Below are positions 1 to 64,000 of a stretch of 64,000 nt of DNA, piece after piece. Within the stretch, counting starts at the first letter, position 1. Each line of letters starts with the position of its first letter. The position numbers were made by a program, and so were the translations under genes. The stretch is from an uncultured Trueperaceae bacterium (lineage in GTDB: Bacteria; Deinococcota; Deinococci; Deinococcales; Trueperaceae). The stretch covers positions 64,001 to 128,000 of the forward strand of contig CAWFFU010000009.1 of NCBI GenBank assembly GCA_963815215.1, written 5' to 3'. The notes beneath the pieces are model-generated. The model made no database searches. It was not told the origin of the DNA and saw only the letters and a program-made list of their open reading frames with translations.

Positions 1-1
1 C

Positions 2-1837
2 CTTGCGACCAATACCAGCGCCACGGTGACGCTGCCGAGCATCAGCGGCGCAACGGGGGTGACGTACACCTTCACTCTGACGGCAGCGGGTGCGAGCGGC
101 ACGGCGCCGGCCACGAAGACCGTCACCGTCGCCCAGACGCCGAACCAGCTGTCGGTCTCGCCGACCAGTGTGACGCTCGACAGCTCCACGCCCCAGAGGG
201 TCGTCACGCTCAGCAACACCAGCAACGCCGTGACCTCCTGGACCGCCACGCCGTCGGACACTCACGCGTCCGTGAGCCCGGCCCAGGGCACGCTCGCGGC
301 CGGGAGCAGCACCTCAATAACGGTCTCGGTCGATAGCACCGGCCTCAGCCAGGGCCAGACGATCACGCCGACGGTCACCTTCGATTCCGGCGTCGGCACG
401 GCCACCCTCGACGTGAGCTTCACGATGACGGTCGGCAGCCTCGCCCAGTGCGGGCAGATCCCCACGACGCTGTCGCTGGGGTCGATCGCAGGCAGCGCGA
501 CGCCGACCTCCGCGCCCGTCCACCCCACGGCGGTGGCGCCCGACGGCCGGAGCTACGTCCCGGGCGAGGTGCTGGTGAGCTACAACGCGGCGGCCGCGCC
601 CCAGAGCGCGGGCGGCGCGGCCGCCACGCTGCAGCAGCTCTCGGCCGACGTGCGCTCGAGCTACGGGCTCCAGCTGGTGCGGGCGGGCGCGCCGGGCGCG
701 CCCGATCTGGTGCGGGCGAGCGACGCGGTGGCGGCGCTGGCTCGCCTGCGCGCCGACCCGCGCGTGAGCGCGGCGCAGCTCAACTACTACCTGAAGCCGA
801 TGGCGTTCACGCCCAACGACACCTACTACGGCCAGGAGTGGAACCTGCAGGAGTTCGGCCTGGAGCAGGCCTGGAGCACCGAGACCGGCGCCAGCCACCG
901 GACCGTCCTCGCGGTGATCGACACCGGCGTGCAGATGAACCACCCCGACCTGCAGGCCAAGATCGTCGGCGGCTGCGACTTCTACGCCGGCGACAACGAC
1001 CCCACGCCGGGCCCCGGCATCGACCACGGCACGCACGTGGCCGGCATCGCCGCCGCCATCGGCAACAACAACCTGGGCGTGGCGGGCGTCGCCTTCGGTC
1101 CGCAGGTCATGATCGAGCCCATCAAGGTCTTCGACGATGCCGGCGGCGGCGCCACCACCAGCATCCTGATCGACGCCATCCGTTGGGCCGCCGGCCTGGC
1201 GGTGAGCGGCACCGCCACCAACCCCAACCCCGCCGACGTCATCAACATGAGCGTGGGGGCCCCCGGCGACCAGCCGCTGATCGACCAGGCCGCCACCGCC
1301 GCCTTCAACGCGGGTTCGCTGCTGGTGGCGTCGTCGGGCAACTACGGAACCGGCGCGCCGTTCCCCACCAACCCCGGCGTGCTGAGCCCCGCCAACGCGC
1401 CAGCCGTCATCGCGGTCGGCTCGGTCGACAGCGACCACCACATCTCCGGCTTCTCGGCCTACAGCACCGGCGCCGGTTACGCCACGGGCGTCGAGGTGAT
1501 GGCGCCGGGCGGCTTCGAGGTGTCGAGCAGCTACCCCGGCAACGCCTGCCTCTACCACTACTACACCACCACGTCATCGGACTACGGCGTCCTCAGCACC
1601 TACACCGGCAGCAACTACGGTTGCGATGTCGGCACCTCGATGGCGTCACCGTTCGTCGCCGGCGTGGCGGCGCTGCTCAAGAGCCACACGCCGAGCCTGA
1701 CGCCCACGCAGCTGCGTCAGACGCTCGACGGCACGGCGCTGTTCGAAGGGGGCATGACGACCGACGAGTACGGCCACGGCATCGTCTGCGCCGACCTGGC
1801 GCTGGACCCGCTCAGCGTCACCCAGTGCGGGCAGTAG
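2..1837 (+). CDS. S8 (subtilisin-like) serine peptidase with N-terminal Ser/Thr-rich Ig-like/BACON-like domain; 5' end outside window
   Basis: Catalytic triad motifs VIDTG (Asp), HGTHVAG (His), GTSMASP (Ser); oxyanion motif ASSGN; frame open to the window edge. Confidence 0.93.
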   Translation, partial: LATNTSATVTLPSISGATGVTYTFTLTAAGASGTAPATKTVTVAQTPNQLSVSPTSVTLDSSTPQRVVTLSNTSNAVTSWTATPSDTHASVSPAQGTLAAGSSTSITVSVDSTGLSQGQTITPTVTFDSGVGTATLDVSFTMTVGSLAQCGQIPTTLSLGSIAGSATPTSAPVHPTAVAPDGRSYVPGEVLVSYNAAAAPQSAGGAAATLQQLSADVRSSYGLQLVRAGAPGAPDLVRASDAVAALARLRADPRVSAAQLNYYLKPMAFTPNDTYYGQEWNLQEFGLEQAWSTETGASHRTVLAVIDTGVQMNHPDLQAKIVGGCDFYAGDNDPTPGPGIDHGTHVAGIAAAIGNNNLGVAGVAFGPQVMIEPIKVFDDAGGGATTSILIDAIRWAAGLAVSGTATNPNPADVINMSVGAPGDQPLIDQAATAAFNAGSLLVASSGNYGTGAPFPTNPGVLSPANAPAVIAVGSVDSDHHISGFSAYSTGAGYATGVEVMAPGGFEVSSSYPGNACLYHYYTTTSSDYGVLSTYTGSNYGCDVGTSMASPFVAGVAALLKSHTPSLTPTQLRQTLDGTALFEGGMTTDEYGHGIVCADLALDPLSVTQCGQ

Positions 1838-1849
1838 CCTGGCGCTGAC

Positions 1850-1978
1850 CGTGGACGGGCGCCTGCGCCCGGTGGCAGCCGAGCGCCAGCAGCCGATCGA
1901 ACGGGGCGCGGGTCTCGACACCCTCGGCCACGATCACAGGTCGAGGTGACGGGCGAGGCCAAGGGCGGCCTCCATCGT
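1850..1978 (-). pseudogene. Frameshifted C-terminal remnant of an EAL (c-di-GMP phosphodiesterase) domain
   Basis: Minus strand reads MEAALGLARHLDL-stop, then in a shifted frame VIVAEGVETRAPFDRLLALGCHRAQA, resembling the EAL C-terminal pattern (vvAEGVE..e..L..lGc..aQG); break at ~1934-1937. Confidence 0.7.
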
Positions 1979-2188
1979 GAAGTTGCGTGACGCCGTACCA
2001 CTGTGTTCGTCAGGCCACCGGTCTCGCTCGTGTGTCATCGTCGGGCCCTGCCGGCCACGTCGACCTCGTCGCCTGTGTTCCGTGCTGGCTCAACGCCTGG
2101 GGTCATGTCACTCGGCATCGAGCCCGTCCGTCTGGCCGGGACCCGCTGCGTTGCCCCTCGATCGTGCCGGTGTCGATCGCCTCTCCGC

Positions 2189-3991
2189 TCAACGGTCGTC
2201 CCCGCCACGGCCTGGACGGTCGTTCGTCCGCTCCTCCCAGCGCCTCGCCGCCGCCACGACCCGCTCTCGCTGCTTCAGGGCGACGGCTGCAGGCAGGCTG
2301 CTCCAGGCCTGGAGCAGCGCACCCGGTCCGTACGGCGGGCTGTAGTACTCGACCGGCGAGGCCCACCCCTGCGCCAGGCCGTACTCCCACCAGCGCAGCA
2401 GGGGATACTCCCAGCCCGGCATGCCCGCCTTCAACAGCAGATCGGCGTAGACTCCGTCCCAGTAGGGCCAGTCGGCGCCGTTGTGATAGCGGTAGGCGAA
2501 CGCTGATTTGCTTCGCAGGTCGCGCCGCCGGCGGTACGGCGGCCAGACGCTCATCACGCCCCAGTCGCCGTAGGGCTGCTCCGCGTTGTGCCGGGTCTCG
2601 AGGGAGCGCCGTACGGCCTGCAGCAGCGCCCGCGCCTGCGCGGCGTCGGCCAGACCGAAGCGGACAGCCGTGAGGGTATCGATGGCGAGATGGTCTTCGA
2701 CGAAGCCGTCCTCCGAGACGTACTCCACGTAGTGCCCCCGGCCGGCCTGCCACAGCCGTCGATCCGCCACCGTCCGAACGCGCCCGGCGCGTTCCAGCGC
2801 TCCGTCGCGCAGGGCGTCGTCGACGCCCTCCGCCAGCACTGCGATCGCTCGAAGCGCGCCGTGGTAGAGCGCAACGTCGTAGGTGACCGGCCCCGAGCGG
2901 TACACGTTGTCGGCCCAGTCACGGTCGTTCCGCGGCTTCTCCGGCACGCCGTCGCGGTCGCGGTCGAGGCCATCGTAGCGGTGGTAGATAGCCTGCAGGT
3001 GCCCCCGATACGCCGAGACCTGCTCGCGGTCGCCGGTCGCGGCCACGTACTCGGCGAGGAGCAGTACGAACAACGCAGGCGAGTCGAAGTGATCGCTCCA
3101 CCAGTCCAGGGGACGTCGGTGGTCGCGCGCGCGACCGCGGTCCTCCGACCGGAGCGACTCCCACGCGTGCGCCTGGAACGGACCCGGCACGATGACGCCG
3201 CTGGGCGCCTCGCCGGTCTCCTGCACGCCGGATGCCAGGTGCGCCAGCAGGCCGCGCACGCTCTCGGGCGTGACCTGCAATAGTGCCTGCGCCGTCCAGT
3301 AGCCGTCCCGGTAGTAGCTGCGCGCCGGTAGCGAGTATCCCGGGCCCGCCGCGACCCCCGCGAAGCCGCCGTGGGGATCGCGCTTCACGGCCGACAGCGC
3401 GGCGTGGAGTCCGAACGCCGCCATGCTTCGGAGCAGCTGGGAGGCCTCGGGGAGGCAGTCGCAGCGCTGCTCGTAGTCGTGCGCCTCGCGGAGCAGCGTC
3501 TCGTCGGGAAGCGCCAGCGCGCGCCGGGCTTCCTCGAGGTCCTCGCCGGCGGCCAGCCGGATGCCGTCGGTCTGCCGGCGGACGAGGAGCACGCCCCACG
3601 GCAGACGGTAGGCGCGGCCCGCAGGCGTGTCCTCCACCAAGGCGCGCACGGGTTCGCGCACGGAGGCGGAAGGTCTGAGGGCGGGCACCACCCGGACGCC
3701 GGCTGGCGCGAGCCCGTCGAGCAGCAGCGTCGGACACGACCGCGCCACCACCACGCGGTAGGCGGGCGTCTCCAGCGTGTTCGGCCGGACCCGCCAGGGT
3801 CCGGCGGGCTGTGGGCCTGCTGCCCCGGGCCCTGCGGTACCTGGGAGGGTGAGGTGCCCCATCGCGCCGCAACCCCAGAGCGCGACCTCGAGGCGGCCCC
3901 CGTGCACACGCCCCTCCAATCGCGGCGCCGCGAACGGCCACGTGACGGGGCGCTCGGACTGGAGCGTGGTGCCGTCTCGAACGGCGATCAT
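2189..3991 (-). CDS. Six-hairpin (alpha/alpha)6 glycosidase, glycogen-debranching/GH116-like
   Basis: 600 aa; motifs SYYRDGYW, WWSDHFDSP, DWADNVYR, YRYHNGADWPYWDG, PVEYYSP..LQAWS resemble amylo-alpha-1,6-glucosidase-like C-terminal domains; overlaps GH31 stop by 4 nt. Confidence 0.72.
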   Translation of the reverse strand: MIAVRDGTTLQSERPVTWPFAAPRLEGRVHGGRLEVALWGCGAMGHLTLPGTAGPGAAGPQPAGPWRVRPNTLETPAYRVVVARSCPTLLLDGLAPAGVRVVPALRPSASVREPVRALVEDTPAGRAYRLPWGVLLVRRQTDGIRLAAGEDLEEARRALALPDETLLREAHDYEQRCDCLPEASQLLRSMAAFGLHAALSAVKRDPHGGFAGVAAGPGYSLPARSYYRDGYWTAQALLQVTPESVRGLLAHLASGVQETGEAPSGVIVPGPFQAHAWESLRSEDRGRARDHRRPLDWWSDHFDSPALFVLLLAEYVAATGDREQVSAYRGHLQAIYHRYDGLDRDRDGVPEKPRNDRDWADNVYRSGPVTYDVALYHGALRAIAVLAEGVDDALRDGALERAGRVRTVADRRLWQAGRGHYVEYVSEDGFVEDHLAIDTLTAVRFGLADAAQARALLQAVRRSLETRHNAEQPYGDWGVMSVWPPYRRRRDLRSKSAFAYRYHNGADWPYWDGVYADLLLKAGMPGWEYPLLRWWEYGLAQGWASPVEYYSPPYGPGALLQAWSSLPAAVALKQRERVVAAARRWEERTNDRPGRGGDDR

Positions 3992-6294
3992 GCGGGGAGG
4001 TCCCAGCGTGCGGGGAGCTCGCGCCAGCCCTCGCGCTCCGTCTCCTCGCCGGCGGCGCTGAGCCCTGCGCCGAGTCGTAGCGGGCGGGTCTCGCCAGCGG
4101 GCAGCCGTAGCGTGACGCTGCGGTCGGGGAGCGGGTAGCGGTGCTCGAGCGCCTCCGCCTCGACCACGATGGCGCCGGCGTCATAGCGCACGCGGAGATC
4201 CAGGAGGGTGCGTTCGCCGCGTTGGTACGCCAGGCTCTCGCCGTCGTCGGCGTAGAGCCGGAAGGCCGTGGCGCCCTCGCCCAGGTGAGGGTAGATACGG
4301 AGCTCCGCGACGCGCCCGTCGCGGCGCGCGCGCCCGTCCGGCGCGAAGCCGAGCGGCAGGATGGCGCCGGCCCGGACGAAGGCCGGCACCGCCTCGAGCG
4401 GGTATGGCACCGCGTGGCGCCCGGAGGGGTAGTAGCGGGCGTCCTGAAGGCGGTACCAGCCCAGCTCGCCGGGCAGGAGCGTCTCGGCCTCGCGCACGCC
4501 CGGCCCGAACGCCTCTCCTGGCACCAGGACGGCCGGGCCGAGCAGGAAGCTGAAGGGTTGCTCGTAGGCCTCGGGCGTGTCGAAGGCGTAGAACAGCGGG
4601 CGCATCACGGGCGCGCCCGTCTCGCCGTGCTCGAAGAACAGGCTGTAGAGGTAGGGCAGGAGGCGGTAGCGCAGCCGCAGGGCCTCGCGCACGGCCGGAA
4701 GCACCTCCGGGTGGCTCCACGGCTCGGTCGGCGGCGTCTTCCACGAGTGGATGACGAAGCGCGGGAAGAACACGCCCTGCTGCACCCAGCGCAGGAACAG
4801 CTCCGCGTCCGGGGCGGGACCCGCGAAGCCGCCCACGTCGTGGCCATGGTTGGCGAAGCCGCTGAGGCCCAGTGACAACCCCATGGGCGTGTTGAAGTGC
4901 AGCGACCGCCAGTCCGAGCGGTTGTCGCCGCTCCACGTCTGGGCCAGGCGCTGGACGCCCAGCGACGCCGAGCGGCTGATCACGAACGGGCGGCGCCGCG
5001 GCCGCGCCGCCTCGCACGCCCGGTACGAAGCGAGCGCCATGGCGCGCATCTGCGATGCCGGATGGGCGGGCTCCCCGCCGGCCGTGAAGGCGTCCTCGAG
5101 CGCGAACTCGTTGTTGTCGTTCCATATGCCTTCGATGCCGACGTCCAGCAATTGGGTCGTGACGCGCTCGCGCCAGTAGCGGGTGGCGACCTCGTTGGTG
5201 AAGTCGAGGAAGCTCCCCGCCCCACCCCAGAAGTCCCCGTGGTGGGGCGTACCCTCGGCCGTCCGCAGGAACGCGCCCTGCTCGGAGAGGGAGGCGTAGT
5301 CGGGATGGTCCTCGAGCATGCCGGGCTTCACGTTCGCTACGACTCGGAGCCCGCGCTCCGCCATCCTGCCCACGAGGCCGCGCGGGTCCACGATGCGGTC
5401 CGACCACGTGAACACGTAGCGGCGACCCTGTCGCAGGGTATAGCCCGACGACAGGTGCATGCCGTCCACGGGGATGCCCTCCCGCTCGCAGCGGTCCGCG
5501 AAGGCGATCAGCGCGGCCTCGGGGTCGTCGGCGTCGGCGTAGGCCATGCCCGAGGCCAGGTAGCCGAGACTCCAGCGCGGCGGGAGCTGCGGTCGGCCCA
5601 GCAGCCCCGTCAGGCGCCGCAGCAGCGTTGGCAGGTCGGGCGCGACGAGCACGTAGTACGTGAGGCCTCGCCCCCCCGCCTCGACGTAGCGGAAGGGCCC
5701 CAGATAGTTGTGGATCTCGGCGCCCAGGTCGAACACCATGGGGAAGGGCATGTCGTATACCAGCGCCGCCCAGCGGCCCTCGGGGCGGCGCAACAGCAGG
5801 ACGGGCCAGTGCTTGTAGAGGGGGTCGCCGAGCTCCGCGTCGTAGCCCAGCGCGTCCCTTGGCTCGAGCCGGTAGCGCCTTCCGGTGCGCTCCAGCGCCC
5901 CGCTGACCTCGCCCACGCCGTAGAGGCGCTCGCCGTCGGCGCGCACCTGCCGATGCGTCAGGCCGGAGCCTCCGAGGACATAGGCGTGTGTCGGGTGGTC
6001 GGCGAGAAAGGCGTTGCCGTCCACCTCCCAGTCCAACGACAGCGGCGCGCCTCGGAGCGTGACGCGGAGGCCGTCGAGTTGCACGGTCCACCGGCCGTCC
6101 TTGCTGGCGATCGAGGCCGGCGCGTGGCGCGGCGCTGCCACCGCTTCCTCCCACGACGCGTCGCCGACGATGAGCCGCACCTGGGCGACGCCGCTGGAGA
6201 CGGCCGACAGCCGGAGCGTGGCGTCGCCCACGTCCCAGCGGGCACCCTCGCGGTCCGCACCCGCGTAGCGGGCGCCCGTCAGTGTGACGCTCAT
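3988..6294 (-). CDS. Glycoside hydrolase family 31 (alpha-glucosidase-like)
   Basis: 768 aa; DPLYKHWP, PPRWSLGY, nucleophile WNDNNE, acid/base WSGDN, HDVGGF, LRYRLLPYLYS. Confidence 0.92.
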   Translation of the reverse strand: MSVTLTGARYAGADREGARWDVGDATLRLSAVSSGVAQVRLIVGDASWEEAVAAPRHAPASIASKDGRWTVQLDGLRVTLRGAPLSLDWEVDGNAFLADHPTHAYVLGGSGLTHRQVRADGERLYGVGEVSGALERTGRRYRLEPRDALGYDAELGDPLYKHWPVLLLRRPEGRWAALVYDMPFPMVFDLGAEIHNYLGPFRYVEAGGRGLTYYVLVAPDLPTLLRRLTGLLGRPQLPPRWSLGYLASGMAYADADDPEAALIAFADRCEREGIPVDGMHLSSGYTLRQGRRYVFTWSDRIVDPRGLVGRMAERGLRVVANVKPGMLEDHPDYASLSEQGAFLRTAEGTPHHGDFWGGAGSFLDFTNEVATRYWRERVTTQLLDVGIEGIWNDNNEFALEDAFTAGGEPAHPASQMRAMALASYRACEAARPRRRPFVISRSASLGVQRLAQTWSGDNRSDWRSLHFNTPMGLSLGLSGFANHGHDVGGFAGPAPDAELFLRWVQQGVFFPRFVIHSWKTPPTEPWSHPEVLPAVREALRLRYRLLPYLYSLFFEHGETGAPVMRPLFYAFDTPEAYEQPFSFLLGPAVLVPGEAFGPGVREAETLLPGELGWYRLQDARYYPSGRHAVPYPLEAVPAFVRAGAILPLGFAPDGRARRDGRVAELRIYPHLGEGATAFRLYADDGESLAYQRGERTLLDLRVRYDAGAIVVEAEALEHRYPLPDRSVTLRLPAGETRPLRLGAGLSAAGEETEREGWRELPARWDLPA

Positions 6295-8975
6295 GGCGCC
6301 CTCCCCTCGGCCGCTCCGAGCGCCGGCCCGGCACCGTCGAAGCGCAGCGGGATGACGTGTCGGAGGCCGGCGTGCTCGAGCACCATCGCGGCGTCACCGA
6401 GCTCCGTCCGCGTATAGCGGTTGTGGTAGTGCTGGAAGGCCGCGGTGTCGACGAGCGCGCCGTCCACCTGCAGGCCTTCGAGCCAGCCGAGCGTCAGCTC
6501 GCTGCCGTCGGCAGGCCGCCAGCTCAGGCGAGGGCCCTCTGCCGCGACCGGCGACGGGCCCTCGCGCAGGCGCTCGCAGAACGCCTGGAACGTTCCGTCT
6601 TCCGCCGCGCTTCCCACCGTGCACAGCCACGCAAGGCCGGCGCCGCGGCTGCGCAGCTCCTGCCGGGCGAAGCGGCCCTCCTCGGTGAGCGCGAGCGGGC
6701 CGTCGCCCCACAGGGCCACGTAGCCCGAGCCGTGGCGCGCGAACGCCCACGCCCCCTCGACGCTCCAGACGTCGAAGCTCTCGACAGGGAAGTAGGCGTG
6801 GGTGAAGCCCAGCCCCACGGCGTCGTCGAGGCGGTACAGGCAGAGCACGGTGCGGCCGTGCATGCCCACCTGGGGCAGCCGCGCCGAACCGGCCCAGAAG
6901 TTCGGACGGGCCTGGCCGTGCTCGAGCCGGTTGCCGGGGTAGGTGGTGAAGACCACCGCCTCCGGGCCGAGGGTGGCTTGCCAGAGGTGCTCCTGGATGC
7001 CCATCGCACCGGGGCGGTGGTCCAGGGCGGCGGCGAGCTGGTAGTCCGGCGTGCGTCGGGTGAGCGTGCGCACGTCCCAGCCGTCTGCGCGCATGTCGGC
7101 TTCGGGAAGGAAGTCGCCGCGGGCGTGGGCGTAGGTGACCAGCGCCTCGGGCAGGTCCGCGCCGATGGCCTGGATCACGTCCGGAACGCGATAGCGCTCA
7201 CTCATCGCGAGCAAACCGGGCGCGCGCGTCTCGCTGTTGAAGGTGCCCGTTCCCCACGCCAGGCGCTGCAGACCGGCGGTGGCGTCGTTGCGGCCCGATC
7301 TCAGCGCCCCCACGTAGCAGCGGCCATGCGTGCAACCCTGTGTGCCTCGGAAGGACTGCGCGGCCAGCATGAAGAACAGCTTGTCGAGGAGGCTCCGCGC
7401 GCGTTGGGACACGCCCTGTTCGTCGGCGAACTCCACCAGCGCCAGCAGGGCGAAGGCGTCCATCGCGAGATAGGCGTTGGAGTCCCACTCGGAGAACCCC
7501 GAGCGCAGCCGGCGCTCGATCCAGGCGAGGATCCGGCTGCGCGCGGCGGGGAGCTTCGCCGCGCCGGTGATGCCGCTGTTGCTGAAGGTGAGATCGGGCC
7601 ATCGCTGAGCTGCCAGGTACTCGCTGGCGTGGAACAGGATCTGGTGATTCTCGGTGAAGTAGCACATGGCGTCGAGGCCAGGCTCCTCGAGCCAGTACTT
7701 GAAGTGACGGAAGGCGTCGCGGATGGCCTCCAGGTCCCGGGCGTCCAACGCGGGGCTGTCGGCGAACCAGTACACGACCGCCAGCAGGCCCAGCGCGTGG
7801 AAGTCGGCGGTGTCGCGCCGCTCGTTCAGGAAGCGCAGCGAGGTCGCCACGGCCTCGCGCGCGATCCTGGGCGTGTGTCCGAGGCGCACCGCGGCCGCGC
7901 TTCCGAGCACGTCCGCGTCCATCCGTGCCAGGTGCGCCAGCGCCTCGCGCCGCCGCGATTCGTAGCTGCCGTAGGGCGTGTCGCGGTAGGCCACGAGCGC
8001 GGGCACGACCTCGTAGCGGCGCTCCAGGGGCAGGTCGGTCGCTGGCCGGATCACCAGGTCCACCCGTCCCTCGCTCAGGGTGGAGGCCACGGCGTGGCGC
8101 ACGCCACGTGCCAGCGGCAGCGCGACGCTCTGCCCGGGTTCGGCCGTGAACGTCCCGAGGTGCGAGCGGATGGGCGGATCCGACGCCAGCTCCGCCGTGA
8201 CCGTGAAGCTCACCGCAGAGCCGGCTCCGGCGGCCACGCTGGCGGCCGCCTCCTGCTCCTCCACCACGAAGCGGCTCACCTGAACGGCGCCCACGCAACG
8301 CTCGGCCTCGTGCCAGGCGCCCTCCGAGCGATCGCCGATCGGCACGCGCACGTTCAGGCCGGCCGGGTCCAGGAACCGCAGCCCGAGCGCCAGGCGTGCC
8401 TCGCGCAGCCCGATCATGTCGCCCCGCAGCCAGAGGCCGTGCACGCCTTCGTCCAGAGGGAGCGAGACCCGCACCGCGTAGGGGTGCACGTAGCTGAACG
8501 GCCGCCGGTGGTGGTGGACGAGGCGTCCGTCGAGCCACAGGTGGGCGGGCCCGATCGTGATCAGTTCGACGTCGCGAGGTCGTGCCTCGTCACAGACGAT
8601 CTCGGTGTACAGGTGGCCGCTGAATAGGGCGGGGGTGTGACTGAAGCGGCTGAAGTCGGCCGTGTCATCGTCCGGTGCCAGGTAGCGCCAGCGCATGCCA
8701 TCTCCCTCGGCCCCAGTCACCGTGGGGGCGGGGTCGATCACGTCGAGGGCGGGATCGAGCGCCTCGTAGATGCGGCTCTTGGCGGCCTGCACACGCGCGT
8801 CCCAGGCCCAGTAGTTGAGGGTCCAGCGGCCGCGTTCGCCGAAGGGCGGGCCGCTCGGCGCGAACGCCTCGGCTAGCGCCCCGTCGGCCGGGATCGGCGT
8901 GACCGAGGGACCGGAGGCGAGCCAGTGCCGGACGGCGCCGTTGGTTTCGAGGGGGTAGGTCGCGTGGTTGCTCAT
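6291..8975 (-). CDS. Uncharacterised ~894-aa cytoplasmic protein, probably carbohydrate-active (beta-rich / helical / beta-rich)
   Basis: ATG at 8975 with GGAG RBS; high GC3; motif-like segments RRDTADF, YFTENHQILFH, GFSEWDSNAY, THGRCY, RPNFWAG; 4-nt overlap with GH31 start. Confidence 0.8.
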   Translation of the reverse strand: MSNHATYPLETNGAVRHWLASGPSVTPIPADGALAEAFAPSGPPFGERGRWTLNYWAWDARVQAAKSRIYEALDPALDVIDPAPTVTGAEGDGMRWRYLAPDDDTADFSRFSHTPALFSGHLYTEIVCDEARPRDVELITIGPAHLWLDGRLVHHHRRPFSYVHPYAVRVSLPLDEGVHGLWLRGDMIGLREARLALGLRFLDPAGLNVRVPIGDRSEGAWHEAERCVGAVQVSRFVVEEQEAAASVAAGAGSAVSFTVTAELASDPPIRSHLGTFTAEPGQSVALPLARGVRHAVASTLSEGRVDLVIRPATDLPLERRYEVVPALVAYRDTPYGSYESRRREALAHLARMDADVLGSAAAVRLGHTPRIAREAVATSLRFLNERRDTADFHALGLLAVVYWFADSPALDARDLEAIRDAFRHFKYWLEEPGLDAMCYFTENHQILFHASEYLAAQRWPDLTFSNSGITGAAKLPAARSRILAWIERRLRSGFSEWDSNAYLAMDAFALLALVEFADEQGVSQRARSLLDKLFFMLAAQSFRGTQGCTHGRCYVGALRSGRNDATAGLQRLAWGTGTFNSETRAPGLLAMSERYRVPDVIQAIGADLPEALVTYAHARGDFLPEADMRADGWDVRTLTRRTPDYQLAAALDHRPGAMGIQEHLWQATLGPEAVVFTTYPGNRLEHGQARPNFWAGSARLPQVGMHGRTVLCLYRLDDAVGLGFTHAYFPVESFDVWSVEGAWAFARHGSGYVALWGDGPLALTEEGRFARQELRSRGAGLAWLCTVGSAAEDGTFQAFCERLREGPSPVAAEGPRLSWRPADGSELTLGWLEGLQVDGALVDTAAFQHYHNRYTRTELGDAAMVLEHAGLRHVIPLRFDGAGPALGAAEGRAP

Positions 8976-9030
8976 CACACTCCAGGTCGAGGGGGTCCTG
9001 CGCACGGCAGCCGGCGCATGCCGGGCGCGG

Positions 9031-9915
9031 CTACACGTGGGCGAGGTAGCGGGCTTTCATCAGCTCGAGCACGGCGTCACCCGGCTGCTCCCAGAGCTCT
9101 CGGTTGAAGATCTCGCACTCGATGGGTCCCCGGTAACCGGCCCGGTCCACCGCTCGCCGGAACTCCCGGAGCCCGATCCAGCCGTCCCCCATCATGCCCC
9201 TGCCTTCGAGCACCGCCGGCAACGGGGTGATCCAATCACTCACGTGGAACGCGAAGATCCTGTTCCCGGCGCGTGTGATCTCGGCCCCGGCGCGGGGGTC
9301 CCACCAGACGTGATAGGCGTCCACGACGACGCCGACGGTGGGATCGTCGGCGGGGAAAGGCTCGTTGAGTCGGTCGGCGGCGTCGTTGGCCTGGCCCAGG
9401 GTGACCACGACACTGCGATCGGCGCAGAACATGGGGTGGAGGGGCTCGATCCCCAGCCGCACGCCCCGCTCGCGAGCGTCTGGGGCGATGGCGGCGATAC
9501 CGTCCCACACCATCTCGCGCGCCGCGGCCACGTCGCCGCCGGGGTGGATGCCTCCACAAACCAGCACCAGTGTGTCGGCCCCCAGCTCGGCGCACTCGTC
9601 GATGGCGCGGCGGTTGTCGTCGAGCCGCGCCGCGCGCTCAGCCGCGGTGGCGGCCGGGAACATCCCGCCGCGGCACAGGCTCGAGCAGTGCACGCCCGTC
9701 TCGCGCAGCGCTCGCACGCTGTCGCGCAGGCCCTGGGCGGCCACCTTGTCGCGCCACAGGCCGACCCAGCCGAGGCCCGCCCGGGCGCAGCCCTCCACCG
9801 CTTCGGCCACGCTCCAGTGGTACGTGGTGTACTGGTTGAGGCTCAGCCGGCCGAGGTCGGGCGGCGACTCGTCGGCGCCACGCTCCGATGCGGCCCCGGC
9901 AGCGCCCGCCCTCAC
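9031..9915 (-). CDS. Sugar phosphate isomerase/epimerase (xylose-isomerase-like TIM barrel, AP_endonuc_2)
   Basis: Metal-ligand motifs IEPLHP, DAYH, FHVSD, ECEIF; RGMMGDG. Confidence 0.88.
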   Translation of the reverse strand: MRAGAAGAASERGADESPPDLGRLSLNQYTTYHWSVAEAVEGCARAGLGWVGLWRDKVAAQGLRDSVRALRETGVHCSSLCRGGMFPAATAAERAARLDDNRRAIDECAELGADTLVLVCGGIHPGGDVAAAREMVWDGIAAIAPDARERGVRLGIEPLHPMFCADRSVVVTLGQANDAADRLNEPFPADDPTVGVVVDAYHVWWDPRAGAEITRAGNRIFAFHVSDWITPLPAVLEGRGMMGDGWIGLREFRRAVDRAGYRGPIECEIFNRELWEQPGDAVLELMKARYLAHV

Positions 9916-11078
9916 GCCACGCCCCTGTCCGCCAGCACTCGCGCCATGCGGGCGGCCGCGTCCTCCGGGTCGCGCAGCAGTCCTGCCCGGTCGGCCAGCC
10001 GGAAGACCGTCCCCAGGTGCGCCGGCGAGCGCCGGTCCTCCATCCCGCCCAACATCCGGACGTGGTCCTGGTGGCCGTTGAGGTAGGCAAGCAGCACGAT
10101 CCCCACCTTGTAATCGAATGTCGGCTCGGCGAAGACGTGCCGCGATAGGCGTTCGGCCGGGGCGAGGATGGCGTCGTAGCGCTCGGGGCGGCCGGCCTCG
10201 AGCGCTGCCATGGCGGCCGCCGCGGCGGGCGCGATGGCGTCGAAGATTCCCAGCAGGCCGTCGCTGTGGCCGTGCGCGTCGCCCTTGATGAGGCGCGGGA
10301 AGGCGAAGTCGTCGCCGCTGTACATGAGCACCCCCGCGGGCAGCCGGCGCCGCAGCTCGATCTCCTTCTCGGCGTCGAGCAGGCTGATCTTCACGCCGTC
10401 AACCTTGCCCGGGTGCTCCGCGATGATGCCGAGCAGGGTGGCGGCCGCGGCGGAGAAGCCGCTGGCGCCCCAGTAGCCCGCCAGCGCCGGGTCGAACATC
10501 GGCCCCAGCCAGTGGAGGATGACCGGCGCCGACACCTGCCGCAGGACCCGCCCGTACACCGCGGCGTAGTCCTCGGCGCCGCGTGCGACGGCGGCGAGCT
10601 GGCGCGAGGCCATCATGATGACCCGCCCGCCGCACGCCTCCACGTGGGCGACCTGCTCCTCGTAGGCGGCGCCGATGTCGTCGAGCGTGAGGCGAGGGCT
10701 CTCGTCGGGGAGCTGGTCGGTCCCCGCGCCGCAGGCGATGCGGCCGCCGGCGCTGCGCGCCTCGGCGCACGCCCGCCGGATCAGCTCGCGGCTGGCGGGG
10801 TGATCCAGGCCCATGCCGCGCTGGGCGGTGTCCATGGCCTCGGCCACGCCGAAGCCGTAGCGCCACAGGTGGTGGCGGTAGCGCAGGGTGGCGTCCCAGT
10901 CGAGGGCGGCCGGCTCACCGGGGCCGCGCGCGGCGGACGGGTCGGCCACCACGTGGGCGGCGGCGTAGAGCACGCGGCTGGTGAAGGGGCGCTCCGGCGG
11001 AGGGTAGGCGGCCGCACCACGCAGCCGGTAGCGCTCCAGGCGGCCGTCCTCGGTGGGGAGGTCGATGACGGTGGCCAC
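9912..11078 (-). CDS. DUF993 / dihydrodipicolinate-synthase-like TIM-barrel protein
   Basis: AAAHVVADP, VAEAMDTAQRGMGL, GAGTDQL, ILHWLG, DGVKISLLD (candidate Schiff-base Lys), YSGDDF. Confidence 0.85.
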   Translation of the reverse strand: MATVIDLPTEDGRLERYRLRGAAAYPPPERPFTSRVLYAAAHVVADPSAARGPGEPAALDWDATLRYRHHLWRYGFGVAEAMDTAQRGMGLDHPASRELIRRACAEARSAGGRIACGAGTDQLPDESPRLTLDDIGAAYEEQVAHVEACGGRVIMMASRQLAAVARGAEDYAAVYGRVLRQVSAPVILHWLGPMFDPALAGYWGASGFSAAAATLLGIIAEHPGKVDGVKISLLDAEKEIELRRRLPAGVLMYSGDDFAFPRLIKGDAHGHSDGLLGIFDAIAPAAAAAMAALEAGRPERYDAILAPAERLSRHVFAEPTFDYKVGIVLLAYLNGHQDHVRMLGGMEDRRSPAHLGTVFRLADRAGLLRDPEDAAARMARVLADRGVA

Positions 11079-11085
11079 GGCCCGG

Positions 11086-12258
11086 CTAGCGTCCTAGCTC
11101 CGGCACGTCGACCCAGCGCCGCTCGCGCCAGGAGGCGTGTGCCAGCTCCGCGAGTTGCACGCCCTTGGCGCCCTCCAGCAGGGTGTGGGGGAAGGGCGCG
11201 CCGCTCGCCAGGTGGCGCAGGAAGGCCTCCCATTGCGCCCGGAAGCCGTTGGGGAACGGCTGGTTGTCGGGGACCTCCTGCCAGCCGCCGAAGAAGTCGA
11301 TGGGGCTGGGCACGTCGGGGTTCCACACCGGCTTGGGGGTGGCGCTCCGGTGCTGGGCCTTGCACGAGCGCAGGCCCGCGACCGCGCTGCCCTCGGTGCC
11401 GTCCACCTGCAGGGCGACCAACTCGTCGCGGTAGACGCGCGTGGTCCACGACGAGTTGATCTGGGCGACGATCCCGCCGTCCAGTTCGAACAGCGCGTAG
11501 GCGGCGTCGTCGGCGGTGGCGGCGTAGGCCGCGCCGTGCTCGTCACGGCGATCCGGGACGTGGGTGGCGCCCAGGCACAGCACCGAACGCACCTCGCCGA
11601 AGAGATGGTCGAGCAGGTAGCGCCAGTGCGGCAGCATGTCGAGGATGATGCCGCCGCCCTCCTCGCGGCGGTAGTTCCAGCTGGGGCGTTGGGCGGGTTG
11701 CCAGTCGCCCTCGAACACCCAGTAGCCGAACTCGCCGCGCACCGACAGGATGCGGCCGAAGAAGCCGCCGTCGATCAGGCGCTTGAGCTTGAGCAGGCCG
11801 GGCAGGTAGAGCTTGTCCTGCACCACCCCCGTTCGCACCCCGGCACGGTCGGCGAGCGCCGCCAGGTCGAGCGCCTCAGCGAGCGTGGATGCCACCGGCT
11901 TCTCGGTGTAGACGTGCTTGCCGGCGGCGATGGCCTTGCGCAGGTTGTCGGGGCGGAGCTGCGTAGTGACCGCGTCGAAGTAGACGGCGTCGTCGGGATC
12001 GGCCAGGCAGGCGTCCAGGTCGTCGCTGAGGCGCTGGATGCCGGTCTCGGCCGCCAACGCCTGCAGCTTGGCCGGGTCGCGGCCCACCAGGATGGGGTCG
12101 GGGAGCAGGCGGCGGCCGCCGGGCAGCGTCACGCCGCCGTCCTGGCGGATGGCCAGGATCGATCGCAGCAGGTGCTGGTTCTTGCCCATGCGGCCGGTGA
12201 CGCCGTTCATGATGATGCCGATGCGCTCGGGCTCGCGCGCGGCCCCGGTTGCGCTCAT
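11086..12258 (-). CDS. Gfo/Idh/MocA family oxidoreductase
   Basis: NGVTGRMG Rossmann motif, KHVYTEKP, GGGIILDMLPHW. Confidence 0.92.
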   Translation of the reverse strand: MSATGAAREPERIGIIMNGVTGRMGKNQHLLRSILAIRQDGGVTLPGGRRLLPDPILVGRDPAKLQALAAETGIQRLSDDLDACLADPDDAVYFDAVTTQLRPDNLRKAIAAGKHVYTEKPVASTLAEALDLAALADRAGVRTGVVQDKLYLPGLLKLKRLIDGGFFGRILSVRGEFGYWVFEGDWQPAQRPSWNYRREEGGGIILDMLPHWRYLLDHLFGEVRSVLCLGATHVPDRRDEHGAAYAATADDAAYALFELDGGIVAQINSSWTTRVYRDELVALQVDGTEGSAVAGLRSCKAQHRSATPKPVWNPDVPSPIDFFGGWQEVPDNQPFPNGFRAQWEAFLRHLASGAPFPHTLLEGAKGVQLAELAHASWRERRWVDVPELGR

Positions 12259-13343
12259 GGCCCGCCTCCCGTCGCCCGCGACCTCGCCCGGTCGGCGTGC
12301 GCCTGGGCGTGCAGTGCCAGCTCGGCCGCGGCGAAGGCGTGCGCCTGCGTCATAGCGGTCTCGCTGCGGTTCAGGCAGTCGAGGATGAGCCGGCCGAAGA
12401 ACGGGTAGCCCACCTTGCCCTGCACCTGCAGATGCTGCTCCCCCTCGGCGGTCACCAGGTAGATGTGGTCGCTGCCGGGGCCGCGCGCCACGTCGACGTA
12501 CTTGCGCAGCTCCAGGGTGCCCTCGGTGCCGAGCAGCAGCAGCCGCCCGTCCCCCCAGGCGCTGAGGCCGGCCGGCGTGAACCAGTCGACGCGCACGTAG
12601 CCGGAGCTGCCCGTGTCGGTCACCACGCCGGCTTCCCCGAAGTCCTCCAGCTCGGGGTGCTGCGGGTGGCCGAAGTTCTCCACCCGGGCGTGCTCGACGG
12701 TGGCGCCGGCGGCGCCGCTGAAGAACAGCACCTGCTCGAACTGGTGGGAGGCGATGTCACACAGGATGCCGCCGTAGCGCGCCTTCTCGAAGAACCAGTC
12801 GGGCCTGGGGTTGAGGCCCAGCCGGTGGGGGCCGAGGCCCAACACCTGCACCACCCGCCCGATGACGCCCGCCTCGACCAGCTCGGCGGCGAACACGGCG
12901 CACTCGACGTGCAGCCGCTCGCCGTAGTAGACCAGGTACTTGCGGCCGGTCTCGGCGACCTTGGCTCGCGCCGCGTCGAGCTGAGCCAGGCTCGTGAACG
13001 GCCCCTTGTCCACGAAGACGTCCTTGCCGCTGTCCATCACGCGCAGACCCAGCGGGCCGCGCTCGCTCGGGACGATCGAGGACGCCACCAGCGCGATCTC
13101 GGGCGCCTCCAGGACTTCTTCCTCGCTGCCCGCGGCCGCCGCGCCAGGGAACCGCTCCAGCAGCGCCGCGACCTTGGCGGGGTCGCGGTCGTGGACGAGC
13201 CTCAGCTCGCCGCCGGCCTGGCTGAGGCCGTCGCACATGGCGCGGATGTGGGGATGATCGAGCCCCACAGCGGCGAAGAGGAACTCGCCGCGCTCGCACG
13301 CCGGCGCGGGCGGGCCAGAGGGCTCGAGCAGCGCCCCCGGCAC
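12255..13343 (-). CDS. Gfo/Idh/MocA family oxidoreductase (YteT-like)
   Basis: AAVGLDHPHI, KDVFVDKG, GGILCDIASHQ. Confidence 0.88.
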   Translation of the reverse strand: MPGALLEPSGPPAPACERGEFLFAAVGLDHPHIRAMCDGLSQAGGELRLVHDRDPAKVAALLERFPGAAAAGSEEEVLEAPEIALVASSIVPSERGPLGLRVMDSGKDVFVDKGPFTSLAQLDAARAKVAETGRKYLVYYGERLHVECAVFAAELVEAGVIGRVVQVLGLGPHRLGLNPRPDWFFEKARYGGILCDIASHQFEQVLFFSGAAGATVEHARVENFGHPQHPELEDFGEAGVVTDTGSSGYVRVDWFTPAGLSAWGDGRLLLLGTEGTLELRKYVDVARGPGSDHIYLVTAEGEQHLQVQGKVGYPFFGRLILDCLNRSETAMTQAHAFAAAELALHAQAHADRARSRATGGGP

Positions 13344-14527
13344 TCAGGCTCCCGTCCCGTGCGCCGCGCCGGCTCCCTGCACGACGTTCCCGTGCGCGGC
13401 GTCTCCGGACATGGCGTCGTAGAAGGAGTCGCCCGGGGTGATGCTGCCGCGCTCCACGCGCGTCCCGGTGAACGCCGACGCGTACAGGCTGGCGAGGAAC
13501 TCCAGCGTCGCGCGGGCCCCGGGGCCGCTGGTGAGCGGCCGCTCGCCGCGCTCCAGGCAGTCGAGGACGTGGCTCAGCTGCGCCTGGTGGAGCGAGGGCA
13601 CGTCGGGCGGCAGGGCTCGCCAGCGCGCCAGTTCGGCGTCGTCGGGCGAGCCGTCCGGCAGGGTGTAGCGCCAGTCGTCGTTGCGGTAGCCGTAGAGGTG
13701 GTGGAGCTCCACCGTCGCCCGCGCGAAGTCCAGGCGCAGCACGCTCTCCTGGCGGGGCGAAACCGCCGAGTTGAGGATGGTGCCGAGCGCGCCGCTCTCG
13801 AAGCGAACGCTCGCCACCGCCACGTCCTCGACCTCGATGGCGTGCCCCAGCGTGCCGGCCATGGCGCTGACCTCGGCCCAGGGGCCGAAGAGCCACAGCA
13901 GCAGGTCCATGGCGTGGATGCCGTGGATCATGCTGGTGCCGCCCAGCTCGGTGGCCCAGCTGCCGCGCCACGGCACCGCGTAGTAGGCGTCGTCGCGGTA
14001 CCAGGTGGTCTGGCACAGCCCCAGCATGGGGCGGCCGAGGGCGCCCTCGGCGATGAGTCGCTGGAGGTGCCTGGCGCCCGCGCCGAAGCGCCACTGGTAG
14101 ACGCTGCTGCAGGTCGCGCCGGAGCGGGCCTCCGCCTCCTGGATGGCGTCCAGCTCCCGCAGGGAGCCGGCCAGCGGCTTCTCGCACAGCACCCAGGCGC
14201 CCGCCTCCAGCGAGCGGATGCACTGCGCCGAGTGCAGGCTCGGCGGCGTGCAGATGAGCACCAGCTCGGGGCGCTCGCGCTCCAGCATGGCGTCCAGGTC
14301 GCTATGCACCGCGGGCACGCCGTGCGCCTCCGCGAACGCCCTCGCCCTGGCCCCGTCGATGTCGACGGCCGCCACCAGCTCGGCGCGGTCCTGCTCCGCG
14401 CGCAGCGCGGCGGCGTGCTGCGCGGCGATGGCGCCGGTGCCTACGATCGCCGTCCTCACCCGGCGGCTCCCCGGCCCCCCCGCGCCCGGCGCACCTGCTC
14501 CCCGCCCGCCCGCCCCCTCGCAGGCCA

Positions 14528-14528
<1 letters not shown>
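13344..14528 (-). CDS. Gfo/Idh/MocA family oxidoreductase
   Basis: AIVGTGAIA, VLCEKP, GGTSMIHGIH; start taken at the ATG overlapping the permease stop (TGATG); GTG at 14460 is an alternative. Confidence 0.9.
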
Positions 14529-15580
<1,052 letters not shown>

Positions 15581-15643
15581 GACAGCCCTCCCGGGTTACG
15601 CCCCGACGCTCCGGCGTCGACGGACGGGCTCTGGCGCGAAGGA

Positions 15644-16672
15644 TCAGGTGGCATCGGAGCGCCTTCCCGCCCATAGCTGGACCAGCGTGAGCACCAGCAG
15701 CACCAGGCCCAGGAGGACGGACGCGGCGGCGGCCAGGCCGAACCTGCGGATCTGCGAGGCGAACGCGGTGTTGTAGATGTACTGAACGATGAAGGTCGTG
15801 GCCGTGCCGGGCCCGCCGCCCGTGAACGCGAAGACCTCGTCGAAGAGCTGCACGGCCCGGATGAGGGCCAGCACCAGCACGACGAGAAGGGTGGGCATCA
15901 GGAGCGGCAGGGTGACATAGCGGAACGATTGCCACGCGCCGGCGCCGTCGATGGCTCCGGCCTCGTAGAGCTCCGCGGGGATCGATTGCAGTCCCGCCAG
16001 AAGGATGAGTGTGTAGAAGCCCATCGTCGCCCAGGTGGTGGTGAACACCACCCAGAACATCGCCCAGTGGGCGTTCAGCAGGAAGAGCACCTTGTGGCCC
16101 CCGAGCATCTGGATGAATGCGTTCAGCAGACCCTCGCGTTGGAGGATCCACTTCCAGATGAGCGCCACCACGACGGGAGACAGGAGCACCGGGTAGAAGA
16201 ACACGCTCCGGAAGAACCCGCGGAAGCGGAACGTGCGGTTGAGCACCATGGCGGTGATCAGCGCGAACAACACGAGCGCGATGAGCTGGGCCGGGACGAA
16301 GATAAATGCGTTGTGCACGGCGCGCCAGAAGGTGTCCTCCTGGCAGGTGCTGGGCTGAAGGAAATTCCCGCAGTTGAAGATCCGCTGGAAGTTGCTGGTT
16401 CCCACGAACGGCCGGTTCTGCGGGAACAGGTTCGTGCCTCCGGTGAACGCGTAATAGAAGTTGAGCAGCATCGGGAACAGCACGAAGATGCCGAAGATAG
16501 CGAGGTTGGGCAGCAGGAACACCCACGGCATGCGCTTCACGCCGATGGCGCGCTGCACCGGTGCCATCACAAGGTCGAGGGTGTTCATCAGGAAGGTGAA
16601 CAGCCCCCGCAAGGCGCGGCCCGGCACGCTCAGCACTCCCTTCAGCGCACGAGGAACGGACTCTGCTCGCAA
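15644..16672 (-). CDS. Carbohydrate ABC transporter permease (MalF-like)
   Basis: LAGLQSIPAELYEAGAIDGAGAW; TGGGPG. Confidence 0.93.
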   Translation of the reverse strand: MRAESVPRALKGVLSVPGRALRGLFTFLMNTLDLVMAPVQRAIGVKRMPWVFLLPNLAIFGIFVLFPMLLNFYYAFTGGTNLFPQNRPFVGTSNFQRIFNCGNFLQPSTCQEDTFWRAVHNAFIFVPAQLIALVLFALITAMVLNRTFRFRGFFRSVFFYPVLLSPVVVALIWKWILQREGLLNAFIQMLGGHKVLFLLNAHWAMFWVVFTTTWATMGFYTLILLAGLQSIPAELYEAGAIDGAGAWQSFRYVTLPLLMPTLLVVLVLALIRAVQLFDEVFAFTGGGPGTATTFIVQYIYNTAFASQIRRFGLAAAASVLLGLVLLVLTLVQLWAGRRSDAT

Positions 16673-16686
16673 TGCTTCCTCCTCGA

Positions 16687-16720
16687 GGTACCCGGTGGAG
16701 GGGAGCCTCCACCGGGTACC
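16687..16720 (-). other. 15-bp perfect stem-loop after the solute-binding protein gene (mRNA stabiliser or partial terminator)
   Basis: GGTACCCGGTGGAGG-ggag-CCTCCACCGGGTACC; no U-tract. Confidence 0.7.
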
Positions 16721-16746
16721 GGTCCGATCTCAGGGAAGGAACGTGC

Positions 16747-18021
16747 TCACTGCGACGAGCCCGCCGCGGAGAGCTGCTCGTCGATGTCTTGTTGGATGCG
16801 CTGGACGGCCTGGTCCATGGTCAGCTCGCCGACCATGACCTGCGTCAACCGGTCGCGGATGGCGTTGAAGTAGGTGGTGTTGTACTTGTACGCCTGCAGC
16901 TTGTAGGCCAGCGGGGCGAGCTTCGGGACCTGGCTGGAGAACGTCTGCAGCGCCGCCTTGGCGAACTGGTTGTCGGTCTGGAAGTCGATGCCTTGCTTTG
17001 CCAGGCTGAGGGACCCGGGGATGAAGAGGGTGCGCGCGTAGAACTCCGCGAGGTTGTCGGGCTGCGTCAAGAACTCCATGAGCTTCGCGACCGCCTCGGG
17101 GTGCTTAGTCTCCTTCAGGGCGACCAGAGCAGCGCCACCAGGCATGCCCGTGCAGGCGGCGGGGCCGCAGGGGTTGGGCACGGCGACCCAGTCGAAGGCG
17201 TTGCCGATCTTGCTGGCGAACTGGCTGATCTGCCAGCTGCCGGACATGTAGAAGACGATCTGGCCGTTGATGAAGTCCTGGTTTCCGGCTGCGTACTGGC
17301 CCGAGGTACCGATCCAGATGCTCGGGTCCATGGTGCCGTCCTTGTTCCACTGCACCAGGAGCTGTGCCATCTTGCGGAAGCCCGCGTCGTCGATCTTCGG
17401 CTTGCCCTGCGCGTCGAAGAACTTGGCGCCCATGCTGACCGCCGGACCGGCGAAGCGGTGCCCGGAACGGTCCATGGCCATGGCGAAGGGGGTGCCCGTG
17501 GCCTTGGCCACCTTGCGGCTCACGTCGGCCCACTGCTCCCAGGTGGTGTCGCCCTGCGGCAGGGGGATCCCGGCCTGGTCGAAGAGCGTCTTGTTCACGA
17601 AGGGGCCCGTGACCGTGAGCTGCGTCATGTAGCCGGGGATCGCCTTGGAGCCCGGGGGCCGCATCCAATCGAGGAACGGCCCGAAGTTCGTCTCCCAATA
17701 GCTCGAATCCTTGAGGTACGGCGTGAGGTCGAGGTAGTACTTCTCGAGACCGCCGAGGTCCGTCACGCGCGCCAGGTCGGGGCCCTGGCCAGACGCCAGC
17801 TGCAGCGGCAGTGACTGCAAGATGCCCTGCGCGTACGAGACGGTGTCCAGTGTGACGGTGATGTCGGGGTTCTGGGCCTCGAACTTGTTCAGCAGGTCCT
17901 GCATGACCTGCCCCTCGTTGCCGTCGTTGTACCAGGCGATGCGCAGGTGGGTCTGCGCCAGGGCGGTCATCCCGCCCATCATCGCGGCGAGTAGCAAGAA
18001 CATCCGCATGCGTCGAATCAT
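16747..18021 (-). CDS. Carbohydrate ABC transporter substrate-binding protein
   Basis: Signal peptide (..TALAQ), PDLARV, SBP_bac_1-like pattern; GAGGAGG RBS. Confidence 0.92.
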   Translation of the reverse strand: MIRRMRMFLLLAAMMGGMTALAQTHLRIAWYNDGNEGQVMQDLLNKFEAQNPDITVTLDTVSYAQGILQSLPLQLASGQGPDLARVTDLGGLEKYYLDLTPYLKDSSYWETNFGPFLDWMRPPGSKAIPGYMTQLTVTGPFVNKTLFDQAGIPLPQGDTTWEQWADVSRKVAKATGTPFAMAMDRSGHRFAGPAVSMGAKFFDAQGKPKIDDAGFRKMAQLLVQWNKDGTMDPSIWIGTSGQYAAGNQDFINGQIVFYMSGSWQISQFASKIGNAFDWVAVPNPCGPAACTGMPGGAALVALKETKHPEAVAKLMEFLTQPDNLAEFYARTLFIPGSLSLAKQGIDFQTDNQFAKAALQTFSSQVPKLAPLAYKLQAYKYNTTYFNAIRDRLTQVMVGELTMDQAVQRIQQDIDEQLSAAGSSQ

Positions 18022-18250
18022 CGTTCCTCCTCAGGGTACGCGGTCGGTCCGCGTCGTATGGGGGCGTTCGGGTCTGGCCTCTTCCGGCTCGTCGTGTCCT
18101 CCTCCCACAAGCTGACGGTGTGGCCGGTCGTGTGCCTTCGCCGGGTGGGCGCAACGGCGACGGGCCGGATCCCGGGCCGTGAGGTGGCGCCGGGTGCGAT
18201 GGCGGCCGGCGGGTAGCCGGCACGCGCGGAGGGTGCGGGCGCCCGGCGCG

Positions 18251-18931
18251 TCACAACGGCGCCCTCGCGAGGTGCCCTCGTGCTTCGAGGTGCTCGGTGT
18301 AGGCGGCCAGGGCCGCCCGGTTGTGCTCGCGCAGGCCGCGCTCGGTGGCAGCCGGGTCGCGCCGCTTCAGGGCCGCCAGCAGGGCCACGTGGTCCTGCTG
18401 GGCCTCGGGGATGCGGCGCGAGAACACCTCGTCCAGGAAGTGACGCCGCAGCCGGTCCCAGTGGTCCAGGGCGATGTCCAGCACCCTGGCGGCGAGGCCC
18501 GTCCCCGAGCGCTCGCCGATGAAGTGGTGGAGTTGCTTGTTGCGGAGCGACCAGGCCTCGGCATCGCGCATCGACGCGCCCATGGCCGCTACGAAGCGCT
18601 CGAGCCAGGCCAGATCGTCGTTAGCCAGTCGCTCGCACGCCGCCCGACTGGTGATGATCTCCATCGCTTCGAGCACCTGGAACACCTCGCGGACGTCCTT
18701 GGCATGCAGCTCGGTGACGCGCGCACCGACGTGCGCCTCGAGCGTGACGAAGCCCGCCGCCTCGAGGCGGAACAGCGCCTCGCGGATTGGGATCTGGCTC
18801 ACCCCCAGCTGCTCGGCGAGGTGGTCGATCACGAGGCGCGATCCCGGCTCCAGCTGGCCATCCAGGATCAAGGTGTGCACGTGGTCGTACACCTGCTCGT
18901 TCTTGCTCTTGAAGACGCGAGCGCCTTCCAC
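18251..18931 (-). CDS. GntR family (FCD) transcriptional regulator
   Basis: LEPGSRL..LAEQLGVSQIPIREALFRLEAAGFV winged HTH; FCD-type C-terminus. Confidence 0.92.
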   Translation of the reverse strand: MEGARVFKSKNEQVYDHVHTLILDGQLEPGSRLVIDHLAEQLGVSQIPIREALFRLEAAGFVTLEAHVGARVTELHAKDVREVFQVLEAMEIITSRAACERLANDDLAWLERFVAAMGASMRDAEAWSLRNKQLHHFIGERSGTGLAARVLDIALDHWDRLRRHFLDEVFSRRIPEAQQDHVALLAALKRRDPAATERGLREHNRAALAAYTEHLEARGHLARAPL

Positions 18932-18957
18932 GAGGCCTCCAGCGAACTGACGTTTCG

Positions 18958-18975
18958 TACATCCTATAGGATGCA
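18958..18975. promoter_or_regulatory. Putative GntR operator
   Basis: Perfect 14-bp palindrome CATCCTATAGGATG (18960-18973) ~30 bp upstream of the gntR start. Confidence 0.65.
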
Positions 18976-19048
18976 GGCGTCCACGGCAACGGGGCTGCGC
19001 TCGCCGAGGTACTCCAGTTGCCGCGTCGCCGGGACCTCCTGCCGCCCC

Positions 19049-20194
19049 TCAGGGCGTCAGCGTCGCGTCGAGCCAGTCGAAGGCCGCATCCTGCATCTCG
19101 ACGTCGAAGCGATGCGGGCCCGGGTAGAACCGGCCCTGGTAGCCGCCGGCCGCGCCGGCGGTGGCGTAGGTGCGCCGTATGGCTGCGTCGGCGGCCCGCA
19201 TGCCGGCCACAGGGAAGAGGGCGTCGTCCTCGGCATACTGCACCAGCAGCGGGCGCGGCGCGGCGCACGCCGCCACGTCGGGCCAGTCGCCGTGGCGGGC
19301 GAGCCCGGGCGGGAACATCATCCAGGTGTGGGCGTGGACGTGCGCGTCCAGCAGTGCGCCGTAGGTGCTCATCATGCCGACGACGACCGTCGCCGCCAGC
19401 CCGTCGTGCGTCGCGGAGAGGAGTGCGGCGCGCGCTCCGCCGCCGGACAAGCCGATGGCACCCAACCGTCCGCCATCGACCTCCGGCCGGGAGGCCAGGT
19501 AGCTCAGCGCGACGCGGTCCTCGTAGCTCACCAGGGCCGCGATCGAGGTGCCGAGCGCGGCGCAGTACTTCGCCACCAGGTGCTCGTGGAGCTCGGCGGC
19601 GGCGTTGTACCGGGCGACGTCGTCGGGTTCTCCCCTGTCCCGGTAGCCGGCGACCGCGCCCGCCACCAGCTCGGGTGTGCGCTCCGGCATGGTGGCGAGC
19701 GCGAAGCGCCTGCTGCCCCACAGAAAGACGTCGGGCACCAGCACCACGAAGCCGCGCTCGGCCAGGCGGTTGGCGAAGGCGACGCCCCCGTAGGCCCGCT
19801 CGCGGAGCCGCCGCACGGCCTCGACGGGCGCTTGGTCGTCGTCGGCGACCTTCTCTTTGCCGAGCAGCTTGAAGTTGCCGTGGTCGTGCAGCGCCAGCAC
19901 GCCGGGGAGCCTGGCGGCGGTCGGGGACGCCGGCCGCAGCAGCCACGCGCGCGTGCGCGGCCCGTACCCCACGCTCCACGACAGCTCCTCGCCCCGGACG
20001 CCACCTTGCTGCCAGCTGCGCTCCACCACCGGGTCCTGCGGCGCCTCCGGGCGGAAGCCGACGTCCAGGAGCTGCCGGATGCCGGCAGGGGAGACGCCGG
20101 CCGACCGCGGCGGCTCCCGCGAGCCGCGCAGGCCGCCCGTGGCGTCGACCAGGTCGCTGAAATCACCGAGGTGTCGGTATCGCTTCTGCGCCAC
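19049..20194 (-). CDS. Alpha/beta hydrolase (dienelactone hydrolase-like, possible esterase)
   Basis: ALHDHG, nucleophile elbow GLSGGG, DDALF (Asp), YPGPHRF (His). Confidence 0.85.
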   Translation of the reverse strand: MAQKRYRHLGDFSDLVDATGGLRGSREPPRSAGVSPAGIRQLLDVGFRPEAPQDPVVERSWQQGGVRGEELSWSVGYGPRTRAWLLRPASPTAARLPGVLALHDHGNFKLLGKEKVADDDQAPVEAVRRLRERAYGGVAFANRLAERGFVVLVPDVFLWGSRRFALATMPERTPELVAGAVAGYRDRGEPDDVARYNAAAELHEHLVAKYCAALGTSIAALVSYEDRVALSYLASRPEVDGGRLGAIGLSGGGARAALLSATHDGLAATVVVGMMSTYGALLDAHVHAHTWMMFPPGLARHGDWPDVAACAAPRPLLVQYAEDDALFPVAGMRAADAAIRRTYATAGAAGGYQGRFYPGPHRFDVEMQDAAFDWLDATLTP

Positions 20195-20520
20195 CAGCGT
20201 TCATCCTCGCCTTCGTGCGCGAGCGGCGGCCGCCGCTCGGGGTGGCTCGAGCGTACTTCCCCGGGGACGACCGCACCCGGGAGCCCGCCGCAGGGGCGGG
20301 TTGCCCGCGCCGCCGTCCGTGGCGGTGGTGACGTTCAGGTGGCTGCCGTCGGGCCACACGTGCTCCTCGGCGTGTACTGCCTCGCATTGGGGGTTCCGTA
20401 CAACGACTCTGAGCGGGGGCCTGCGATGCCTCGTGGTCGCGTTGTCTGGCTGTCGGCGCCGGTCTTGCTGCTGGTGGTGGGGTTGGCCGCCCGCTCACGG
20501 CGAGCGGGAGCGGGTCGCCT

Positions 20521-21714
20521 TCAACGCCCCGCGCGTGGGTCCAGATACGGTAGCGGGTCGATGGGCTGGTTGTGCACCCGTATCTCGAAGTGCACGTGGG
20601 GACCCGTCGAGTCGCCGGTGCTCCCCACGCGCGCGATCAGCGCTCCGGCCTGAACCGTCTCACCGCGTTGGACCAGCAGCACCGATGCGTGCCCGTAGTA
20701 GTAGTCGGTGTCGCCGTTGCGGATGATGATGCACAGACCGTAACCGCCGTTCCATCCGGCCAGCGCCACGGTGCCGCCTACGGCGGCGTGGATCGGCTCA
20801 CCGATATGGCCCGCGATGTCGAGGCCCGTGTGGAAGTTGGACCCGGCAACGCGCAACAGACGGTACCCGAAGTAGGACGTGATGCGTCCCTGGATGGGCC
20901 ACAGCATGGACTTCATGGAATTGGGTTGCGGCCCCCCGGCCGGCGGGGCGGCACGACCGAGCTCGTTGGGTAGCACGATGGTGAGACTCTGACCCGGGAA
21001 CAGCTCGGTGGAGGACAGCCCGTTGGCGCTCATCAGCGCGGCGACCGTGGTGCCGTTCGCGTGCGCGATCGACCACAGGCTCTCGCCCTTGGTGACGCTG
21101 ACTGTCGGGGGTGCTGCCCCGCCCACGTCGGTACTGGCCGAGGCGTACTGCCCTGGCACCCTCAACGTCTCGCCCGGCTGCAACGTGGCGTTCGCAGTGA
21201 TGCCGTTGGCACCCGTCAGGGCGGCGACCGTGATGCCATGAGCCTGGGCGATACCCCAGAGCGTGTCGCCCGATCGGACCGCGACACGCAACGCCGGGGG
21301 CGTGCTCTTCCCGGGGCGCAGGACGAGCTTCTGGCCCGGGCGAATGACCGAGCCGGAGAGATGGTTGTAGGCGATCAGATCCTCGACGCTCAAGTGAGAC
21401 CCCAGCGCGATGCTGTAGAGCGAGTCCCCCGGTTGAACCACGTAGGTGACGGGATTCGCGTCGCTCCCAGAAGGCAGTTGCAGGGCGGTCCCCGGCTGCA
21501 GATGGTCACCGGCGAGATGGTTGGTGGTCTTCAGCGCCTCCACCGTAGTGCCGTAGCGCTGCGCGATGGCCCAGAGGCTGTCACCGGGCTGCACAGTCAC
21601 GCTGGCGACCGGCCCAGGCGTGGACGTGCCGCCGTCGGCGAAGGAAACACCGACCAGCGTCGAGAGAAGGATCGCGACCATGAGAAGGAAATGCCGAATC
21701 GTAGGCACCATCAC
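20521..21714 (-). CDS. Secreted 4xLysM + M23 metallopeptidase (peptidoglycan endopeptidase)
   Basis: Signal peptide; four GD/ESLxxIA LysM repeats; M23 motifs HTGLD and STGPHVHFE. Confidence 0.93.
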   Translation of the reverse strand: MMVPTIRHFLLMVAILLSTLVGVSFADGGTSTPGPVASVTVQPGDSLWAIAQRYGTTVEALKTTNHLAGDHLQPGTALQLPSGSDANPVTYVVQPGDSLYSIALGSHLSVEDLIAYNHLSGSVIRPGQKLVLRPGKSTPPALRVAVRSGDTLWGIAQAHGITVAALTGANGITANATLQPGETLRVPGQYASASTDVGGAAPPTVSVTKGESLWSIAHANGTTVAALMSANGLSSTELFPGQSLTIVLPNELGRAAPPAGGPQPNSMKSMLWPIQGRITSYFGYRLLRVAGSNFHTGLDIAGHIGEPIHAAVGGTVALAGWNGGYGLCIIIRNGDTDYYYGHASVLLVQRGETVQAGALIARVGSTGDSTGPHVHFEIRVHNQPIDPLPYLDPRAGR

Positions 21715-21983
21715 ACCCTAACCGGCTGAGGCGCACCGACGCCCCGAGAAGCCGCCGATGGAGTCCCGAGGACGATATCCGACACCGAATCCGACCTTAT
21801 GAGAGGTCCGTCTCAGCATGCCCGCTTCGACTCCCATGATGTGTGCATCCGGTTCCCTGGGCCCATGGCTTCCCACGCGGTTGGTTCCCGGATCACGGGG
21901 GTCGCGCGTCGGCCGAGGTCGCGGGAATGCCTTCTCACCTGTTGCACACATCGCTCCTCATGCCGCAGTGGTATTTTCGCCGC

Positions 21984-22844
21984 ATGCGATGGTGGCTCGC
22001 GATCCTCTCGATGGCCCTTGCCCCGGCCACCTTCGCTCAAGCTCCCGCCACGCCTCCCGTTCCCACCTGCGCCGTCGCCGACGTTTCCACTGCCTTCACG
22101 GGCTACGACCAGTGGCCGTACACCATGGTCGACACCCACTTCCGGCTGCCCGCCGACTACGCCCCGCCCGACCTCGTCTCCACCAGCGAAGCGGGCCTGA
22201 ACGGCGACCAGCGACTGCGAGCCTTCGTCATCCCGCATCTCGGAGCCCTGGCCGAAGCCGCCGCCGCCGCGGGCCATCCCATCGCCGTCCAGAGCGGCTA
22301 CCGCTCCTACCACACGCAGGTCGTCACGTTCGACTACTGGGTGAAGGTCGACGGCTACGCCTACGCCCTGAAGTCCAGCGCCAGGCCGGGGCACTCCGAG
22401 CACCAGCTCGGCACCGCCCTCGACATCCGCGCGAAGGGCGGCAAGGCACCGTGGGACTATCAGGACTGGGCGGCCACGCCGACCGGCTCGTGGGTCGCGG
22501 CCAACGCCTGGCGGTACGGCTTCGCGATGAGCTACCCGAAGGGCGAAGAGGCCACGACCTGCTACATGTACGAGCCCTGGCACTACCGCTTCTTCGGCCT
22601 CGCCGAAGCGAAGCGCATACACGACGCCGCCACGACCACCCGCGCGTACCTGTGGGCGCGCTGGCAAGCCAGTCCCCAGGCGACGACGGCGTCAGCGGCC
22701 AACCCGTCCAGCATCACCGTCCAAGCCGGGGACACGCTCTGGAGCCTCGCGCAACGCTACGGCACCACCGTCACCGCTCTACGGAAGGCCAACGGCCTGA
22801 CCAGCGACATGCTGAACGTCGGCGCGACCCTCGTCCTACCCTAG
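21984..22844 (+). CDS. M15B (VanY-like) D,D/L,D-carboxypeptidase with C-terminal LysM
   Basis: Signal peptide MRWWLAILSMALAPATFA; SGYRS..Q, SARPGHSEHQLGTALD, YEPWH; terminal LysM. Confidence 0.9.
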   Translation: MRWWLAILSMALAPATFAQAPATPPVPTCAVADVSTAFTGYDQWPYTMVDTHFRLPADYAPPDLVSTSEAGLNGDQRLRAFVIPHLGALAEAAAAAGHPIAVQSGYRSYHTQVVTFDYWVKVDGYAYALKSSARPGHSEHQLGTALDIRAKGGKAPWDYQDWAATPTGSWVAANAWRYGFAMSYPKGEEATTCYMYEPWHYRFFGLAEAKRIHDAATTTRAYLWARWQASPQATTASAANPSSITVQAGDTLWSLAQRYGTTVTALRKANGLTSDMLNVGATLVLP

Positions 22845-22911
22845 GAGCGCCGGCGCTCGGAGCTGGACCCTTCCGACACGTGGACGAGGTCATATGCCGA
22901 GCGTATCGACC

Positions 22912-23442
22912 TCATGATCGATCGGTCGCCGTCGGCTCCGCGGCGATCACCCCGAGCTTGAGCATGGTCCGGCGCAGCGATCTGAGATCGGCGTTGGTGA
23001 GGCGGCCGGTGAAGTGCTCCTCGATCTTGCGGTGGTGCTCCGCCGCGAGCCGGTCGCAGGTGGTGCGGCCCTTCTCCGTGAGCGCGGCGTAGGAACCGCG
23101 CCGATCGCCGGGCACCGGCTGGCGTTGCACCAGCCCCGCTCTCTCCATGCGGTCGACCAGGCGGGTGAGGCCGCTGCGGGTGAGGACGACGGCGTCGGCC
23201 AGGTCCTGCATCCGGAGGCGTTGCTCGGGGGCGTAGGCGAGCTGGATCAGCACGTCGTACCAGGACAGGGAGAAGTCGTCGCCCTTCATGTCCTCCTCGA
23301 AGGCGCGGAGCAGGCCTGTGACGGTCCGCAGCGTCAACTCCCACACCTGCGCCCCGAGCTGCGCGTCGTCGGCTCGCGAGGTGCCGGAGGAGGCGTCCTG
23401 GGCCTCGGCAGCGGACGTCGTCGGGTTGCGCGAGGTCGGCAT
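22912..23442 (-). CDS. MarR family transcriptional regulator
   Basis: LRMQDLADAVVLTRSGLTRLVDRMERAGLVQR..DRRG..LTEKG. Confidence 0.93.
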   Translation of the reverse strand: MPTSRNPTTSAAEAQDASSGTSRADDAQLGAQVWELTLRTVTGLLRAFEEDMKGDDFSLSWYDVLIQLAYAPEQRLRMQDLADAVVLTRSGLTRLVDRMERAGLVQRQPVPGDRRGSYAALTEKGRTTCDRLAAEHHRKIEEHFTGRLTNADLRSLRRTMLKLGVIAAEPTATDRS

Positions 23443-23463
23443 GCCTCAGTATGTCGACTGAAA

Positions 23464-23521
23464 ATTGTAGGCGCAATGATTGACAACGCAACCACAGTCT
23501 GCTAGTGTCTGCCCACGCAAT
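23464..23521 (+). promoter_or_regulatory. Sigma70-type promoter (TTGACA-17-TAGTGT) overlapped by three candidate MarR boxes
   Basis: -35 at 23480-23485, -10 at 23503-23508; boxes ATTGTAGGCGCAAT (23464), ATTGACAACGCAAC (23479), TCTGCCCACGCAAT (23508). Confidence 0.7.
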
Positions 23522-23715
23522 CAGCGCGTTAACGAGGGATCGAAGCGGCGGCAGGGTCCTGCCCGGCGTAGGCGGAGATCAACGGCAAGGCGGGCGTGAC
23601 CCGCCGGTCCGAGGTCGGCTACCTCGACCGCGTCGCCAAGGCGGCCCCGTAGGCACGCCTTGGGCGTGACTCGATAGGCCCCGCGGGACGATCGAGCGGT
23701 CGGAAGGGGGCCCAG

Positions 23716-24687
23716 GTGGAGATCGTCTGGTTCGACGAGGAACGCAGTCGAGACGTCGCCCTGGTGGGAGGGAAGGCCGCGAGCTTGAGTCGTCTGGCGG
23801 CCCGCCACCGGGTGCCGCCCGCGTTCTGCCTCACCACGGCGGCGTACGACGTCTGGAGTCGCACGGCACGGCCCGCGCACCGTCAAGGGACGCTCCCGTT
23901 GCCACAGACGCTGCGCGCGTCGCTCCGGCAGGCCTACGACGAGCTCGGGCGGCGCTGCGGGGTCGACGCGCTGCGCGTGGCCGTACGTTCGTCGGCCGTC
24001 GACGAGGACGGTGCCGAGGCTTCGTTCGCGGGCCAGCACGAGACCTTCCTCAACGTGATCGGGATGGACGCCGTCGGCGAGGCCCTGATCCGTTGCTGGA
24101 GCTCGGGGCGCAGCCAGCGCGCGCTGGCCTACCGCCACAGCAGCGGCCTGGACGGCGAGCGGATCCGGCTGGCCGTGCTGGTACAGCAACTCGTGCCGGC
24201 GGACGCCTCGGCCGTCGTGTTCAGTGCCGACCCCGTCAACGGTCGACGCGACCAGGTCCTGATCGACGCCAGCTTCGGGCTCGGCGAGAGCATCGTCGGG
24301 GGCTCGGTGACGCCCGACGCCTACCGCGTGGACAAGCGCTCGGGGGTCGTGGTCGACCGCACCATCGGCTCCAAGACCGTCATGCACATCCCGGCGCCCG
24401 GGGGTACCCGGGAGGTGCCGGTGCCCCGTCCGCTGCGTGCGCTACCTGCCCTGACCGACGAGCAGTGCGCTTCCTGCGCCGCCCTCGCCACCTCCCTAGA
24501 GGCCGAGATGGGTCACCCCGTCGACGTCGAGTGCGCGTTCCACGACGGCCGGCTCTACCTGCTGCAATGCCGCCCGATCACCCGTCTGCCGGCGGACCCG
24601 GCCGAGGCGCAGGCTCCCCGCCTCGACGAGGAGGTGGAGGCCGAGCCCGATCATGACGACCCGCTACCGCCGCATCCCCAGGCCTGA
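23716..24687 (+). CDS. PEP/pyruvate-binding (ATP-grasp, PPDK_N) subunit of a PEP-synthase/Rph-like dikinase
   Basis: VGGKAASL, AVRSSAVDED..SFAGQHET, GLGESIVGG, LQCRPIT. Confidence 0.92.
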   Translation: MEIVWFDEERSRDVALVGGKAASLSRLAARHRVPPAFCLTTAAYDVWSRTARPAHRQGTLPLPQTLRASLRQAYDELGRRCGVDALRVAVRSSAVDEDGAEASFAGQHETFLNVIGMDAVGEALIRCWSSGRSQRALAYRHSSGLDGERIRLAVLVQQLVPADASAVVFSADPVNGRRDQVLIDASFGLGESIVGGSVTPDAYRVDKRSGVVVDRTIGSKTVMHIPAPGGTREVPVPRPLRALPALTDEQCASCAALATSLEAEMGHPVDVECAFHDGRLYLLQCRPITRLPADPAEAQAPRLDEEVEAEPDHDDPLPPHPQA

Positions 24688-24714
24688 CCGGTGGACCCCA
24701 GGAGGAGAGAAGCC

Positions 24715-26418
24715 ATGACCGACTCGCACGCTGCACCCTTCACCGCTGTGCCCATCCCGACGCCCGAGGACTTCCCGCTGACGTGGGACGATCCGATGGA
24801 AGCGAAGCTCCAATGGGTGCGCGACCGCATGCACTTTCCGCAGGTCGTGTCGCCCGCCCTGGACCTGTTCTTCGAGGCCCACAACGCCGGCTTCGTCCAC
24901 GCCTTCGCGCTCTACGAGATGCCGCTCGAAGCACTGGTGCTCCGCCGCATCAACGGCTACGCCTACAGCGCCACGGTCCCCCGGCAACTGACGCACGACG
25001 AGATGGCGGCCATGGGCCAGCGCGCGCAGCACAACCTCGGGGCGGCCATGATGCGCTTGGCCGGACACTGGAACGATGACCTGCTGCCCGAAGTGAAGGA
25101 GCACCTGCGCTTCTGGCAGGACGCCGACCTGTCGGGCGCCTCGCTCGATCAGCTCGTCGCCCTCGCCGAGGAGACGCGTCGGCGCTGGAAGCGGCTGTGG
25201 GAGATCCACTTCGAGCTGATGGTCCCGACGCTGCTCGCCGGCTCGCTGTTCCAGGACACCTACGCCGACCTCTTCGGCGTCGAGCAGGCGTTCGACGCCT
25301 ACACGCTGCTGCAGGGCTTCGGCAACAAGACCACCGAGATCAACGTCGCCCTGTGGCGTCTAGCGCATGAGGCGAGCGAGGACGTTCGCGAGGTCGTCCT
25401 CGGCACGGGAACGCCCGGTATCGCGGGCGCTCTCCGCGCGACCGACTCCGGGCGCCGCTTCCTGGAGGCCTTCGACGCCTACCTGCAGGAGTACGGCCGG
25501 CGCAGCGAGACGTGGGAGCTGGGCATCCCGACCTGGCTCGAGGACCCCACGCCGGTCTGGCGCATGTTGCGCGAACACCTCGCGCAGCCGGAGACCGACC
25601 CCGAGGCCGAGCTGACCCGCCTGGCCGAGCTGCGCGAGGCCGCCGTGGCCGACACCCGCGCCCGGCTCGCCGACTACCCTCGGCCGGTGGTCGAGCACTT
25701 CGAAGCCATGCTCCGCGCGGCGCAGGCCGGCGTGGTGCTGTCCGAGGACCACGGCTTCTACATCGACTTCGACGGCGCCTACCACGTCCGCCGGGTGCTG
25801 CTCGAGCTCGGGCGGCGCATGGCGGCCGCGGGCGCGTTGGCGTCCGCCGACGACGTCATGCTGCTCACGCTCGATGAGGTCCTGGAGTCGGTGCACGAGC
25901 AACCGATCGCCGACCGCCGCGCGCTCGTCGAGGAACGTCGTCGCGAGCTCGCCCGCTTCGGCGCCGTGCAAGAGCCCGAGATGGTGGGTACCCAGCAGGC
26001 CGGCCCGCCGCCGGAAGACCCGGTCGGCCGCGCCATCGGGCGCTTCTTCGGCACGCCTCCGCAGGAGAGCGCCGATCCCGAGGTCCTGAAGGGGCATGCC
26101 GGCTCGCCCGGCGTGGCAAGGGGCGTGGCACGCGTGGCGCGGTCGCTGTCCGAGGCCCAGAACGTGCGCCGGGGGGAGATCCTGGTCGCGGCCATGACCG
26201 CCCCGTCGTGGACGCCGCTCTTCGGCACGGTCGCGGCGGTCGTCACCGACACGGGCGGCGTGCTGTCGCACAGCGCTGTGGTGGCGCGCGAGTACGGCAT
26301 CCCGGCTGTGGTCGGCACGCTCCGGGCCACCGCGCTCGTCCACGACGGGCAGATCATCGAGGTCGACGGCGCCGCCGGCACGGTGCGCCTCGTCACGGCC
26401 GGCGCCGAGTTGGCTTGA
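24715..26418 (+). CDS. Substrate-binding + phospho-His swivel subunit of an Rph-like phosphotransferase
   Basis: AGGAGG RBS; large helical central region; C-terminal TDTGGVLSHSAVVAREYGIPAVVG swivel motif; no pyruvate-binding barrel. Confidence 0.88.
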   Translation: MTDSHAAPFTAVPIPTPEDFPLTWDDPMEAKLQWVRDRMHFPQVVSPALDLFFEAHNAGFVHAFALYEMPLEALVLRRINGYAYSATVPRQLTHDEMAAMGQRAQHNLGAAMMRLAGHWNDDLLPEVKEHLRFWQDADLSGASLDQLVALAEETRRRWKRLWEIHFELMVPTLLAGSLFQDTYADLFGVEQAFDAYTLLQGFGNKTTEINVALWRLAHEASEDVREVVLGTGTPGIAGALRATDSGRRFLEAFDAYLQEYGRRSETWELGIPTWLEDPTPVWRMLREHLAQPETDPEAELTRLAELREAAVADTRARLADYPRPVVEHFEAMLRAAQAGVVLSEDHGFYIDFDGAYHVRRVLLELGRRMAAAGALASADDVMLLTLDEVLESVHEQPIADRRALVEERRRELARFGAVQEPEMVGTQQAGPPPEDPVGRAIGRFFGTPPQESADPEVLKGHAGSPGVARGVARVARSLSEAQNVRRGEILVAAMTAPSWTPLFGTVAAVVTDTGGVLSHSAVVAREYGIPAVVGTLRATALVHDGQIIEVDGAAGTVRLVTAGAELA

Positions 26419-27902
26419 ACTCGCGCGAGACCGCCAGGGAGGAGGTCCGCCTCGTCGTCGCCGTCGCCCTGACGACGATGCTGGCGCCCCTCAACTCGAC
26501 GATGATCGCGGTGGCGCTGCCGCCCATCGCGGCCCAGTTCCACGCTAGAGCGTCCGTTCCCTGGCTGGTGACGGGCTACCTCATCGCCATGGCCTCGCTC
26601 CAACCGGTCGCCGGCAAGCTCGGCGACCGGTTCGGACGTCGGCCTCTGCTGCTCGGTGGCCTCGCCTACTTCGCGCTCGCCTCGCTGGGCGCCGCCCTCT
26701 CTCCGAGCTTCGGCTGGCTGCTGGCGTTCCGCATCCAGCAAGGCATCGCAGGTGCCCTCGCCTTCCCCAACGGCGCCGCGATGCTGCGCGAAGCGATCCC
26801 GGATGCCCGGCGAGGAGGCCGCTTCGGCCTGATCGGCGCGGGGGCGGGCCTGGCCGCCGCGGTGGGACCGCCGCTCGCCGGCGTGCTGGTGTGGTCGAGC
26901 GGCTGGCCGTCCATCTTCTACGTCAACGTGATGCTCATCGTGCCGGCGGCCTGGCTGGGATGGCGCGCCTTCCCCCGCGCCCGCCCCCGCCCCGCGCGGG
27001 GCGGGGCGCAGGGCCCGTCCCGGCGCCCCTTCGACCTACTCGGAGCGACGCTCCTGTCGGTCACGCTGATCACGGTGGCCGCCGAGCTCACGCACCATGG
27101 GCCGCTCGGAACGTGGGGCGTGGTGGGCTGGGCGTTCGCGGTCATGGCATCGATCGCCTTCGCGGTAGTGGAGTGGCGCCACCCGGACCCTGCGGTGCAG
27201 CTCCGGCTGTTCGGGCGCAGGGCCTTCGCGGCGGCCAACGCGTCGGTCGCCACCAGCAACTTCGCCATGTACGTGACGCTGCTAGCGGTGCCGCTGCTGC
27301 TGACCGATCGTTCGGGTACCAGCATCGGGGCCGGTGCGGTGCTGGCCGCCATGTCGGGCGCGATGTTCGTCGCCTCGCCGGTCGGTGGAGCGCTGGCCGA
27401 TCGCTGGGGGCGCCGCCGTCCGGCGCTGTTGGGCCTCAGCCTCCTGGTCGCCGGCACGCTCTTGCTGGCCGTGGCCGGATCGGACATCTCGATCCGCGTG
27501 CTGGTGGGGGCATTGATGCTCGTCGGCCTCGGCATCGGCACCGGTACCGCCGCCCTGCAGACGACCGCCGTGGAGGCCGCCCCGGCGCGCGATGCCGGCA
27601 TGGCCTCGGGGGTCTACACGACCAGCCGATACCTGGGTAGCATCGTCGGCTCGGCCCTGCTCGCGCGCCTGGCGGCCGGGACCGGTGCGCTCGCGGGGCC
27701 GGCGTTCATCGGGACCGTGTTCGTCCTGGTCGCGGTCGCCGCCGTCCTGGCGCTGGTCGCCGCCTTCGGGCTGCAGGATCGCCCCGCGGCTCGGCCCGGA
27801 TCCGCGCCGGAGGCGGTTGGGGCAGGGGCGGTTGAGGCAGGGGCGGTTGAGGCAGGGGCGGCAGGGGCCGGGGCGGCAGAGGCCGGGGCGTCGAGAGGCT
27901 AG
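26415..27902 (+). CDS. MFS drug:H+ antiporter (DHA2-like)
   Basis: LAPLNSTMIAVALP, GKLGDRFGRR (motif A), GPPLAG, WPSIFYVN; TTG start overlaps upstream stop. Confidence 0.9.
   Translation: MNSRETAREEVRLVVAVALTTMLAPLNSTMIAVALPPIAAQFHARASVPWLVTGYLIAMASLQPVAGKLGDRFGRRPLLLGGLAYFALASLGAALSPSFGWLLAFRIQQGIAGALAFPNGAAMLREAIPDARRGGRFGLIGAGAGLAAAVGPPLAGVLVWSSGWPSIFYVNVMLIVPAAWLGWRAFPRARPRPARGGAQGPSRRPFDLLGATLLSVTLITVAAELTHHGPLGTWGVVGWAFAVMASIAFAVVEWRHPDPAVQLRLFGRRAFAAANASVATSNFAMYVTLLAVPLLLTDRSGTSIGAGAVLAAMSGAMFVASPVGGALADRWGRRRPALLGLSLLVAGTLLLAVAGSDISIRVLVGALMLVGLGIGTGTAALQTTAVEAAPARDAGMASGVYTTSRYLGSIVGSALLARLAAGTGALAGPAFIGTVFVLVAVAAVLALVAAFGLQDRPAARPGSAPEAVGAGAVEAGAVEAGAAGAGAAEAGASRG
27811..27890 (+). 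repeat. Degenerate 15-nt tandem repeat encoding the MFS C-terminal tail (AGAVE/AGAAG)
   Basis: GGGGCGGTTGAGGCA x2 plus about 3 degenerate copies. Confidence 0.75.
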
Positions 27903-28002
27903 CGTGCGGAGCGGGCCGGGCGGCCCGGAACCGGTCTGCAAGCACGGGTGGGATCGTCTCGCCGGCGCTCGACGCGACGGCTCCGACGCCGCGCCCCGAT
28001 CC

Positions 28003-28051
28003 ATTGAAATCTCTTCAATATCTTGACGTCGCTTTCTGCGTCCCATACAAT
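28003..28051 (+). promoter_or_regulatory. Promoter TTGACG-17-TACAAT with adjacent 17-bp inverted repeat
   Basis: ATTGAA-ATCTC-TTCAAT at 28003-28019; -35 at 28023-28028; -10 at 28046-28051. Confidence 0.7.
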
Positions 28052-28095
28052 CCGCCCAACCCGATGTCGGCTGCAAGCGACGCCAGGAGGGCACG

Positions 28096-29292
28096 TTGTC
28101 TCGTCTCGGTCAAGAGAAGTCCCGTCAGGCGCTCGCTTTCGTCCCCAAGGACGATGCCTGGATCTTCGTCACGCGCGAGGGAAGCGATCCCGGCGCCCGG
28201 CTGGTGTTCGACGCCGCGGTCAGCGGCGAGGCGGCCTTCGTCCTGCGTCCGGGGCGAGGTGCGCTGGCGCTCGTCGCCAACTACGACGCCGGTCACGTCG
28301 AGCGGCTCGGGGTGTTCGACGAGATCCGCAGCTACGACCGCTCGTTCGCGAACGCCTTCACCGCCTGGCTGCGTGAGCTGGCGCCCGCTACCGTCCACCT
28401 GAACTACAGCGAACGCGACATCCTGTGCGACGGCCTCACGCACGGTCAGTTCCTGCGCACGACGCGTCTCCTGGGCGAGGCCCTGCCGGGCGTCGCGGTC
28501 GCGAGCAGCGAGCCCTACCTGCGCGAGGTGCGCGGCCGCAAGACCGCCGAGGAGGTGAGCCGGCTGCGTGAGGCGATCCGCGGCAGTGGCGCGCTCTACG
28601 CGCGCATCCGGCGCGAGCTGCGGCCCGGCATGAGCGAGCGCGAGGTGCAGGCGCGCATGAACGCCATCGCGGCCGAGCTCGGCTTCGGCGTCCACCTCGG
28701 CGACTACGGCGGCCCGTTGGTGTGCATCAACCGCGTCGGACTCGCCCACCGTGCGCCGGGGGACGACGTCCTGCAGGAGGGCGACCTGCTCATCCTCGAC
28801 CACGGGCTCGAGCACCAGGGGTACCACTCCGACATCGCACGCACGATCTACCTCCCGCGCCGGGGCGAGACGGAGCCGCCGGCCGCGGAGGCGGCCGCCT
28901 TCGCCTCCGCCCGTCAGGCCATCGAGGCGGCGTTCGCCGTGCTGCGGCCCGGCGTCAAGGGTTACGAGGTCGACGCCGCTGCGCGCCAGACCCACCTGGA
29001 CAACGGCTATCCCGAGATCAGCCACGCCACCGGCCACCAGATCGGCCGCTTCGTCCATGACGGCGGCACGACGCTGGCGCCCCGTTGGGAACGCTACGGC
29101 GACGCTCCCGAGGGCGAGGTCGCGGCCGGCAACGTGTTCACCCTCGAGCCCACCATCCTGATGTCGCCCGCGCCCTCCATGCTGGTCGAGGAGGACGTGC
29201 TCGTCACCGACGCCGGCGCGCAGTGGTTGAGCGAGCGCCAGCTCACCTTGTGGATGGCGGGCGACGACCGACCGCCTCCATCCGCGTCCTAG
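28096..29292 (+). CDS. M24 family (Xaa-Pro-type) aminopeptidase
   Basis: Metal ligands LILDHG, SDIART, HATGHQIG..VHD, TLEP, VEED; AGGAGG RBS before TTG. Confidence 0.9.
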   Translation: MSRLGQEKSRQALAFVPKDDAWIFVTREGSDPGARLVFDAAVSGEAAFVLRPGRGALALVANYDAGHVERLGVFDEIRSYDRSFANAFTAWLRELAPATVHLNYSERDILCDGLTHGQFLRTTRLLGEALPGVAVASSEPYLREVRGRKTAEEVSRLREAIRGSGALYARIRRELRPGMSEREVQARMNAIAAELGFGVHLGDYGGPLVCINRVGLAHRAPGDDVLQEGDLLILDHGLEHQGYHSDIARTIYLPRRGETEPPAAEAAAFASARQAIEAAFAVLRPGVKGYEVDAAARQTHLDNGYPEISHATGHQIGRFVHDGGTTLAPRWERYGDAPEGEVAAGNVFTLEPTILMSPAPSMLVEEDVLVTDAGAQWLSERQLTLWMAGDDRPPPSAS

Positions 29293-29417
29293 CACCGACC
29301 GCCGCGCCCGCCGCGCCCGCCGCGCCCGTCGCGCCGGAAACGCCCGCCCCCCGCTCCGTCGCCGCCCGCTCCGCCGCCGCCCGCTCACGCTCGCGGGCCC
29401 ACCCACCAGGAGGCACC

Positions 29418-31061
29418 ATGCGTAACCGAACGATCCTTCTCGCCGCCGCTCTCCTCGCGGCGCTCGTCACGACGAGTGCGCTGGCGCAGAGCTGCCCCGC
29501 TACCGGCGGCACCGCGACCATCGCGCAGTGGAGCGAGCCCGGCAACCTCAACCCGCTCATCTTCCCGACGACGTACGACACCAACGTCGAGGAGCTCGTG
29601 TTCGCGCGCCTCATCCGCCCGACCTCCACGCTGAGCTTCGAACCGGACATGGCCGAGAGCTGGACCGTGTCGCAGGACGGCCGGACCATCACCTTCAAGC
29701 TGCGCCCCGGCCTCACCTGGCAGGACGGGCAGCCGCTCACCGCGAAGGACGTCGCGTTCACCTTCACCTCGATGGCCGATCCCAAGTACGCGGGTGGCCA
29801 GTACGCGTCGATCGCGCCGCTCGAGGGCGCCAAGGCCTACCACGACGGCCAGGCCGCCACGGTTTCGGGCATCAAGGTGATCGATGACCGCACCATCTCG
29901 TTCACCACCACCGAGCCGTTCGCGCCGTTCCTTCCCGTCATCGGCGGCGTGTTCATCCTGCCCGAGCACATCTACGGCAAGATCCCGGTCCAGGACTGGC
30001 AGAAGGACCCCACCAACCACGCGCCGGTGGGCTCCGGCCCCTTCAAGTTCGACACCTACAAGCCGGGCGAGTACATCAAGGTCTCGGCGTTCGACGGCTA
30101 CTGGCAGGGACGCCCCTGCCTCGACAGCCTCATCGTGCGTTTCGGCGATCAGAACACCATGCTGGCCGCTCTCCTCAACGGTGAGCTGGACGCGGCGCCG
30201 GTGCCGATCGACGGGGCCCAGAGCGTGAAGGGCAAGGCGGGGTTGAAGCTCGACGTGGTGAGCACGTTGAACTTCCAGTACATCGGGACCAACCTGCGCA
30301 ACCCCATCCTGGCCGACCCGGCCGTGCGCCAGGCGATCGCCGAGGCGGTCAACCGCAAGGCCATGGTGCAGGGCCTGCTGAAGGGCTACGGCACCACGCT
30401 CGACACCATCTTCCCGGTCAACCACTGGGCCTACCCGAAGGACGTGCAGCCGATCCCCTACGACGTCGAGCAGGCCGCCAAGCTGCTCGAGGACGACGGC
30501 TGGAAGCTTCAGGGCGGCGTACGCGTCAAGGACGGACAGCCGCTCAAGCTGCGCCTGTTCGTGCCGACCGGGAACCAGGTGCGCGAGCGCACGGCCCCCA
30601 TCATCCAGGCCAACCTGCGGCAGATCGGCATCCAGGTCGACATCCAGACGATGGACTTCCCGACGCTGGTGACGCACCTGCTGCCCAAGGACGCGCAGGG
30701 AACGCCGCGCCCGGTCAACGCCACGGACTTCGACCTGTTCCTGCTCGGCTTCGGCATCGAGCGCGACCCCAACGAGTACCTCAGCTACCTCACGGCCGCC
30801 GACCAGCCGCCGAACGGCTACAACTTCATCGGGGTCAACGATCCCCAGGTCGAGAAGCTCATGAACGAGGGCAGGACCACCATGGACCAGGCCGCGCGGG
30901 CCAAGATCTACCAGCAGGTGGGCCGGCTCATGCGCGCCAACCTGGACTGGATCCCGCTCTACCAGGCGCAGGACCTGTACGGCGTGTCCGACAAGCTGCA
31001 CGGGTTCCAACCCGACATCCGCGGCGTGAACCCGAACGTGGCGCACTGGTACCTCCAGTAG
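29418..31061 (+). CDS. Family 5 (peptide/nickel) ABC substrate-binding protein
   Basis: Signal peptide; LRPGLTWQDGQPLTAKDVAFT, GSGPFKF, VRQAIAEAVNR. Confidence 0.93.
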   Translation: MRNRTILLAAALLAALVTTSALAQSCPATGGTATIAQWSEPGNLNPLIFPTTYDTNVEELVFARLIRPTSTLSFEPDMAESWTVSQDGRTITFKLRPGLTWQDGQPLTAKDVAFTFTSMADPKYAGGQYASIAPLEGAKAYHDGQAATVSGIKVIDDRTISFTTTEPFAPFLPVIGGVFILPEHIYGKIPVQDWQKDPTNHAPVGSGPFKFDTYKPGEYIKVSAFDGYWQGRPCLDSLIVRFGDQNTMLAALLNGELDAAPVPIDGAQSVKGKAGLKLDVVSTLNFQYIGTNLRNPILADPAVRQAIAEAVNRKAMVQGLLKGYGTTLDTIFPVNHWAYPKDVQPIPYDVEQAAKLLEDDGWKLQGGVRVKDGQPLKLRLFVPTGNQVRERTAPIIQANLRQIGIQVDIQTMDFPTLVTHLLPKDAQGTPRPVNATDFDLFLLGFGIERDPNEYLSYLTAADQPPNGYNFIGVNDPQVEKLMNEGRTTMDQAARAKIYQQVGRLMRANLDWIPLYQAQDLYGVSDKLHGFQPDIRGVNPNVAHWYLQ

Positions 31062-31086
31062 CGCGCCGACCGACGCCCTGACCTCC

Positions 31087-31118
31087 AGCACCCGTGCCGC
31101 CGCGGCGGCACGGGTGCT
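31087..31118. other. 32-bp perfect palindrome after the solute-binding protein gene
   Basis: AGCACCCGTGCCGCCGCGGCGGCACGGGTGCT. Confidence 0.7.
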
Positions 31119-31152
31119 CCCCACAAGCCCCCTCGCCCCCCGGGGTCCGACC

Positions 31153-32115
31153 ATGCTGCCGTACATCCTTAGGCGCCTCGCCCAGAGCCTGTTGATCCTG
31201 CTGCTGGTGTCGTTCGTCGGCTTCGCCATCACGCTGTCGGCGCCCGGCAACGCACTGCAGACCTTCATCGACCCGAACGTGTCGGTGACGGACCTGAGGG
31301 CCGCCGAGGCGCGCCTGGGGCTGGACCAGCCGGTGCCGGTGCAGTACCTGCACTGGATGGGTCAGGTGCTGTCCGGCAACCTCGGCTACTCCATCCGCAC
31401 CGGCAGGCCGGTGGGGGCGTTCGTCGCCAGCCGCCTGGGTCCCACCTTCACCCTGATGGGGACCGCCTTCGCCATCACGCTGGCGCTGGCGTTGTGGCTG
31501 GGCGTGCTCTCGGCGGCCCGGCCCTATTCGCTGCTGGATTACGGCGTCACCGGGGCCTCGTTCGCGGGGATCAGCGTCCCCAGCTTCTTCTCGGCCATGG
31601 TGCTCATCTACCTGTTCGCCCTGCGCCTCGGTTGGCTGCCCACCTCCGGGCTGCTCAGCTACGGCACGACCTACAGCGGCTGGGCGCTGGTGGCGGACCA
31701 CGTCCGCCACCTGGTGCTGCCGGTGGTGGTGCTCGTGCTCACCGGCACGGCCGAGCTGGTGCGCCACGTGCGCGGCGCCGTCATCGAGGCGCTGCAGCAG
31801 GACTACGTGCGCACCGCCAAGAGCAAGGGGCTGGCGTGGCGCGCGGTGCTCAACAAGCACGCCTTGCGCAACAGCCTCCTGCCCGTCATCACCCTGGTCG
31901 GGGTGGCGCTGCCGCGCCTGCTGGCGGGGTCGGTGGTGGTCGAGGTGGTGTTCGCATGGCCCGGCATGGGCCAGTTGCTGGTGCAGTCGGTCTTCGCCCG
32001 CGACTACCCGGTCGCGCTCGCCATCAACCTCATCGGCGCCGTCCTGGTGCTGCTCGGCAGCCTTCTCGCCGACGTCCTGTACGCGGTGGTGGACCCGCGG
32101 GTGCGCTACTCGTGA
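31153..32115 (+). CDS. Peptide ABC permease (DppB/OppB-like)
   Basis: LGLDQPVPVQY, QDYVRTAKSKGL, VFAWPGMG, DPRVRY. Confidence 0.93.
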   Translation: MLPYILRRLAQSLLILLLVSFVGFAITLSAPGNALQTFIDPNVSVTDLRAAEARLGLDQPVPVQYLHWMGQVLSGNLGYSIRTGRPVGAFVASRLGPTFTLMGTAFAITLALALWLGVLSAARPYSLLDYGVTGASFAGISVPSFFSAMVLIYLFALRLGWLPTSGLLSYGTTYSGWALVADHVRHLVLPVVVLVLTGTAELVRHVRGAVIEALQQDYVRTAKSKGLAWRAVLNKHALRNSLLPVITLVGVALPRLLAGSVVVEVVFAWPGMGQLLVQSVFARDYPVALAINLIGAVLVLLGSLLADVLYAVVDPRVRYS

Positions 32116-32152
32116 GCGGCGCGCGTCGCCGTCGTGCGTCGGGCGGACGGCC

Positions 32153-33055
32153 GTGAGCGCGGGCGCGGGCGTCCCGACGGCCGCCGCGGCGCAGGCGCGT
32201 CCGGCGCGGCGTGCCTGGAAGGCGTTCCGGCGCCATCGCCTGGCCGTGGCGGGCGCCGTCTTCGTCGTCCTGGTGCTGTTGGTCGCGGCCCTCGCGCCCT
32301 GGCTGGCGCCCCACGATCCCTACGAGCTGGCGACCGGCCCGAACGGCGAGATCGCCTTCACCGCGCCGCCCAGTCGCGTCTTCCCGCTCGGCACCGACAG
32401 CGTCGGGCGCGACGTGCTGTCGCGGCTCATCTTCGGCGGGCGCGTGAGCATCACCATCGGCCTGGTCTCCGCCCTCATCGCCATCAGCGTGGGGAGCGCG
32501 CTGGGCGCGGTCGCCGGGCACTTCGGCGGCTGGGTCGACAGCGCCGTGTCGCGCTTCGCCGACGCCGTCAGCGCCTTCCCGGCGTTGTTCCTCATCCTCA
32601 CGATCTCCAGCTTCGTGCCGCCGAGCATCTTCAACGTCATCGCCATCATCGGCCTGCTGAGCTGGATGCCGTCGTTCCGCCTGATGCGCGCCGAAGTGCT
32701 CCGACTGCGGTCCACCACCTTCGTGGAGGCCGCCAACGCACTGGGGGCGAACGACGTGCGGGTGATGGGCCGGCACCTGATCCCCAACGCCATCGGGCCC
32801 ATCGTGGTGCAGGCGACGCTGGGGGTGGCCGACGCCATCCTCACCGAATCGGCGCTGTCGTTCTTGGGGCTCGGCGTTCAGCCGCCGGTCGCGTCCTGGG
32901 GCAACATGCTGTCCGACGCCCGCAGCCTCACGGTGCTGCAGTCGCAGCCCTGGCTGTGGCTACCGCCCGGGGCGGCCATCTTCCTGACGGTCCTGAGCGT
33001 GAACTTCCTGGGCGACGGGTTGCGCGCCGCCATCAACCCGATGTCGCAACGATGA
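32153..33055 (+). CDS. Peptide ABC permease (DppC/OppC-like)
   Basis: LGTDSVGRDVLSR, FVEAANALGA, ESALSFLGLGVQPP..SWG. Confidence 0.93.
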   Translation: MSAGAGVPTAAAAQARPARRAWKAFRRHRLAVAGAVFVVLVLLVAALAPWLAPHDPYELATGPNGEIAFTAPPSRVFPLGTDSVGRDVLSRLIFGGRVSITIGLVSALIAISVGSALGAVAGHFGGWVDSAVSRFADAVSAFPALFLILTISSFVPPSIFNVIAIIGLLSWMPSFRLMRAEVLRLRSTTFVEAANALGANDVRVMGRHLIPNAIGPIVVQATLGVADAILTESALSFLGLGVQPPVASWGNMLSDARSLTVLQSQPWLWLPPGAAIFLTVLSVNFLGDGLRAAINPMSQR

Positions 33056-33654
33056 CGCGCCACTCCGCGCAGGAGCCCCGGCACTCCCGTGTGCCGGCAG
33101 CGCAGCCCCAGTTGGGTCAGCGCATCCGCGCGCTGCGGACCGCCCGCGGCTACACGCTGGCGCAGCTCGCCGCGCTGGCGGGCGTGTCCCCATCGTTCCT
33201 GTCGATGCTCGAGACCGGCAAGACGAGCGTGGCGGCGCCCCGGTTGCAGGCGATCGCGGCGGCCTTCCACCTGTCGGCCGCCGACCTGCTGCCGGACAGC
33301 GGCGCCCAGGCGCTCATCCAGACGGTCCGCGGCGATGACGCCCTGCAGCTCGAAGGCTTCGTGCCCGGCGTTCGCGCACGCATGCTCGCGCGCGACCTGT
33401 TCCGGCGCATCCAACCGGTGCTGCTCGAGCTCGAGCCGGGAGCGTCGCACGTCAACGAGGTGGGGCACGCGGGCGAGGAGTTCGTCTACATCCTGCGGGG
33501 CACGGTGGAGCTGGTGGTGGATCGCACGCAGGTCGCGACGCTGCGACCGGGCGACGGGGCCCACTACCCCAGCGCGCTCCCGCACGCCTACCGCAACGTC
33601 GGCTCCGTAGGCGCCGAGATCCTGACGGTCTCCACCCCGCCGAAGCCCGTCTGA
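33052..33654 (+). CDS. XRE-family HTH + cupin transcriptional regulator (PuuR-like)
   Basis: LGQRIRALRTARGYTLAQLAALAGVSPSFLSMLETG; cupin HAGEEFVYIL..PHAY. Confidence 0.88.
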   Translation: MTRHSAQEPRHSRVPAAQPQLGQRIRALRTARGYTLAQLAALAGVSPSFLSMLETGKTSVAAPRLQAIAAAFHLSAADLLPDSGAQALIQTVRGDDALQLEGFVPGVRARMLARDLFRRIQPVLLELEPGASHVNEVGHAGEEFVYILRGTVELVVDRTQVATLRPGDGAHYPSALPHAYRNVGSVGAEILTVSTPPKPV

Positions 33655-33664
33655 CGCCGCGGGC

Positions 33665-35149
33665 TCACGGCACCCAGGCTTCGGCCTCGATCTCGACCCG
33701 CTCGCCCGGGTCGGCCAGGCGCGCGCCCACGAGCGTGTTGGCGGGGAGCACCTGACCCATCCGGCGGCCGTGGACCCGTGCCACCGCCTCCACGTCCTCG
33801 TCGTGGGCCACGTAGACCCGCGTGCGCACGACGTGCTCGAGCGAGGCGCCCAGGCTGCGCAGCGTTCCCTCGATCTTGTCGAAGGCGAACTCGGCCTGCG
33901 AGGCGGCGTCGTCGCCGCCCAGCAGGCGCGCGCCGTGGCGCGCCGTGGTGCCGGAGACGAGGATCCGGGAGCCGACACGCACCGCGCGGGCGTAGCCGGC
34001 GTCCCGCTCCCAGGCCGTGCCGGTCTGCACCACCTGCCGGCCGTCGGGCAGCGTGCGCGTCTCGAACGGCGCCGGCAGCGTCTGCAGATGATCGCTCAGG
34101 TCGCCGGAGGCGGTGAGGAAGGGCGGTTTGCGGTACTCGTCGCCGCAATCGCCGGGTAGCGGGGCGAGCGCGGCGATGGCCGCCTCGAGTTCGCCGCGGT
34201 CCCGCGCGTCCAGGCTCAGGTCGAACAGGCGGACCGTGTCGTCGATGTGTTCGCGCTCGCCCAGCCGTGCGCCGACGATGACGCCGCCCACACCCGGCTC
34301 GTCGAGGACGAAGCGGGTCGCCACGTTGGCCAGCGACGTCCCGTGCCGCGCCGCCACCGCCGCGGCCGCGGCCAGCAGGTTCTGGTAGGCGTCCCAGCCG
34401 CCGGCGACCTCGACGAAGCGGCGGTACTTGTTGATCGACCAGGGGGTGCTCTCGCCCCACTCCGGCTCCGGCACGCCGAGCCAGCGCTCGGTGAGCAGGC
34501 CGCCGCTGAGCGTGCCATAGGCGAGCACGTGGACGCCGTGCTCGCGGCACCAGGCGGTCATGCCGTGGGCCGCCCGGCGGTCGAGCAGCGAGAAGCTCAC
34601 CTGGTTCGTCACGATGGGGATGCCGCTGGCGACCGCCAGGCGCAGGTGGGCGGTGTCCACGTTCGTCAGGCCCAGCTGCCCGATGAGGCCCTCCTGCCGG
34701 AGCTCGTCGAGGTAGCCGAGCGTGTCGAGCCAGACCGGGTCGTCGTAGGTCCAGGTGTGGAACTGCAGCAGCTCGAGCCGCTCGGTGCGCAGCCTCGTCA
34801 GCGAACGTTCGACCGCCTGCCGGGCCTCGGCCCGGGTCACCGGTCCCGGCTTCGGCACCCACTTGGTGAGCGTCTCCGCGGGCGCCGCCTCGCCCCGCGT
34901 CGCCCGGTAGTGTCCCGCGATGACCTCGGCGGAGCCGTAGTGGTCGGCCATGTCGAAGGTGGTCAGGCCCGACGCGACGTAGCGCTCCATGGCGGCGGCG
35001 CTGTGCTCGGGATCGAGCTCGCGGCCGCCGCGCTCCATGTCGGCGACCTGCCACAGCCCGGTCAGGACCCGGGCGATCGACAGGCCCGGCGCCAGCGTGA
35101 TGCGGGGCACGGCGTCCGGGGCGGGAGGGCGCAGGTCGGTATGGGGCAT
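33665..35149 (-). CDS. Aldo/keto reductase fused to a C-terminal Rid (YjgF/RidA) domain
   Basis: AKR tetrad FDMADHY / TKW / QFH; C-terminal GYARAVRVGSRILVSGTT..VVRTRVYV..VEIEAEA. Confidence 0.87.
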   Translation of the reverse strand: MPHTDLRPPAPDAVPRITLAPGLSIARVLTGLWQVADMERGGRELDPEHSAAAMERYVASGLTTFDMADHYGSAEVIAGHYRATRGEAAPAETLTKWVPKPGPVTRAEARQAVERSLTRLRTERLELLQFHTWTYDDPVWLDTLGYLDELRQEGLIGQLGLTNVDTAHLRLAVASGIPIVTNQVSFSLLDRRAAHGMTAWCREHGVHVLAYGTLSGGLLTERWLGVPEPEWGESTPWSINKYRRFVEVAGGWDAYQNLLAAAAAVAARHGTSLANVATRFVLDEPGVGGVIVGARLGEREHIDDTVRLFDLSLDARDRGELEAAIAALAPLPGDCGDEYRKPPFLTASGDLSDHLQTLPAPFETRTLPDGRQVVQTGTAWERDAGYARAVRVGSRILVSGTTARHGARLLGGDDAASQAEFAFDKIEGTLRSLGASLEHVVRTRVYVAHDEDVEAVARVHGRRMGQVLPANTLVGARLADPGERVEIEAEAWVP

Positions 35150-35337
35150 CGGATCCTTCCTGGCTGGAGCCGTCCCCGGGCGGGTTGGTGCGATCCGTTC
35201 CTGCCGCGGGCTGCGAGCGCGCGGCTCACCCGACCGGAGCTGGAGAGGACCCGAGCCGCCCACGAGTCTACCGTGCCCGACCGGACCGGGGCTCGCTCCC
35301 GCAGCTGCAGGACGGCGTGCCCCGCAGGCTTAAGAGG

Positions 35338-36129
35338 CTACCGGGTCAGCGCCCGCTCCGGCTCCGACGCGCCCAGGCCGCGCGAGATCTCGCCGGCCGC
35401 GCGCATCACGCGCTCGACGTGGCGCCGCTGCGTGGCCGGGGTGAGGCGCGCCAGCGGCCCCGCGATGCTCAGGGCCGCCACCACAGCTCCGGCGTGATCG
35501 CGGACGGGCGCAGCGATGGAGAAGGCGCCTTCGTCGAGGTCCTCGAGGGCCACATGGTAGCCGCTGGAGCGGATCTGCGCGAGCGTCCGGAGGACGGCGT
35601 CCGGGCGCGTCTCCGTGCGTGCCGTGAAGGCCTCGAGAGGACGCTCGAGGATCGCCTCCAAGATGTGGGACGGGGCGTGCGCCAGTAGCACCATGGACGA
35701 TCCGCCCGCGTGCAGGGGGCCTTCACGGCCGACCTCGGCGTACAGCCGTAGCGGCTGCTGGGATTCTTTGAGGGCCACCACCACCGACTTGGCGTTCTCA
35801 CGGACCACCAGGTGGACGTTCTCCCCGGTCTCGGATACCAGGCGCTCCATGGTGGCTTCCGCGACGGTCACCAGGCTCGATTGTGCGCGGGCGCGCTCTC
35901 CCAGGAACAGGCAGGTGGCCCCCAGGAAGTAGTTGCGTGTTGCCGGATCCTTGTGCACGAAGCCGCGGCGCTCCAGCGTATACAGCAGCCGGAAGATCTG
36001 GCTCTTGGTGCTCCCCGTCCTGGAGGCGATCTCGGATACGCCGGAGTTCGGGTTGTCGGCCAGGTAGCTCAGCAGGAACAGCCCCTTGTCCAGGGCCGCG
36101 ATCACATACGAAGGATGGTCATCGCTCAC
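35338..36129 (-). CDS. IclR family transcriptional regulator
   Basis: ALDKGLFLL, GVSEIASRTGSTKSQIFRLLYTL HTH; C-terminal SIAAPVRD..AALSIAGP. Confidence 0.92.
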   Translation of the reverse strand: MSDDHPSYVIAALDKGLFLLSYLADNPNSGVSEIASRTGSTKSQIFRLLYTLERRGFVHKDPATRNYFLGATCLFLGERARAQSSLVTVAEATMERLVSETGENVHLVVRENAKSVVVALKESQQPLRLYAEVGREGPLHAGGSSMVLLAHAPSHILEAILERPLEAFTARTETRPDAVLRTLAQIRSSGYHVALEDLDEGAFSIAAPVRDHAGAVVAALSIAGPLARLTPATQRRHVERVMRAAGEISRGLGASEPERALTR

Positions 36130-36399
36130 GTTCGTCGTCTCTCCCCATCTCGGTGTCGTGCCGAGGGCCTGCCGCGCCCCCCGGCGCGCGCGGGTCGAAG
36201 CGGCGCATCCAACGCCACGCTGGTCTCGGCGCAAGTCTTACCACGGTGGCGTCGTTCGACCGCCATGCGTAGCGCGACCGCGAGCCCGAGTGTGACCGTG
36301 GTGGACGCGCCATCTACCGTTGTAGTACCGCCGTGGTCGGCCCCCCGCCCGTGCCCGTACAGGGCAGAGACGGGTTTCGACTCGCGGCCGCGGAACAAA

Positions 36400-36479
36400 T
36401 TGACACTGGCGCCGCACCTCCTGTAGACTCCGCCATATCCATTTTGCCGATAGCGAAACATCGTTTTGCTACTCAAAAC
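36400..36479 (+). promoter_or_regulatory. Promoter TTGACA-18-TAGACT followed by candidate IclR operator
   Basis: -35 at 36400-36405, -10 at 36424-36429; GAAACATCGTTTTGCTACTCAAAAC at 36455-36479. Confidence 0.65.
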
Positions 36480-36628
36480 GCGACCGCAGCACGGAAGGGA
36501 GAGCGAACGCCACCAGACCTATCGGCATTGCACGTGGCCCCGTTCCCGTCGGCCCCACACATTGGCGCACCCCCCGCTCCTCGGTCCGAACCCCTGGAGC
36601 TGCGCCGTTCCCCGCCCCAGGAGGCACC

Positions 36629-38218
36629 ATGAGAAGACAGCTGCTCCGGCTCCTCGTCGCCGGCCTCGCCTTCCTCGCGCTCGGCGCTACGTTCGCGCAG
36701 AGCCAAGCCTACGATCCGAACGCGGTCATCAACATGGCGACCAACGCCGACCCGACGTTCAACCCCTGGTACCCGGGCGTCGGCATCGAGTCGGACCTGA
36801 TCAACTCGATGATCTTCGAGGGGTTGACGCGCTGGGACGGTAACGCCCTCCCGTCGCCGGCCCTGGCCACGAAGTGGTCGGTGTCCCAGGACGGTCTGAC
36901 CTGGACGTTCGATCTACGCCCGAACGTGACGTGGCAGGACGGCAAGCCGTTCACGGCCGACGACGTCGCCTTCACGTTCAACAAGATCGTCTTGAACGAG
37001 GCCCTCGGGGCGAACAACGCGAACATCTACACGCCCGTAGACCACGTGGAAGTGGTCAACCCGCTGCAGGTCAAGTTCATCCTGAAGTCGCCCTTCTCGA
37101 GCCTGCCGGCCTACCTCGCGTACTACGAGGGCATCCTTCCGAAGCACATCTTCGAAGGCGTGGCCGACCCGTTCAAGTTGAGCTCCTTCAACAAGGAGCA
37201 CCCCGTCGGCACCGGCCCCTTCATGGTTGAGAAGTATGTGTCCGGCGCGTATGTCCGGCTCGTGCGCAACCCCAACTACTGGGGCGGCAAGCCAAAGCTG
37301 GCGGGCGCGGTGTTCAAGGTCGTTCCTGAGCCCGATGCCCAGGTCGCCCAGATGCTCTCCGGTGGGCTCGACCTCATCCGCGTCGAGAACCCCACGCTGC
37401 TGACCCGCCTGAAGAACCAGCCCGGCCTCTCGCTCGACCAGCAGTCGGAGAACGTCTACTTCTTCGTGATCCTGCACCAGACCGACCCGCGCTTCCAGGA
37501 CGTCCGCGTGCGCCAGGCGCTGCTCTACGCCATCGACCGCAAGGCCATCGTGCAGTCGGTCCTGAAGGGCTACGGCGAGGTGGCGACGGGCCCGATCGCC
37601 CCGGTCCAGAAGGCGTACTACGATCCCAACGTGAAGCAGTACCCCTACGATCCAGCGCAGGCCAAGAAGCTGTTGGCGGAGGCCGGTTACACGCCCGGTG
37701 CCGACGGCACCCTGCAGAAGGACGGCAAGCCGCTCGAGATCACCATCGACCAGGGCCAGTTCGGTCAGCTCGTGCCGATCGCGCTGCTGGTGCAGCAGTA
37801 CTGGCAAGACATCGGCGTCAAGGTGAAGATGAACATCATGGACTGGAACTCGTACTTGACCAAGACGTACGTCAAGCGCGACTACGAGGCCACGGTGTGC
37901 TGGTGGCGGACGCCGACCACGCCCGACGTCTCCCCGTACTACCTGTCGTCGGCGGCCGGCCAGGGCAACAACTGGCCCGACTACAAGAGCCCCGAACTCG
38001 ACAAGCTGCTGAACGCCGAGCTCGCGGCGACCAGCCAGGAGGCGAAGGTCGCGACGACGAAGAAGATCCAGGAGTTCGTCGCCGAACAGCTTCCCTACCT
38101 CTACCTCTACTACCCGCAGACGGTCGTCGTGCGTAAGTCCAACCTGCAGGGCCTGCTGAAGATCAACCTGCCGGCGGCCTTCCAGCACACCGAAGACTGG
38201 TACGTCGCGAAGAAGTAG
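36629..38218 (+). CDS. Family 5 (peptide) ABC substrate-binding protein
   Basis: Signal peptide; LRPNVTWQDGKPFTADDVAFT, GTGPFM, VRQALLYAIDR. Confidence 0.93.
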   Translation: MRRQLLRLLVAGLAFLALGATFAQSQAYDPNAVINMATNADPTFNPWYPGVGIESDLINSMIFEGLTRWDGNALPSPALATKWSVSQDGLTWTFDLRPNVTWQDGKPFTADDVAFTFNKIVLNEALGANNANIYTPVDHVEVVNPLQVKFILKSPFSSLPAYLAYYEGILPKHIFEGVADPFKLSSFNKEHPVGTGPFMVEKYVSGAYVRLVRNPNYWGGKPKLAGAVFKVVPEPDAQVAQMLSGGLDLIRVENPTLLTRLKNQPGLSLDQQSENVYFFVILHQTDPRFQDVRVRQALLYAIDRKAIVQSVLKGYGEVATGPIAPVQKAYYDPNVKQYPYDPAQAKKLLAEAGYTPGADGTLQKDGKPLEITIDQGQFGQLVPIALLVQQYWQDIGVKVKMNIMDWNSYLTKTYVKRDYEATVCWWRTPTTPDVSPYYLSSAAGQGNNWPDYKSPELDKLLNAELAATSQEAKVATTKKIQEFVAEQLPYLYLYYPQTVVVRKSNLQGLLKINLPAAFQHTEDWYVAKK

Positions 38219-38230
38219 TCCTCGCGAAGC

Positions 38231-38259
38231 TGTGGGCGGGAGCCGCGCTCCCGCCCACA
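38231..38259. other. 13-bp stem-loop after the solute-binding protein gene
   Basis: TGTGGGCGGGAGC-cgc-GCTCCCGCCCACA. Confidence 0.68.
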
Positions 38260-38295
38260 CGCCTATCTTGATCAGGCAGGGACAGGGATCCGATC

Positions 38296-39240
38296 ATGCT
38301 GCCTAGAATTCTCCGACGGTTGGGCCAGGGGCTCTTCGTTCTCTTCCTGGTGACGATCTTCACCTTCATCCTGGTTCATCTCGCTCCCGGCGGTCCGTCG
38401 ACGGTCATGAGGATGGGCTCCACGGCCGCGGAGCGCGAGGCGCTCCGGCACTCGCTCGGCCTGGATCGCCCACTCCCCGTGCAGTACCTCACCTGGATCG
38501 GCGGCGTGGTGCGGGGCGACTTCGGGGCCTCTCTGACGGGCGGTGAGGCCGTCGGACCGTTGATCGCGCAGAGGCTCTGGAACACCGTCAAGCTGGGCGC
38601 GGCCGTGTTCGTGCTCATCGTCGTGTTCGGAACGCTGTTCGGCGTGCTGGCCGCGCTGCGGCGCAACAGCTGGCTGGACTTCCTGGTCAACTTGCTGTCG
38701 ACGCTGGGAATGTCGGTCCCCGACTTCTGGCTCGGCATCATGGCGATCCTGCTGTTCGCCGTGGAGCTCCACTGGTTCCCGGCGTCGAGCACCATCGACG
38801 CGAGCTCGACCGGCGTGCTCGAGCTGATCCCCTATCTCGTGTTGCCCGTCACGGTGCTCACCTTCGCGGTCATCCCCAACATCGTGCGCTACGCCCGAGC
38901 CGCCATGCTCGAGGCGATGGGCGCCGACTACGTCCGCACGGCGCGGAGCAAGGGCCTGCGCCAGACCACCGTGGTCATGAAGCACGCGTTCAAGAACGCG
39001 CTCATCTCGGTCGTCTCCATGTTGGGCATGCTCCTGCCGGTGCTGCTGAGTGGCGCCGTCATCACCGAGAGCGTGTTCGGCTGGCCGGGCATCGGGCGGC
39101 TGGCGGTGGAGGCGGCGATGAACCGCAACTACCCCGTCATCATGGGCGTGACAGTAGTTGCCGGTGCCATCGTGATCGTCACCAACATCGTGGTGGACAC
39201 CGTCTACATCCTCATCGACCCGAGGATCGCGCATGGCTGA
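38296..39240 (+). CDS. Peptide ABC permease (DppB-like)
   Basis: LGLDRPLPVQY, ADYVRTARSKGL, ESVFGWPGIG. Confidence 0.93.
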   Translation: MLPRILRRLGQGLFVLFLVTIFTFILVHLAPGGPSTVMRMGSTAAEREALRHSLGLDRPLPVQYLTWIGGVVRGDFGASLTGGEAVGPLIAQRLWNTVKLGAAVFVLIVVFGTLFGVLAALRRNSWLDFLVNLLSTLGMSVPDFWLGIMAILLFAVELHWFPASSTIDASSTGVLELIPYLVLPVTVLTFAVIPNIVRYARAAMLEAMGADYVRTARSKGLRQTTVVMKHAFKNALISVVSMLGMLLPVLLSGAVITESVFGWPGIGRLAVEAAMNRNYPVIMGVTVVAGAIVIVTNIVVDTVYILIDPRIAHG

Positions 39241-40129
39241 GCTCGCAGACCTGGAGATGCGGGCCGCTACCGGGGCCGTCCCCGCCGGCGGCTCGTCCCG
39301 CCCCTCGGCCCTGCGTCGCCTGTTGCGCCAGCGCATGGGCGTGCTGGCGCTGGCGCTCCTGATCCCGCTCTACCTGGCCGCCTTCCTGGGTCCGGTGCTG
39401 TACCCCGTATCGCCGACCGCCACCGACCCCCTGCACTCCAACGCGGTGATGAGCGCCGCCCACCCGCTCGGCACCGATGAGCTGGGGCGTGACGAGCTGG
39501 CGCGCCTGCTCCACGGCGGACGGGTCACGCTGTCGGTGGGCCTGGTGTCGATGCTGGTGGCGCTCGCCGCGGGTTTGCTGGTCGGGGGCGTGGCGGGCTA
39601 CTACTCGGGCTGGGTCGAGGTGGCGCTGATGCGCTTCGTCGATATGTTCATGTCGATCCCGCCGTTCTTCCTGATCCTGGTCGAGCTGGCGGTGTTCGGG
39701 AACTCGCCGCCGGTGGTGATCGTGGTGGTGGGGCTCAGTTACTGGGGTCAGATCGCGCGCGTGGTGTACGCGGAGTTCCTGCGCTTCAGGAAGGCCGAGT
39801 TCGTCGAGGCGATGTCCGCGCTGGGCGCGCGCGGCCCGAGGATCCTGTTCCGCCACATCCTGCCCCAGGTCGTTCCCTCCGCGGTGGTGTTGGCCACGCT
39901 GGTGATCGCATGGTCGATCCTCACGGCGGCTGCTCTCAGCTACCTCGGGCTGGGCATCCAACCTCCCCTGGCGTCGTGGGGGAACATGCTGCAGAACGCC
40001 CAGTCCTACATCTGGCTGGACACCAAGCTGGCGGTCTTCCCCGGCGTGCTGATCGGTGCGTCGGTGCTGTCGTTCAACCTGCTGGGCAACGCCCTGCGGG
40101 ACGTCCTCGATCCGAAGAGCGCGAGGTGA
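39233..40129 (+). CDS. Peptide ABC permease (DppC-like)
   Basis: HPLGTDELGRD, EFVEAMSALGA, LSYLGLGIQPP. Confidence 0.93.
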   Translation: MAELADLEMRAATGAVPAGGSSRPSALRRLLRQRMGVLALALLIPLYLAAFLGPVLYPVSPTATDPLHSNAVMSAAHPLGTDELGRDELARLLHGGRVTLSVGLVSMLVALAAGLLVGGVAGYYSGWVEVALMRFVDMFMSIPPFFLILVELAVFGNSPPVVIVVVGLSYWGQIARVVYAEFLRFRKAEFVEAMSALGARGPRILFRHILPQVVPSAVVLATLVIAWSILTAAALSYLGLGIQPPLASWGNMLQNAQSYIWLDTKLAVFPGVLIGASVLSFNLLGNALRDVLDPKSAR

Positions 40130-40133
40130 GCCG

Positions 40134-41609
40134 GTGAACGTACGAGACTGGGAAGCGCTGCTGGGCGTGCTGCGCCCGCGTCTGGCGTCTCTGCGCGTGC
40201 GCGTGTACGGCAGCGGAGGCGCGCCGTTCCATCATCTCGCGCTGGCGTCGCTGTTCGGGGCCGAGGTCGAACCCATCGCCGCCGAGCGGATCCGCGCCGG
40301 CGCGCTCGAGGACGCGGACGTGCTCGTGATGCCCGGCGGCGGCGTGCGCGCCATGAGCGGGCTGCTCGAGCCCCTCGGCGTCGACGGCGCCCAGACGGTA
40401 CGCGGCTGGGTCGAGCGGGGCGGCATGTACGTCGGGTCCTGCGCGGGCTCGTTCCTGCCGGCCGCGGTCGGGGAGTCGTTCTGGAACGACAACCCGCAGG
40501 CCCGTGAGCTGTGCATGGTCAACGCGCAACTCTTCAACCGCGCGGATAGCGAGTGGGCGGGCCTCACCTCGCCGGGCGTCGGGACCGTGCACGTCAAGAC
40601 CGAACGACCGCGTCACTGGCTGGGCCGCGGGTTGCCCACGCAGTTCCGACTGGTGCACTACAACGGCCCGATGTTCGCGGCCCGGCCGGGCCGGCCACCG
40701 GCCCCGGAGCGGGTGGGCGGCGCGACGCTGTCCGAGGTGACGGGCGTGGCGCGCTTCCTGGAGGCCACCGAGGACTTCACCCCCGGCGAGGCGTTCCTGG
40801 GGGCGCCGCCGGCCGGTCCCACACTGTTCGAGAGCGGCGTCGCCGACGGGGCGTACAGTGCCGTCGCGGGCGGATACGGTGACGGCCGCGTCGTGCTCTT
40901 CGGCTCTCATCCGGAGTTCGGGCTCGACGGGGTGCAGCTCGGTTGGGACGAGGGTGTCCGCCTGTTCGCCAACGCGCTTCTCCACCAGGCCGGCCGGTCC
41001 GGCCGATCGAGCGAGGGCGCCCGCGCGGCGAGCGCCGGCGCCAGCCCATCGGACGGCGCGGCGGCCGCGGATGCGCTGGCCCGCGCCGCGACACTGGCGC
41101 GGGAGAACGCGGCGCGGTTCACCGAGCTCGCCGCGGTCGAGCCGGGGCGGTGGGCAGCGCCCGGCGCGGCGGCGCGCTTCCTCGGCCTGGAGGCGCGTGA
41201 GCTGTGGCTCCGGGCCGCACTGGACGCCGCCGCTGCGAGTGAGGCGACCGCCACCTACCTGGAGGGTCTGGAGCCGACAGGGGCCGCTCGGCGCACGCTC
41301 GAGCCGTGGCTCCACGCCCGTGCGCCCGAGGGCCAGGACTACGGCTTCGTGGGGCTGCTACCTCTGCTGGAGCGCGTGGGCGCGATGCAGGCCGCCGCTC
41401 TCGATGCCATCGACGCGACCGAACCGTACGGGCTGCAGGGGCCCTACGACGCCATGGACCGGCATCCCTACCAGCTCGCGCTGAGCTCATACCTGAGCGC
41501 GGCGGGCGTGGCCGCTTCGGGACTCCTGTGCGGGGTGGTGGTGGGGAGGCTTCTCGGGGACGACACGCTGCTTCCGTCCCCGCGGTTGCTGGCCGACCTG
41601 CACGGTTGA
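40134..41609 (+). CDS. BPL_N / class I glutamine-amidotransferase-like hydrolase with helical C-terminal extension
   Basis: MPGGG oxyanion loop, YVGSCAGS nucleophile elbow, SHPE His-x-Glu. Confidence 0.75.
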   Translation: MNVRDWEALLGVLRPRLASLRVRVYGSGGAPFHHLALASLFGAEVEPIAAERIRAGALEDADVLVMPGGGVRAMSGLLEPLGVDGAQTVRGWVERGGMYVGSCAGSFLPAAVGESFWNDNPQARELCMVNAQLFNRADSEWAGLTSPGVGTVHVKTERPRHWLGRGLPTQFRLVHYNGPMFAARPGRPPAPERVGGATLSEVTGVARFLEATEDFTPGEAFLGAPPAGPTLFESGVADGAYSAVAGGYGDGRVVLFGSHPEFGLDGVQLGWDEGVRLFANALLHQAGRSGRSSEGARAASAGASPSDGAAAADALARAATLARENAARFTELAAVEPGRWAAPGAAARFLGLEARELWLRAALDAAAASEATATYLEGLEPTGAARRTLEPWLHARAPEGQDYGFVGLLPLLERVGAMQAAALDAIDATEPYGLQGPYDAMDRHPYQLALSSYLSAAGVAASGLLCGVVVGRLLGDDTLLPSPRLLADLHG

Positions 41610-41650
41610 ACCGGGCGCCGCTCCGGCCGGTCGCGGCTCGACGCTGACAG

Positions 41651-41684
41651 CAGGGCCCCAGCCGGTGTCGGCACTGGGGCCCTG
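41651..41684. terminator. Hairpin between convergent operons (probably bidirectional)
   Basis: CAGGGCCCCAG..CTGGGGCCCTG 11-bp stem between the stops at 41609 and 41724. Confidence 0.6.
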
Positions 41685-41723
41685 TTCGTGACGATGGAGA
41701 GCGTTACGCCCCGGTCGGACGGG

Positions 41724-42926
41724 CTAGCGGTACCAGGCCTCCTGCAGCACGCGGAAGACGTTGCCGCCGATGGCCTTGCCGATGTCCTCGTCTGAGTAGC
41801 CGTGCTTGACGAGCCAGCGCACGATGTTCGGGAAGGTCTCGCCCGGGTTCTCCAGACCCTCGACGTACGGCACCTCGGGGTACGGCCGGTTTCCGCGCGA
41901 GGCGCCGATGGAGAGCTGCTCGGCGAGCGCGTGGTGGAGGCCGACGTGATCGCCGAACAGCGCGTCGGGACCGAAGGCGACGTGGTCGATACCGACCAGG
42001 TCGACGCAGTACTCGAAGTGTTCCATGAACGACTCGATCGAGTGGCGCGGCTGCTTCTCGGTGATGGTGGTATGAGGAGCCGCTTCTATGCCGATCACGC
42101 CGCCCTTCTCCGCGCACGCCTTGATGACGTCGTCGGGCTTCAGGCGGTTGCTGTTCCATAGCGCGCGGGCACCGGCGTGGGTGATGAAGATGGGCTTCTC
42201 GCTGACCTCGATGGTATCGAGGGCCGTCTGGTCGCCGGAGTGCGAGACGTCGATGGCGATGCCGAGCTTGTTCATGCGCTTCACGGCCTGCCGCCCGAAG
42301 ACGGTCAGGCCGCCGTCGCGGGGTTCCTTCAGGCCGGCGCCGAGGGCGTTGCCCTCGCTGTAGGCGATGCCGAGGGCGCGCACGCCCAGCCCGTAGAGGA
42401 CGTCGATGCGGTCGAGCTCGTTCTCGATCATGGCGGCACCCTCGATGCTCACCACGAAGGCGATCTTGCCGTTCTCCCGGGCGTGGACGAGGTCCTCGGT
42501 CGTCGTCGCCAGAACCACCATGTCCTGGTGCGCGATGTCCGACAGCCGCATGCCGATGTCGAACACGACATCGTCCCACTTCCAGCCGGCGCGCGAGGTC
42601 ACCATGGCGGTGCCGTCCATCATGTTGTCGAACACCACGTCCAGGCCCGAATGCGCCAGGCCCTCGTAGCCGGTGAAGTCGCGGCCCTGTCGGCGGAACT
42701 CCATGAAGCCGTCGAGGTTCTCGGGTGCCACGAAGCAGTGGTCGTGGAGCGAGATGACGAGGTTCTCCTCGAAGAGCCGAACGACCCGCGCCTCCTGCTC
42801 GGTGTCGAGCGGGATCGAGAAGGCGGGGACCCGACCCACCTCCTTGGCCAGCGGGTAGGCCTTGTAGTCCACGCCGGGCTCGAGGTACTGGAACGAGCGG
42901 TAGCCCTTGTACTGTTTCGGTTTCAC
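41724..42926 (-). CDS. M19 family (membrane/renal-type) dipeptidase
   Basis: SLHDH, SIEG, GLTVFGRQAVKRMNKLGIAIDVSH, ITHAG, GIDHVAFGPD. Confidence 0.9.
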   Translation of the reverse strand: MKPKQYKGYRSFQYLEPGVDYKAYPLAKEVGRVPAFSIPLDTEQEARVVRLFEENLVISLHDHCFVAPENLDGFMEFRRQGRDFTGYEGLAHSGLDVVFDNMMDGTAMVTSRAGWKWDDVVFDIGMRLSDIAHQDMVVLATTTEDLVHARENGKIAFVVSIEGAAMIENELDRIDVLYGLGVRALGIAYSEGNALGAGLKEPRDGGLTVFGRQAVKRMNKLGIAIDVSHSGDQTALDTIEVSEKPIFITHAGARALWNSNRLKPDDVIKACAEKGGVIGIEAAPHTTITEKQPRHSIESFMEHFEYCVDLVGIDHVAFGPDALFGDHVGLHHALAEQLSIGASRGNRPYPEVPYVEGLENPGETFPNIVRWLVKHGYSDEDIGKAIGGNVFRVLQEAWYR

Positions 42927-42968
42927 ACCTAGGACCTCCTCGGGTGGGGTTCGCGCCGGCGGGCCCGG

Positions 42969-44693
42969 CTAGGGCAGGGCCCGCTCGACGCGCCGGGTGG
43001 CGTCGCGAAGGGTCGCGATGACACGATTGCGACCCCGTAGCAGCTCCATCTGCGCGAAGCCCACCTTGTCCGCCGGCATCCCGGCGAGATCGCGGGCCAG
43101 GGCGAGGTCGGGGAGCTGGGGGATGGTGAGGGCGGGGTCGTGCCGGAATGCGCCCTGCGTCGTGAAGTTGATGGGAACGAGTAGGCGCGCCAGCGTCTGG
43201 ATGACGTCGTTCGCCTCCGCCGCCGCCACGCCGCCGTTCGCCACGCCCGCATAGAAGCGTTCCAGGGCGCGATCCAGGGTGCCGACCGCTTCCACGGCCG
43301 GGGCCAGGTCGAAGCGCTCGCCGGCCGCGCTCTGGTAGCGTGCCAGGACCTGGTGGAACTCGGCCGTGGTGGCGCGCCAGTCGAACGGAAGGACGTCGAC
43401 GTTGGCGTTGCGGAAGGCCGCCAACGCGTAGATCTTGATGTCGTCGAGGAGGATGTCGCGATCGGCGATCTCGAGCGTATCGTTCTCGGTGTGCCAGGCG
43501 ATGTTGCCGCCGCAGCCGCCGACGCCGTAGTAGCCCTTGGTCCCGCGCAGGTCGTCGGGCATGGTCGACAGGAGCATGAAGTAGCCGCTGATGCCGATGT
43601 TGTTGAACGAGTAGTCGCCGGCCTGGGCGGCGCGCTCCGCCACCATGGCCTTGCCGGTGACGTCGCGGATGATGCCGGCCGCGAAGGGCTCGGTCTCCGC
43701 GGTCAGGGATACGTCCTTGTACTCGGTTGCCCAGCGGCAGCCTGGGGAGTCGCAGTTGATCTGCGAAACGCAGTCCTCGTACAGATCGAGCGCGAAGGTG
43801 TCGGCGAACCAGGTGCTGCCGGCGTAGCGGCCGGTGGAGTGCCCGGGCCACCAGGCGATGCGCACGGAACGGCGCAGGTCGGCCTGGTGCGCCTTCAGGA
43901 CCCGTGCTACCTCGAGCATGGTGGCGTCGCCGGTGGCATTGTCGCCGATGCCGATGCCCCAGGAGTCATAGTGGCCGTGGAGGAGGACGAACTTGTCGGG
44001 CTCGACGCGGCCGCGGATCTCGACGACCGGGACCTTGGAGACGAACCAGCCCTCCTCCATCTCGGCGAACACGGTGACGGTGGCGTTCTCGGCAGCGAGC
44101 GCCTTCAGGCGGTCGCCGTCGGGGCGGTTGACCGCGACGGCCGGGATGCCCGGCTTGCGGTCGAGATCGTTCAGGCCAGGCGTACCCCACACGGTGGTGC
44201 ACGTGCCCCAGTGGATGTCCTGCCCCGGATTGATGGCGATCATCCCGAGGGCGCCGGCCGCTTCGAAGTGAGCGGTGTTGGCGGGGCTCGCGAACCCCTC
44301 GGTCAGCACGATCTTGCCCTTCACGTCGACCTGTCGCGCGGCCTCGACGTCGAGCGTGTCGAAGACGTCGTCGCTTCCGGCAGCGAAGGTCGCCGGTACG
44401 TAGACCAGGGGAGCGGCCAGACCGTCGCGCGAGTCCACGCTGTAGGAGGGGGGCTTGGCCCGGAACGTCGCGCCGCCCGCCTCCACCCGCGCGCTCTTGG
44501 GCAGGCTCAGGTAGAGTTCGGGCTCGTGGACCGTGACCGGGATGTCCAGGGCCCTCAGGCGCTCGACGAGCGCGTCGGCGGCTCGGTTCGCTTCCGTCGG
44601 GTGTTCGCGCACGATCTCCGCGAACCGTTCGATCAACGCCCACGGCGCGTCCAGCGAGACGTCGGCCAGCAGGCTCCGCTCTAGATCGTTCAT
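42969..44693 (-). CDS. M28 family peptidase with PA domain
   Basis: HGHYDSW, GDNATG, NCDSPG, WHTENDT; PA-domain DVKGKIVL. Confidence 0.88.
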   Translation of the reverse strand: MNDLERSLLADVSLDAPWALIERFAEIVREHPTEANRAADALVERLRALDIPVTVHEPELYLSLPKSARVEAGGATFRAKPPSYSVDSRDGLAAPLVYVPATFAAGSDDVFDTLDVEAARQVDVKGKIVLTEGFASPANTAHFEAAGALGMIAINPGQDIHWGTCTTVWGTPGLNDLDRKPGIPAVAVNRPDGDRLKALAAENATVTVFAEMEEGWFVSKVPVVEIRGRVEPDKFVLLHGHYDSWGIGIGDNATGDATMLEVARVLKAHQADLRRSVRIAWWPGHSTGRYAGSTWFADTFALDLYEDCVSQINCDSPGCRWATEYKDVSLTAETEPFAAGIIRDVTGKAMVAERAAQAGDYSFNNIGISGYFMLLSTMPDDLRGTKGYYGVGGCGGNIAWHTENDTLEIADRDILLDDIKIYALAAFRNANVDVLPFDWRATTAEFHQVLARYQSAAGERFDLAPAVEAVGTLDRALERFYAGVANGGVAAAEANDVIQTLARLLVPINFTTQGAFRHDPALTIPQLPDLALARDLAGMPADKVGFAQMELLRGRNRVIATLRDATRRVERALP

Positions 44694-44726
44694 GGGTCCT
44701 CTCCTTCGAGGCCACGGCGCATGCAG

Positions 44727-44751
44727 GTTTTAGTAGACGAAACGCCGTTTC
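44727..44751 (-). promoter_or_regulatory. Second copy of the candidate IclR operator, upstream of the M28/M19 operon
   Basis: Minus strand GAAACGGCGTTTCGTCTACTAAAAC, downstream of a TTGCGC-18-TACCAT promoter-like element. Confidence 0.65.
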
Positions 44752-45077
44752 ACCTAGGAATATGCGGATGGTATCGCACCGGCGCGGGCGAGCGCAAGGG
44801 GAGATCCCGAGCCGGGCCCGTGGAGACGGACGACTACCACGTGGAATCCAAGGGTCGCCTCTCCCGGACGGCGTTGCTCGGGCGTAGCGACGCGTGCGTC
44901 GGGGAGGATGTCCGGTCACGCGAGCCTTCCGCCGCCGGACTCCAGCGCGTTGCCATGGATCGCAACGTCCCGCTGTCGTCGAGGCTGCACACGAATGCGC
45001 GAATGCATACTATGTTCGCATATCCAGACGGCGGCGCCGCATGGGCGCCGTCATCGCTCCGGCCCCGAAGGGACCCC

Positions 45078-45551
45078 GTGACCACAACGCATCCAGCGAT
45101 CGTCTTGACGACCTTCACGTTCGAAGACGAGGCGGAGCGCTCTGCTTTCCAGCGCGACCGCCTCGACGCCGTGGCCCGCTTCCTGTTCGAGCATCTCGGG
45201 CGCTACGGCGACCCCCTCGAGCACATCGAGCGTTGCCTGCGGCGCGCCAGCGGCAGCGCCGCCACCGACGGCGGCAGCGTCATCCTCGCCGAGTACGGCG
45301 CGGAGATCGTCGGCGCCGTGGTGACCAACGACACCCACATGGCGCAGTACACGCCCGAGAACCTGCTGGTCTACATCGCCACCCACGCCCAGCACCGTGG
45401 CCGCGGCATCGGCTCCGCGCTGATGGAGCGCGCCCTTGCCTCGGTCGATGGCAACGTGGCGCTGCACGTCGAACACGACAACCCCGCCGTGGCGCTGTAC
45501 CGCAAGCTCGGCTTCACCAACAAGTACCTCGAGATGCGGCTGGAGCGCTGA
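45078..45551 (+). CDS. GNAT family N-acetyltransferase
   Basis: Acetyl-CoA motif HRGRGIGSALM; NPAVALYRKLGF. Confidence 0.9.
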   Translation: MTTTHPAIVLTTFTFEDEAERSAFQRDRLDAVARFLFEHLGRYGDPLEHIERCLRRASGSAATDGGSVILAEYGAEIVGAVVTNDTHMAQYTPENLLVYIATHAQHRGRGIGSALMERALASVDGNVALHVEHDNPAVALYRKLGFTNKYLEMRLER

Positions 45552-45552
45552 G

Positions 45553-46656
45553 ATGGCCACGCTGACGCTGAACCGCGACGCACTGCTGACCAACTTCGCC
45601 GAGCTCGAGCGCCGCATGGCCGGGCACGGCATGGCCTGGGGCGTGGTGACCAAGCTGCTGTGCGGTCACGAGCCGCTGCTGCGCGAGGTGCTGGCGCTGG
45701 GTCCGTCCCACGTGATGGACGCGCGGACCAGCAACCTCCGCACCATCAAGGGCATCGACCCCGACATGCCGACCGTCTACATCAAGCCGCCCGCGCCCGG
45801 CAACGCCCATGACGTGGTGCGCTGGGCCGACATCAGCTTCAACACCGAGCTGGCGACGCTGGCGGCGCTCGACGAGGAGGCCGCCCGTCAGGGCGTGACC
45901 CACCGCGTGGTGGTGATGGTGGAGATGGGCGACCTGCGCGAGGGCATCCGCGACGAGCAGCTGCTCGACTTCGTCGGCCGCGCCCTGCGCTTCGAGCACC
46001 TGCACCTGCAGGGGTTGGGGACGAACTTCAACTGCCTCAACGGAACGGTGCCGAGCGAGGCCAAGCTGCGCCGGCTCGGCCGCATGCGTGATCGGGTGGA
46101 GCGCCGCTTCGGCATCGACTTGCCCTGGGTGTCGGGCGGCACCACGGTGGCGCTGCCGATGCTGTTCCAGGGTCGCGTGCCCGCCGAGGTGAACCACTTC
46201 CGGGTGGGGGAGGGGCTGTTCTTCGGCCGCGACCTGATCTCGGGCGAGCGCTTCGACCGCATGCGCGACGACGTCTTCCGGCTCGAGGCGGAGGTGATCG
46301 AGGTGCGGGAGAAGCCCAACGCCCCCTCGGGACCCTTCGGGGAGACGCCCTTCGGCGGCGTGGGGGACGCCGGAGACGACGCAGGCACCTCGCGCCGCGC
46401 GCTGCTCGATCTCGGCTGGCTCGATCTGCAGCCGGAGTTCCTGACGCCCGAGGACGAGGGTGTCGAGATCGTCGACCTGTCGAGCGACATCACCGTCGTC
46501 GACGTGACCCGCCGTGCCGGACGCACCCGTGTGGGCGACCGACTGCGGTTCCGGCTGCGCTACATGGGTGCGCTCAAGCTGCTGAACTCCGACTACGTCG
46601 ACAAGGCCGTGACGGGGCGCGGTCAGCCCGTGCCGGCGGGCCGGGGCGCGAGCTGA
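45553..46656 (+). CDS. Alanine/ornithine racemase-family PLP enzyme (fold type III)
   Basis: GVVTKLLCG (PLP Lys), EMGDLREG, GTNFNC, SGGTT, HFRVGEG, SSDI. Confidence 0.85.
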   Translation: MATLTLNRDALLTNFAELERRMAGHGMAWGVVTKLLCGHEPLLREVLALGPSHVMDARTSNLRTIKGIDPDMPTVYIKPPAPGNAHDVVRWADISFNTELATLAALDEEAARQGVTHRVVVMVEMGDLREGIRDEQLLDFVGRALRFEHLHLQGLGTNFNCLNGTVPSEAKLRRLGRMRDRVERRFGIDLPWVSGGTTVALPMLFQGRVPAEVNHFRVGEGLFFGRDLISGERFDRMRDDVFRLEAEVIEVREKPNAPSGPFGETPFGGVGDAGDDAGTSRRALLDLGWLDLQPEFLTPEDEGVEIVDLSSDITVVDVTRRAGRTRVGDRLRFRLRYMGALKLLNSDYVDKAVTGRGQPVPAGRGAS

Positions 46657-46663
46657 CGATCCG

Positions 46664-48241
46664 TCACGGCGCGCTCTCGCGCACGAGCACGAGCGCCCAG
46701 GCCCGGAACGGCGGCAACTCGACGATGTCGTACCGACCCTCGAGGGTCGACGGCAGCGCAGCCAGTCCCGGCCTCGCGTCCGGGTCGGCGAAGAGGACGT
46801 CGGGAGGCTCGCGGCGCACCCGCTCGACCGCCACCCGGAGCCCGGCCAGCGGGAACGACGGCTGCTTGCCCGCGTCCCAACGATCCTCGCTCTGCGCCGA
46901 CAGATCGATCAGGCTCAGGAGCAAGCCGTGCTCGGTGCGGACGGCCCGGACCCAGAGCGTGCCCGGCTCGGCATCGGTCGCTACGGGGACCGACGCCTCC
47001 ACCCGCATCTCCAGGTTGGCGCCGCCCAGGACCGTTCGCGTCACGTCGACGGCCGTCGGATCGAACAACAGGTCGCCGTAGCGGACGGCGAAGTCGTAGC
47101 TGTTCCGCGTTGCCGCCAGGCTGGCAGCGCTCAGGCGCTTGTGGTGGACGTAGTACGCCTCGGTGAGCACGGCGTCCTCTTCGCCATGGAGGAGCGCTCC
47201 GCCGCCGTGCGACCAGACCGTTGCCAGCAGCAACCGCTCGGCGACATTCGCCGCGGCCTCATCGCCCCTGTAGGACGAGAGGTAGGCGGCCAGGATCGGC
47301 GCCTTGTCGGGCGCCAGCGCCCTGGCCTTCTCCACCAGTCCGGAGAGGTGCCGCAGGCGCTCGTGCGGCGGCCACACCTCGATGTAGGTCGCGTCCTGCC
47401 GCGCGCGCGCCGTGGCCCAGGTGGGGAAGTCGTTGACATTGTTGAAGATCAGGCGGCTGCCCGGGAGCTCGCCCGCGAGCCGGTCGACGAGCGCGGGGAA
47501 CGCCGCGGCGAGATCGACCTCGCTGCCGTCGGCCCGCAGCGCGCGCTTCGGCGCACCGTACTGGTCGAGGTGGAAGCCCGCGAAACCGACCTCATTTTGC
47601 GCCCTGCGCAGTTGCTCGGCGAGATGGTCCAGCCAGCCCTCGTGAGTCGGATCCACGTTCCAGAGGAAATCCTCCCCCAACGTCCAGGGGGATCCGTCGG
47701 CGCGGAACAGCCCGGCCCGCCGCCAGGCCGCCCAGGCCTCCCGGCCGACGGCGTAGACGGCCGCGTAGCCGATCGGCAATGCTCCGGCCGCGCGCAGGTC
47801 GCGGGCCAGCCGCCGCACCGTGTCGAGGGACAGGCGCTGCCCCAGCGCATCCTCGAACAGGTCCTCCGGAGGCAGCAGGGTGGCGTGGCGGTACATCCAG
47901 TCGTAGAACTGCACCGAGTTGAGGTGTAGGCGGCGGGCCTGGTCCACGACGGCGGCCGTGTCGCGACCACTGGCGTAGTCCGAGACGAAGCCGTAGCGCG
48001 GCCGTTCGAACGGGTCGGCGAGAACGTCCACGGCGGTCCGTGCGCCGGCGGCCTCGACGCCGTAACCGCCTTCGGGCTGAGCGGGGAAGCGGGCCACGGT
48101 GCCGCCGCTCGGGACCGTCGCGACGGTCACCCGTCGATCGAGGTGCCACAGCGACAGCTCGACCGGCCCGGCGGCGCCACGAACCTCGATGTCGATGGCT
48201 TCGCCGGGGGCGAAGCTCGCTCGGGTCGGCAGGAGCTCCAT
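46664..48241 (-). CDS. Glycoside hydrolase family 66 (dextranase-like), no signal peptide
   Basis: RPRYGFVSDY, NSVQFYDWMYRH, GFHLDQYG (nucleophile), YIEVW (acid/base), ILAAYL. Confidence 0.87.
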   Translation of the reverse strand: MELLPTRASFAPGEAIDIEVRGAAGPVELSLWHLDRRVTVATVPSGGTVARFPAQPEGGYGVEAAGARTAVDVLADPFERPRYGFVSDYASGRDTAAVVDQARRLHLNSVQFYDWMYRHATLLPPEDLFEDALGQRLSLDTVRRLARDLRAAGALPIGYAAVYAVGREAWAAWRRAGLFRADGSPWTLGEDFLWNVDPTHEGWLDHLAEQLRRAQNEVGFAGFHLDQYGAPKRALRADGSEVDLAAAFPALVDRLAGELPGSRLIFNNVNDFPTWATARARQDATYIEVWPPHERLRHLSGLVEKARALAPDKAPILAAYLSSYRGDEAAANVAERLLLATVWSHGGGALLHGEEDAVLTEAYYVHHKRLSAASLAATRNSYDFAVRYGDLLFDPTAVDVTRTVLGGANLEMRVEASVPVATDAEPGTLWVRAVRTEHGLLLSLIDLSAQSEDRWDAGKQPSFPLAGLRVAVERVRREPPDVLFADPDARPGLAALPSTLEGRYDIVELPPFRAWALVLVRESAP

Positions 48242-49326
48242 CAGCGCGCCGCCCTCTCCGCGATCAGGTACATGGCGTGCGACCACAGCAGTGGCGTGGC
48301 CGCGGGTCCCCAGCGCCGCCGCCAGGGCTCCACCATGGCGGGCTCCTGGGCGTGCGCGTCGACCTGTTCGGGGAGGTCTCCGTCGGCCGTGGCCTGGGCC
48401 CGTACCCAGGCGCGTCCGGCCGCCGCGGCACCGTGGTTGCCGGTGGAGGCGTCGTGCCAGGCGAGTGAGCTCGTGAGCAGCAACCATTGGCCGCCGCCGT
48501 AGTAGGTGTCCCCGCGGTACCGGTACAGGCCGCCTCCCGGTCCCGTCAGGTCGCGTCGGACGGCGTCGACGGTGGCTCGGAGGGTGGGGTGGTCGGGTTC
48601 GAGCACGCCGAACGGTACGCCGAGCCACAGCAGGCTGCCGTCGACACGGTCATCGTCGGCGCCGCGCCTGAAGCGCCCAGACACCGTGAAGCGCTCGAGT
48701 AAGTGGTCGCGCACTCGATCCGCTGCGGCCCGCCAGGTGGGGTCGCCGAGCAGCCGGGAGGCCCCGTCGAGGCCCGCGACCACGGCGCCCAGTGTGGAAG
48801 CGTGCTCGCCGCCGCCGAACTCCTCCCAGCAGTCGAAGCACTTCAGCCGCCAGGTCGCCTGCAGGTAGCGTGCCACCAGCTCCACCGCCGGCGCCAGCGT
48901 CTCCGGGGCGACCCGGCCTGCCAAGTGCTGGTCGAGCGCCCACAGCCAGGTGCCGTAGCCGTCGAGCTGGAAGTTGGGCCATGGCTCGTCGTCGGCCCGC
49001 TCCAGCGTGCCCTCCAGGGTGTAGCGGGTGGGCGGCATCGCCTCCGGTGGCGGCGGCGCGCCTGCCTGCACGCTCGCGATGGCGTCTTCGAACAGGGTGC
49101 GGTGCGCCTCGACACTTCGGCCCGCCCAGGCGTGGAAGGCGCGGGCCGCAGCGTGCTCGCCGGCGACGTCGAGGCCGTGCGCGCAGAAGGCGCCGTCACG
49201 CAGCCAGGCGTAGCGGTAGACGGGGAAGGCGGGGCTGGCGACGAGCGCGCCGCCGGCCGACTGCCCCTCGAGGAGCACCTCGACGCTGCGGCGCGCCAGC
49301 TGGTCCCCTTGGGTGAGGGTCGTCAT
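48241..49326 (-). CDS. Glycoside hydrolase family 15 (isomaltose glucohydrolase-like)
   Basis: YAWLRDG, FQLDGYG, DCWEE (acid), LYRYRGDTYYGGG, LPEQ (base), PLLWSHAMY. Confidence 0.88.
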   Translation of the reverse strand: MTTLTQGDQLARRSVEVLLEGQSAGGALVASPAFPVYRYAWLRDGAFCAHGLDVAGEHAAARAFHAWAGRSVEAHRTLFEDAIASVQAGAPPPPEAMPPTRYTLEGTLERADDEPWPNFQLDGYGTWLWALDQHLAGRVAPETLAPAVELVARYLQATWRLKCFDCWEEFGGGEHASTLGAVVAGLDGASRLLGDPTWRAAADRVRDHLLERFTVSGRFRRGADDDRVDGSLLWLGVPFGVLEPDHPTLRATVDAVRRDLTGPGGGLYRYRGDTYYGGGQWLLLTSSLAWHDASTGNHGAAAAGRAWVRAQATADGDLPEQVDAHAQEPAMVEPWRRRWGPAATPLLWSHAMYLIAERAAR

Positions 49327-50168
49327 GCTTTCACGGCTCCACTCGCGATGCCAGCGATGAACTGCCGCTGGAAGATGGCGAAGATGATCAGCACCGGTGC
49401 GATGGCGATCGCCGAGGCCGCGAAGACGAGCCCCCAACTGGTGGAGTGCTGGCCCTGGAACAGCGCGATGGCGATCGGAAGCGTGTACCTGGAGGGGTCG
49501 TTGATGATGGTCAGGGCCCAGGTGAACTCGTCCCAGCTCGCCAGGAAGGTGAAGATCCCGGCGGTGGCGAGGGCGGGCCGGGACAGCGGCAGGATGAGGC
49601 GCCAGTAGCGCGTCCAGGGGTTGGCTCCGTCGACGATCATGGCCTCCTCGAGCTCGAAGGGGATGTCCTGGAAGAAGCTGTGCAGTAGGAAGGTGTTGAG
49701 GCCCATGTTGCCACCGGTATAGAAGACCACCAGGCCCCACAACGAGTTGAGCAGGTGCAGGTCCCGGGCGAGCAGGAACTGCGGAATCAGCATCATCATG
49801 GTCGGCACCATCAGCGCGACCAGGATGAGGCCGAACAGGAACGAGCGACCCGGGAAGCGGAAGCGCGCGAAGGAGAACGCCATCATCGACGACAGCAGCA
49901 AGGCGGCCGCGGTCGTCACGATCGCTACGAACACCGAGTTGACGAAGTACTGGGCGAAGCGGTTCGAGGTCCAGGCGCTGACGTAGTTGGCAGGGGTGGG
50001 GTGCTGCGGGAAGAACTTGAGCGGGATCTCGAGGACCACGGCGTTGGGCTTGAACGAGGTGGCGAGCATGTAGATGAACGGCATCAACATGACGACCAGG
50101 CCGGCCGTCAACAGGGCCAGCCGCAGCGCCATGGCGGCGCGCCTGCGGCCGTGGCTGCCTACGACCAT
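49323..50168 (-). CDS. Carbohydrate ABC permease (MalG-like)
   Basis: ELEEAMIVDGANPW; WDEFTWAL. Confidence 0.93.
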   Translation of the reverse strand: MVVGSHGRRRAAMALRLALLTAGLVVMLMPFIYMLATSFKPNAVVLEIPLKFFPQHPTPANYVSAWTSNRFAQYFVNSVFVAIVTTAAALLLSSMMAFSFARFRFPGRSFLFGLILVALMVPTMMMLIPQFLLARDLHLLNSLWGLVVFYTGGNMGLNTFLLHSFFQDIPFELEEAMIVDGANPWTRYWRLILPLSRPALATAGIFTFLASWDEFTWALTIINDPSRYTLPIAIALFQGQHSTSWGLVFAASAIAIAPVLIIFAIFQRQFIAGIASGAVKA

Positions 50169-51136
50169 CAGCGCTCTCCCGCAGGGCGTCGGAACAGCCG
50201 CAGTTGCACCAGCGAGATCGCGAAGACGATCAGCGTGAGGAGGAAGGAGATGGCGGTGCCGTAGCCGAAGTCGAGGAAGGAGAACGCCTGCCGGTACATG
50301 TAGGTGAGCAGCACCTGGGTCTGATCGACGGGGCCGCCACCGGTCATCAGGTAGACCGAGATGAACACGTTGAAGCCGCCGATGACCAGCAGCACCGTCA
50401 CGAACGCCACGACGGGTCGGATGGCCGGTAGCGACACGGCGCGGAAGCGGTCCCAGGCGCGTGCGCCGTCGACCGCGGCAGCTTCGTGAAGGACCCGCGG
50501 CACGCCCTGCAGCGCGGCGAGGAAGATGACCATCGACCAGCCGACGCCCTTCCAGACCCCGAGGATGCCGAGCGCCGTCATCGCTGTCCAGCGCGCCCCC
50601 AGCCAGTTGATGTTGTGCGGGATCAGGTGGAGGTTGTCGTGGAGGATCCAGTTGACCAACCCACCTTCGGTGATGAAGAGATAGCGGAACACCAGCGCGA
50701 CCACCACCCAGCTCGTCACGACGGGTAGGTAGTAGAGCGTGCGGAACAGTGCGCGGGCGGGCATGCGGGCGTCGAGCAGGACGGCGGCCAGCAGTCCGAG
50801 TACGATCTGCGACGGCACGGTGATCAGCATGTAGAACGCGGTGTTGGCCACCGCCCTCCAGAAGACCGGGTCGTGCAGCGCGTGCGCGTAGTTCTTCAGG
50901 CCCACGAAGGCACTGGCGGCGCCGGGGACGATCGCCCAGTGGAACAGGCTGATCTGGAAGGCGCGCACGATGGGATACAGGATCGTGAGCGCGAACAGCG
51001 CGAAGCCCGGCGCCAGGAACAGATAGGCGTAGAGGACGTCCCGGCGGCGCCGGGCCGAGGGCTTCCCGAGGCTCGCTCGGCGAGCCTCGGGAAGCTTGGC
51101 GTTACTGGAGGAGGGCGTCGATCTGGTGGGCAGCAT
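50168..51136 (-). CDS. Carbohydrate ABC permease (MalF-like)
   Basis: LHEAAAVDGARAW; MTGGGP. Confidence 0.93.
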   Translation of the reverse strand: MLPTRSTPSSSNAKLPEARRASLGKPSARRRRDVLYAYLFLAPGFALFALTILYPIVRAFQISLFHWAIVPGAASAFVGLKNYAHALHDPVFWRAVANTAFYMLITVPSQIVLGLLAAVLLDARMPARALFRTLYYLPVVTSWVVVALVFRYLFITEGGLVNWILHDNLHLIPHNINWLGARWTAMTALGILGVWKGVGWSMVIFLAALQGVPRVLHEAAAVDGARAWDRFRAVSLPAIRPVVAFVTVLLVIGGFNVFISVYLMTGGGPVDQTQVLLTYMYRQAFSFLDFGYGTAISFLLTLIVFAISLVQLRLFRRPAGER

Positions 51137-52343
51137 GGGTCAGCGCTTGCTGCACCGTCTCGCTGCCCTGGAAGGCCTTGGCGATCTCGGTGTTCAGCAC
51201 CTGGTCGATCTGCGGCCACTTGGGTGTGGGCGTGCGCGGCCGCGCCGTGGCGATCTGCTTGAGGTAGGTGTCGTAGTAGGCGTGGATAGTCGGAAGCCAG
51301 CCTTCGGCGCTCTTCAAGACCGGCATCTGCCCGGCCTCCGCCATCTGGCGTTGCGCGAAGGGGCTGAGCATGAAGCGCAGGAACTCGAGCGCCGCTTGCT
51401 TGTGCTTCGACTGCTGCGTGAGCACGATGTCCTCACCGCCGACGACGCTCACGCTGCCGCCTGGACCGGCCGGGACGAGGCTGCCCGCCAGCTTGGTGTC
51501 GGGGTGGGCCGAGCTGAAGATGGCGAACATCCAGGGGCCATCGAGGGTGGCGGCGTACTTGCCCTGGAAGATGCCGTCGTAGGCGCCCAGCCCGCCGTTG
51601 GGGTTGACGATGATGTTGGGCATCTCTCCGGCCTTGTACAGGTCGACCAGCATCTGCACGGCCGCCACGCTCTTGGGCCCGTCGAGGTAGCCGGAGGCCT
51701 TGGTGTAGGTGTCGTTGGTCAGGCTGCCGCCGCCGGACCAGATCCAGGGCAGGATGTTCCAGCCGCCGGTGCCGCCCTCGGCGTAGAGGAACACGCCTTT
51801 GCGCTTGGCCGCCGCCGCCATGGTCTTGAGCTCGTCGAAGGTCTTGGGCGGCCCGCTCATGCCGAGCTTGGACAGGGTGGCGGGATCGTACACCCAGATG
51901 CGGGTGTTGGTGTCGAGCGGCAGGCCGTAGTAGTGGCCCTTCCAGGCGTTGGTGGCCAGCGGGCCTGAGAAGACGCTATCGGACAGCGTCTTGAAGTCGG
52001 GCATGGCGGTGTCGAGGGGAGCGAGCACGCCCAGGTTGGCGAGCTCGGGCACCCAGATGATGTCGGAGCGCACCAGGTCGGGGAGCTGGGCGCCGGCCAC
52101 GGCCGTGATCAGCTTCTGGTGCAGGTCGTTGTAGGGGATCGTGACGTCTTTGACGGTGATGTCGGGGTGTGCCTTCTCGAAGGCGGGGATGATCACCGTC
52201 TCGAGCTGCTTCACCTCCGGGCCGTCGGAGCTGTAGGCGCTCCAGAACGTGATGGTCGTCTTCGCCTGAGCGGCGGCCGTCGATGCCAGGCCGGCGGCCA
52301 GTGCCGCCAGCGCGAGAACCTTGAGGAGCCTTCCGTTGCGCAT
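51102..52343 (-). CDS. Carbohydrate ABC substrate-binding protein
   Basis: Signal peptide MRNGRLLKVLALAALAAGLASTAAA; PDLVRSD, YYGLPLD. Confidence 0.92.
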   Translation of the reverse strand: MRNGRLLKVLALAALAAGLASTAAAQAKTTITFWSAYSSDGPEVKQLETVIIPAFEKAHPDITVKDVTIPYNDLHQKLITAVAGAQLPDLVRSDIIWVPELANLGVLAPLDTAMPDFKTLSDSVFSGPLATNAWKGHYYGLPLDTNTRIWVYDPATLSKLGMSGPPKTFDELKTMAAAAKRKGVFLYAEGGTGGWNILPWIWSGGGSLTNDTYTKASGYLDGPKSVAAVQMLVDLYKAGEMPNIIVNPNGGLGAYDGIFQGKYAATLDGPWMFAIFSSAHPDTKLAGSLVPAGPGGSVSVVGGEDIVLTQQSKHKQAALEFLRFMLSPFAQRQMAEAGQMPVLKSAEGWLPTIHAYYDTYLKQIATARPRTPTPKWPQIDQVLNTEIAKAFQGSETVQQALTHAAHQIDALLQ

Positions 52344-52444
52344 GCCCACGTTCCCTTCCCTTCGGATCGCGTTGGATCCCTGCGGCGCACCGGCGGCGGC
52401 GGAAGGCTGCGGCCGGCACGGTCGATCGGTCGCTTCTTCGCGTG

Positions 52445-53701
52445 CTAGTCGACCACCTCCGTGGGCTCGGACGTGCCGGCGCCCATGCGCGCCCTGGCCA
52501 GGTTGGTGTGCCGGCCGTCGAGCGGGCCGTTGAAGGTCGCCCGGAGCACCAGGCTGGCTGCTCCCACAGCCCACTTGGTGTCATCCCAGGGATCGACCTC
52601 GACCTGCACGTCGGACGCAGCCGGGAAGAGATGGGCCCGCAGCTCCTTCTCGAACGCGGGCTCGAGCCAGCGCCAGGCCCGGGTCCCCTCACCGCTGAAC
52701 AGGACCCGTTCCGGGGCAAGGACGTTGACCAGGCCGGAGACGGCGCGGCCCAGGACCGCGCCGGCGGCGCCGTAGATGTCGATGGCCCGCGGCTCGCCCG
52801 CCTCGGCGAGCGTCATCAGGCGTTCGATGCCCTCGTCCGGGCTCAGGAGTCCCGACTCGCGAGCGCGGGCGACGAGGGCGGGGTCGGCGACCACGGCCTC
52901 CAGGCAGCCGCGTTTGCCGCAACTGCACAGCGGACCGTCGGCCTGGACGCTCACGTGCCCGAACTCGCCGGCGCCACCCCGGGAACCGCGGTAGATGTCG
53001 CCTCCGGCAACGATGCCGAGCCCGACGCCGCGGCCGATGGTGACGGTGATGAAGTGCTCGTGCCGTTCGCCGCGGCCGTACAGCCGCTCCCAGATGGCCA
53101 GCGTGTTGACGTCGTTGTCGACGAGCACGGGCACGCCGAGCCGTTCCTGCAGAAGCCGTGCCAGAGGCAGGTCGCGCCAGCCTAGCAGCGGCGAGTCGAG
53201 CGTGCCGGCGGCCGCGTCGAACACGCCCGCGACGCCGATGCCGAGCCCGAGGAGGGGCGGCGACGACGGCGAGCGCGCGAGCCAGTCGTCGAGGATGGCG
53301 CCGAGCCGCTCGATCGAGTCGTCGGCCGCGGCGTCGAAGGGGCTCTCGAAGCGCTCGAGCACCTGCGCCTCGAGGTCCACGCGCACCCCAACCACGTGAT
53401 CCGAGGCGACCTTCGCACCCAGCACGGTGGCGGCCTGGCCGACGAGTTCGAGCAAGACGGCGGGCCGTCCGCCGCGGGAGGGGGCGTGCTCGGCGACGTG
53501 GATGAGCCCTTGCGCCAGTAGCTCGCGGGTGATCCCGGTCACGGTGGCGGAGCTGAGCCCGAGCCGGGAGGCGATCGTCTTGCGGGCGATCGGTCCTGCC
53601 GTTGCGATCAGCCGGAGGATGGCGGTGCGGTTGACGTCGCGCGAGAACCCCGTGGTCGCCGTGGGGTATGTCTGTGCGCCCCGTGAGCGGCGGCGGCTCA
53701 C
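52445..53701 (-). CDS. ROK family transcriptional regulator (start uncertain)
   Basis: N-terminal HTH; VDNDVN, GRGVGLG, AGEFGH, CSCGKRGCLE. Confidence 0.9.
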   Translation of the reverse strand: MSRRRSRGAQTYPTATTGFSRDVNRTAILRLIATAGPIARKTIASRLGLSSATVTGITRELLAQGLIHVAEHAPSRGGRPAVLLELVGQAATVLGAKVASDHVVGVRVDLEAQVLERFESPFDAAADDSIERLGAILDDWLARSPSSPPLLGLGIGVAGVFDAAAGTLDSPLLGWRDLPLARLLQERLGVPVLVDNDVNTLAIWERLYGRGERHEHFITVTIGRGVGLGIVAGGDIYRGSRGGAGEFGHVSVQADGPLCSCGKRGCLEAVVADPALVARARESGLLSPDEGIERLMTLAEAGEPRAIDIYGAAGAVLGRAVSGLVNVLAPERVLFSGEGTRAWRWLEPAFEKELRAHLFPAASDVQVEVDPWDDTKWAVGAASLVLRATFNGPLDGRHTNLARARMGAGTSEPTEVVD

Positions 53702-53920
53702 GGCCGTGGCCCCAGGGTGCACGGGGTCGTGAGGACGCCGAGGTATGAGGCATCGACGACCGCCGCGCCACGTGCGATCGGCGCAGCGTGGCGGGGTGGG
53801 CGAGGCAGGGTCCAGCGCGTCGACACGAAGCTCTCCCGTTCACCGGTCGCGGGCCCGGGCCCGGTGGGGCCTGGGGCATACCGGTGCGTCCGCGGATGCG
53901 GAAGCTGCAAGATGGTTCGG

Positions 53921-53950
53921 ATCATAAATTTAGGTCATAGCAGAAGTCAA
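53921..53950 (-). promoter_or_regulatory. Putative promoter of the ROK operon (TTGACT-18-TATGAT)
   Basis: AT-rich patch in GC-rich intergenic DNA; minus strand TTGACTTCTGCTATGACCTAAATTTATGAT. Confidence 0.5.
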
Positions 53951-54111
53951 CCCTCGAGCCGGGCGTCGCCCCTACCGAGTAGGACTTCCACCCACACCCG
54001 GGTCGGAGAGCCCCCGACCCCCGGGCCGTGCCGAGCCGCTATCCCAGAGGGGACGCCCCGGCCGCCTTCCGGTGCCGGACCTGCCGGTGGTGCGTCGGAA
54101 GGGGTGGGCCC

Positions 54112-55099
54112 ATGGCAAGGAGATCGATGCTGGGCGGGCGGCGGACCGTCCTGCTGGTACTGGCGCTGGTCGCGGGTCCTGGGAGTGGCGAACGCGCAAC
54201 AGCAGCCCGCCCAGCCGCCCGGCGTGGTGGTGGGGGGCAGCTACGCCGTGGTCGCGGGCCAGACGGTGCGCGGCGATCTCGTCGCCATCGGCGCCTCGGT
54301 GGTCATCGAGGCGGGCGGGACGCTGGACGGCGCGCTCACGGTGGTGGGGGGCAGCACCGTCGTCGACGGGCTGGTCACGGGTGCTGTACATGCCTACGGG
54401 GGGGCGTTGTCGCTGGGCTCGTCCGCCCGGGTTCTCGGCGACCTGAGCAGCAACTACGCCGCCTACGACCCGACCGCGGGCTCGCGCGTCGAGGGAACGG
54501 TCCAGGCCGGGAACGAGCCTCCGGTTCGCTTCGCCCTTCCGGCCGACGTCCGGGCGCCCGCGGGCCTGGCGTCGCGCGCGGTCGCGGCCCGCAACCCGGG
54601 GGACGCCGTCGTGCGCTCGCTGGCACTGGGCCTGGTGGCGGCTCTGCTGATGGCCGCTTTGCCGTTGCGCGTGGGCCGGGTGCGCGACACCATGCTGCAC
54701 CACCCCGCGCGCGCCGGTCTCGACGGCTTCGTGACCTTCGTGGTCGCCGTGCTGATCCTGGTGCTGCTGGCCGTGACGCTGATCGGGATCCCGCTGGCGA
54801 TCGCGGGGGGAGCGGTGCTGTACGCCACCGTGCTGTTCGGCTTCATCGCCTTCGGCGACGCCGTCGGGAGCGCCCTGGCCGCGAGGTTCAAGCAGACCTG
54901 GTCGGCGCCGATGCGCGCGGGCGTGGGCACCTTCGCGCTCTCGGTGGGACTGCTGGTGCTCCAGGTCATCCCCGTCCTGGGCGGTCTGGCCGGCTTCCTG
55001 CTGGCGCTGGTGGCGCTGGGCGCCGTGCGCAGCACCCGCTTCGGCGGTCGCGAGCCGCGCAGCCGCGAGCCGGCCGCAGCGTCGCCTCAGGGCGGGTAG
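54112..55099 (+). CDS. Secreted/membrane protein with bactofilin-like (polymer-forming) beta-helix and C-terminal TM bundle; +1 frameshift at 54174-54176
   Basis: Signal peptide MARRSMLGGRRTVLLVLALVA continues as VLGVANAQ only if one G is removed; V-x-G-x-V/L-x-x-x-GG repeats followed by about 5 TM helices. Confidence 0.7.
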
Positions 55100-55296
55100 C
55101 GCTACAGCAGGACGCCGTTGCCGGCCACGTCGGGCGCGTGCGGAGAGGGACCGCGATCGCACGGGCCGGGACCGGCGCGATCCTGCGAGGTTCGCGCGCC
55201 CCACGCGGCCCGTCGGAAATCGACGGACCCGCCGGGCGTGGCGCCCGCGCATGCTCCCCTTATCGCTGCGGGCGACAGACAGGGAGGGGACCACCC

Positions 55297-55986
55297 GTGA
55301 TCGCGGTACTGATCTGGATCGCCATCGGGCTCGGAGCGCTCGTGGCGCTGCTGCTGCTGGCGTTGGCGCTGCTGTTGCTGGTGCCGGTGGAGCTCGACGG
55401 CATCTGGACCGACGACACCCGCCGCTTCGCCGTGGCCGGGCCCGGGCTGAGGCTTGGCTACGACGTCGCCGACCGGAGCCTGGAGATCCGCGTGCTGTCG
55501 CTGCGCGTGGGACGGTTCACGCCGCGTGACGGCGAGCGTTCGCCGCGCCGCCGTCGGCGGGCGTCGCGCGAGCGTCGGAAGCGGGGCCGCAGACGCATCT
55601 CGCCGACCAGCCTGTGGCGGGACCGCCGGCGGATCGGCGCGGCGCTGCGCGCCTTCGTGCGGCGCGTGCGGATCGAGCGCTTCCGCGCCCGTGCGGTGAT
55701 CGCCAGCCCCGACCCGGCATGGACGGGATGGGCGACCGGGATGGCCTACGCCGGCTGGGGCGCCTTGCCGGCGCGCGTCCGGCGCGGCGCCGAGGTGACG
55801 GTCGATTTCGAGGGGGAGGTGCCGCGATTGGAGGGCGAGGCGGCGCTGCGGTTCCAGCCCCTGATCGTGGCGCTGCTGGCGCTGCGGATGTGGTGGGTCG
55901 TGCGCCGGGCGAGGCGCAGGCCCGCATCGACGAGGAGCAGGGTTCGACCCGCCTCCGAGGCGGGAGGAAGGAACGGAGCGTCATGA
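55297..55986 (+). CDS. DUF2953 (YtfI-like) membrane-anchored protein
   Basis: N-terminal TM ending LLLVPVEL; DPAWTGWATG motif; overlaps the YtfJ-like gene; GGAGG RBS. Confidence 0.65.
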   Translation: MIAVLIWIAIGLGALVALLLLALALLLLVPVELDGIWTDDTRRFAVAGPGLRLGYDVADRSLEIRVLSLRVGRFTPRDGERSPRRRRRASRERRKRGRRRISPTSLWRDRRRIGAALRAFVRRVRIERFRARAVIASPDPAWTGWATGMAYAGWGALPARVRRGAEVTVDFEGEVPRLEGEAALRFQPLIVALLALRMWWVVRRARRRPASTRSRVRPASEAGGRNGAS

Positions 55987-56408
55987 GCGTACAGGACCTG
56001 TTGAAGACCCTGATCGACCAGATCGGCACGTTGGCCAAGACCGAGACCGTGGTCGGCGAAGCGCTGCAACTCGGCGAGCACACCGTCATCCCCATCTCGC
56101 GGGTGACGGTGGGCTTCGGCGGTGGCAGTGGCGAGGGCGAGGGCGGCGACGCCACCAAGGGCCAGGGCAAGGGCGCCGGCGGCGGCGGTGGTGGCGGCGT
56201 CAAGGTCGAGCCGGCCGCGTTCATCGTGGTCAAGGGGAGCGAGCTCTCCATCCTGGCGGCGCCGGGCCGGAAGGGCGCATTGGGCGAGCTGTTCGAGCAC
56301 ATGCCCGATCTGGTGAGCAAGATCACCGCCGCCCAGGCGGGGAAGGGCGCGAAGGGCGGCAAGGCTCCCGGAAACGAGAAGAAGGACGAGCCGGGCCCAC
56401 CGAGTTGA
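55983..56408 (+). CDS. YtfJ/GerW family protein
   Basis: TETVVGEA..TVIPISRVTVGFGGGSGEG..GGGGGGGVKVEPAAFIVV. Confidence 0.88.
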   Translation: MSVQDLLKTLIDQIGTLAKTETVVGEALQLGEHTVIPISRVTVGFGGGSGEGEGGDATKGQGKGAGGGGGGGVKVEPAAFIVVKGSELSILAAPGRKGALGELFEHMPDLVSKITAAQAGKGAKGGKAPGNEKKDEPGPPS

Positions 56409-56641
56409 AGCTGCGTTGACGCTGCGTTGACGCCGCGCCACCTGCAGGCGGGGGCCGGGGCGCCGGGAAGGGGAGGCGCCCCGGCGGTGTTGCGTCCACG
56501 GCGGCCCGAAGGACTTTCGCCCCTGGCCGCTGTCCGTCGGCCCGGTCCAAGATGCCGCATGGTCGCGCTGTCGGGTTCGGACCATCGCAGGTGTGCCGCC
56601 GGGGCAGTCGATCGCGCGCCGAACGCGCGGAAGCGGCCGAC

Positions 56642-57091
56642 ATGAGCGGCCGCCGTTCGTTGCAGGCCTCACTCCTCGAGGGGCACAAGCGCAACTCCGG
56701 CGCCTTCGTGGTGCTCTACCTCGGCCTGTTGCTGCTCCTGCTCATCGAGCAGTTCGTGCTGCACGTCCCGCCCGTGGGCTACCTCGACGTGGCTCTGCTG
56801 TTCGCGGCCGTGAACGTGGTGCTGGCGCTGGAACGCGCCCGCGCCAGCCTCCTGGAGCACGGCACACTGCGCGGCGCCGTCGTTGCGGTGCTTCCGGTGG
56901 CTGTCGTGAGCACCGTGTTCGGAGCGCTGATCGTGCTGGTCGCAGGCTCCGAGCCGACCGTGGTCGCCACCGTCGCGGGGAGCCTGGCGTTCCTGGTGGT
57001 GTTCGTGTTCGCTACCGCCGGCTTCCAGTACCTCTCCCAACGACGGCGCGATCGCCAGGCCGACGCCCGTCGGACCCCGCCCACGCCGTAG
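56642..57091 (+). CDS. Hypothetical 4-TM membrane protein
   Basis: 149 aa, four hydrophobic segments, high GC3. Confidence 0.65.
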   Translation: MSGRRSLQASLLEGHKRNSGAFVVLYLGLLLLLLIEQFVLHVPPVGYLDVALLFAAVNVVLALERARASLLEHGTLRGAVVAVLPVAVVSTVFGALIVLVAGSEPTVVATVAGSLAFLVVFVFATAGFQYLSQRRRDRQADARRTPPTP

Positions 57092-57166
57092 CGCCGTTCG
57101 TCACCTTGCCGCAGGGGTCGTACCGTAATCCGAGAGACGATGGCAACGCCGGGATCCCGGCGACCT

Positions 57167-57209
57167 GGTCCGCTGATCGGGTCCGCTGATCGGGTCCGCT
57201 GATCGGGTC
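57167..57209. repeat. 13-bp tandem repeat, ~3.3 copies
   Basis: GGTCCGCTGATCG x3 + GGTC. Confidence 0.85.
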
Positions 57210-57255
57210 GGCCGGGCGCGTCGCCTGACGACTGCGCAGCCGGTCCAACGAAGAG

Positions 57256-57281
57256 CGGCGCCCGGCCGAAGCCGGACGCCG
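57256..57281 (-). terminator. Hairpin terminator downstream of the cold-shock gene
   Basis: Minus strand CGGCGTCCGGC-TTCG-GCCGGGCGCCG (cUUCGg tetraloop) followed by CTCTTCGTT. Confidence 0.7.
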
Positions 57282-57305
57282 TCCTGTTGTGTTCTGGTGT
57301 CGGTC

Positions 57306-57545
57306 TTAGTAGCGCTGAGCGCGCCCACTCACCGGCGCCGCGTTGGTCACGACGACGTTGGCGGCCTGCAGCCCCTTATTCCCCTGCTCGACATCGAAAT
57401 TGACTTCGTCACCTTCATTGAGGTTCCGGAAGCCTTCGCCCTGGATCGCCGAGAAGTGGACGAACACGTCCGGACCGCCGTCGCCCTGCTCGATGAAGCC
57501 GTAGCCCTTTTCAGCGCTGAACCACTTGACTCTTCCGCTTGCCAT
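57306..57545 (-). CDS. cspA: Cold-shock protein (CspA family)
   Basis: [15 protein letters not shown] (RNP1), DVFVHFSAI (RNP2), QAANV. Confidence 0.95.
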
Positions 57546-57746
57546 GTTCCCTACCTTCACTTACTGCCTCGTCGTTTCGAGGCTCTACAGATTTCCGGGC
57601 GTTCGCCCGAGTTACGAAAATTCTTCACAGAGTTTTCGGAACGGTTCAGTCTACGCGATGTCCTTCGGGGCCGCAAGTGCCTCGCGCCACCTGCTCGGCA
57701 GCGAGAAGGGCCAACGGGCAAGCGTTCTCTGACGGCTCGGCCACGC

Positions 57747-58715
57747 TCAGGCGCCGGCGTCGCGCGGGCGCTCGTCGGGCAGGTCCGCGCTTCCGGGAAG
57801 CGCCCGGCGCACGTCCTGGAGGGTGGGTTGCGCGGCGGTACCACCGGCGGCGCGCGTCGACAGCGAACCGCAGGCCGTTCCTAGCGTGAGACAGGCCGCG
57901 AGCGGCCAGCCGCGGGTCCAGCCGTAGAGGAAGCCGGCGTCGAAGGAGTCGCCGGCTCCGGTGGTGTCCACCACGTCCACCGCGAGCGCGCCGCGGCGCG
58001 CCCGGTCACGCCCGCTCCAGGCCTCGCCTCCGTCCGCCCCGCGCTTCACCGCCACGGTGCCGACGCGCCGGCTCAGCGCCTGAAGCGCCGCGCCCAGCTC
58101 GGGCTCTCCGCTGAGTCGCAGGGCCTCGGTCTCGTTGGGCAGGAGCACGTCGACCCACGGCAGGAGCCGATCGAGCCCGCCGTCCCAGGCGCCGCTGGGG
58201 TCGAAGTTGGTGTCGAGCGAGGTGGTGAGGCCGCGGGCCCGGGCCCGCTCGAACAGCGCCGGCGCGTCCGGGCGCAGCGCGTCGAGCAGGAAGTAGCTGC
58301 CCAGGTGCAGGTGTGCGCCGTCGGCCAGCAGCGCGTCGGGCACGTCCTCGGCCCGCAACGCGGGGATGGCGCCGGGGAAGGTCAGGATGGCCCGGTCGGA
58401 GGGGCGCGACAGGATCACACTGACGCCGGTGCGCAGGGCGGGGTCGACGCGACAGGCGCCGACGTCGACCCCGCGGTTCGCCATGGCGTCGAGCATGTAG
58501 CGTCCGAAGGGGTCGTCGCCGACGACCCCGACGAAGGCGGTGCGGAGCCCCAGCCGGGCGGCGCCGCACGCCATGATCGCCGCCGACGAGCCGATCTCCA
58601 GATCTGCGTCGTCGACCAGCTTCTCCGCCTGCCCGAAGGCGGGCGTGAGGTCGTCGTCGCGCAGGATGAGGTCGGGGTTGATCTCCCCGACGACCAGCAG
58701 GTCGAAGCGCCTCAC
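57747..58715 (-). CDS. PfkB family carbohydrate kinase
   Basis: VGVVGDDPFG, NETEA, DTTGAGDSFDAG. Confidence 0.92.
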   Translation of the reverse strand: MRRFDLLVVGEINPDLILRDDDLTPAFGQAEKLVDDADLEIGSSAAIMACGAARLGLRTAFVGVVGDDPFGRYMLDAMANRGVDVGACRVDPALRTGVSVILSRPSDRAILTFPGAIPALRAEDVPDALLADGAHLHLGSYFLLDALRPDAPALFERARARGLTTSLDTNFDPSGAWDGGLDRLLPWVDVLLPNETEALRLSGEPELGAALQALSRRVGTVAVKRGADGGEAWSGRDRARRGALAVDVVDTTGAGDSFDAGFLYGWTRGWPLAACLTLGTACGSLSTRAAGGTAAQPTLQDVRRALPGSADLPDERPRDAGA

Positions 58716-58776
58716 GGCGGGCCGCCGCGGGGAGCGCGGCGACGGGGGAGGGCCCCGCCGCCGCGCGTCCTGGCGT

Positions 58777-60054
58777 TCACTCGTGCAGCGTCACGCCGCC
58801 GGCGGTCTTGCCGGCCATGAACGCGGCGATGCTGTCGGCCGCCTGCTGCGGCGACTGCATGCCGAGAAGGGCGCGTTGCACGGCCACGATGGTGGTCTGG
58901 ACGAGCTCGTCGTACCACTCCACCTGGGGCAGCGGCCGCGCCTTCGCGGACTGCGCGCCGAACTGTTGCCAGTAGGGGTACTTCTGCAACAGCGCAGGAT
59001 CTGTGTAGAGCGCCGTGAACAGCGGCAGGCTGCCGAGCTTCTCGGCCCGCTCGCGGTCGCGCTCCGGTGAGATCATGTAGTGGATGTACTGCCAGGCGGC
59101 GTCCTTGTTCTTCGACGCCTTGGGGATGGCGAAGGCTTCGGGCAGCGTCAATGTGGCCTGCGACTCGCCGGACTCGGCCGGCAGCCACGCCGCGGCCTCG
59201 ACCTGACCGACCACCTTCGAGCGCTGCGGGTCGTTGGCGTAGTTCTGCGTCACCGGCGGGCCCTGGAAGAAGAAGGCGGCGTTGCCGGCGTAGAGCAGGT
59301 CGGCAGCGGCCTCTTGCGACAGCGTGATGCTGGACGGGTTGGCGATCTTGTCGGTCTTCAGCATGTCGACCATGAAGGCCAGCGCCTTGACCGCCTGCGG
59401 CTTGTTGATGGTGATGGTGCCGTCGGCCGAGAAGTAGTCGGTGCCGAAGCTGTAGAGGTAGAAGGCGAAGGAGTTGGCGAGCGCCCACTCCTGGTTCCAG
59501 TACTCGGTGACCGGGTACTCGACGATGCCCTTGTCCTTGAGGGCGGCGCTGTCGGCGACGACCTCGTCCCAGGTCTTGGGCGGCTGAGCGATGCCGGCCT
59601 TGTCGAGCATGGCCTTGTTGTAGAAGAAGAAGCGGGTGTCGTTGTTCCAGGGGATGCCCAGGACCTGGCCGTTCTTGGTGAAGGTGGCGAGCAGGCCCGG
59701 CAGGAGCGAGTCGAGGTAGGCCTGGTCGGCGTAGCTGCCCAGCGGCTCGACCCAGTCGGCCGACGCGAACTTGGCGACCCAGCCGTTGTCGAACTCGATC
59801 ACGTCGTAGGTTCCGCCGCCGGCGGCGAGGTCGGTGAGGACCTTGTTGGCGACCTCGTCCCACGACATCTGGATGAATTCGACACTGATGCCGCTCTGCT
59901 GCTCGAACTGGCGTGTCTGCGCTTCCCACAGGCCCACCAGGTCCATCTCGTGGCGCGGCATGATGACGGTGATCTTCTGCGCCACCGCGGGGCCGGCGAG
60001 CAGAAGCGCGGCGACCAGCGCGGCGATGAGGCGCCTTGCGATACGTGGCAACAT
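58777..60054 (-). CDS. Carbohydrate ABC substrate-binding protein
   Basis: Signal peptide; YDVIEFD, FFYNKAML..PPKTWDE. Confidence 0.92.
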   Translation of the reverse strand: MLPRIARRLIAALVAALLLAGPAVAQKITVIMPRHEMDLVGLWEAQTRQFEQQSGISVEFIQMSWDEVANKVLTDLAAGGGTYDVIEFDNGWVAKFASADWVEPLGSYADQAYLDSLLPGLLATFTKNGQVLGIPWNNDTRFFFYNKAMLDKAGIAQPPKTWDEVVADSAALKDKGIVEYPVTEYWNQEWALANSFAFYLYSFGTDYFSADGTITINKPQAVKALAFMVDMLKTDKIANPSSITLSQEAAADLLYAGNAAFFFQGPPVTQNYANDPQRSKVVGQVEAAAWLPAESGESQATLTLPEAFAIPKASKNKDAAWQYIHYMISPERDRERAEKLGSLPLFTALYTDPALLQKYPYWQQFGAQSAKARPLPQVEWYDELVQTTIVAVQRALLGMQSPQQAADSIAAFMAGKTAGGVTLHE

Positions 60055-60205
60055 GGGTTCACCCTCCTAAAGGTGTTGGTTGGCTCGATGCCTCGCTTGC
60101 GTCATGCGGTTCGTCCTAGCGGCCCTCCCTCCTTCCCGGGGGCGCCCGCGTGGGGATGCTGCGGGCGCGTGCCCGTCGGGCTCTCATGGCCTGTCCCTTC
60201 ATGGC

Positions 60206-61115
60206 CTATCCCTTCACGGCTCCGGCCGTGAGGCCCTGGATGATGTAGCGCTGGAAGAACAGCGCCAGCAGTACGGGGGGCAGCGAAGTGAGCACGCCCG
60301 CCGTGGCCATGGCGCCGTAGTCGACGCCGACCTTGCTGGAGAACTCGGCGACGATGACGCTGAGGGTCTTCGAGTGCAGCGTGGAGCTCAGGATGAAGGC
60401 GGTGAAGAACTCGTTCCAGGCGATGATGAAGGCGAACATGCCGCCGGCGGCCAGCCCCGAGCTCGAAAGCGGCAGCACCACCCGGAACAGCGCGCTGGCC
60501 CGGGTGCAGCCGTCGATGCGGGCGGCGTCCTCGAGGCTGGTGGGGATGCCGTCGAAGTAGCCCTTCAGGATCCAGGTGATGAGCGGCAGGATGATGGCGA
60601 TGTCGGCCAGCATGAGCGCGAACACGGTGTCGAGCAGCCCGATGCTGCGGAACACCACGTACATGGGGATGATGATGACCACGGTGGGCAGAAGCTGGGT
60701 CGCCAGCAAGGTGGCGAGGAAGGCGCCCTTGAGGCGGAAGCGCAGCCGGCTCACCGCGTACGCCGACAGCGAGCCTGCCACCAGTGACACCAGCGTTGCG
60801 AGCCCCGCCACGATCAAGCTGTTCAGGGCGCCGGCGCGGACGCTTCGGTGGACGCTGGTGCTCGAAGCCGCCCCCCACGAAGATGTCGACGTAGTTGGAC
60901 AGGTCGAGGTGGTCGGGCAGCCACTGCAGCGGCTTCGAGGTGAGCGCCGCGCGCGTCGAGACGCTGGAGATGACGAGCCACGCGAACGGCGCCAGCACCC
61001 ACAGCACCACGGCCAGGACCGCGAGGTAGAGCAGGACGCGGCCCAGCAGCCGCCGCCGGCGGCGCCGGGAGCGGCCGCCGGCGGCGCTGTTGGCGCGAAG
61101 CGAGCGGGCGCTCAT
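60206..61115 (-). CDS. Carbohydrate ABC permease (MalG-like); +1 frameshift in a G6 run at 60871-60876
   Basis: MSARSL..LSNYVDIFV in one frame; ..ALNSLIVA..SLEDAARIDG..WNEF..GAVKG in the next; removing one G joins them (IFVGAASSTSVHRSVRAGALNS). Confidence 0.85.
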
Positions 61116-62050
61116 TCGGCGGTCTCCCGGGGCGAGATCATGCGCACGTAGAAGAACGCGATGATCAGCGACAGCACCACCAGGATGAACGCCATCGAGG
61201 CGCCGTAGCCGAACTTCAGGAACTTGAAGGTCGTCAGGTAGGTGTAGAAGGTGGCGACGTTGGTGGCGTTGGCGGGGCCGCCGCCGGTCATGACGTAGAT
61301 GAGGTCGAACTCCTTGAGCGCCCACACCGTCTTGACCACCATCGTCACCGCGATCACCGCCCGAAGGCTGGGGAAGGTCACGGCCCAGAACTGCCGCCAG
61401 GCGTTGGCGCCGTCGACCCGGGCCGCCTCGTACTGCTCCTGCGGGATGGTCTGCAGCGCGGCCAGCAACAGGATGACGGCGACCGGCGTCTCCTTCCAGA
61501 TGTTGGCCACGATCACCAGGTGGAAGGCAGAGACGGGATAGCCCAACCAGATGTGGTAGTGGTCGATCAGCCCGACCTGCTGCAGCAGCGCGTTGAGCGC
61601 GCCGTAATTGGCGTTGAGGATCCACTTCCACATCACGCCGTTGACGATGTAGGGCATCGCCCACGGCAGGATGATGAGGCCGCGCACGAAGCCGCGCCCC
61701 CAGAAGCGCTGATTGAGCAGCAGCGCGATGAGCAGCCCCAGCGTGGTCTCCGCCGGCACCGTGATCAGCGCGAAGTAGAAGGTGCGCCCCAGGGAGGCCC
61801 GGAACTCCGGGTCCTGCAGCGCCCGCAGGTAGTTGGCGAGACCGATGAAGGCGCCGCTGTCCGGTTGCGAGAGCACGCGGTCGGTCAGGCTCATGCGCAG
61901 CGTGTCGAGGATGGGGTAGAGCAGCACCCCGAACACCAGCACCAGGGTGGGCACCAGCAGCAGCGTGGCCAGGAAGCCGGGCCGGTCGAGCCAGGTGGAC
62001 CAGCCGGGCAGCGCGAAGCGCGACCGGCCGGGGCCGCCTGCCGCCCTCAC
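61112..62050 (-). CDS. Carbohydrate ABC permease (MalF-like)
   Basis: QYEAARVDGANAW; MTGGGP. Confidence 0.93.
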   Translation of the reverse strand: MRAAGGPGRSRFALPGWSTWLDRPGFLATLLLVPTLVLVFGVLLYPILDTLRMSLTDRVLSQPDSGAFIGLANYLRALQDPEFRASLGRTFYFALITVPAETTLGLLIALLLNQRFWGRGFVRGLIILPWAMPYIVNGVMWKWILNANYGALNALLQQVGLIDHYHIWLGYPVSAFHLVIVANIWKETPVAVILLLAALQTIPQEQYEAARVDGANAWRQFWAVTFPSLRAVIAVTMVVKTVWALKEFDLIYVMTGGGPANATNVATFYTYLTTFKFLKFGYGASMAFILVVLSLIIAFFYVRMISPRETAE

Positions 62051-63033
62051 GGCAGCCGCTCCGTGCGCACGGCGCCGGCCAGCTCACGGACGGCCGCGCC
62101 GTCGACGGTGCCGCCCCCGCCGCGGCGGGCGTTGTCGGCGCCGGCCGCCACGCCCAGCGCCAGCGCCCGCTCGGCGGGCTCGCCGGCGTCCTCGGCCCAC
62201 AGGAAGGCTCCCAGCAGGCAGTCGCCCGAGCCGATCGGGTTGACGACATCGACGCGCGGGGCGTGCGCCAGCCAGCGCTCGCGGCCGCACACCAGCAGCG
62301 CGCCGTCCTCGCCGAGGGTGACCAGGACGCGCGCGCCGTAGCGGCGCTGCAGCGCCTCGGCGGCGGCGAGCGGGTCGTCGGGGGACGTCAGCCCCAGCAC
62401 GTGCGCGGCCTCGGCCAGCTCGCGGCGGTTGGGCTTGATCAGCTCCGCGCCCGCCTCCAGGGCGGCGAGGAGGGCGGGGCCGTGGGCGTCCATGACGACG
62501 GGGCCCGGAAGGTCCGCCAGCAGGGCGGCGAAGGTCGCCGGCGGGGTCCCCGGCGGAAGGCTGCCCGACACGGCCAGCCTGCCCTCGGGGAGCTTCGCCA
62601 GCAGCGTGCGCCAGGCGACCTCGTCGACCTGGGGGCCCGCCTCGTTGATCTCGGTCGGGTGAGCGCTACCGTCCAGCACGATGGTGCACTCGCGGGTCTC
62701 GCCGTTCACCTCGGTGAGCGCGCCGGACAGCCCTTCGGCTTCGAGCAATGCGCGGAACTTGCGTCCGTTGAACCCTGCCAGCGGCCCCGCCACCACGACA
62801 CCGGCCTGCGCGACGTCGCTGGCGGGGTCGGAGGCGGGGTCGGAGGCGGCGAGCGCGGCGACGGCGCGCGCCAGGTTGACGCCCTTGCCGCCCGCCGCTT
62901 CCCTCACGTGGGCCACGCGGTGCAGCGTTCCGGGCTCGAGCCCGCGGCCCAGCGTGAGGGTCCGGTCGAGCGCCGGGTTGGGCGTCAGCGCGACGATGGG
63001 GCGCGCCGAGCGTTGGATCGTGGGTCGCGTCAT
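62047..63033 (-). CDS. 1-phosphofructokinase / tagatose-6-phosphate kinase family hexose kinase
   Basis: TPNPALD, AGGKGVNLAR, SGSLPPG, IKPNRREL, NPIGSGD. Confidence 0.9.
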   Translation of the reverse strand: MTRPTIQRSARPIVALTPNPALDRTLTLGRGLEPGTLHRVAHVREAAGGKGVNLARAVAALAASDPASDPASDVAQAGVVVAGPLAGFNGRKFRALLEAEGLSGALTEVNGETRECTIVLDGSAHPTEINEAGPQVDEVAWRTLLAKLPEGRLAVSGSLPPGTPPATFAALLADLPGPVVMDAHGPALLAALEAGAELIKPNRRELAEAAHVLGLTSPDDPLAAAEALQRRYGARVLVTLGEDGALLVCGRERWLAHAPRVDVVNPIGSGDCLLGAFLWAEDAGEPAERALALGVAAGADNARRGGGGTVDGAAVRELAGAVRTERLP

Positions 63034-63089
63034 GGCTGGCCTCACGGTGGCTCCGGGTGGCTCCGGGCGGCGCGGCTGCGGTCGGGCGG

Positions 63090-64000
63090 TCAGATCCGCT
63101 CGAGCTCGATGGCGAAGCGCAGGTTGCGGGGGTGGTCGGGGTCGAGGCCCTTGCCCACGCCGCGATGGTGGGCCAGGAGCTGGAGCGGGGGCAGGTAGAG
63201 CGGCAGGCGCGCTTCCTCCGACAGGCCGCTGCCGAAGTTCAGCACGGTGGCGCCCGGGACGACGTCGCTGTCGAGGGGGTCGTCGCAGACCACCAGCACG
63301 CGGGCGCCCAGGTGCACCATCTCGCGCAGCACCGCCGCCTCGGCGCGGGTCGGGTCGTTCCCCAGCAGCCCGACGACGAGGGTGTTCTCGTCGACCATGC
63401 TCTGCGGACCGTGCCGGAACTCGAGGGTCTGGAACGCTTCGGCCTCGGTGAGCGAGGTCTCCTTGAGCTTCAGGGCTCCCTCCATCGCCAGCCCCCAGCG
63501 GTCGCCGGTGCCGAGCACGTAGATGCGCTCGGGCGCCATGGCGAGGGGCTTGACGGCTTCCTCGGAGCGATCGATCCAGGCCGGCGCCAGCTCCGGCAGG
63601 CGCCGCAGCGACGCGCGCGCGGGCTCGTCGCGGCCCGCCAGCGCCGCGAGCGACAGCACCGTCAGCAGTTGCGCGCTGAACGAGCGCGTCTGCACCGTCG
63701 AGTCCTCGGCGGCGCCGGGGATGACCAGCGCGTGGTCGGCGGCGTCGATGATCGGGGTCTGGGCGACGGTGGTGATGCCCACGGCCAGGGCGCCGCCGGC
63801 GCGCATGGCGGTGAGCGCCCGCAAGGTCTCGGTGGTGGTCCCGGAGCGAGAGATGCCGAGCGCCAGGCCGCCGCGGGTGACCGGGTAGAGCTCGGGGTGC
63901 AGCAGCGCTTCGGACGCCGGCACCGCCATGGCGTCTCGGCCACGGCGCACCCAGGCGCCGCGGGCGGCCAGGCCCAGGTAGTACGACGAGCCGGCGCCGA
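63090..64000 (-). CDS. Double-SIS sugar-phosphate isomerase/deaminase (AgaS/GlmS-C/FrlB-like); 5' end outside window
   Basis: GAGSSYY, ISRSGTTTET, EGALKLKET, EFRHGP, GLDPDHPRNL. Confidence 0.88.
   Translation of the reverse strand, partial: GAGSSYYLGLAARGAWVRRGRDAMAVPASEALLHPELYPVTRGGLALGISRSGTTTETLRALTAMRAGGALAVGITTVAQTPIIDAADHALVIPGAAEDSTVQTRSFSAQLLTVLSLAALAGRDEPARASLRRLPELAPAWIDRSEEAVKPLAMAPERIYVLGTGDRWGLAMEGALKLKETSLTEAEAFQTLEFRHGPQSMVDENTLVVGLLGNDPTRAEAAVLREMVHLGARVLVVCDDPLDSDVVPGATVLNFGSGLSEEARLPLYLPPLQLLAHHRGVGKGLDPDHPRNLRFAIELERI

Follow-up and report, generated by a model that had tools for sequence, protein, structure and literature searches.

What does a run of 13 genes accomplish that joins an ABC importer to three Gfo/Idh/MocA dehydrogenases, a DUF993 protein, a xylose-isomerase-like barrel, glycosidases and an 894-residue protein of an unannotated family? 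The run lies at positions 2189-20194 of the window, by which we mean the whole 64,000-nucleotide stretch of DNA from an uncultured Trueperaceae bacterium that was analyzed. We propose, with a probability of roughly 40%, that it is a GntR-controlled operon for oligosaccharide uptake and for cytoplasmic, kinase-free breakdown by way of a lyase step and then a conserved three-gene cassette (the triad). Its gene content, translational coupling and module structure are directly observed.

Architecture of the operon

All 13 ORFs are intact and on the minus strand with no internal stops, and are given here in the direction of transcription.

19049-20194, minus strand: G13, 381-residue alpha/beta-hydrolase, DLH-like esterase with a GLSGG motif (Pfam DLH, E 6.9e-8)
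18960-18973, no strand: perfect 14-bp palindrome CATCCTATAGGATG, 29 nt 5' of the gntR start (GTG)
18251-18931, minus strand: G12, 226-residue GntR and FCD regulator, FadR subfamily (Pfam GntR 1.6e-16, FCD 6.6e-14)
16747-18021, minus strand: G11, 424-residue CUT1-type extracellular solute-binding protein with a Sec signal peptide (Pfam SBP_bac_1/SBP_bac_8)
15644-16672, minus strand: G10, ABC permease (Pfam BPD_transp_1)
14528-15580, minus strand: G9, ABC permease (Pfam BPD_transp_1)
13344-14528, minus strand: G8, Gfo/Idh/MocA oxidoreductase (Pfam) with an EKP motif, 394 residues when started at the ATG overlapping the stop codon of G9
12255-13343, minus strand: G7, divergent Gfo/Idh/MocA protein, 362 residues (Pfam GFO_IDH_MocA, 24.8 bits vs. 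a cut-off of 24)
11086-12258, minus strand: G6, Gfo/Idh/MocA oxidoreductase, 390 residues, first gene of the triad
9912-11078, minus strand: G5, DUF993 protein, 388 residues, predicted TIM barrel of DHDPS/NAL fold (Pfam E 1.5e-171)
9031-9915, minus strand: G4, AP_endonuc_2 (xylose-isomerase-like) TIM barrel, 294 residues, third gene of the triad (Pfam 6e-40)
6291-8975, minus strand: G3, 894 residues, cytoplasmic, unannotated family, predicted lyase-type fold
3988-6294, minus strand: G2, GH31 alpha-glycosidase of alpha-glucosidase type, 768 residues, with all four GH31 Pfam domains
2189-3991, minus strand: G1, 600 residues, probable (alpha/alpha)6 glycosidase of a GDE_C/GH63/GH116-like clan, last gene of the operon

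Six junctions overlap or abut, with G9/G8 sharing 1 nt, G8 and G7 abutting, and G7/G6, G5/G4, G3/G2 and G2/G1 each overlapping by 4 nt; the G6/G5 and G4/G3 spacers are 7 and 55 nt, and the widest gap from G11 to G1 is 74 nt. The first-pass annotation, which had described 13 co-oriented genes with overlapping stop and start codons and no sugar kinase, was right on both counts, as Pfam and NCBIfam profiles find no kinase family among the 13 proteins and the closest PfkB genes in the window are at 57747-58715 and 62047-63045. Hence any aldolase step would be non-phosphorylative. The operon has no ATPase gene for the ABC importer. A GC dip reported earlier at 15-18 kb traces to amino-acid composition, as GC3 of G9-G11 (0.90-0.96) is like that of the remaining genes. 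The general view of a regulated import-and-catabolism operon whose core enzymes fall outside characterized pathways is supported, since no NCBIfam equivalog cut-off is reached, and the nearest solved structures for G4, G5, G6 and G7 are uncharacterized structural-genomics entries.

The operon had also been placed behind one GntR gene with a palindromic site. The GntR/FCD gene and the perfect palindrome are indeed there, but gntR comes second in the run, not first, and G13 upstream of it is probably a separate transcription unit. Nothing else in the window resembles the palindrome with 3 or fewer mismatches; the statistics are weak, since 36 of 100 shuffles also yield such a match. No copy was found 5' of the binding-protein gene and, because none was found across 191 other loci, the element is without conservation support; it is a candidate GntR operator and/or promoter element. 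GntR proteins 57 and 43% identical to G12 flank the triad in a Truepera MAG locus (L044) and in L091, respectively. Homologs of G13 (AXE1/DLH, 25-28% identity) adjoin G3 or transporter orthologs in L123/L124 and L145, and the recurrence of an esterase near G3 orthologs (L123, L145) fits the earlier idea of an acylated substrate.

A mosaic of two conserved modules

The operon is a mosaic of two independently conserved modules and a lineage-specific glycosidase. Module A, consisting of the CUT1 importer, G3 and G8, with G7, a GH31 enzyme and an esterase added at some loci, recurs without the triad in Chloroflexota-like metagenome contigs. Among 15 de-duplicated loci of close G3 orthologs, each flanked by 3 kb or more, orthologs of G9 are present in nine, G10 in eight, G11 in seven, G8 in eight (adjacent to G3, 47-55% identity), GH31 in five and G7 in three. 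Orthologs of G11 at 48-59% identity and of G9/G10 at 61-79% adjoin G3 orthologs in metagenome loci. The triad is found in two of the 15, both near relatives of the window, and the full gene combination is seen nowhere but in the window's genome and in closely related ones (G008/L095, L110 and L111, partly G006/L094).

Module B is the cassette G6-G5-G4, fixed in order and on one strand. In 80 DUF993 loci from Alphaproteobacteria, Streptomyces, Bacillota, a Truepera MAG, Gemmatimonadota and Chloroflexota, G4 is present in 75 and G6 in 69, where it is directly 5' of DUF993 (59-76% identity), while G1, G2, G3, G11 and G13 are found in none. The adjoining transporters include NMT1-type binding proteins (20/80), the carboxylate-type TTT components TctA (9/80) and TctC (11/80), and CUT2 systems (9/80). 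Markers of uronate catabolism are rare across these 80 loci (UxaC, GH67 and Eda one each, KduI and GH88 none); L091 and L067 have UxaC next to the triad, and L003 has a GH67 alpha-glucuronidase there.

The 894-residue protein has a predicted lyase-type fold

G3 had been termed an orphan, which is not borne out, as it has at least 208 full-length homologs and 2605 representative clusters. It has no sequence match in Pfam, NCBIfam or the PDB and no signal peptide, and no Pfam PL domain was found among 32 family members. Its predicted structure (AF2 pLDDT 84.8, pTM 0.88) comprises a PA14/GH2-N-like beta-sandwich, an Ig-like domain, an alpha/alpha toroid (about 338-606) and a C-terminal beta-sandwich. 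Residues 335-845 match heparinase III, DS-epimerase and PL8/PL15/PL17/PL40-type lyases with VIA Z scores of 8-10, a moderate fold match (rmsd 5.5-7.3 A over 380-440 aligned residues); profile-profile comparison (hhalign) with 19 Hepar_II_III_C proteins gave nothing (probability 0.7%), and the catalytic residues could not be mapped. The structural model shows a polysaccharide-lyase-type toroid-plus-sandwich fold in a very large family without annotation. G3 shares the toroid-then-sandwich arrangement with heparinase II/III-like enzymes, PL8/PL15/PL17-type lyases and dermatan-sulfate epimerase, but unlike them it is cytoplasmic and adds the N-terminal PA14-like and Ig-like domains. On the strength of this model, G3 is more likely to be the non-hydrolytic bond-cleaving enzyme than is the pair of G4 and a Gfo protein. 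The lyase-type fold had been missed in the first-pass annotation.

The wider family is associated with uronate catabolism, in that one of the 32 sampled representatives is a GH88 fusion, and 42 loci of distant members include KduI with an SDR and GH88 (L187), PfkB with Eda (L162), PL22 (L171) and a Hepar_II_III_C fragment (L153). No uronate-specific genes (GH88, GH105, KduI, UxaC) were found in the operon or in the annotated loci of close G3 orthologs, which have GH31, esterases, Zn-ADH and GH4 instead.

Enzymes of the triad and of sugar processing

DUF993 has no characterized member, and the PDB match of G5 (4dnh, 9e-133) is titled "hypothetical protein." Its predicted structure (AF2 pLDDT 90.6) matches chains of the DHDPS/NAL/KDG-aldolase type, including YagE, KDG aldolases, L-KDA dehydratase and NAL, with VIA Z scores of 22-29 over about 290 residues, vs. 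at most 15.5 for other TIM barrels. All 17 sequences compared keep K230, which lies on predicted strand 6; it pairs with the lysine of AVKES in the DHDPS encoded by the same genome, in an alignment that is statistically weak (E 0.058). The modeled protein is therefore folded like the class-I (Schiff-base) aldolases and dehydratases of 2-oxo acids and has an invariant strand-6 lysine, and the aldol-type role suggested earlier fits such chemistry. Unlike the DHDPS/NAL superfamily, DUF993 has no Pfam DHDPS match and has about 35 additional N-terminal residues, and the motif after strand 2 is MDTAQRGMG. DHDPS enzymes have a GxTGE-type motif, which DUF993 lacks, and thus its substrate may be something other than a 2-oxo acid.

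The PDB matches of G4 (7vpf at 1e-103, 3qc0 and 3ju2) have no assigned function, and that of G6 (3oqb, 4.1e-169) is uncharacterized. The location of G4 in a cassette without glycosidases or G11, often near TTT or NMT1-type transporters, suggests that it acts on a free small molecule and not on a glycoside. The nearest PDB matches of G8 are 3q2i/3q2k (3e-40), which we take to be WlbA UDP-GlcNAcA 3-dehydrogenases, and it also matches DgpA (7xr9, 2.7e-21). G7 has a weak Rossmann match with DKG in place of EKP, and its PDB matches (2p2s, 2.8e-106, and 3u3x) are both uncharacterized.

Among solved structures, G11 is closest to 6rjy, an arabino-oligosaccharide binding protein (E 1.2e-17). G2 contains the WNDNNE and HDVGGF motifs and matches alpha-glucosidase II (5djw, 3.5e-64); no sulfoquinovosidase is among its 42 PDB matches at E <= 1e-30. 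The earlier "six-hairpin" label for G1 stands to the extent that it is a probable (alpha/alpha)6 glycosidase, but its basis is sub-threshold Pfam scores (DUF608, 26.2 vs. 26.3 bits; MGH1-like, 23.6 vs. 27) and feature-based Atlas neighbor clusters that carry GDE_C, DUF608, MGH1-like and GH63. Of the loci retrieved, two near-identical relatives (L095 and L110) are the only ones with G1, and it appears to be a lineage-specific glycosidase added to the two modules. The evidence from G2, from G1 and from the closest binding proteins of solved structure favors neutral oligosaccharides.

Proposed pathway and alternatives

In the pathway that we propose, G11/G10/G9 would import an alpha-glucoside-containing oligosaccharide, probably with uronic-acid residues and possibly with acyl groups, which G13 would strip. 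GH31 and G1 would take off alpha-glucosyl residues, G3 would break the remaining linkage by beta-elimination, and the G8/G7 pair may act on the substrate or product of G3. The released keto-sugar acid would then be processed by the triad, with G4 carrying out an isomerization or dehydration, G6 an NAD(P)-dependent redox step, and DUF993 a cleavage via a lysine Schiff base to yield pyruvate-like C3 units. The triad would thus stand in for KduI/KduD/KdgK/Eda. Like the known route from a PL through GH88, KduI, KduD, KdgK and Eda, the operon has a lyase fold followed by isomerase-, reductase- and aldolase-type proteins, and GH88, KduI plus SDR, or PfkB plus Eda accompany members of the G3 family as fusions or neighbors; unlike that route, it lacks the canonical families, with AP_endonuc_2, Gfo and DUF993 as putative stand-ins. 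In favor of this reading are also the 3q2i/3q2k matches of G8, the UxaC and GH67 genes next to the triad, and the window's genome (97% complete), in which no PF01081 KDPG aldolase was found; against it are the lack of uronate-specific genes in the operon and in the annotated close loci, the rarity of uronate markers in the 80 DUF993 loci, the moderate fold match of G3, the signs of a neutral oligosaccharide, and two KduI/IolB-family genes elsewhere in that genome. That the key enzymes of two widely conserved modules have never been characterized points to carbohydrate chemistry still to be discovered.

An unlikely alternative is a 3-keto-glycoside route, in which one Gfo protein oxidizes C3, G4 eliminates the aglycone, another Gfo protein reduces the keto-sugar and DUF993 carries out aldol cleavage. 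Like the systems of A. tumefaciens (GlycDH-AtOGE-AtHYD-Gfo) and the DgpA/DgpBC C-deglycosidases, the operon combines Gfo/Idh/MocA proteins, here three, with a xylose-isomerase-like barrel and no sugar kinase; G8 matches DgpA, NAD-dependent GH4 glycosidases adjoin G3 relatives in L130 and L147, and the chemistry is established for A. tumefaciens (PMC10628242). However, these systems as described have no counterpart of DUF993 or of a lyase-fold G3, and that of A. tumefaciens uses two barrels (PMC10628242); the operon has a single barrel, with no gap between G11 and G1 wide enough for a DgpB-like small subunit gene. For glycoside 3-dehydrogenase, disaccharide 3-dehydrogenase and levoglucosan dehydrogenase, the NCBIfam scores fall well short of cut-off. 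At E <= 0.01 the G4 sequence matches none of the solved eliminases, which is weak evidence because the known eliminases are mutually unrelated in sequence (PMC10628242). With G4 tied to a glycosidase-free cassette alongside G6 and G5, the earlier proposal that the AP_endonuc_2 barrel and a Gfo protein form a Dgp-type eliminase pair is not supported as written. We regard as decidedly improbable a hybrid in which G8, with G7, makes a keto-glycoside that G3 rather than G4 beta-eliminates, the ketone replacing the uronate carboxylate, and the triad consumes the sugar. It would account for G8 as the commonest enzyme neighbor of close G3 orthologs, for the annotated close loci without uronate genes, and for a lyase/epimerase fold without profile similarity to the sampled Hepar_II_III_C-type proteins, but the association of distant family members with GH88, KduI and Eda points to classical uronate lyase chemistry, and we know of no enzyme of this fold that acts on keto-glycosides.

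Known AP_endonuc_2 dehydratases use inosose and dehydroshikimate, and the redox, barrel and DUF993 genes might instead catabolize an inositol-like or quinate-like carbocyclic or polyol aglycone after GH31 and G1 remove glucose. The top NCBIfam match of G4 is QuiC (2.2e-11), the triad in Streptomyces is near a CUT2 transporter, PfkB and a second barrel, and in Bradyrhizobium it is near a VOC dioxygenase-like gene (16/80) and a P450 (13/80). We consider this very improbable: the QuiC score is 43 bits vs. a cut-off of 1200, the operon shares with myo-inositol catabolism (IolG/IolE) the combination of a Gfo dehydrogenase and an AP_endonuc_2 barrel, but the IolG scores of the Gfo proteins are 64, 30 and 105 bits vs. 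355, IolB, IolC, IolD and IolJ are absent from the operon, and the DHDPS-type fold of DUF993 favors open-chain keto acids. It is quite unlikely, too, that two or three functionally unrelated units, an alpha-glucoside importer with hydrolases and a triad for a separate small molecule, are merely co-transcribed. The modules do occur apart almost everywhere, with the full set only in the window's genome and near relatives, but 4-nt overlaps cross the module borders (G3/G2 and G2/G1), G4 and G3 are only 55 nt apart, and paired G8/G7-like genes accompany the triad in L044 and L096 and G3 in L112 and L123, which suggests a metabolic link between the two modules.

Organization of the operon

The feature is real and of a known kind, a regulated ABC-importer carbohydrate operon, with two uncharacterised enzyme families inside it. 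Within a window of ~72% G+C, positions 2189-20194 hold 13 intact ORFs, all on the minus strand, and six of their junctions overlap or abut (G9/G8, G8/G7, G7/G6, G5/G4, G3/G2 and G2/G1), which bears out the 13 co-oriented genes with coupled stop and start codons described in the first-pass annotation.

Genes of the operon and their Pfam assignments
G13, at the 20194 end, minus strand: DLH-like esterase
G12, minus strand: GntR + FCD regulator
G11, 16747-18021, minus strand: SBP_bac_1 binding protein
G10 and G9, minus strand: BPD_transp_1 permeases
G8, G7 and G6, minus strand: Gfo/Idh/MocA proteins
G5, 9912-11078, minus strand: DUF993 (E 1.5e-171; PF06187 is the sole family reported at E ≤ 0.01)
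G4, 9031-9915, minus strand: AP_endonuc_2 barrel, the only such gene among the 13
G3, 6291-8975, minus strand: 894-residue protein, no family assigned
G2, minus strand: GH31 glycosidase, four domains
G1, last gene, minus strand: DUF608/GH116 and MGH1-like matches, sub-threshold only

The flanking genes, a convergent S8 peptidase at 26-1837 and a LysM/M23 peptidase at 20521-21714 (Pfam), place the end of the operon at 2189. These flanks (26-1837 and 20521-22844) encode a secreted S8 peptidase whose N-terminal domains are BACON/Ig-like, a four-LysM + M23 protein and a VanY-LysM carboxypeptidase, which are cell-wall and protein-turnover genes unrelated to the operon. The G+C content falls to 62-66% over the transporter genes (15001-18000) while GC3 stays at 0.90-0.96; recent horizontal transfer was considered for this dip and ruled out, since a steady GC3 points to amino-acid composition rather than foreign DNA.

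The operon encodes the binding protein and two permeases of a CUT1 importer (Pfam), and no ATPase (ABC_tran) gene was found among the 13 genes scanned. The missing sugar kinase noted from the sequence was confirmed, as Pfam and NCBIfam show no kinase among the 13 proteins. The kinases closest to the operon are the two PfkB enzymes of a third sugar cluster at 57747-63950, which also encodes a CUT1 binding protein with two permeases and a SIS-domain protein. The palindromic site by GntR is likewise present, as a perfect 14-bp palindrome at 18960-18973, 29 nt upstream of the gntR start and unique within the window. No copy was found before the binding-protein gene or in any fetched locus, and we therefore regard it as a candidate auto-operator only; in the conservation search the related contigs stop short of gntR.

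The cluster is a mosaic of two conserved modules

A metagenome scan for G3 gave 80 loci, among which the close orthologues (45-60% identity) form 21 distinct clusters, 15 of them with at least 3 kb of flank. Importer genes recur in these 15 loci (G9 in 9, G10 in 8, G11 in 7), with permeases at 61-79% identity and the binding protein at 48-59%, as do G8 (8 loci), GH31 (5) and G7 (3), and AXE1/DLH esterases recur near two orthologues (L123 and L145). The G6-G5-G4 triad, by contrast, is present in only 2 of the 15, both near relatives of the window. From these co-occurrence counts, G3 and G8 move with the importer and the triad moves by itself. Among 401 genomes of the phylum of locus L030, G3 has distant relatives only (7/401, 29-40% identity). 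Downstream of one close orthologue (L130:11241-13925) lie genes for a Cgl0159-like protein, a GH4 glycosidase that depends on NAD and a class-III aminotransferase, and a GH4 gene also adjoins a distant G3-family member in L147.

The triad was examined from the other side by a DUF993 scan with one genome per species, which gave 577 confirmed relatives, with 80 loci kept. The cassette is present in the genomes of at least 577 species and in 0/14 well-known control genomes, an absence that could account for its having escaped genetic study. The first-pass annotation had suggested neighbourhood analysis of the homologues of DUF993 and of the 894-residue protein. When all 13 window proteins were compared by tblastn with the 80 DUF993 loci, the triad proved autonomous: G5 is in 80/80, G4 in 75/80 and G6 in 69/80, with all members on one strand and their order invariably G6-G5-G4, while G7 (4 loci) and G8 (8 loci) are mostly weak matches and G1, G2, G3, G11 and G13 were found in 0/80.

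The regulators and transporters accompanying the triad vary between loci: TetR_C_29 is nearby in 35/80, an NMT1-type binding protein in 20/80, TctC in 11/80, and TctA and CUT2 in 9/80 each. Uronate markers are rare in the same 80 loci (UxaC, GH67 and Eda once each; KduI and GH88 in none), though in a genome of the window's own family (L091/L092) genes for UxaC, a TTT transporter and an SDR surround the triad. DUF993 was found in 6 and G3 in 3 of 41 related genomes; the same operon recurs at 96-100% identity in one of these relatives (G008), G006 carries G6-G5-G4-G3, and in a Truepera MAG (L044) and G010 G8-G7 are joined to the triad. In the former (L044:13405-19266), the triad and a GntR gene are followed by an FAH hydrolase, an APH-like kinase, an enolase, an SDR, an MR/MLE dehydratase and an SDR, a gene set that we take to resemble non-phosphorylative deoxy-sugar-acid routes of the fuconate/rhamnonate type.

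Directly 5' of the triad in 29/80 loci, in Alphaproteobacteria, lies a conserved but unannotated 470-residue gene (F8; L031:7393-8805, plus strand, and homologues), which may be a fourth pathway enzyme. It has no Pfam match and no PDB sequence match (E ≥ 0.12), and shows no similarity to a 498-residue Truepera ORF; its LDANEQY stretch is reminiscent of the metal sites of the enolase superfamily.

G3 represents a large family with a predicted lyase-type fold

The 894-residue protein, taken to be an orphan, is not one: its full-length homologues of ~890 residues number at least 208, mostly labelled Chloroflexota hypothetical proteins and none with a Pfam domain, and the family comprises 2605 representative clusters at E ≤ 1e-3 (935 at E ≤ 1e-30), many of whose representatives are 600-700 residues long and lack the N-terminal domains. 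The AlphaFold model (32 homologues) is confident (pLDDT 84.8, pTM 0.88) and predicts a lyase-type fold. In an exhaustive VIA search, residues 335-845 match heparinase III moderately (5jmf, Z 10.0, 390 residues aligned; 4fnv, Z 9.4), followed by dermatan-sulfate epimerase (6hzn, Z 9.3) and by 1f1s, 1hm2, 7r2x and 6ljl (Z 8.9), with chondroitin, hyaluronate, alginate, xanthan and ulvan lyases at Z 8-9 over 380-440 residues. The modelled protein shares with the toroid-and-sandwich polysaccharide lyases, at moderate Z, an alpha/alpha toroid followed by an antiparallel beta-sandwich, and residues 10-210 match sugar-binding sandwiches of the PA14/GH2 type (VIA). Invariant residues include N443-H444, Y502, H550, R552 and Y554, among which could be the Tyr/His base and the carboxylate-neutralising Asn/Arg expected in a lyase cleft.

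Unlike its fold, the sequence of G3 has no link to known PL families by Pfam or by hhalign against Hepar_II_III_C. Pfam reports no family in 32/32 G3 members apart from chance-level matches, and homology to Hepar_II_III_C, the only PL group compared by profile, was rejected (19 proteins, hhalign probability 0.7%). GH2 was also rejected as a guide to function, as Foldseek with the whole model matched the N-terminal sandwich only to GH2 enzymes (TM about 0.1). This large family, with its predicted carbohydrate-lyase fold, is without a Pfam model for any member scanned.

Among 32 sampled representatives of the wider family, 28 have no Pfam match and two others have weak sub-threshold matches only; P0176 carries a fused GH88 unsaturated-glucuronyl-hydrolase domain (residues 675-985) and P0250 a fused Ca-dependent PI-PLC-like domain (residues 578-828). 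A scan of 104 ORFs neighbouring distant members, in 42 loci, revealed KduI and an SDR upstream and GH88 and GH5 downstream in L187, PfkB and KDPG aldolase in L162, a PL22-like gene in L171 and a Hepar_II_III_C fragment in L153, the remaining loci being uninformative. These associations are few, but specific to lyase-product metabolism.

The glycosidases G2 and G1

By sequence G2 is of the alpha-glucosidase type, with the GH31 architecture (PF13802, PF01055 at 9.3e-84, PF21365 and PF17137) around the catalytic TIM barrel and alpha-glucosidase II (5djw, 3.5e-64) as its nearest structure, and it scores below the specific NCBIfam equivalogs (MalA, 230 bits vs 800; alpha-xylosidase, 197 vs 606). 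A sulfoquinovosidase assignment was dropped, there being no such chain in 42 PDB matches at E ≤ 1e-30; a TauE gene adjoins one related locus only (L115). The same type is indicated more weakly for G1, whose Atlas neighbours are GDE_C, GH63 and MGH1-like proteins and which, among the loci fetched, is seen in the window's species only. In a second sugar cluster of the window (46664-53722, minus strand), a GH66-family protein of the dextranase/cycloisomaltooligosaccharide glucanotransferase type is encoded together with a ROK/MarR regulator and with a permease and binding protein of the CUT1 class.

DUF993 has an aldolase-type fold

The 17 DUF993 sequences compared come from at least five phyla with 65% mean identity, and the model (pLDDT 90.6; Z 55 with 4dnh) predicts an aldolase-type fold. 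Against 27 chains of the DHDPS/NAL type the VIA Z scores are 22.7-29.2, the next TIM barrels reaching at most 15.5, and the matches include YagE, DHDPS, HOGA, NAL, L-KDA dehydratase, KDG aldolases and PhdJ. G5 shares the (beta/alpha)8 fold of this class-I aldolase superfamily but does not match its Pfam family, PF00701. K230 is invariant (17/17) and lies within predicted strand 226-232 (strand 6), a position that we take to be the Schiff-base lysine site of the DHDPS/NAL superfamily. It pairs weakly with the lysine in the AVKES stretch of the DHDPS encoded by the same genome (hhalign E 0.058), the hhalign comparison with a single DHDPS sequence being not significant, and the stretch after strand 2, MDTAQRGMG, differs from the GxTGE-type motif of DHDPS enzymes. 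The aldol-type cleavage proposed for DUF993 agrees with the fold.

Comparison with characterised pathways

None of the 13 operon proteins reaches an NCBIfam equivalog cut-off, and the nearest structures of G4 (7vpf, 3qc0 and 3ju2, SMc04130), G5 (4dnh, titled 'hypothetical protein SMc04132'), G6 (3oqb) and G7 (2p2s and 3u3x) all have generic or 'uncharacterized' names; the triad proteins all have solved structures yet no assigned function. The profile and structure searches thus agree with the earlier view that no characterised pathway covers these genes. G8 is nearest to 3q2i/3q2k (3e-40), then DgpA (7xr9, 2.7e-21), and the resemblance of G11 to an arabino-oligosaccharide binder is distant (1.2e-17). 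The operon differs from the myo-inositol catabolic pathway, as TIGR04380 (IolG) scores 64, 30 and 105 bits where the cut-off is 355 and none of IolE, IolD, IolB, IolC and IolJ is among the 13 proteins. In the open full-text literature no paper was found on DUF993 (PF06187/IPR009334), the triad structures or the SMc04129-04134 genes, and nothing relevant was found on a combination of Gfo, polysaccharide lyase and KduI.

A proposed route and its alternatives

We propose that an oligosaccharide, possibly acylated and with alpha-glucosyl and probably uronate residues, would be imported and trimmed by GH31 and G1; an elimination by G3 would then break it, G8/G7 would act at the step next to G3, and the triad would convert the resulting keto-sugar acid to C3 units without phosphorylation. 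On a bolder reading, two undescribed enzyme families would act in series. G3 would found a large cytoplasmic family of lyase fold that, with its conserved Gfo partner G8, may carry out the elimination on a glycoside activated by a keto group instead of a carboxylate, and the three enzymes of the Gfo-DUF993-barrel triad would take a keto-sugar (acid) to C3 units with no kinase, via a new Schiff-base aldolase branch; we give this bolder reading about one chance in five. The absence of a PF01081 aldolase from the window's genome (97% complete) fits a non-canonical end to the route, against which are set two KduI/IolB-family genes elsewhere in that genome. Assigning the activity of either G3 or the triad would annotate thousands of genes, and could yield both a new CAZy family and a new sugar-acid route that needs no kinase; in the window the two modules share an importer and a regulator, which gives a single substrate to seek.

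The first-pass annotation instead had a Gfo protein oxidise the glycoside at C3 and G4 eliminate. This model is weakened because the triad is autonomous, the barrel is single and the small-subunit gene is missing: a Dgp/AtOGE-type system has either a hydratase as its second barrel or a beta subunit of small size, whereas no second AP_endonuc_2 gene is among the 13 operon proteins and the widest gap between G11 and G1, 74 nt, leaves no room for a further gene. G8 matches the Dgp-type C3 dehydrogenase DgpA but is closer to 3q2i/3q2k, and NCBIfam scores fall far under the cut-offs (BT_2158, 21.5 bits vs 750; levoglucosan dehydrogenase, 57-61 vs 650). None of the nine PDB matches of G4 at E ≤ 0.01 is an eliminase such as the Mn-dependent TIM barrels related to DgpC, CarB or AtOGE, although the known 3-keto-glycoside eliminases are mutually unrelated in sequence (PMC10628242). 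The data allow a hybrid, with oxidation by G8 and elimination by G3, and the model as first drawn could still operate, since 3-keto-glycoside oxidation/elimination chemistry is established (PMC10628242).

Other observations in the window

At 23716-26418, adjacent ORFs with PPDK_N and PEP-utilizers mobile domains, preceded by a MarR gene (22912-23442) and followed by an MFS transporter, represent a PEP-synthase-like phosphotransferase that either is split in two or has had its start misjudged. At 33665-35263, a fusion protein of 532 residues combines an aldo/keto reductase with a RidA/L-PSP domain; its gene adjoins two peptide-type (SBP_bac_5) ABC systems and the gene of an IclR regulator.
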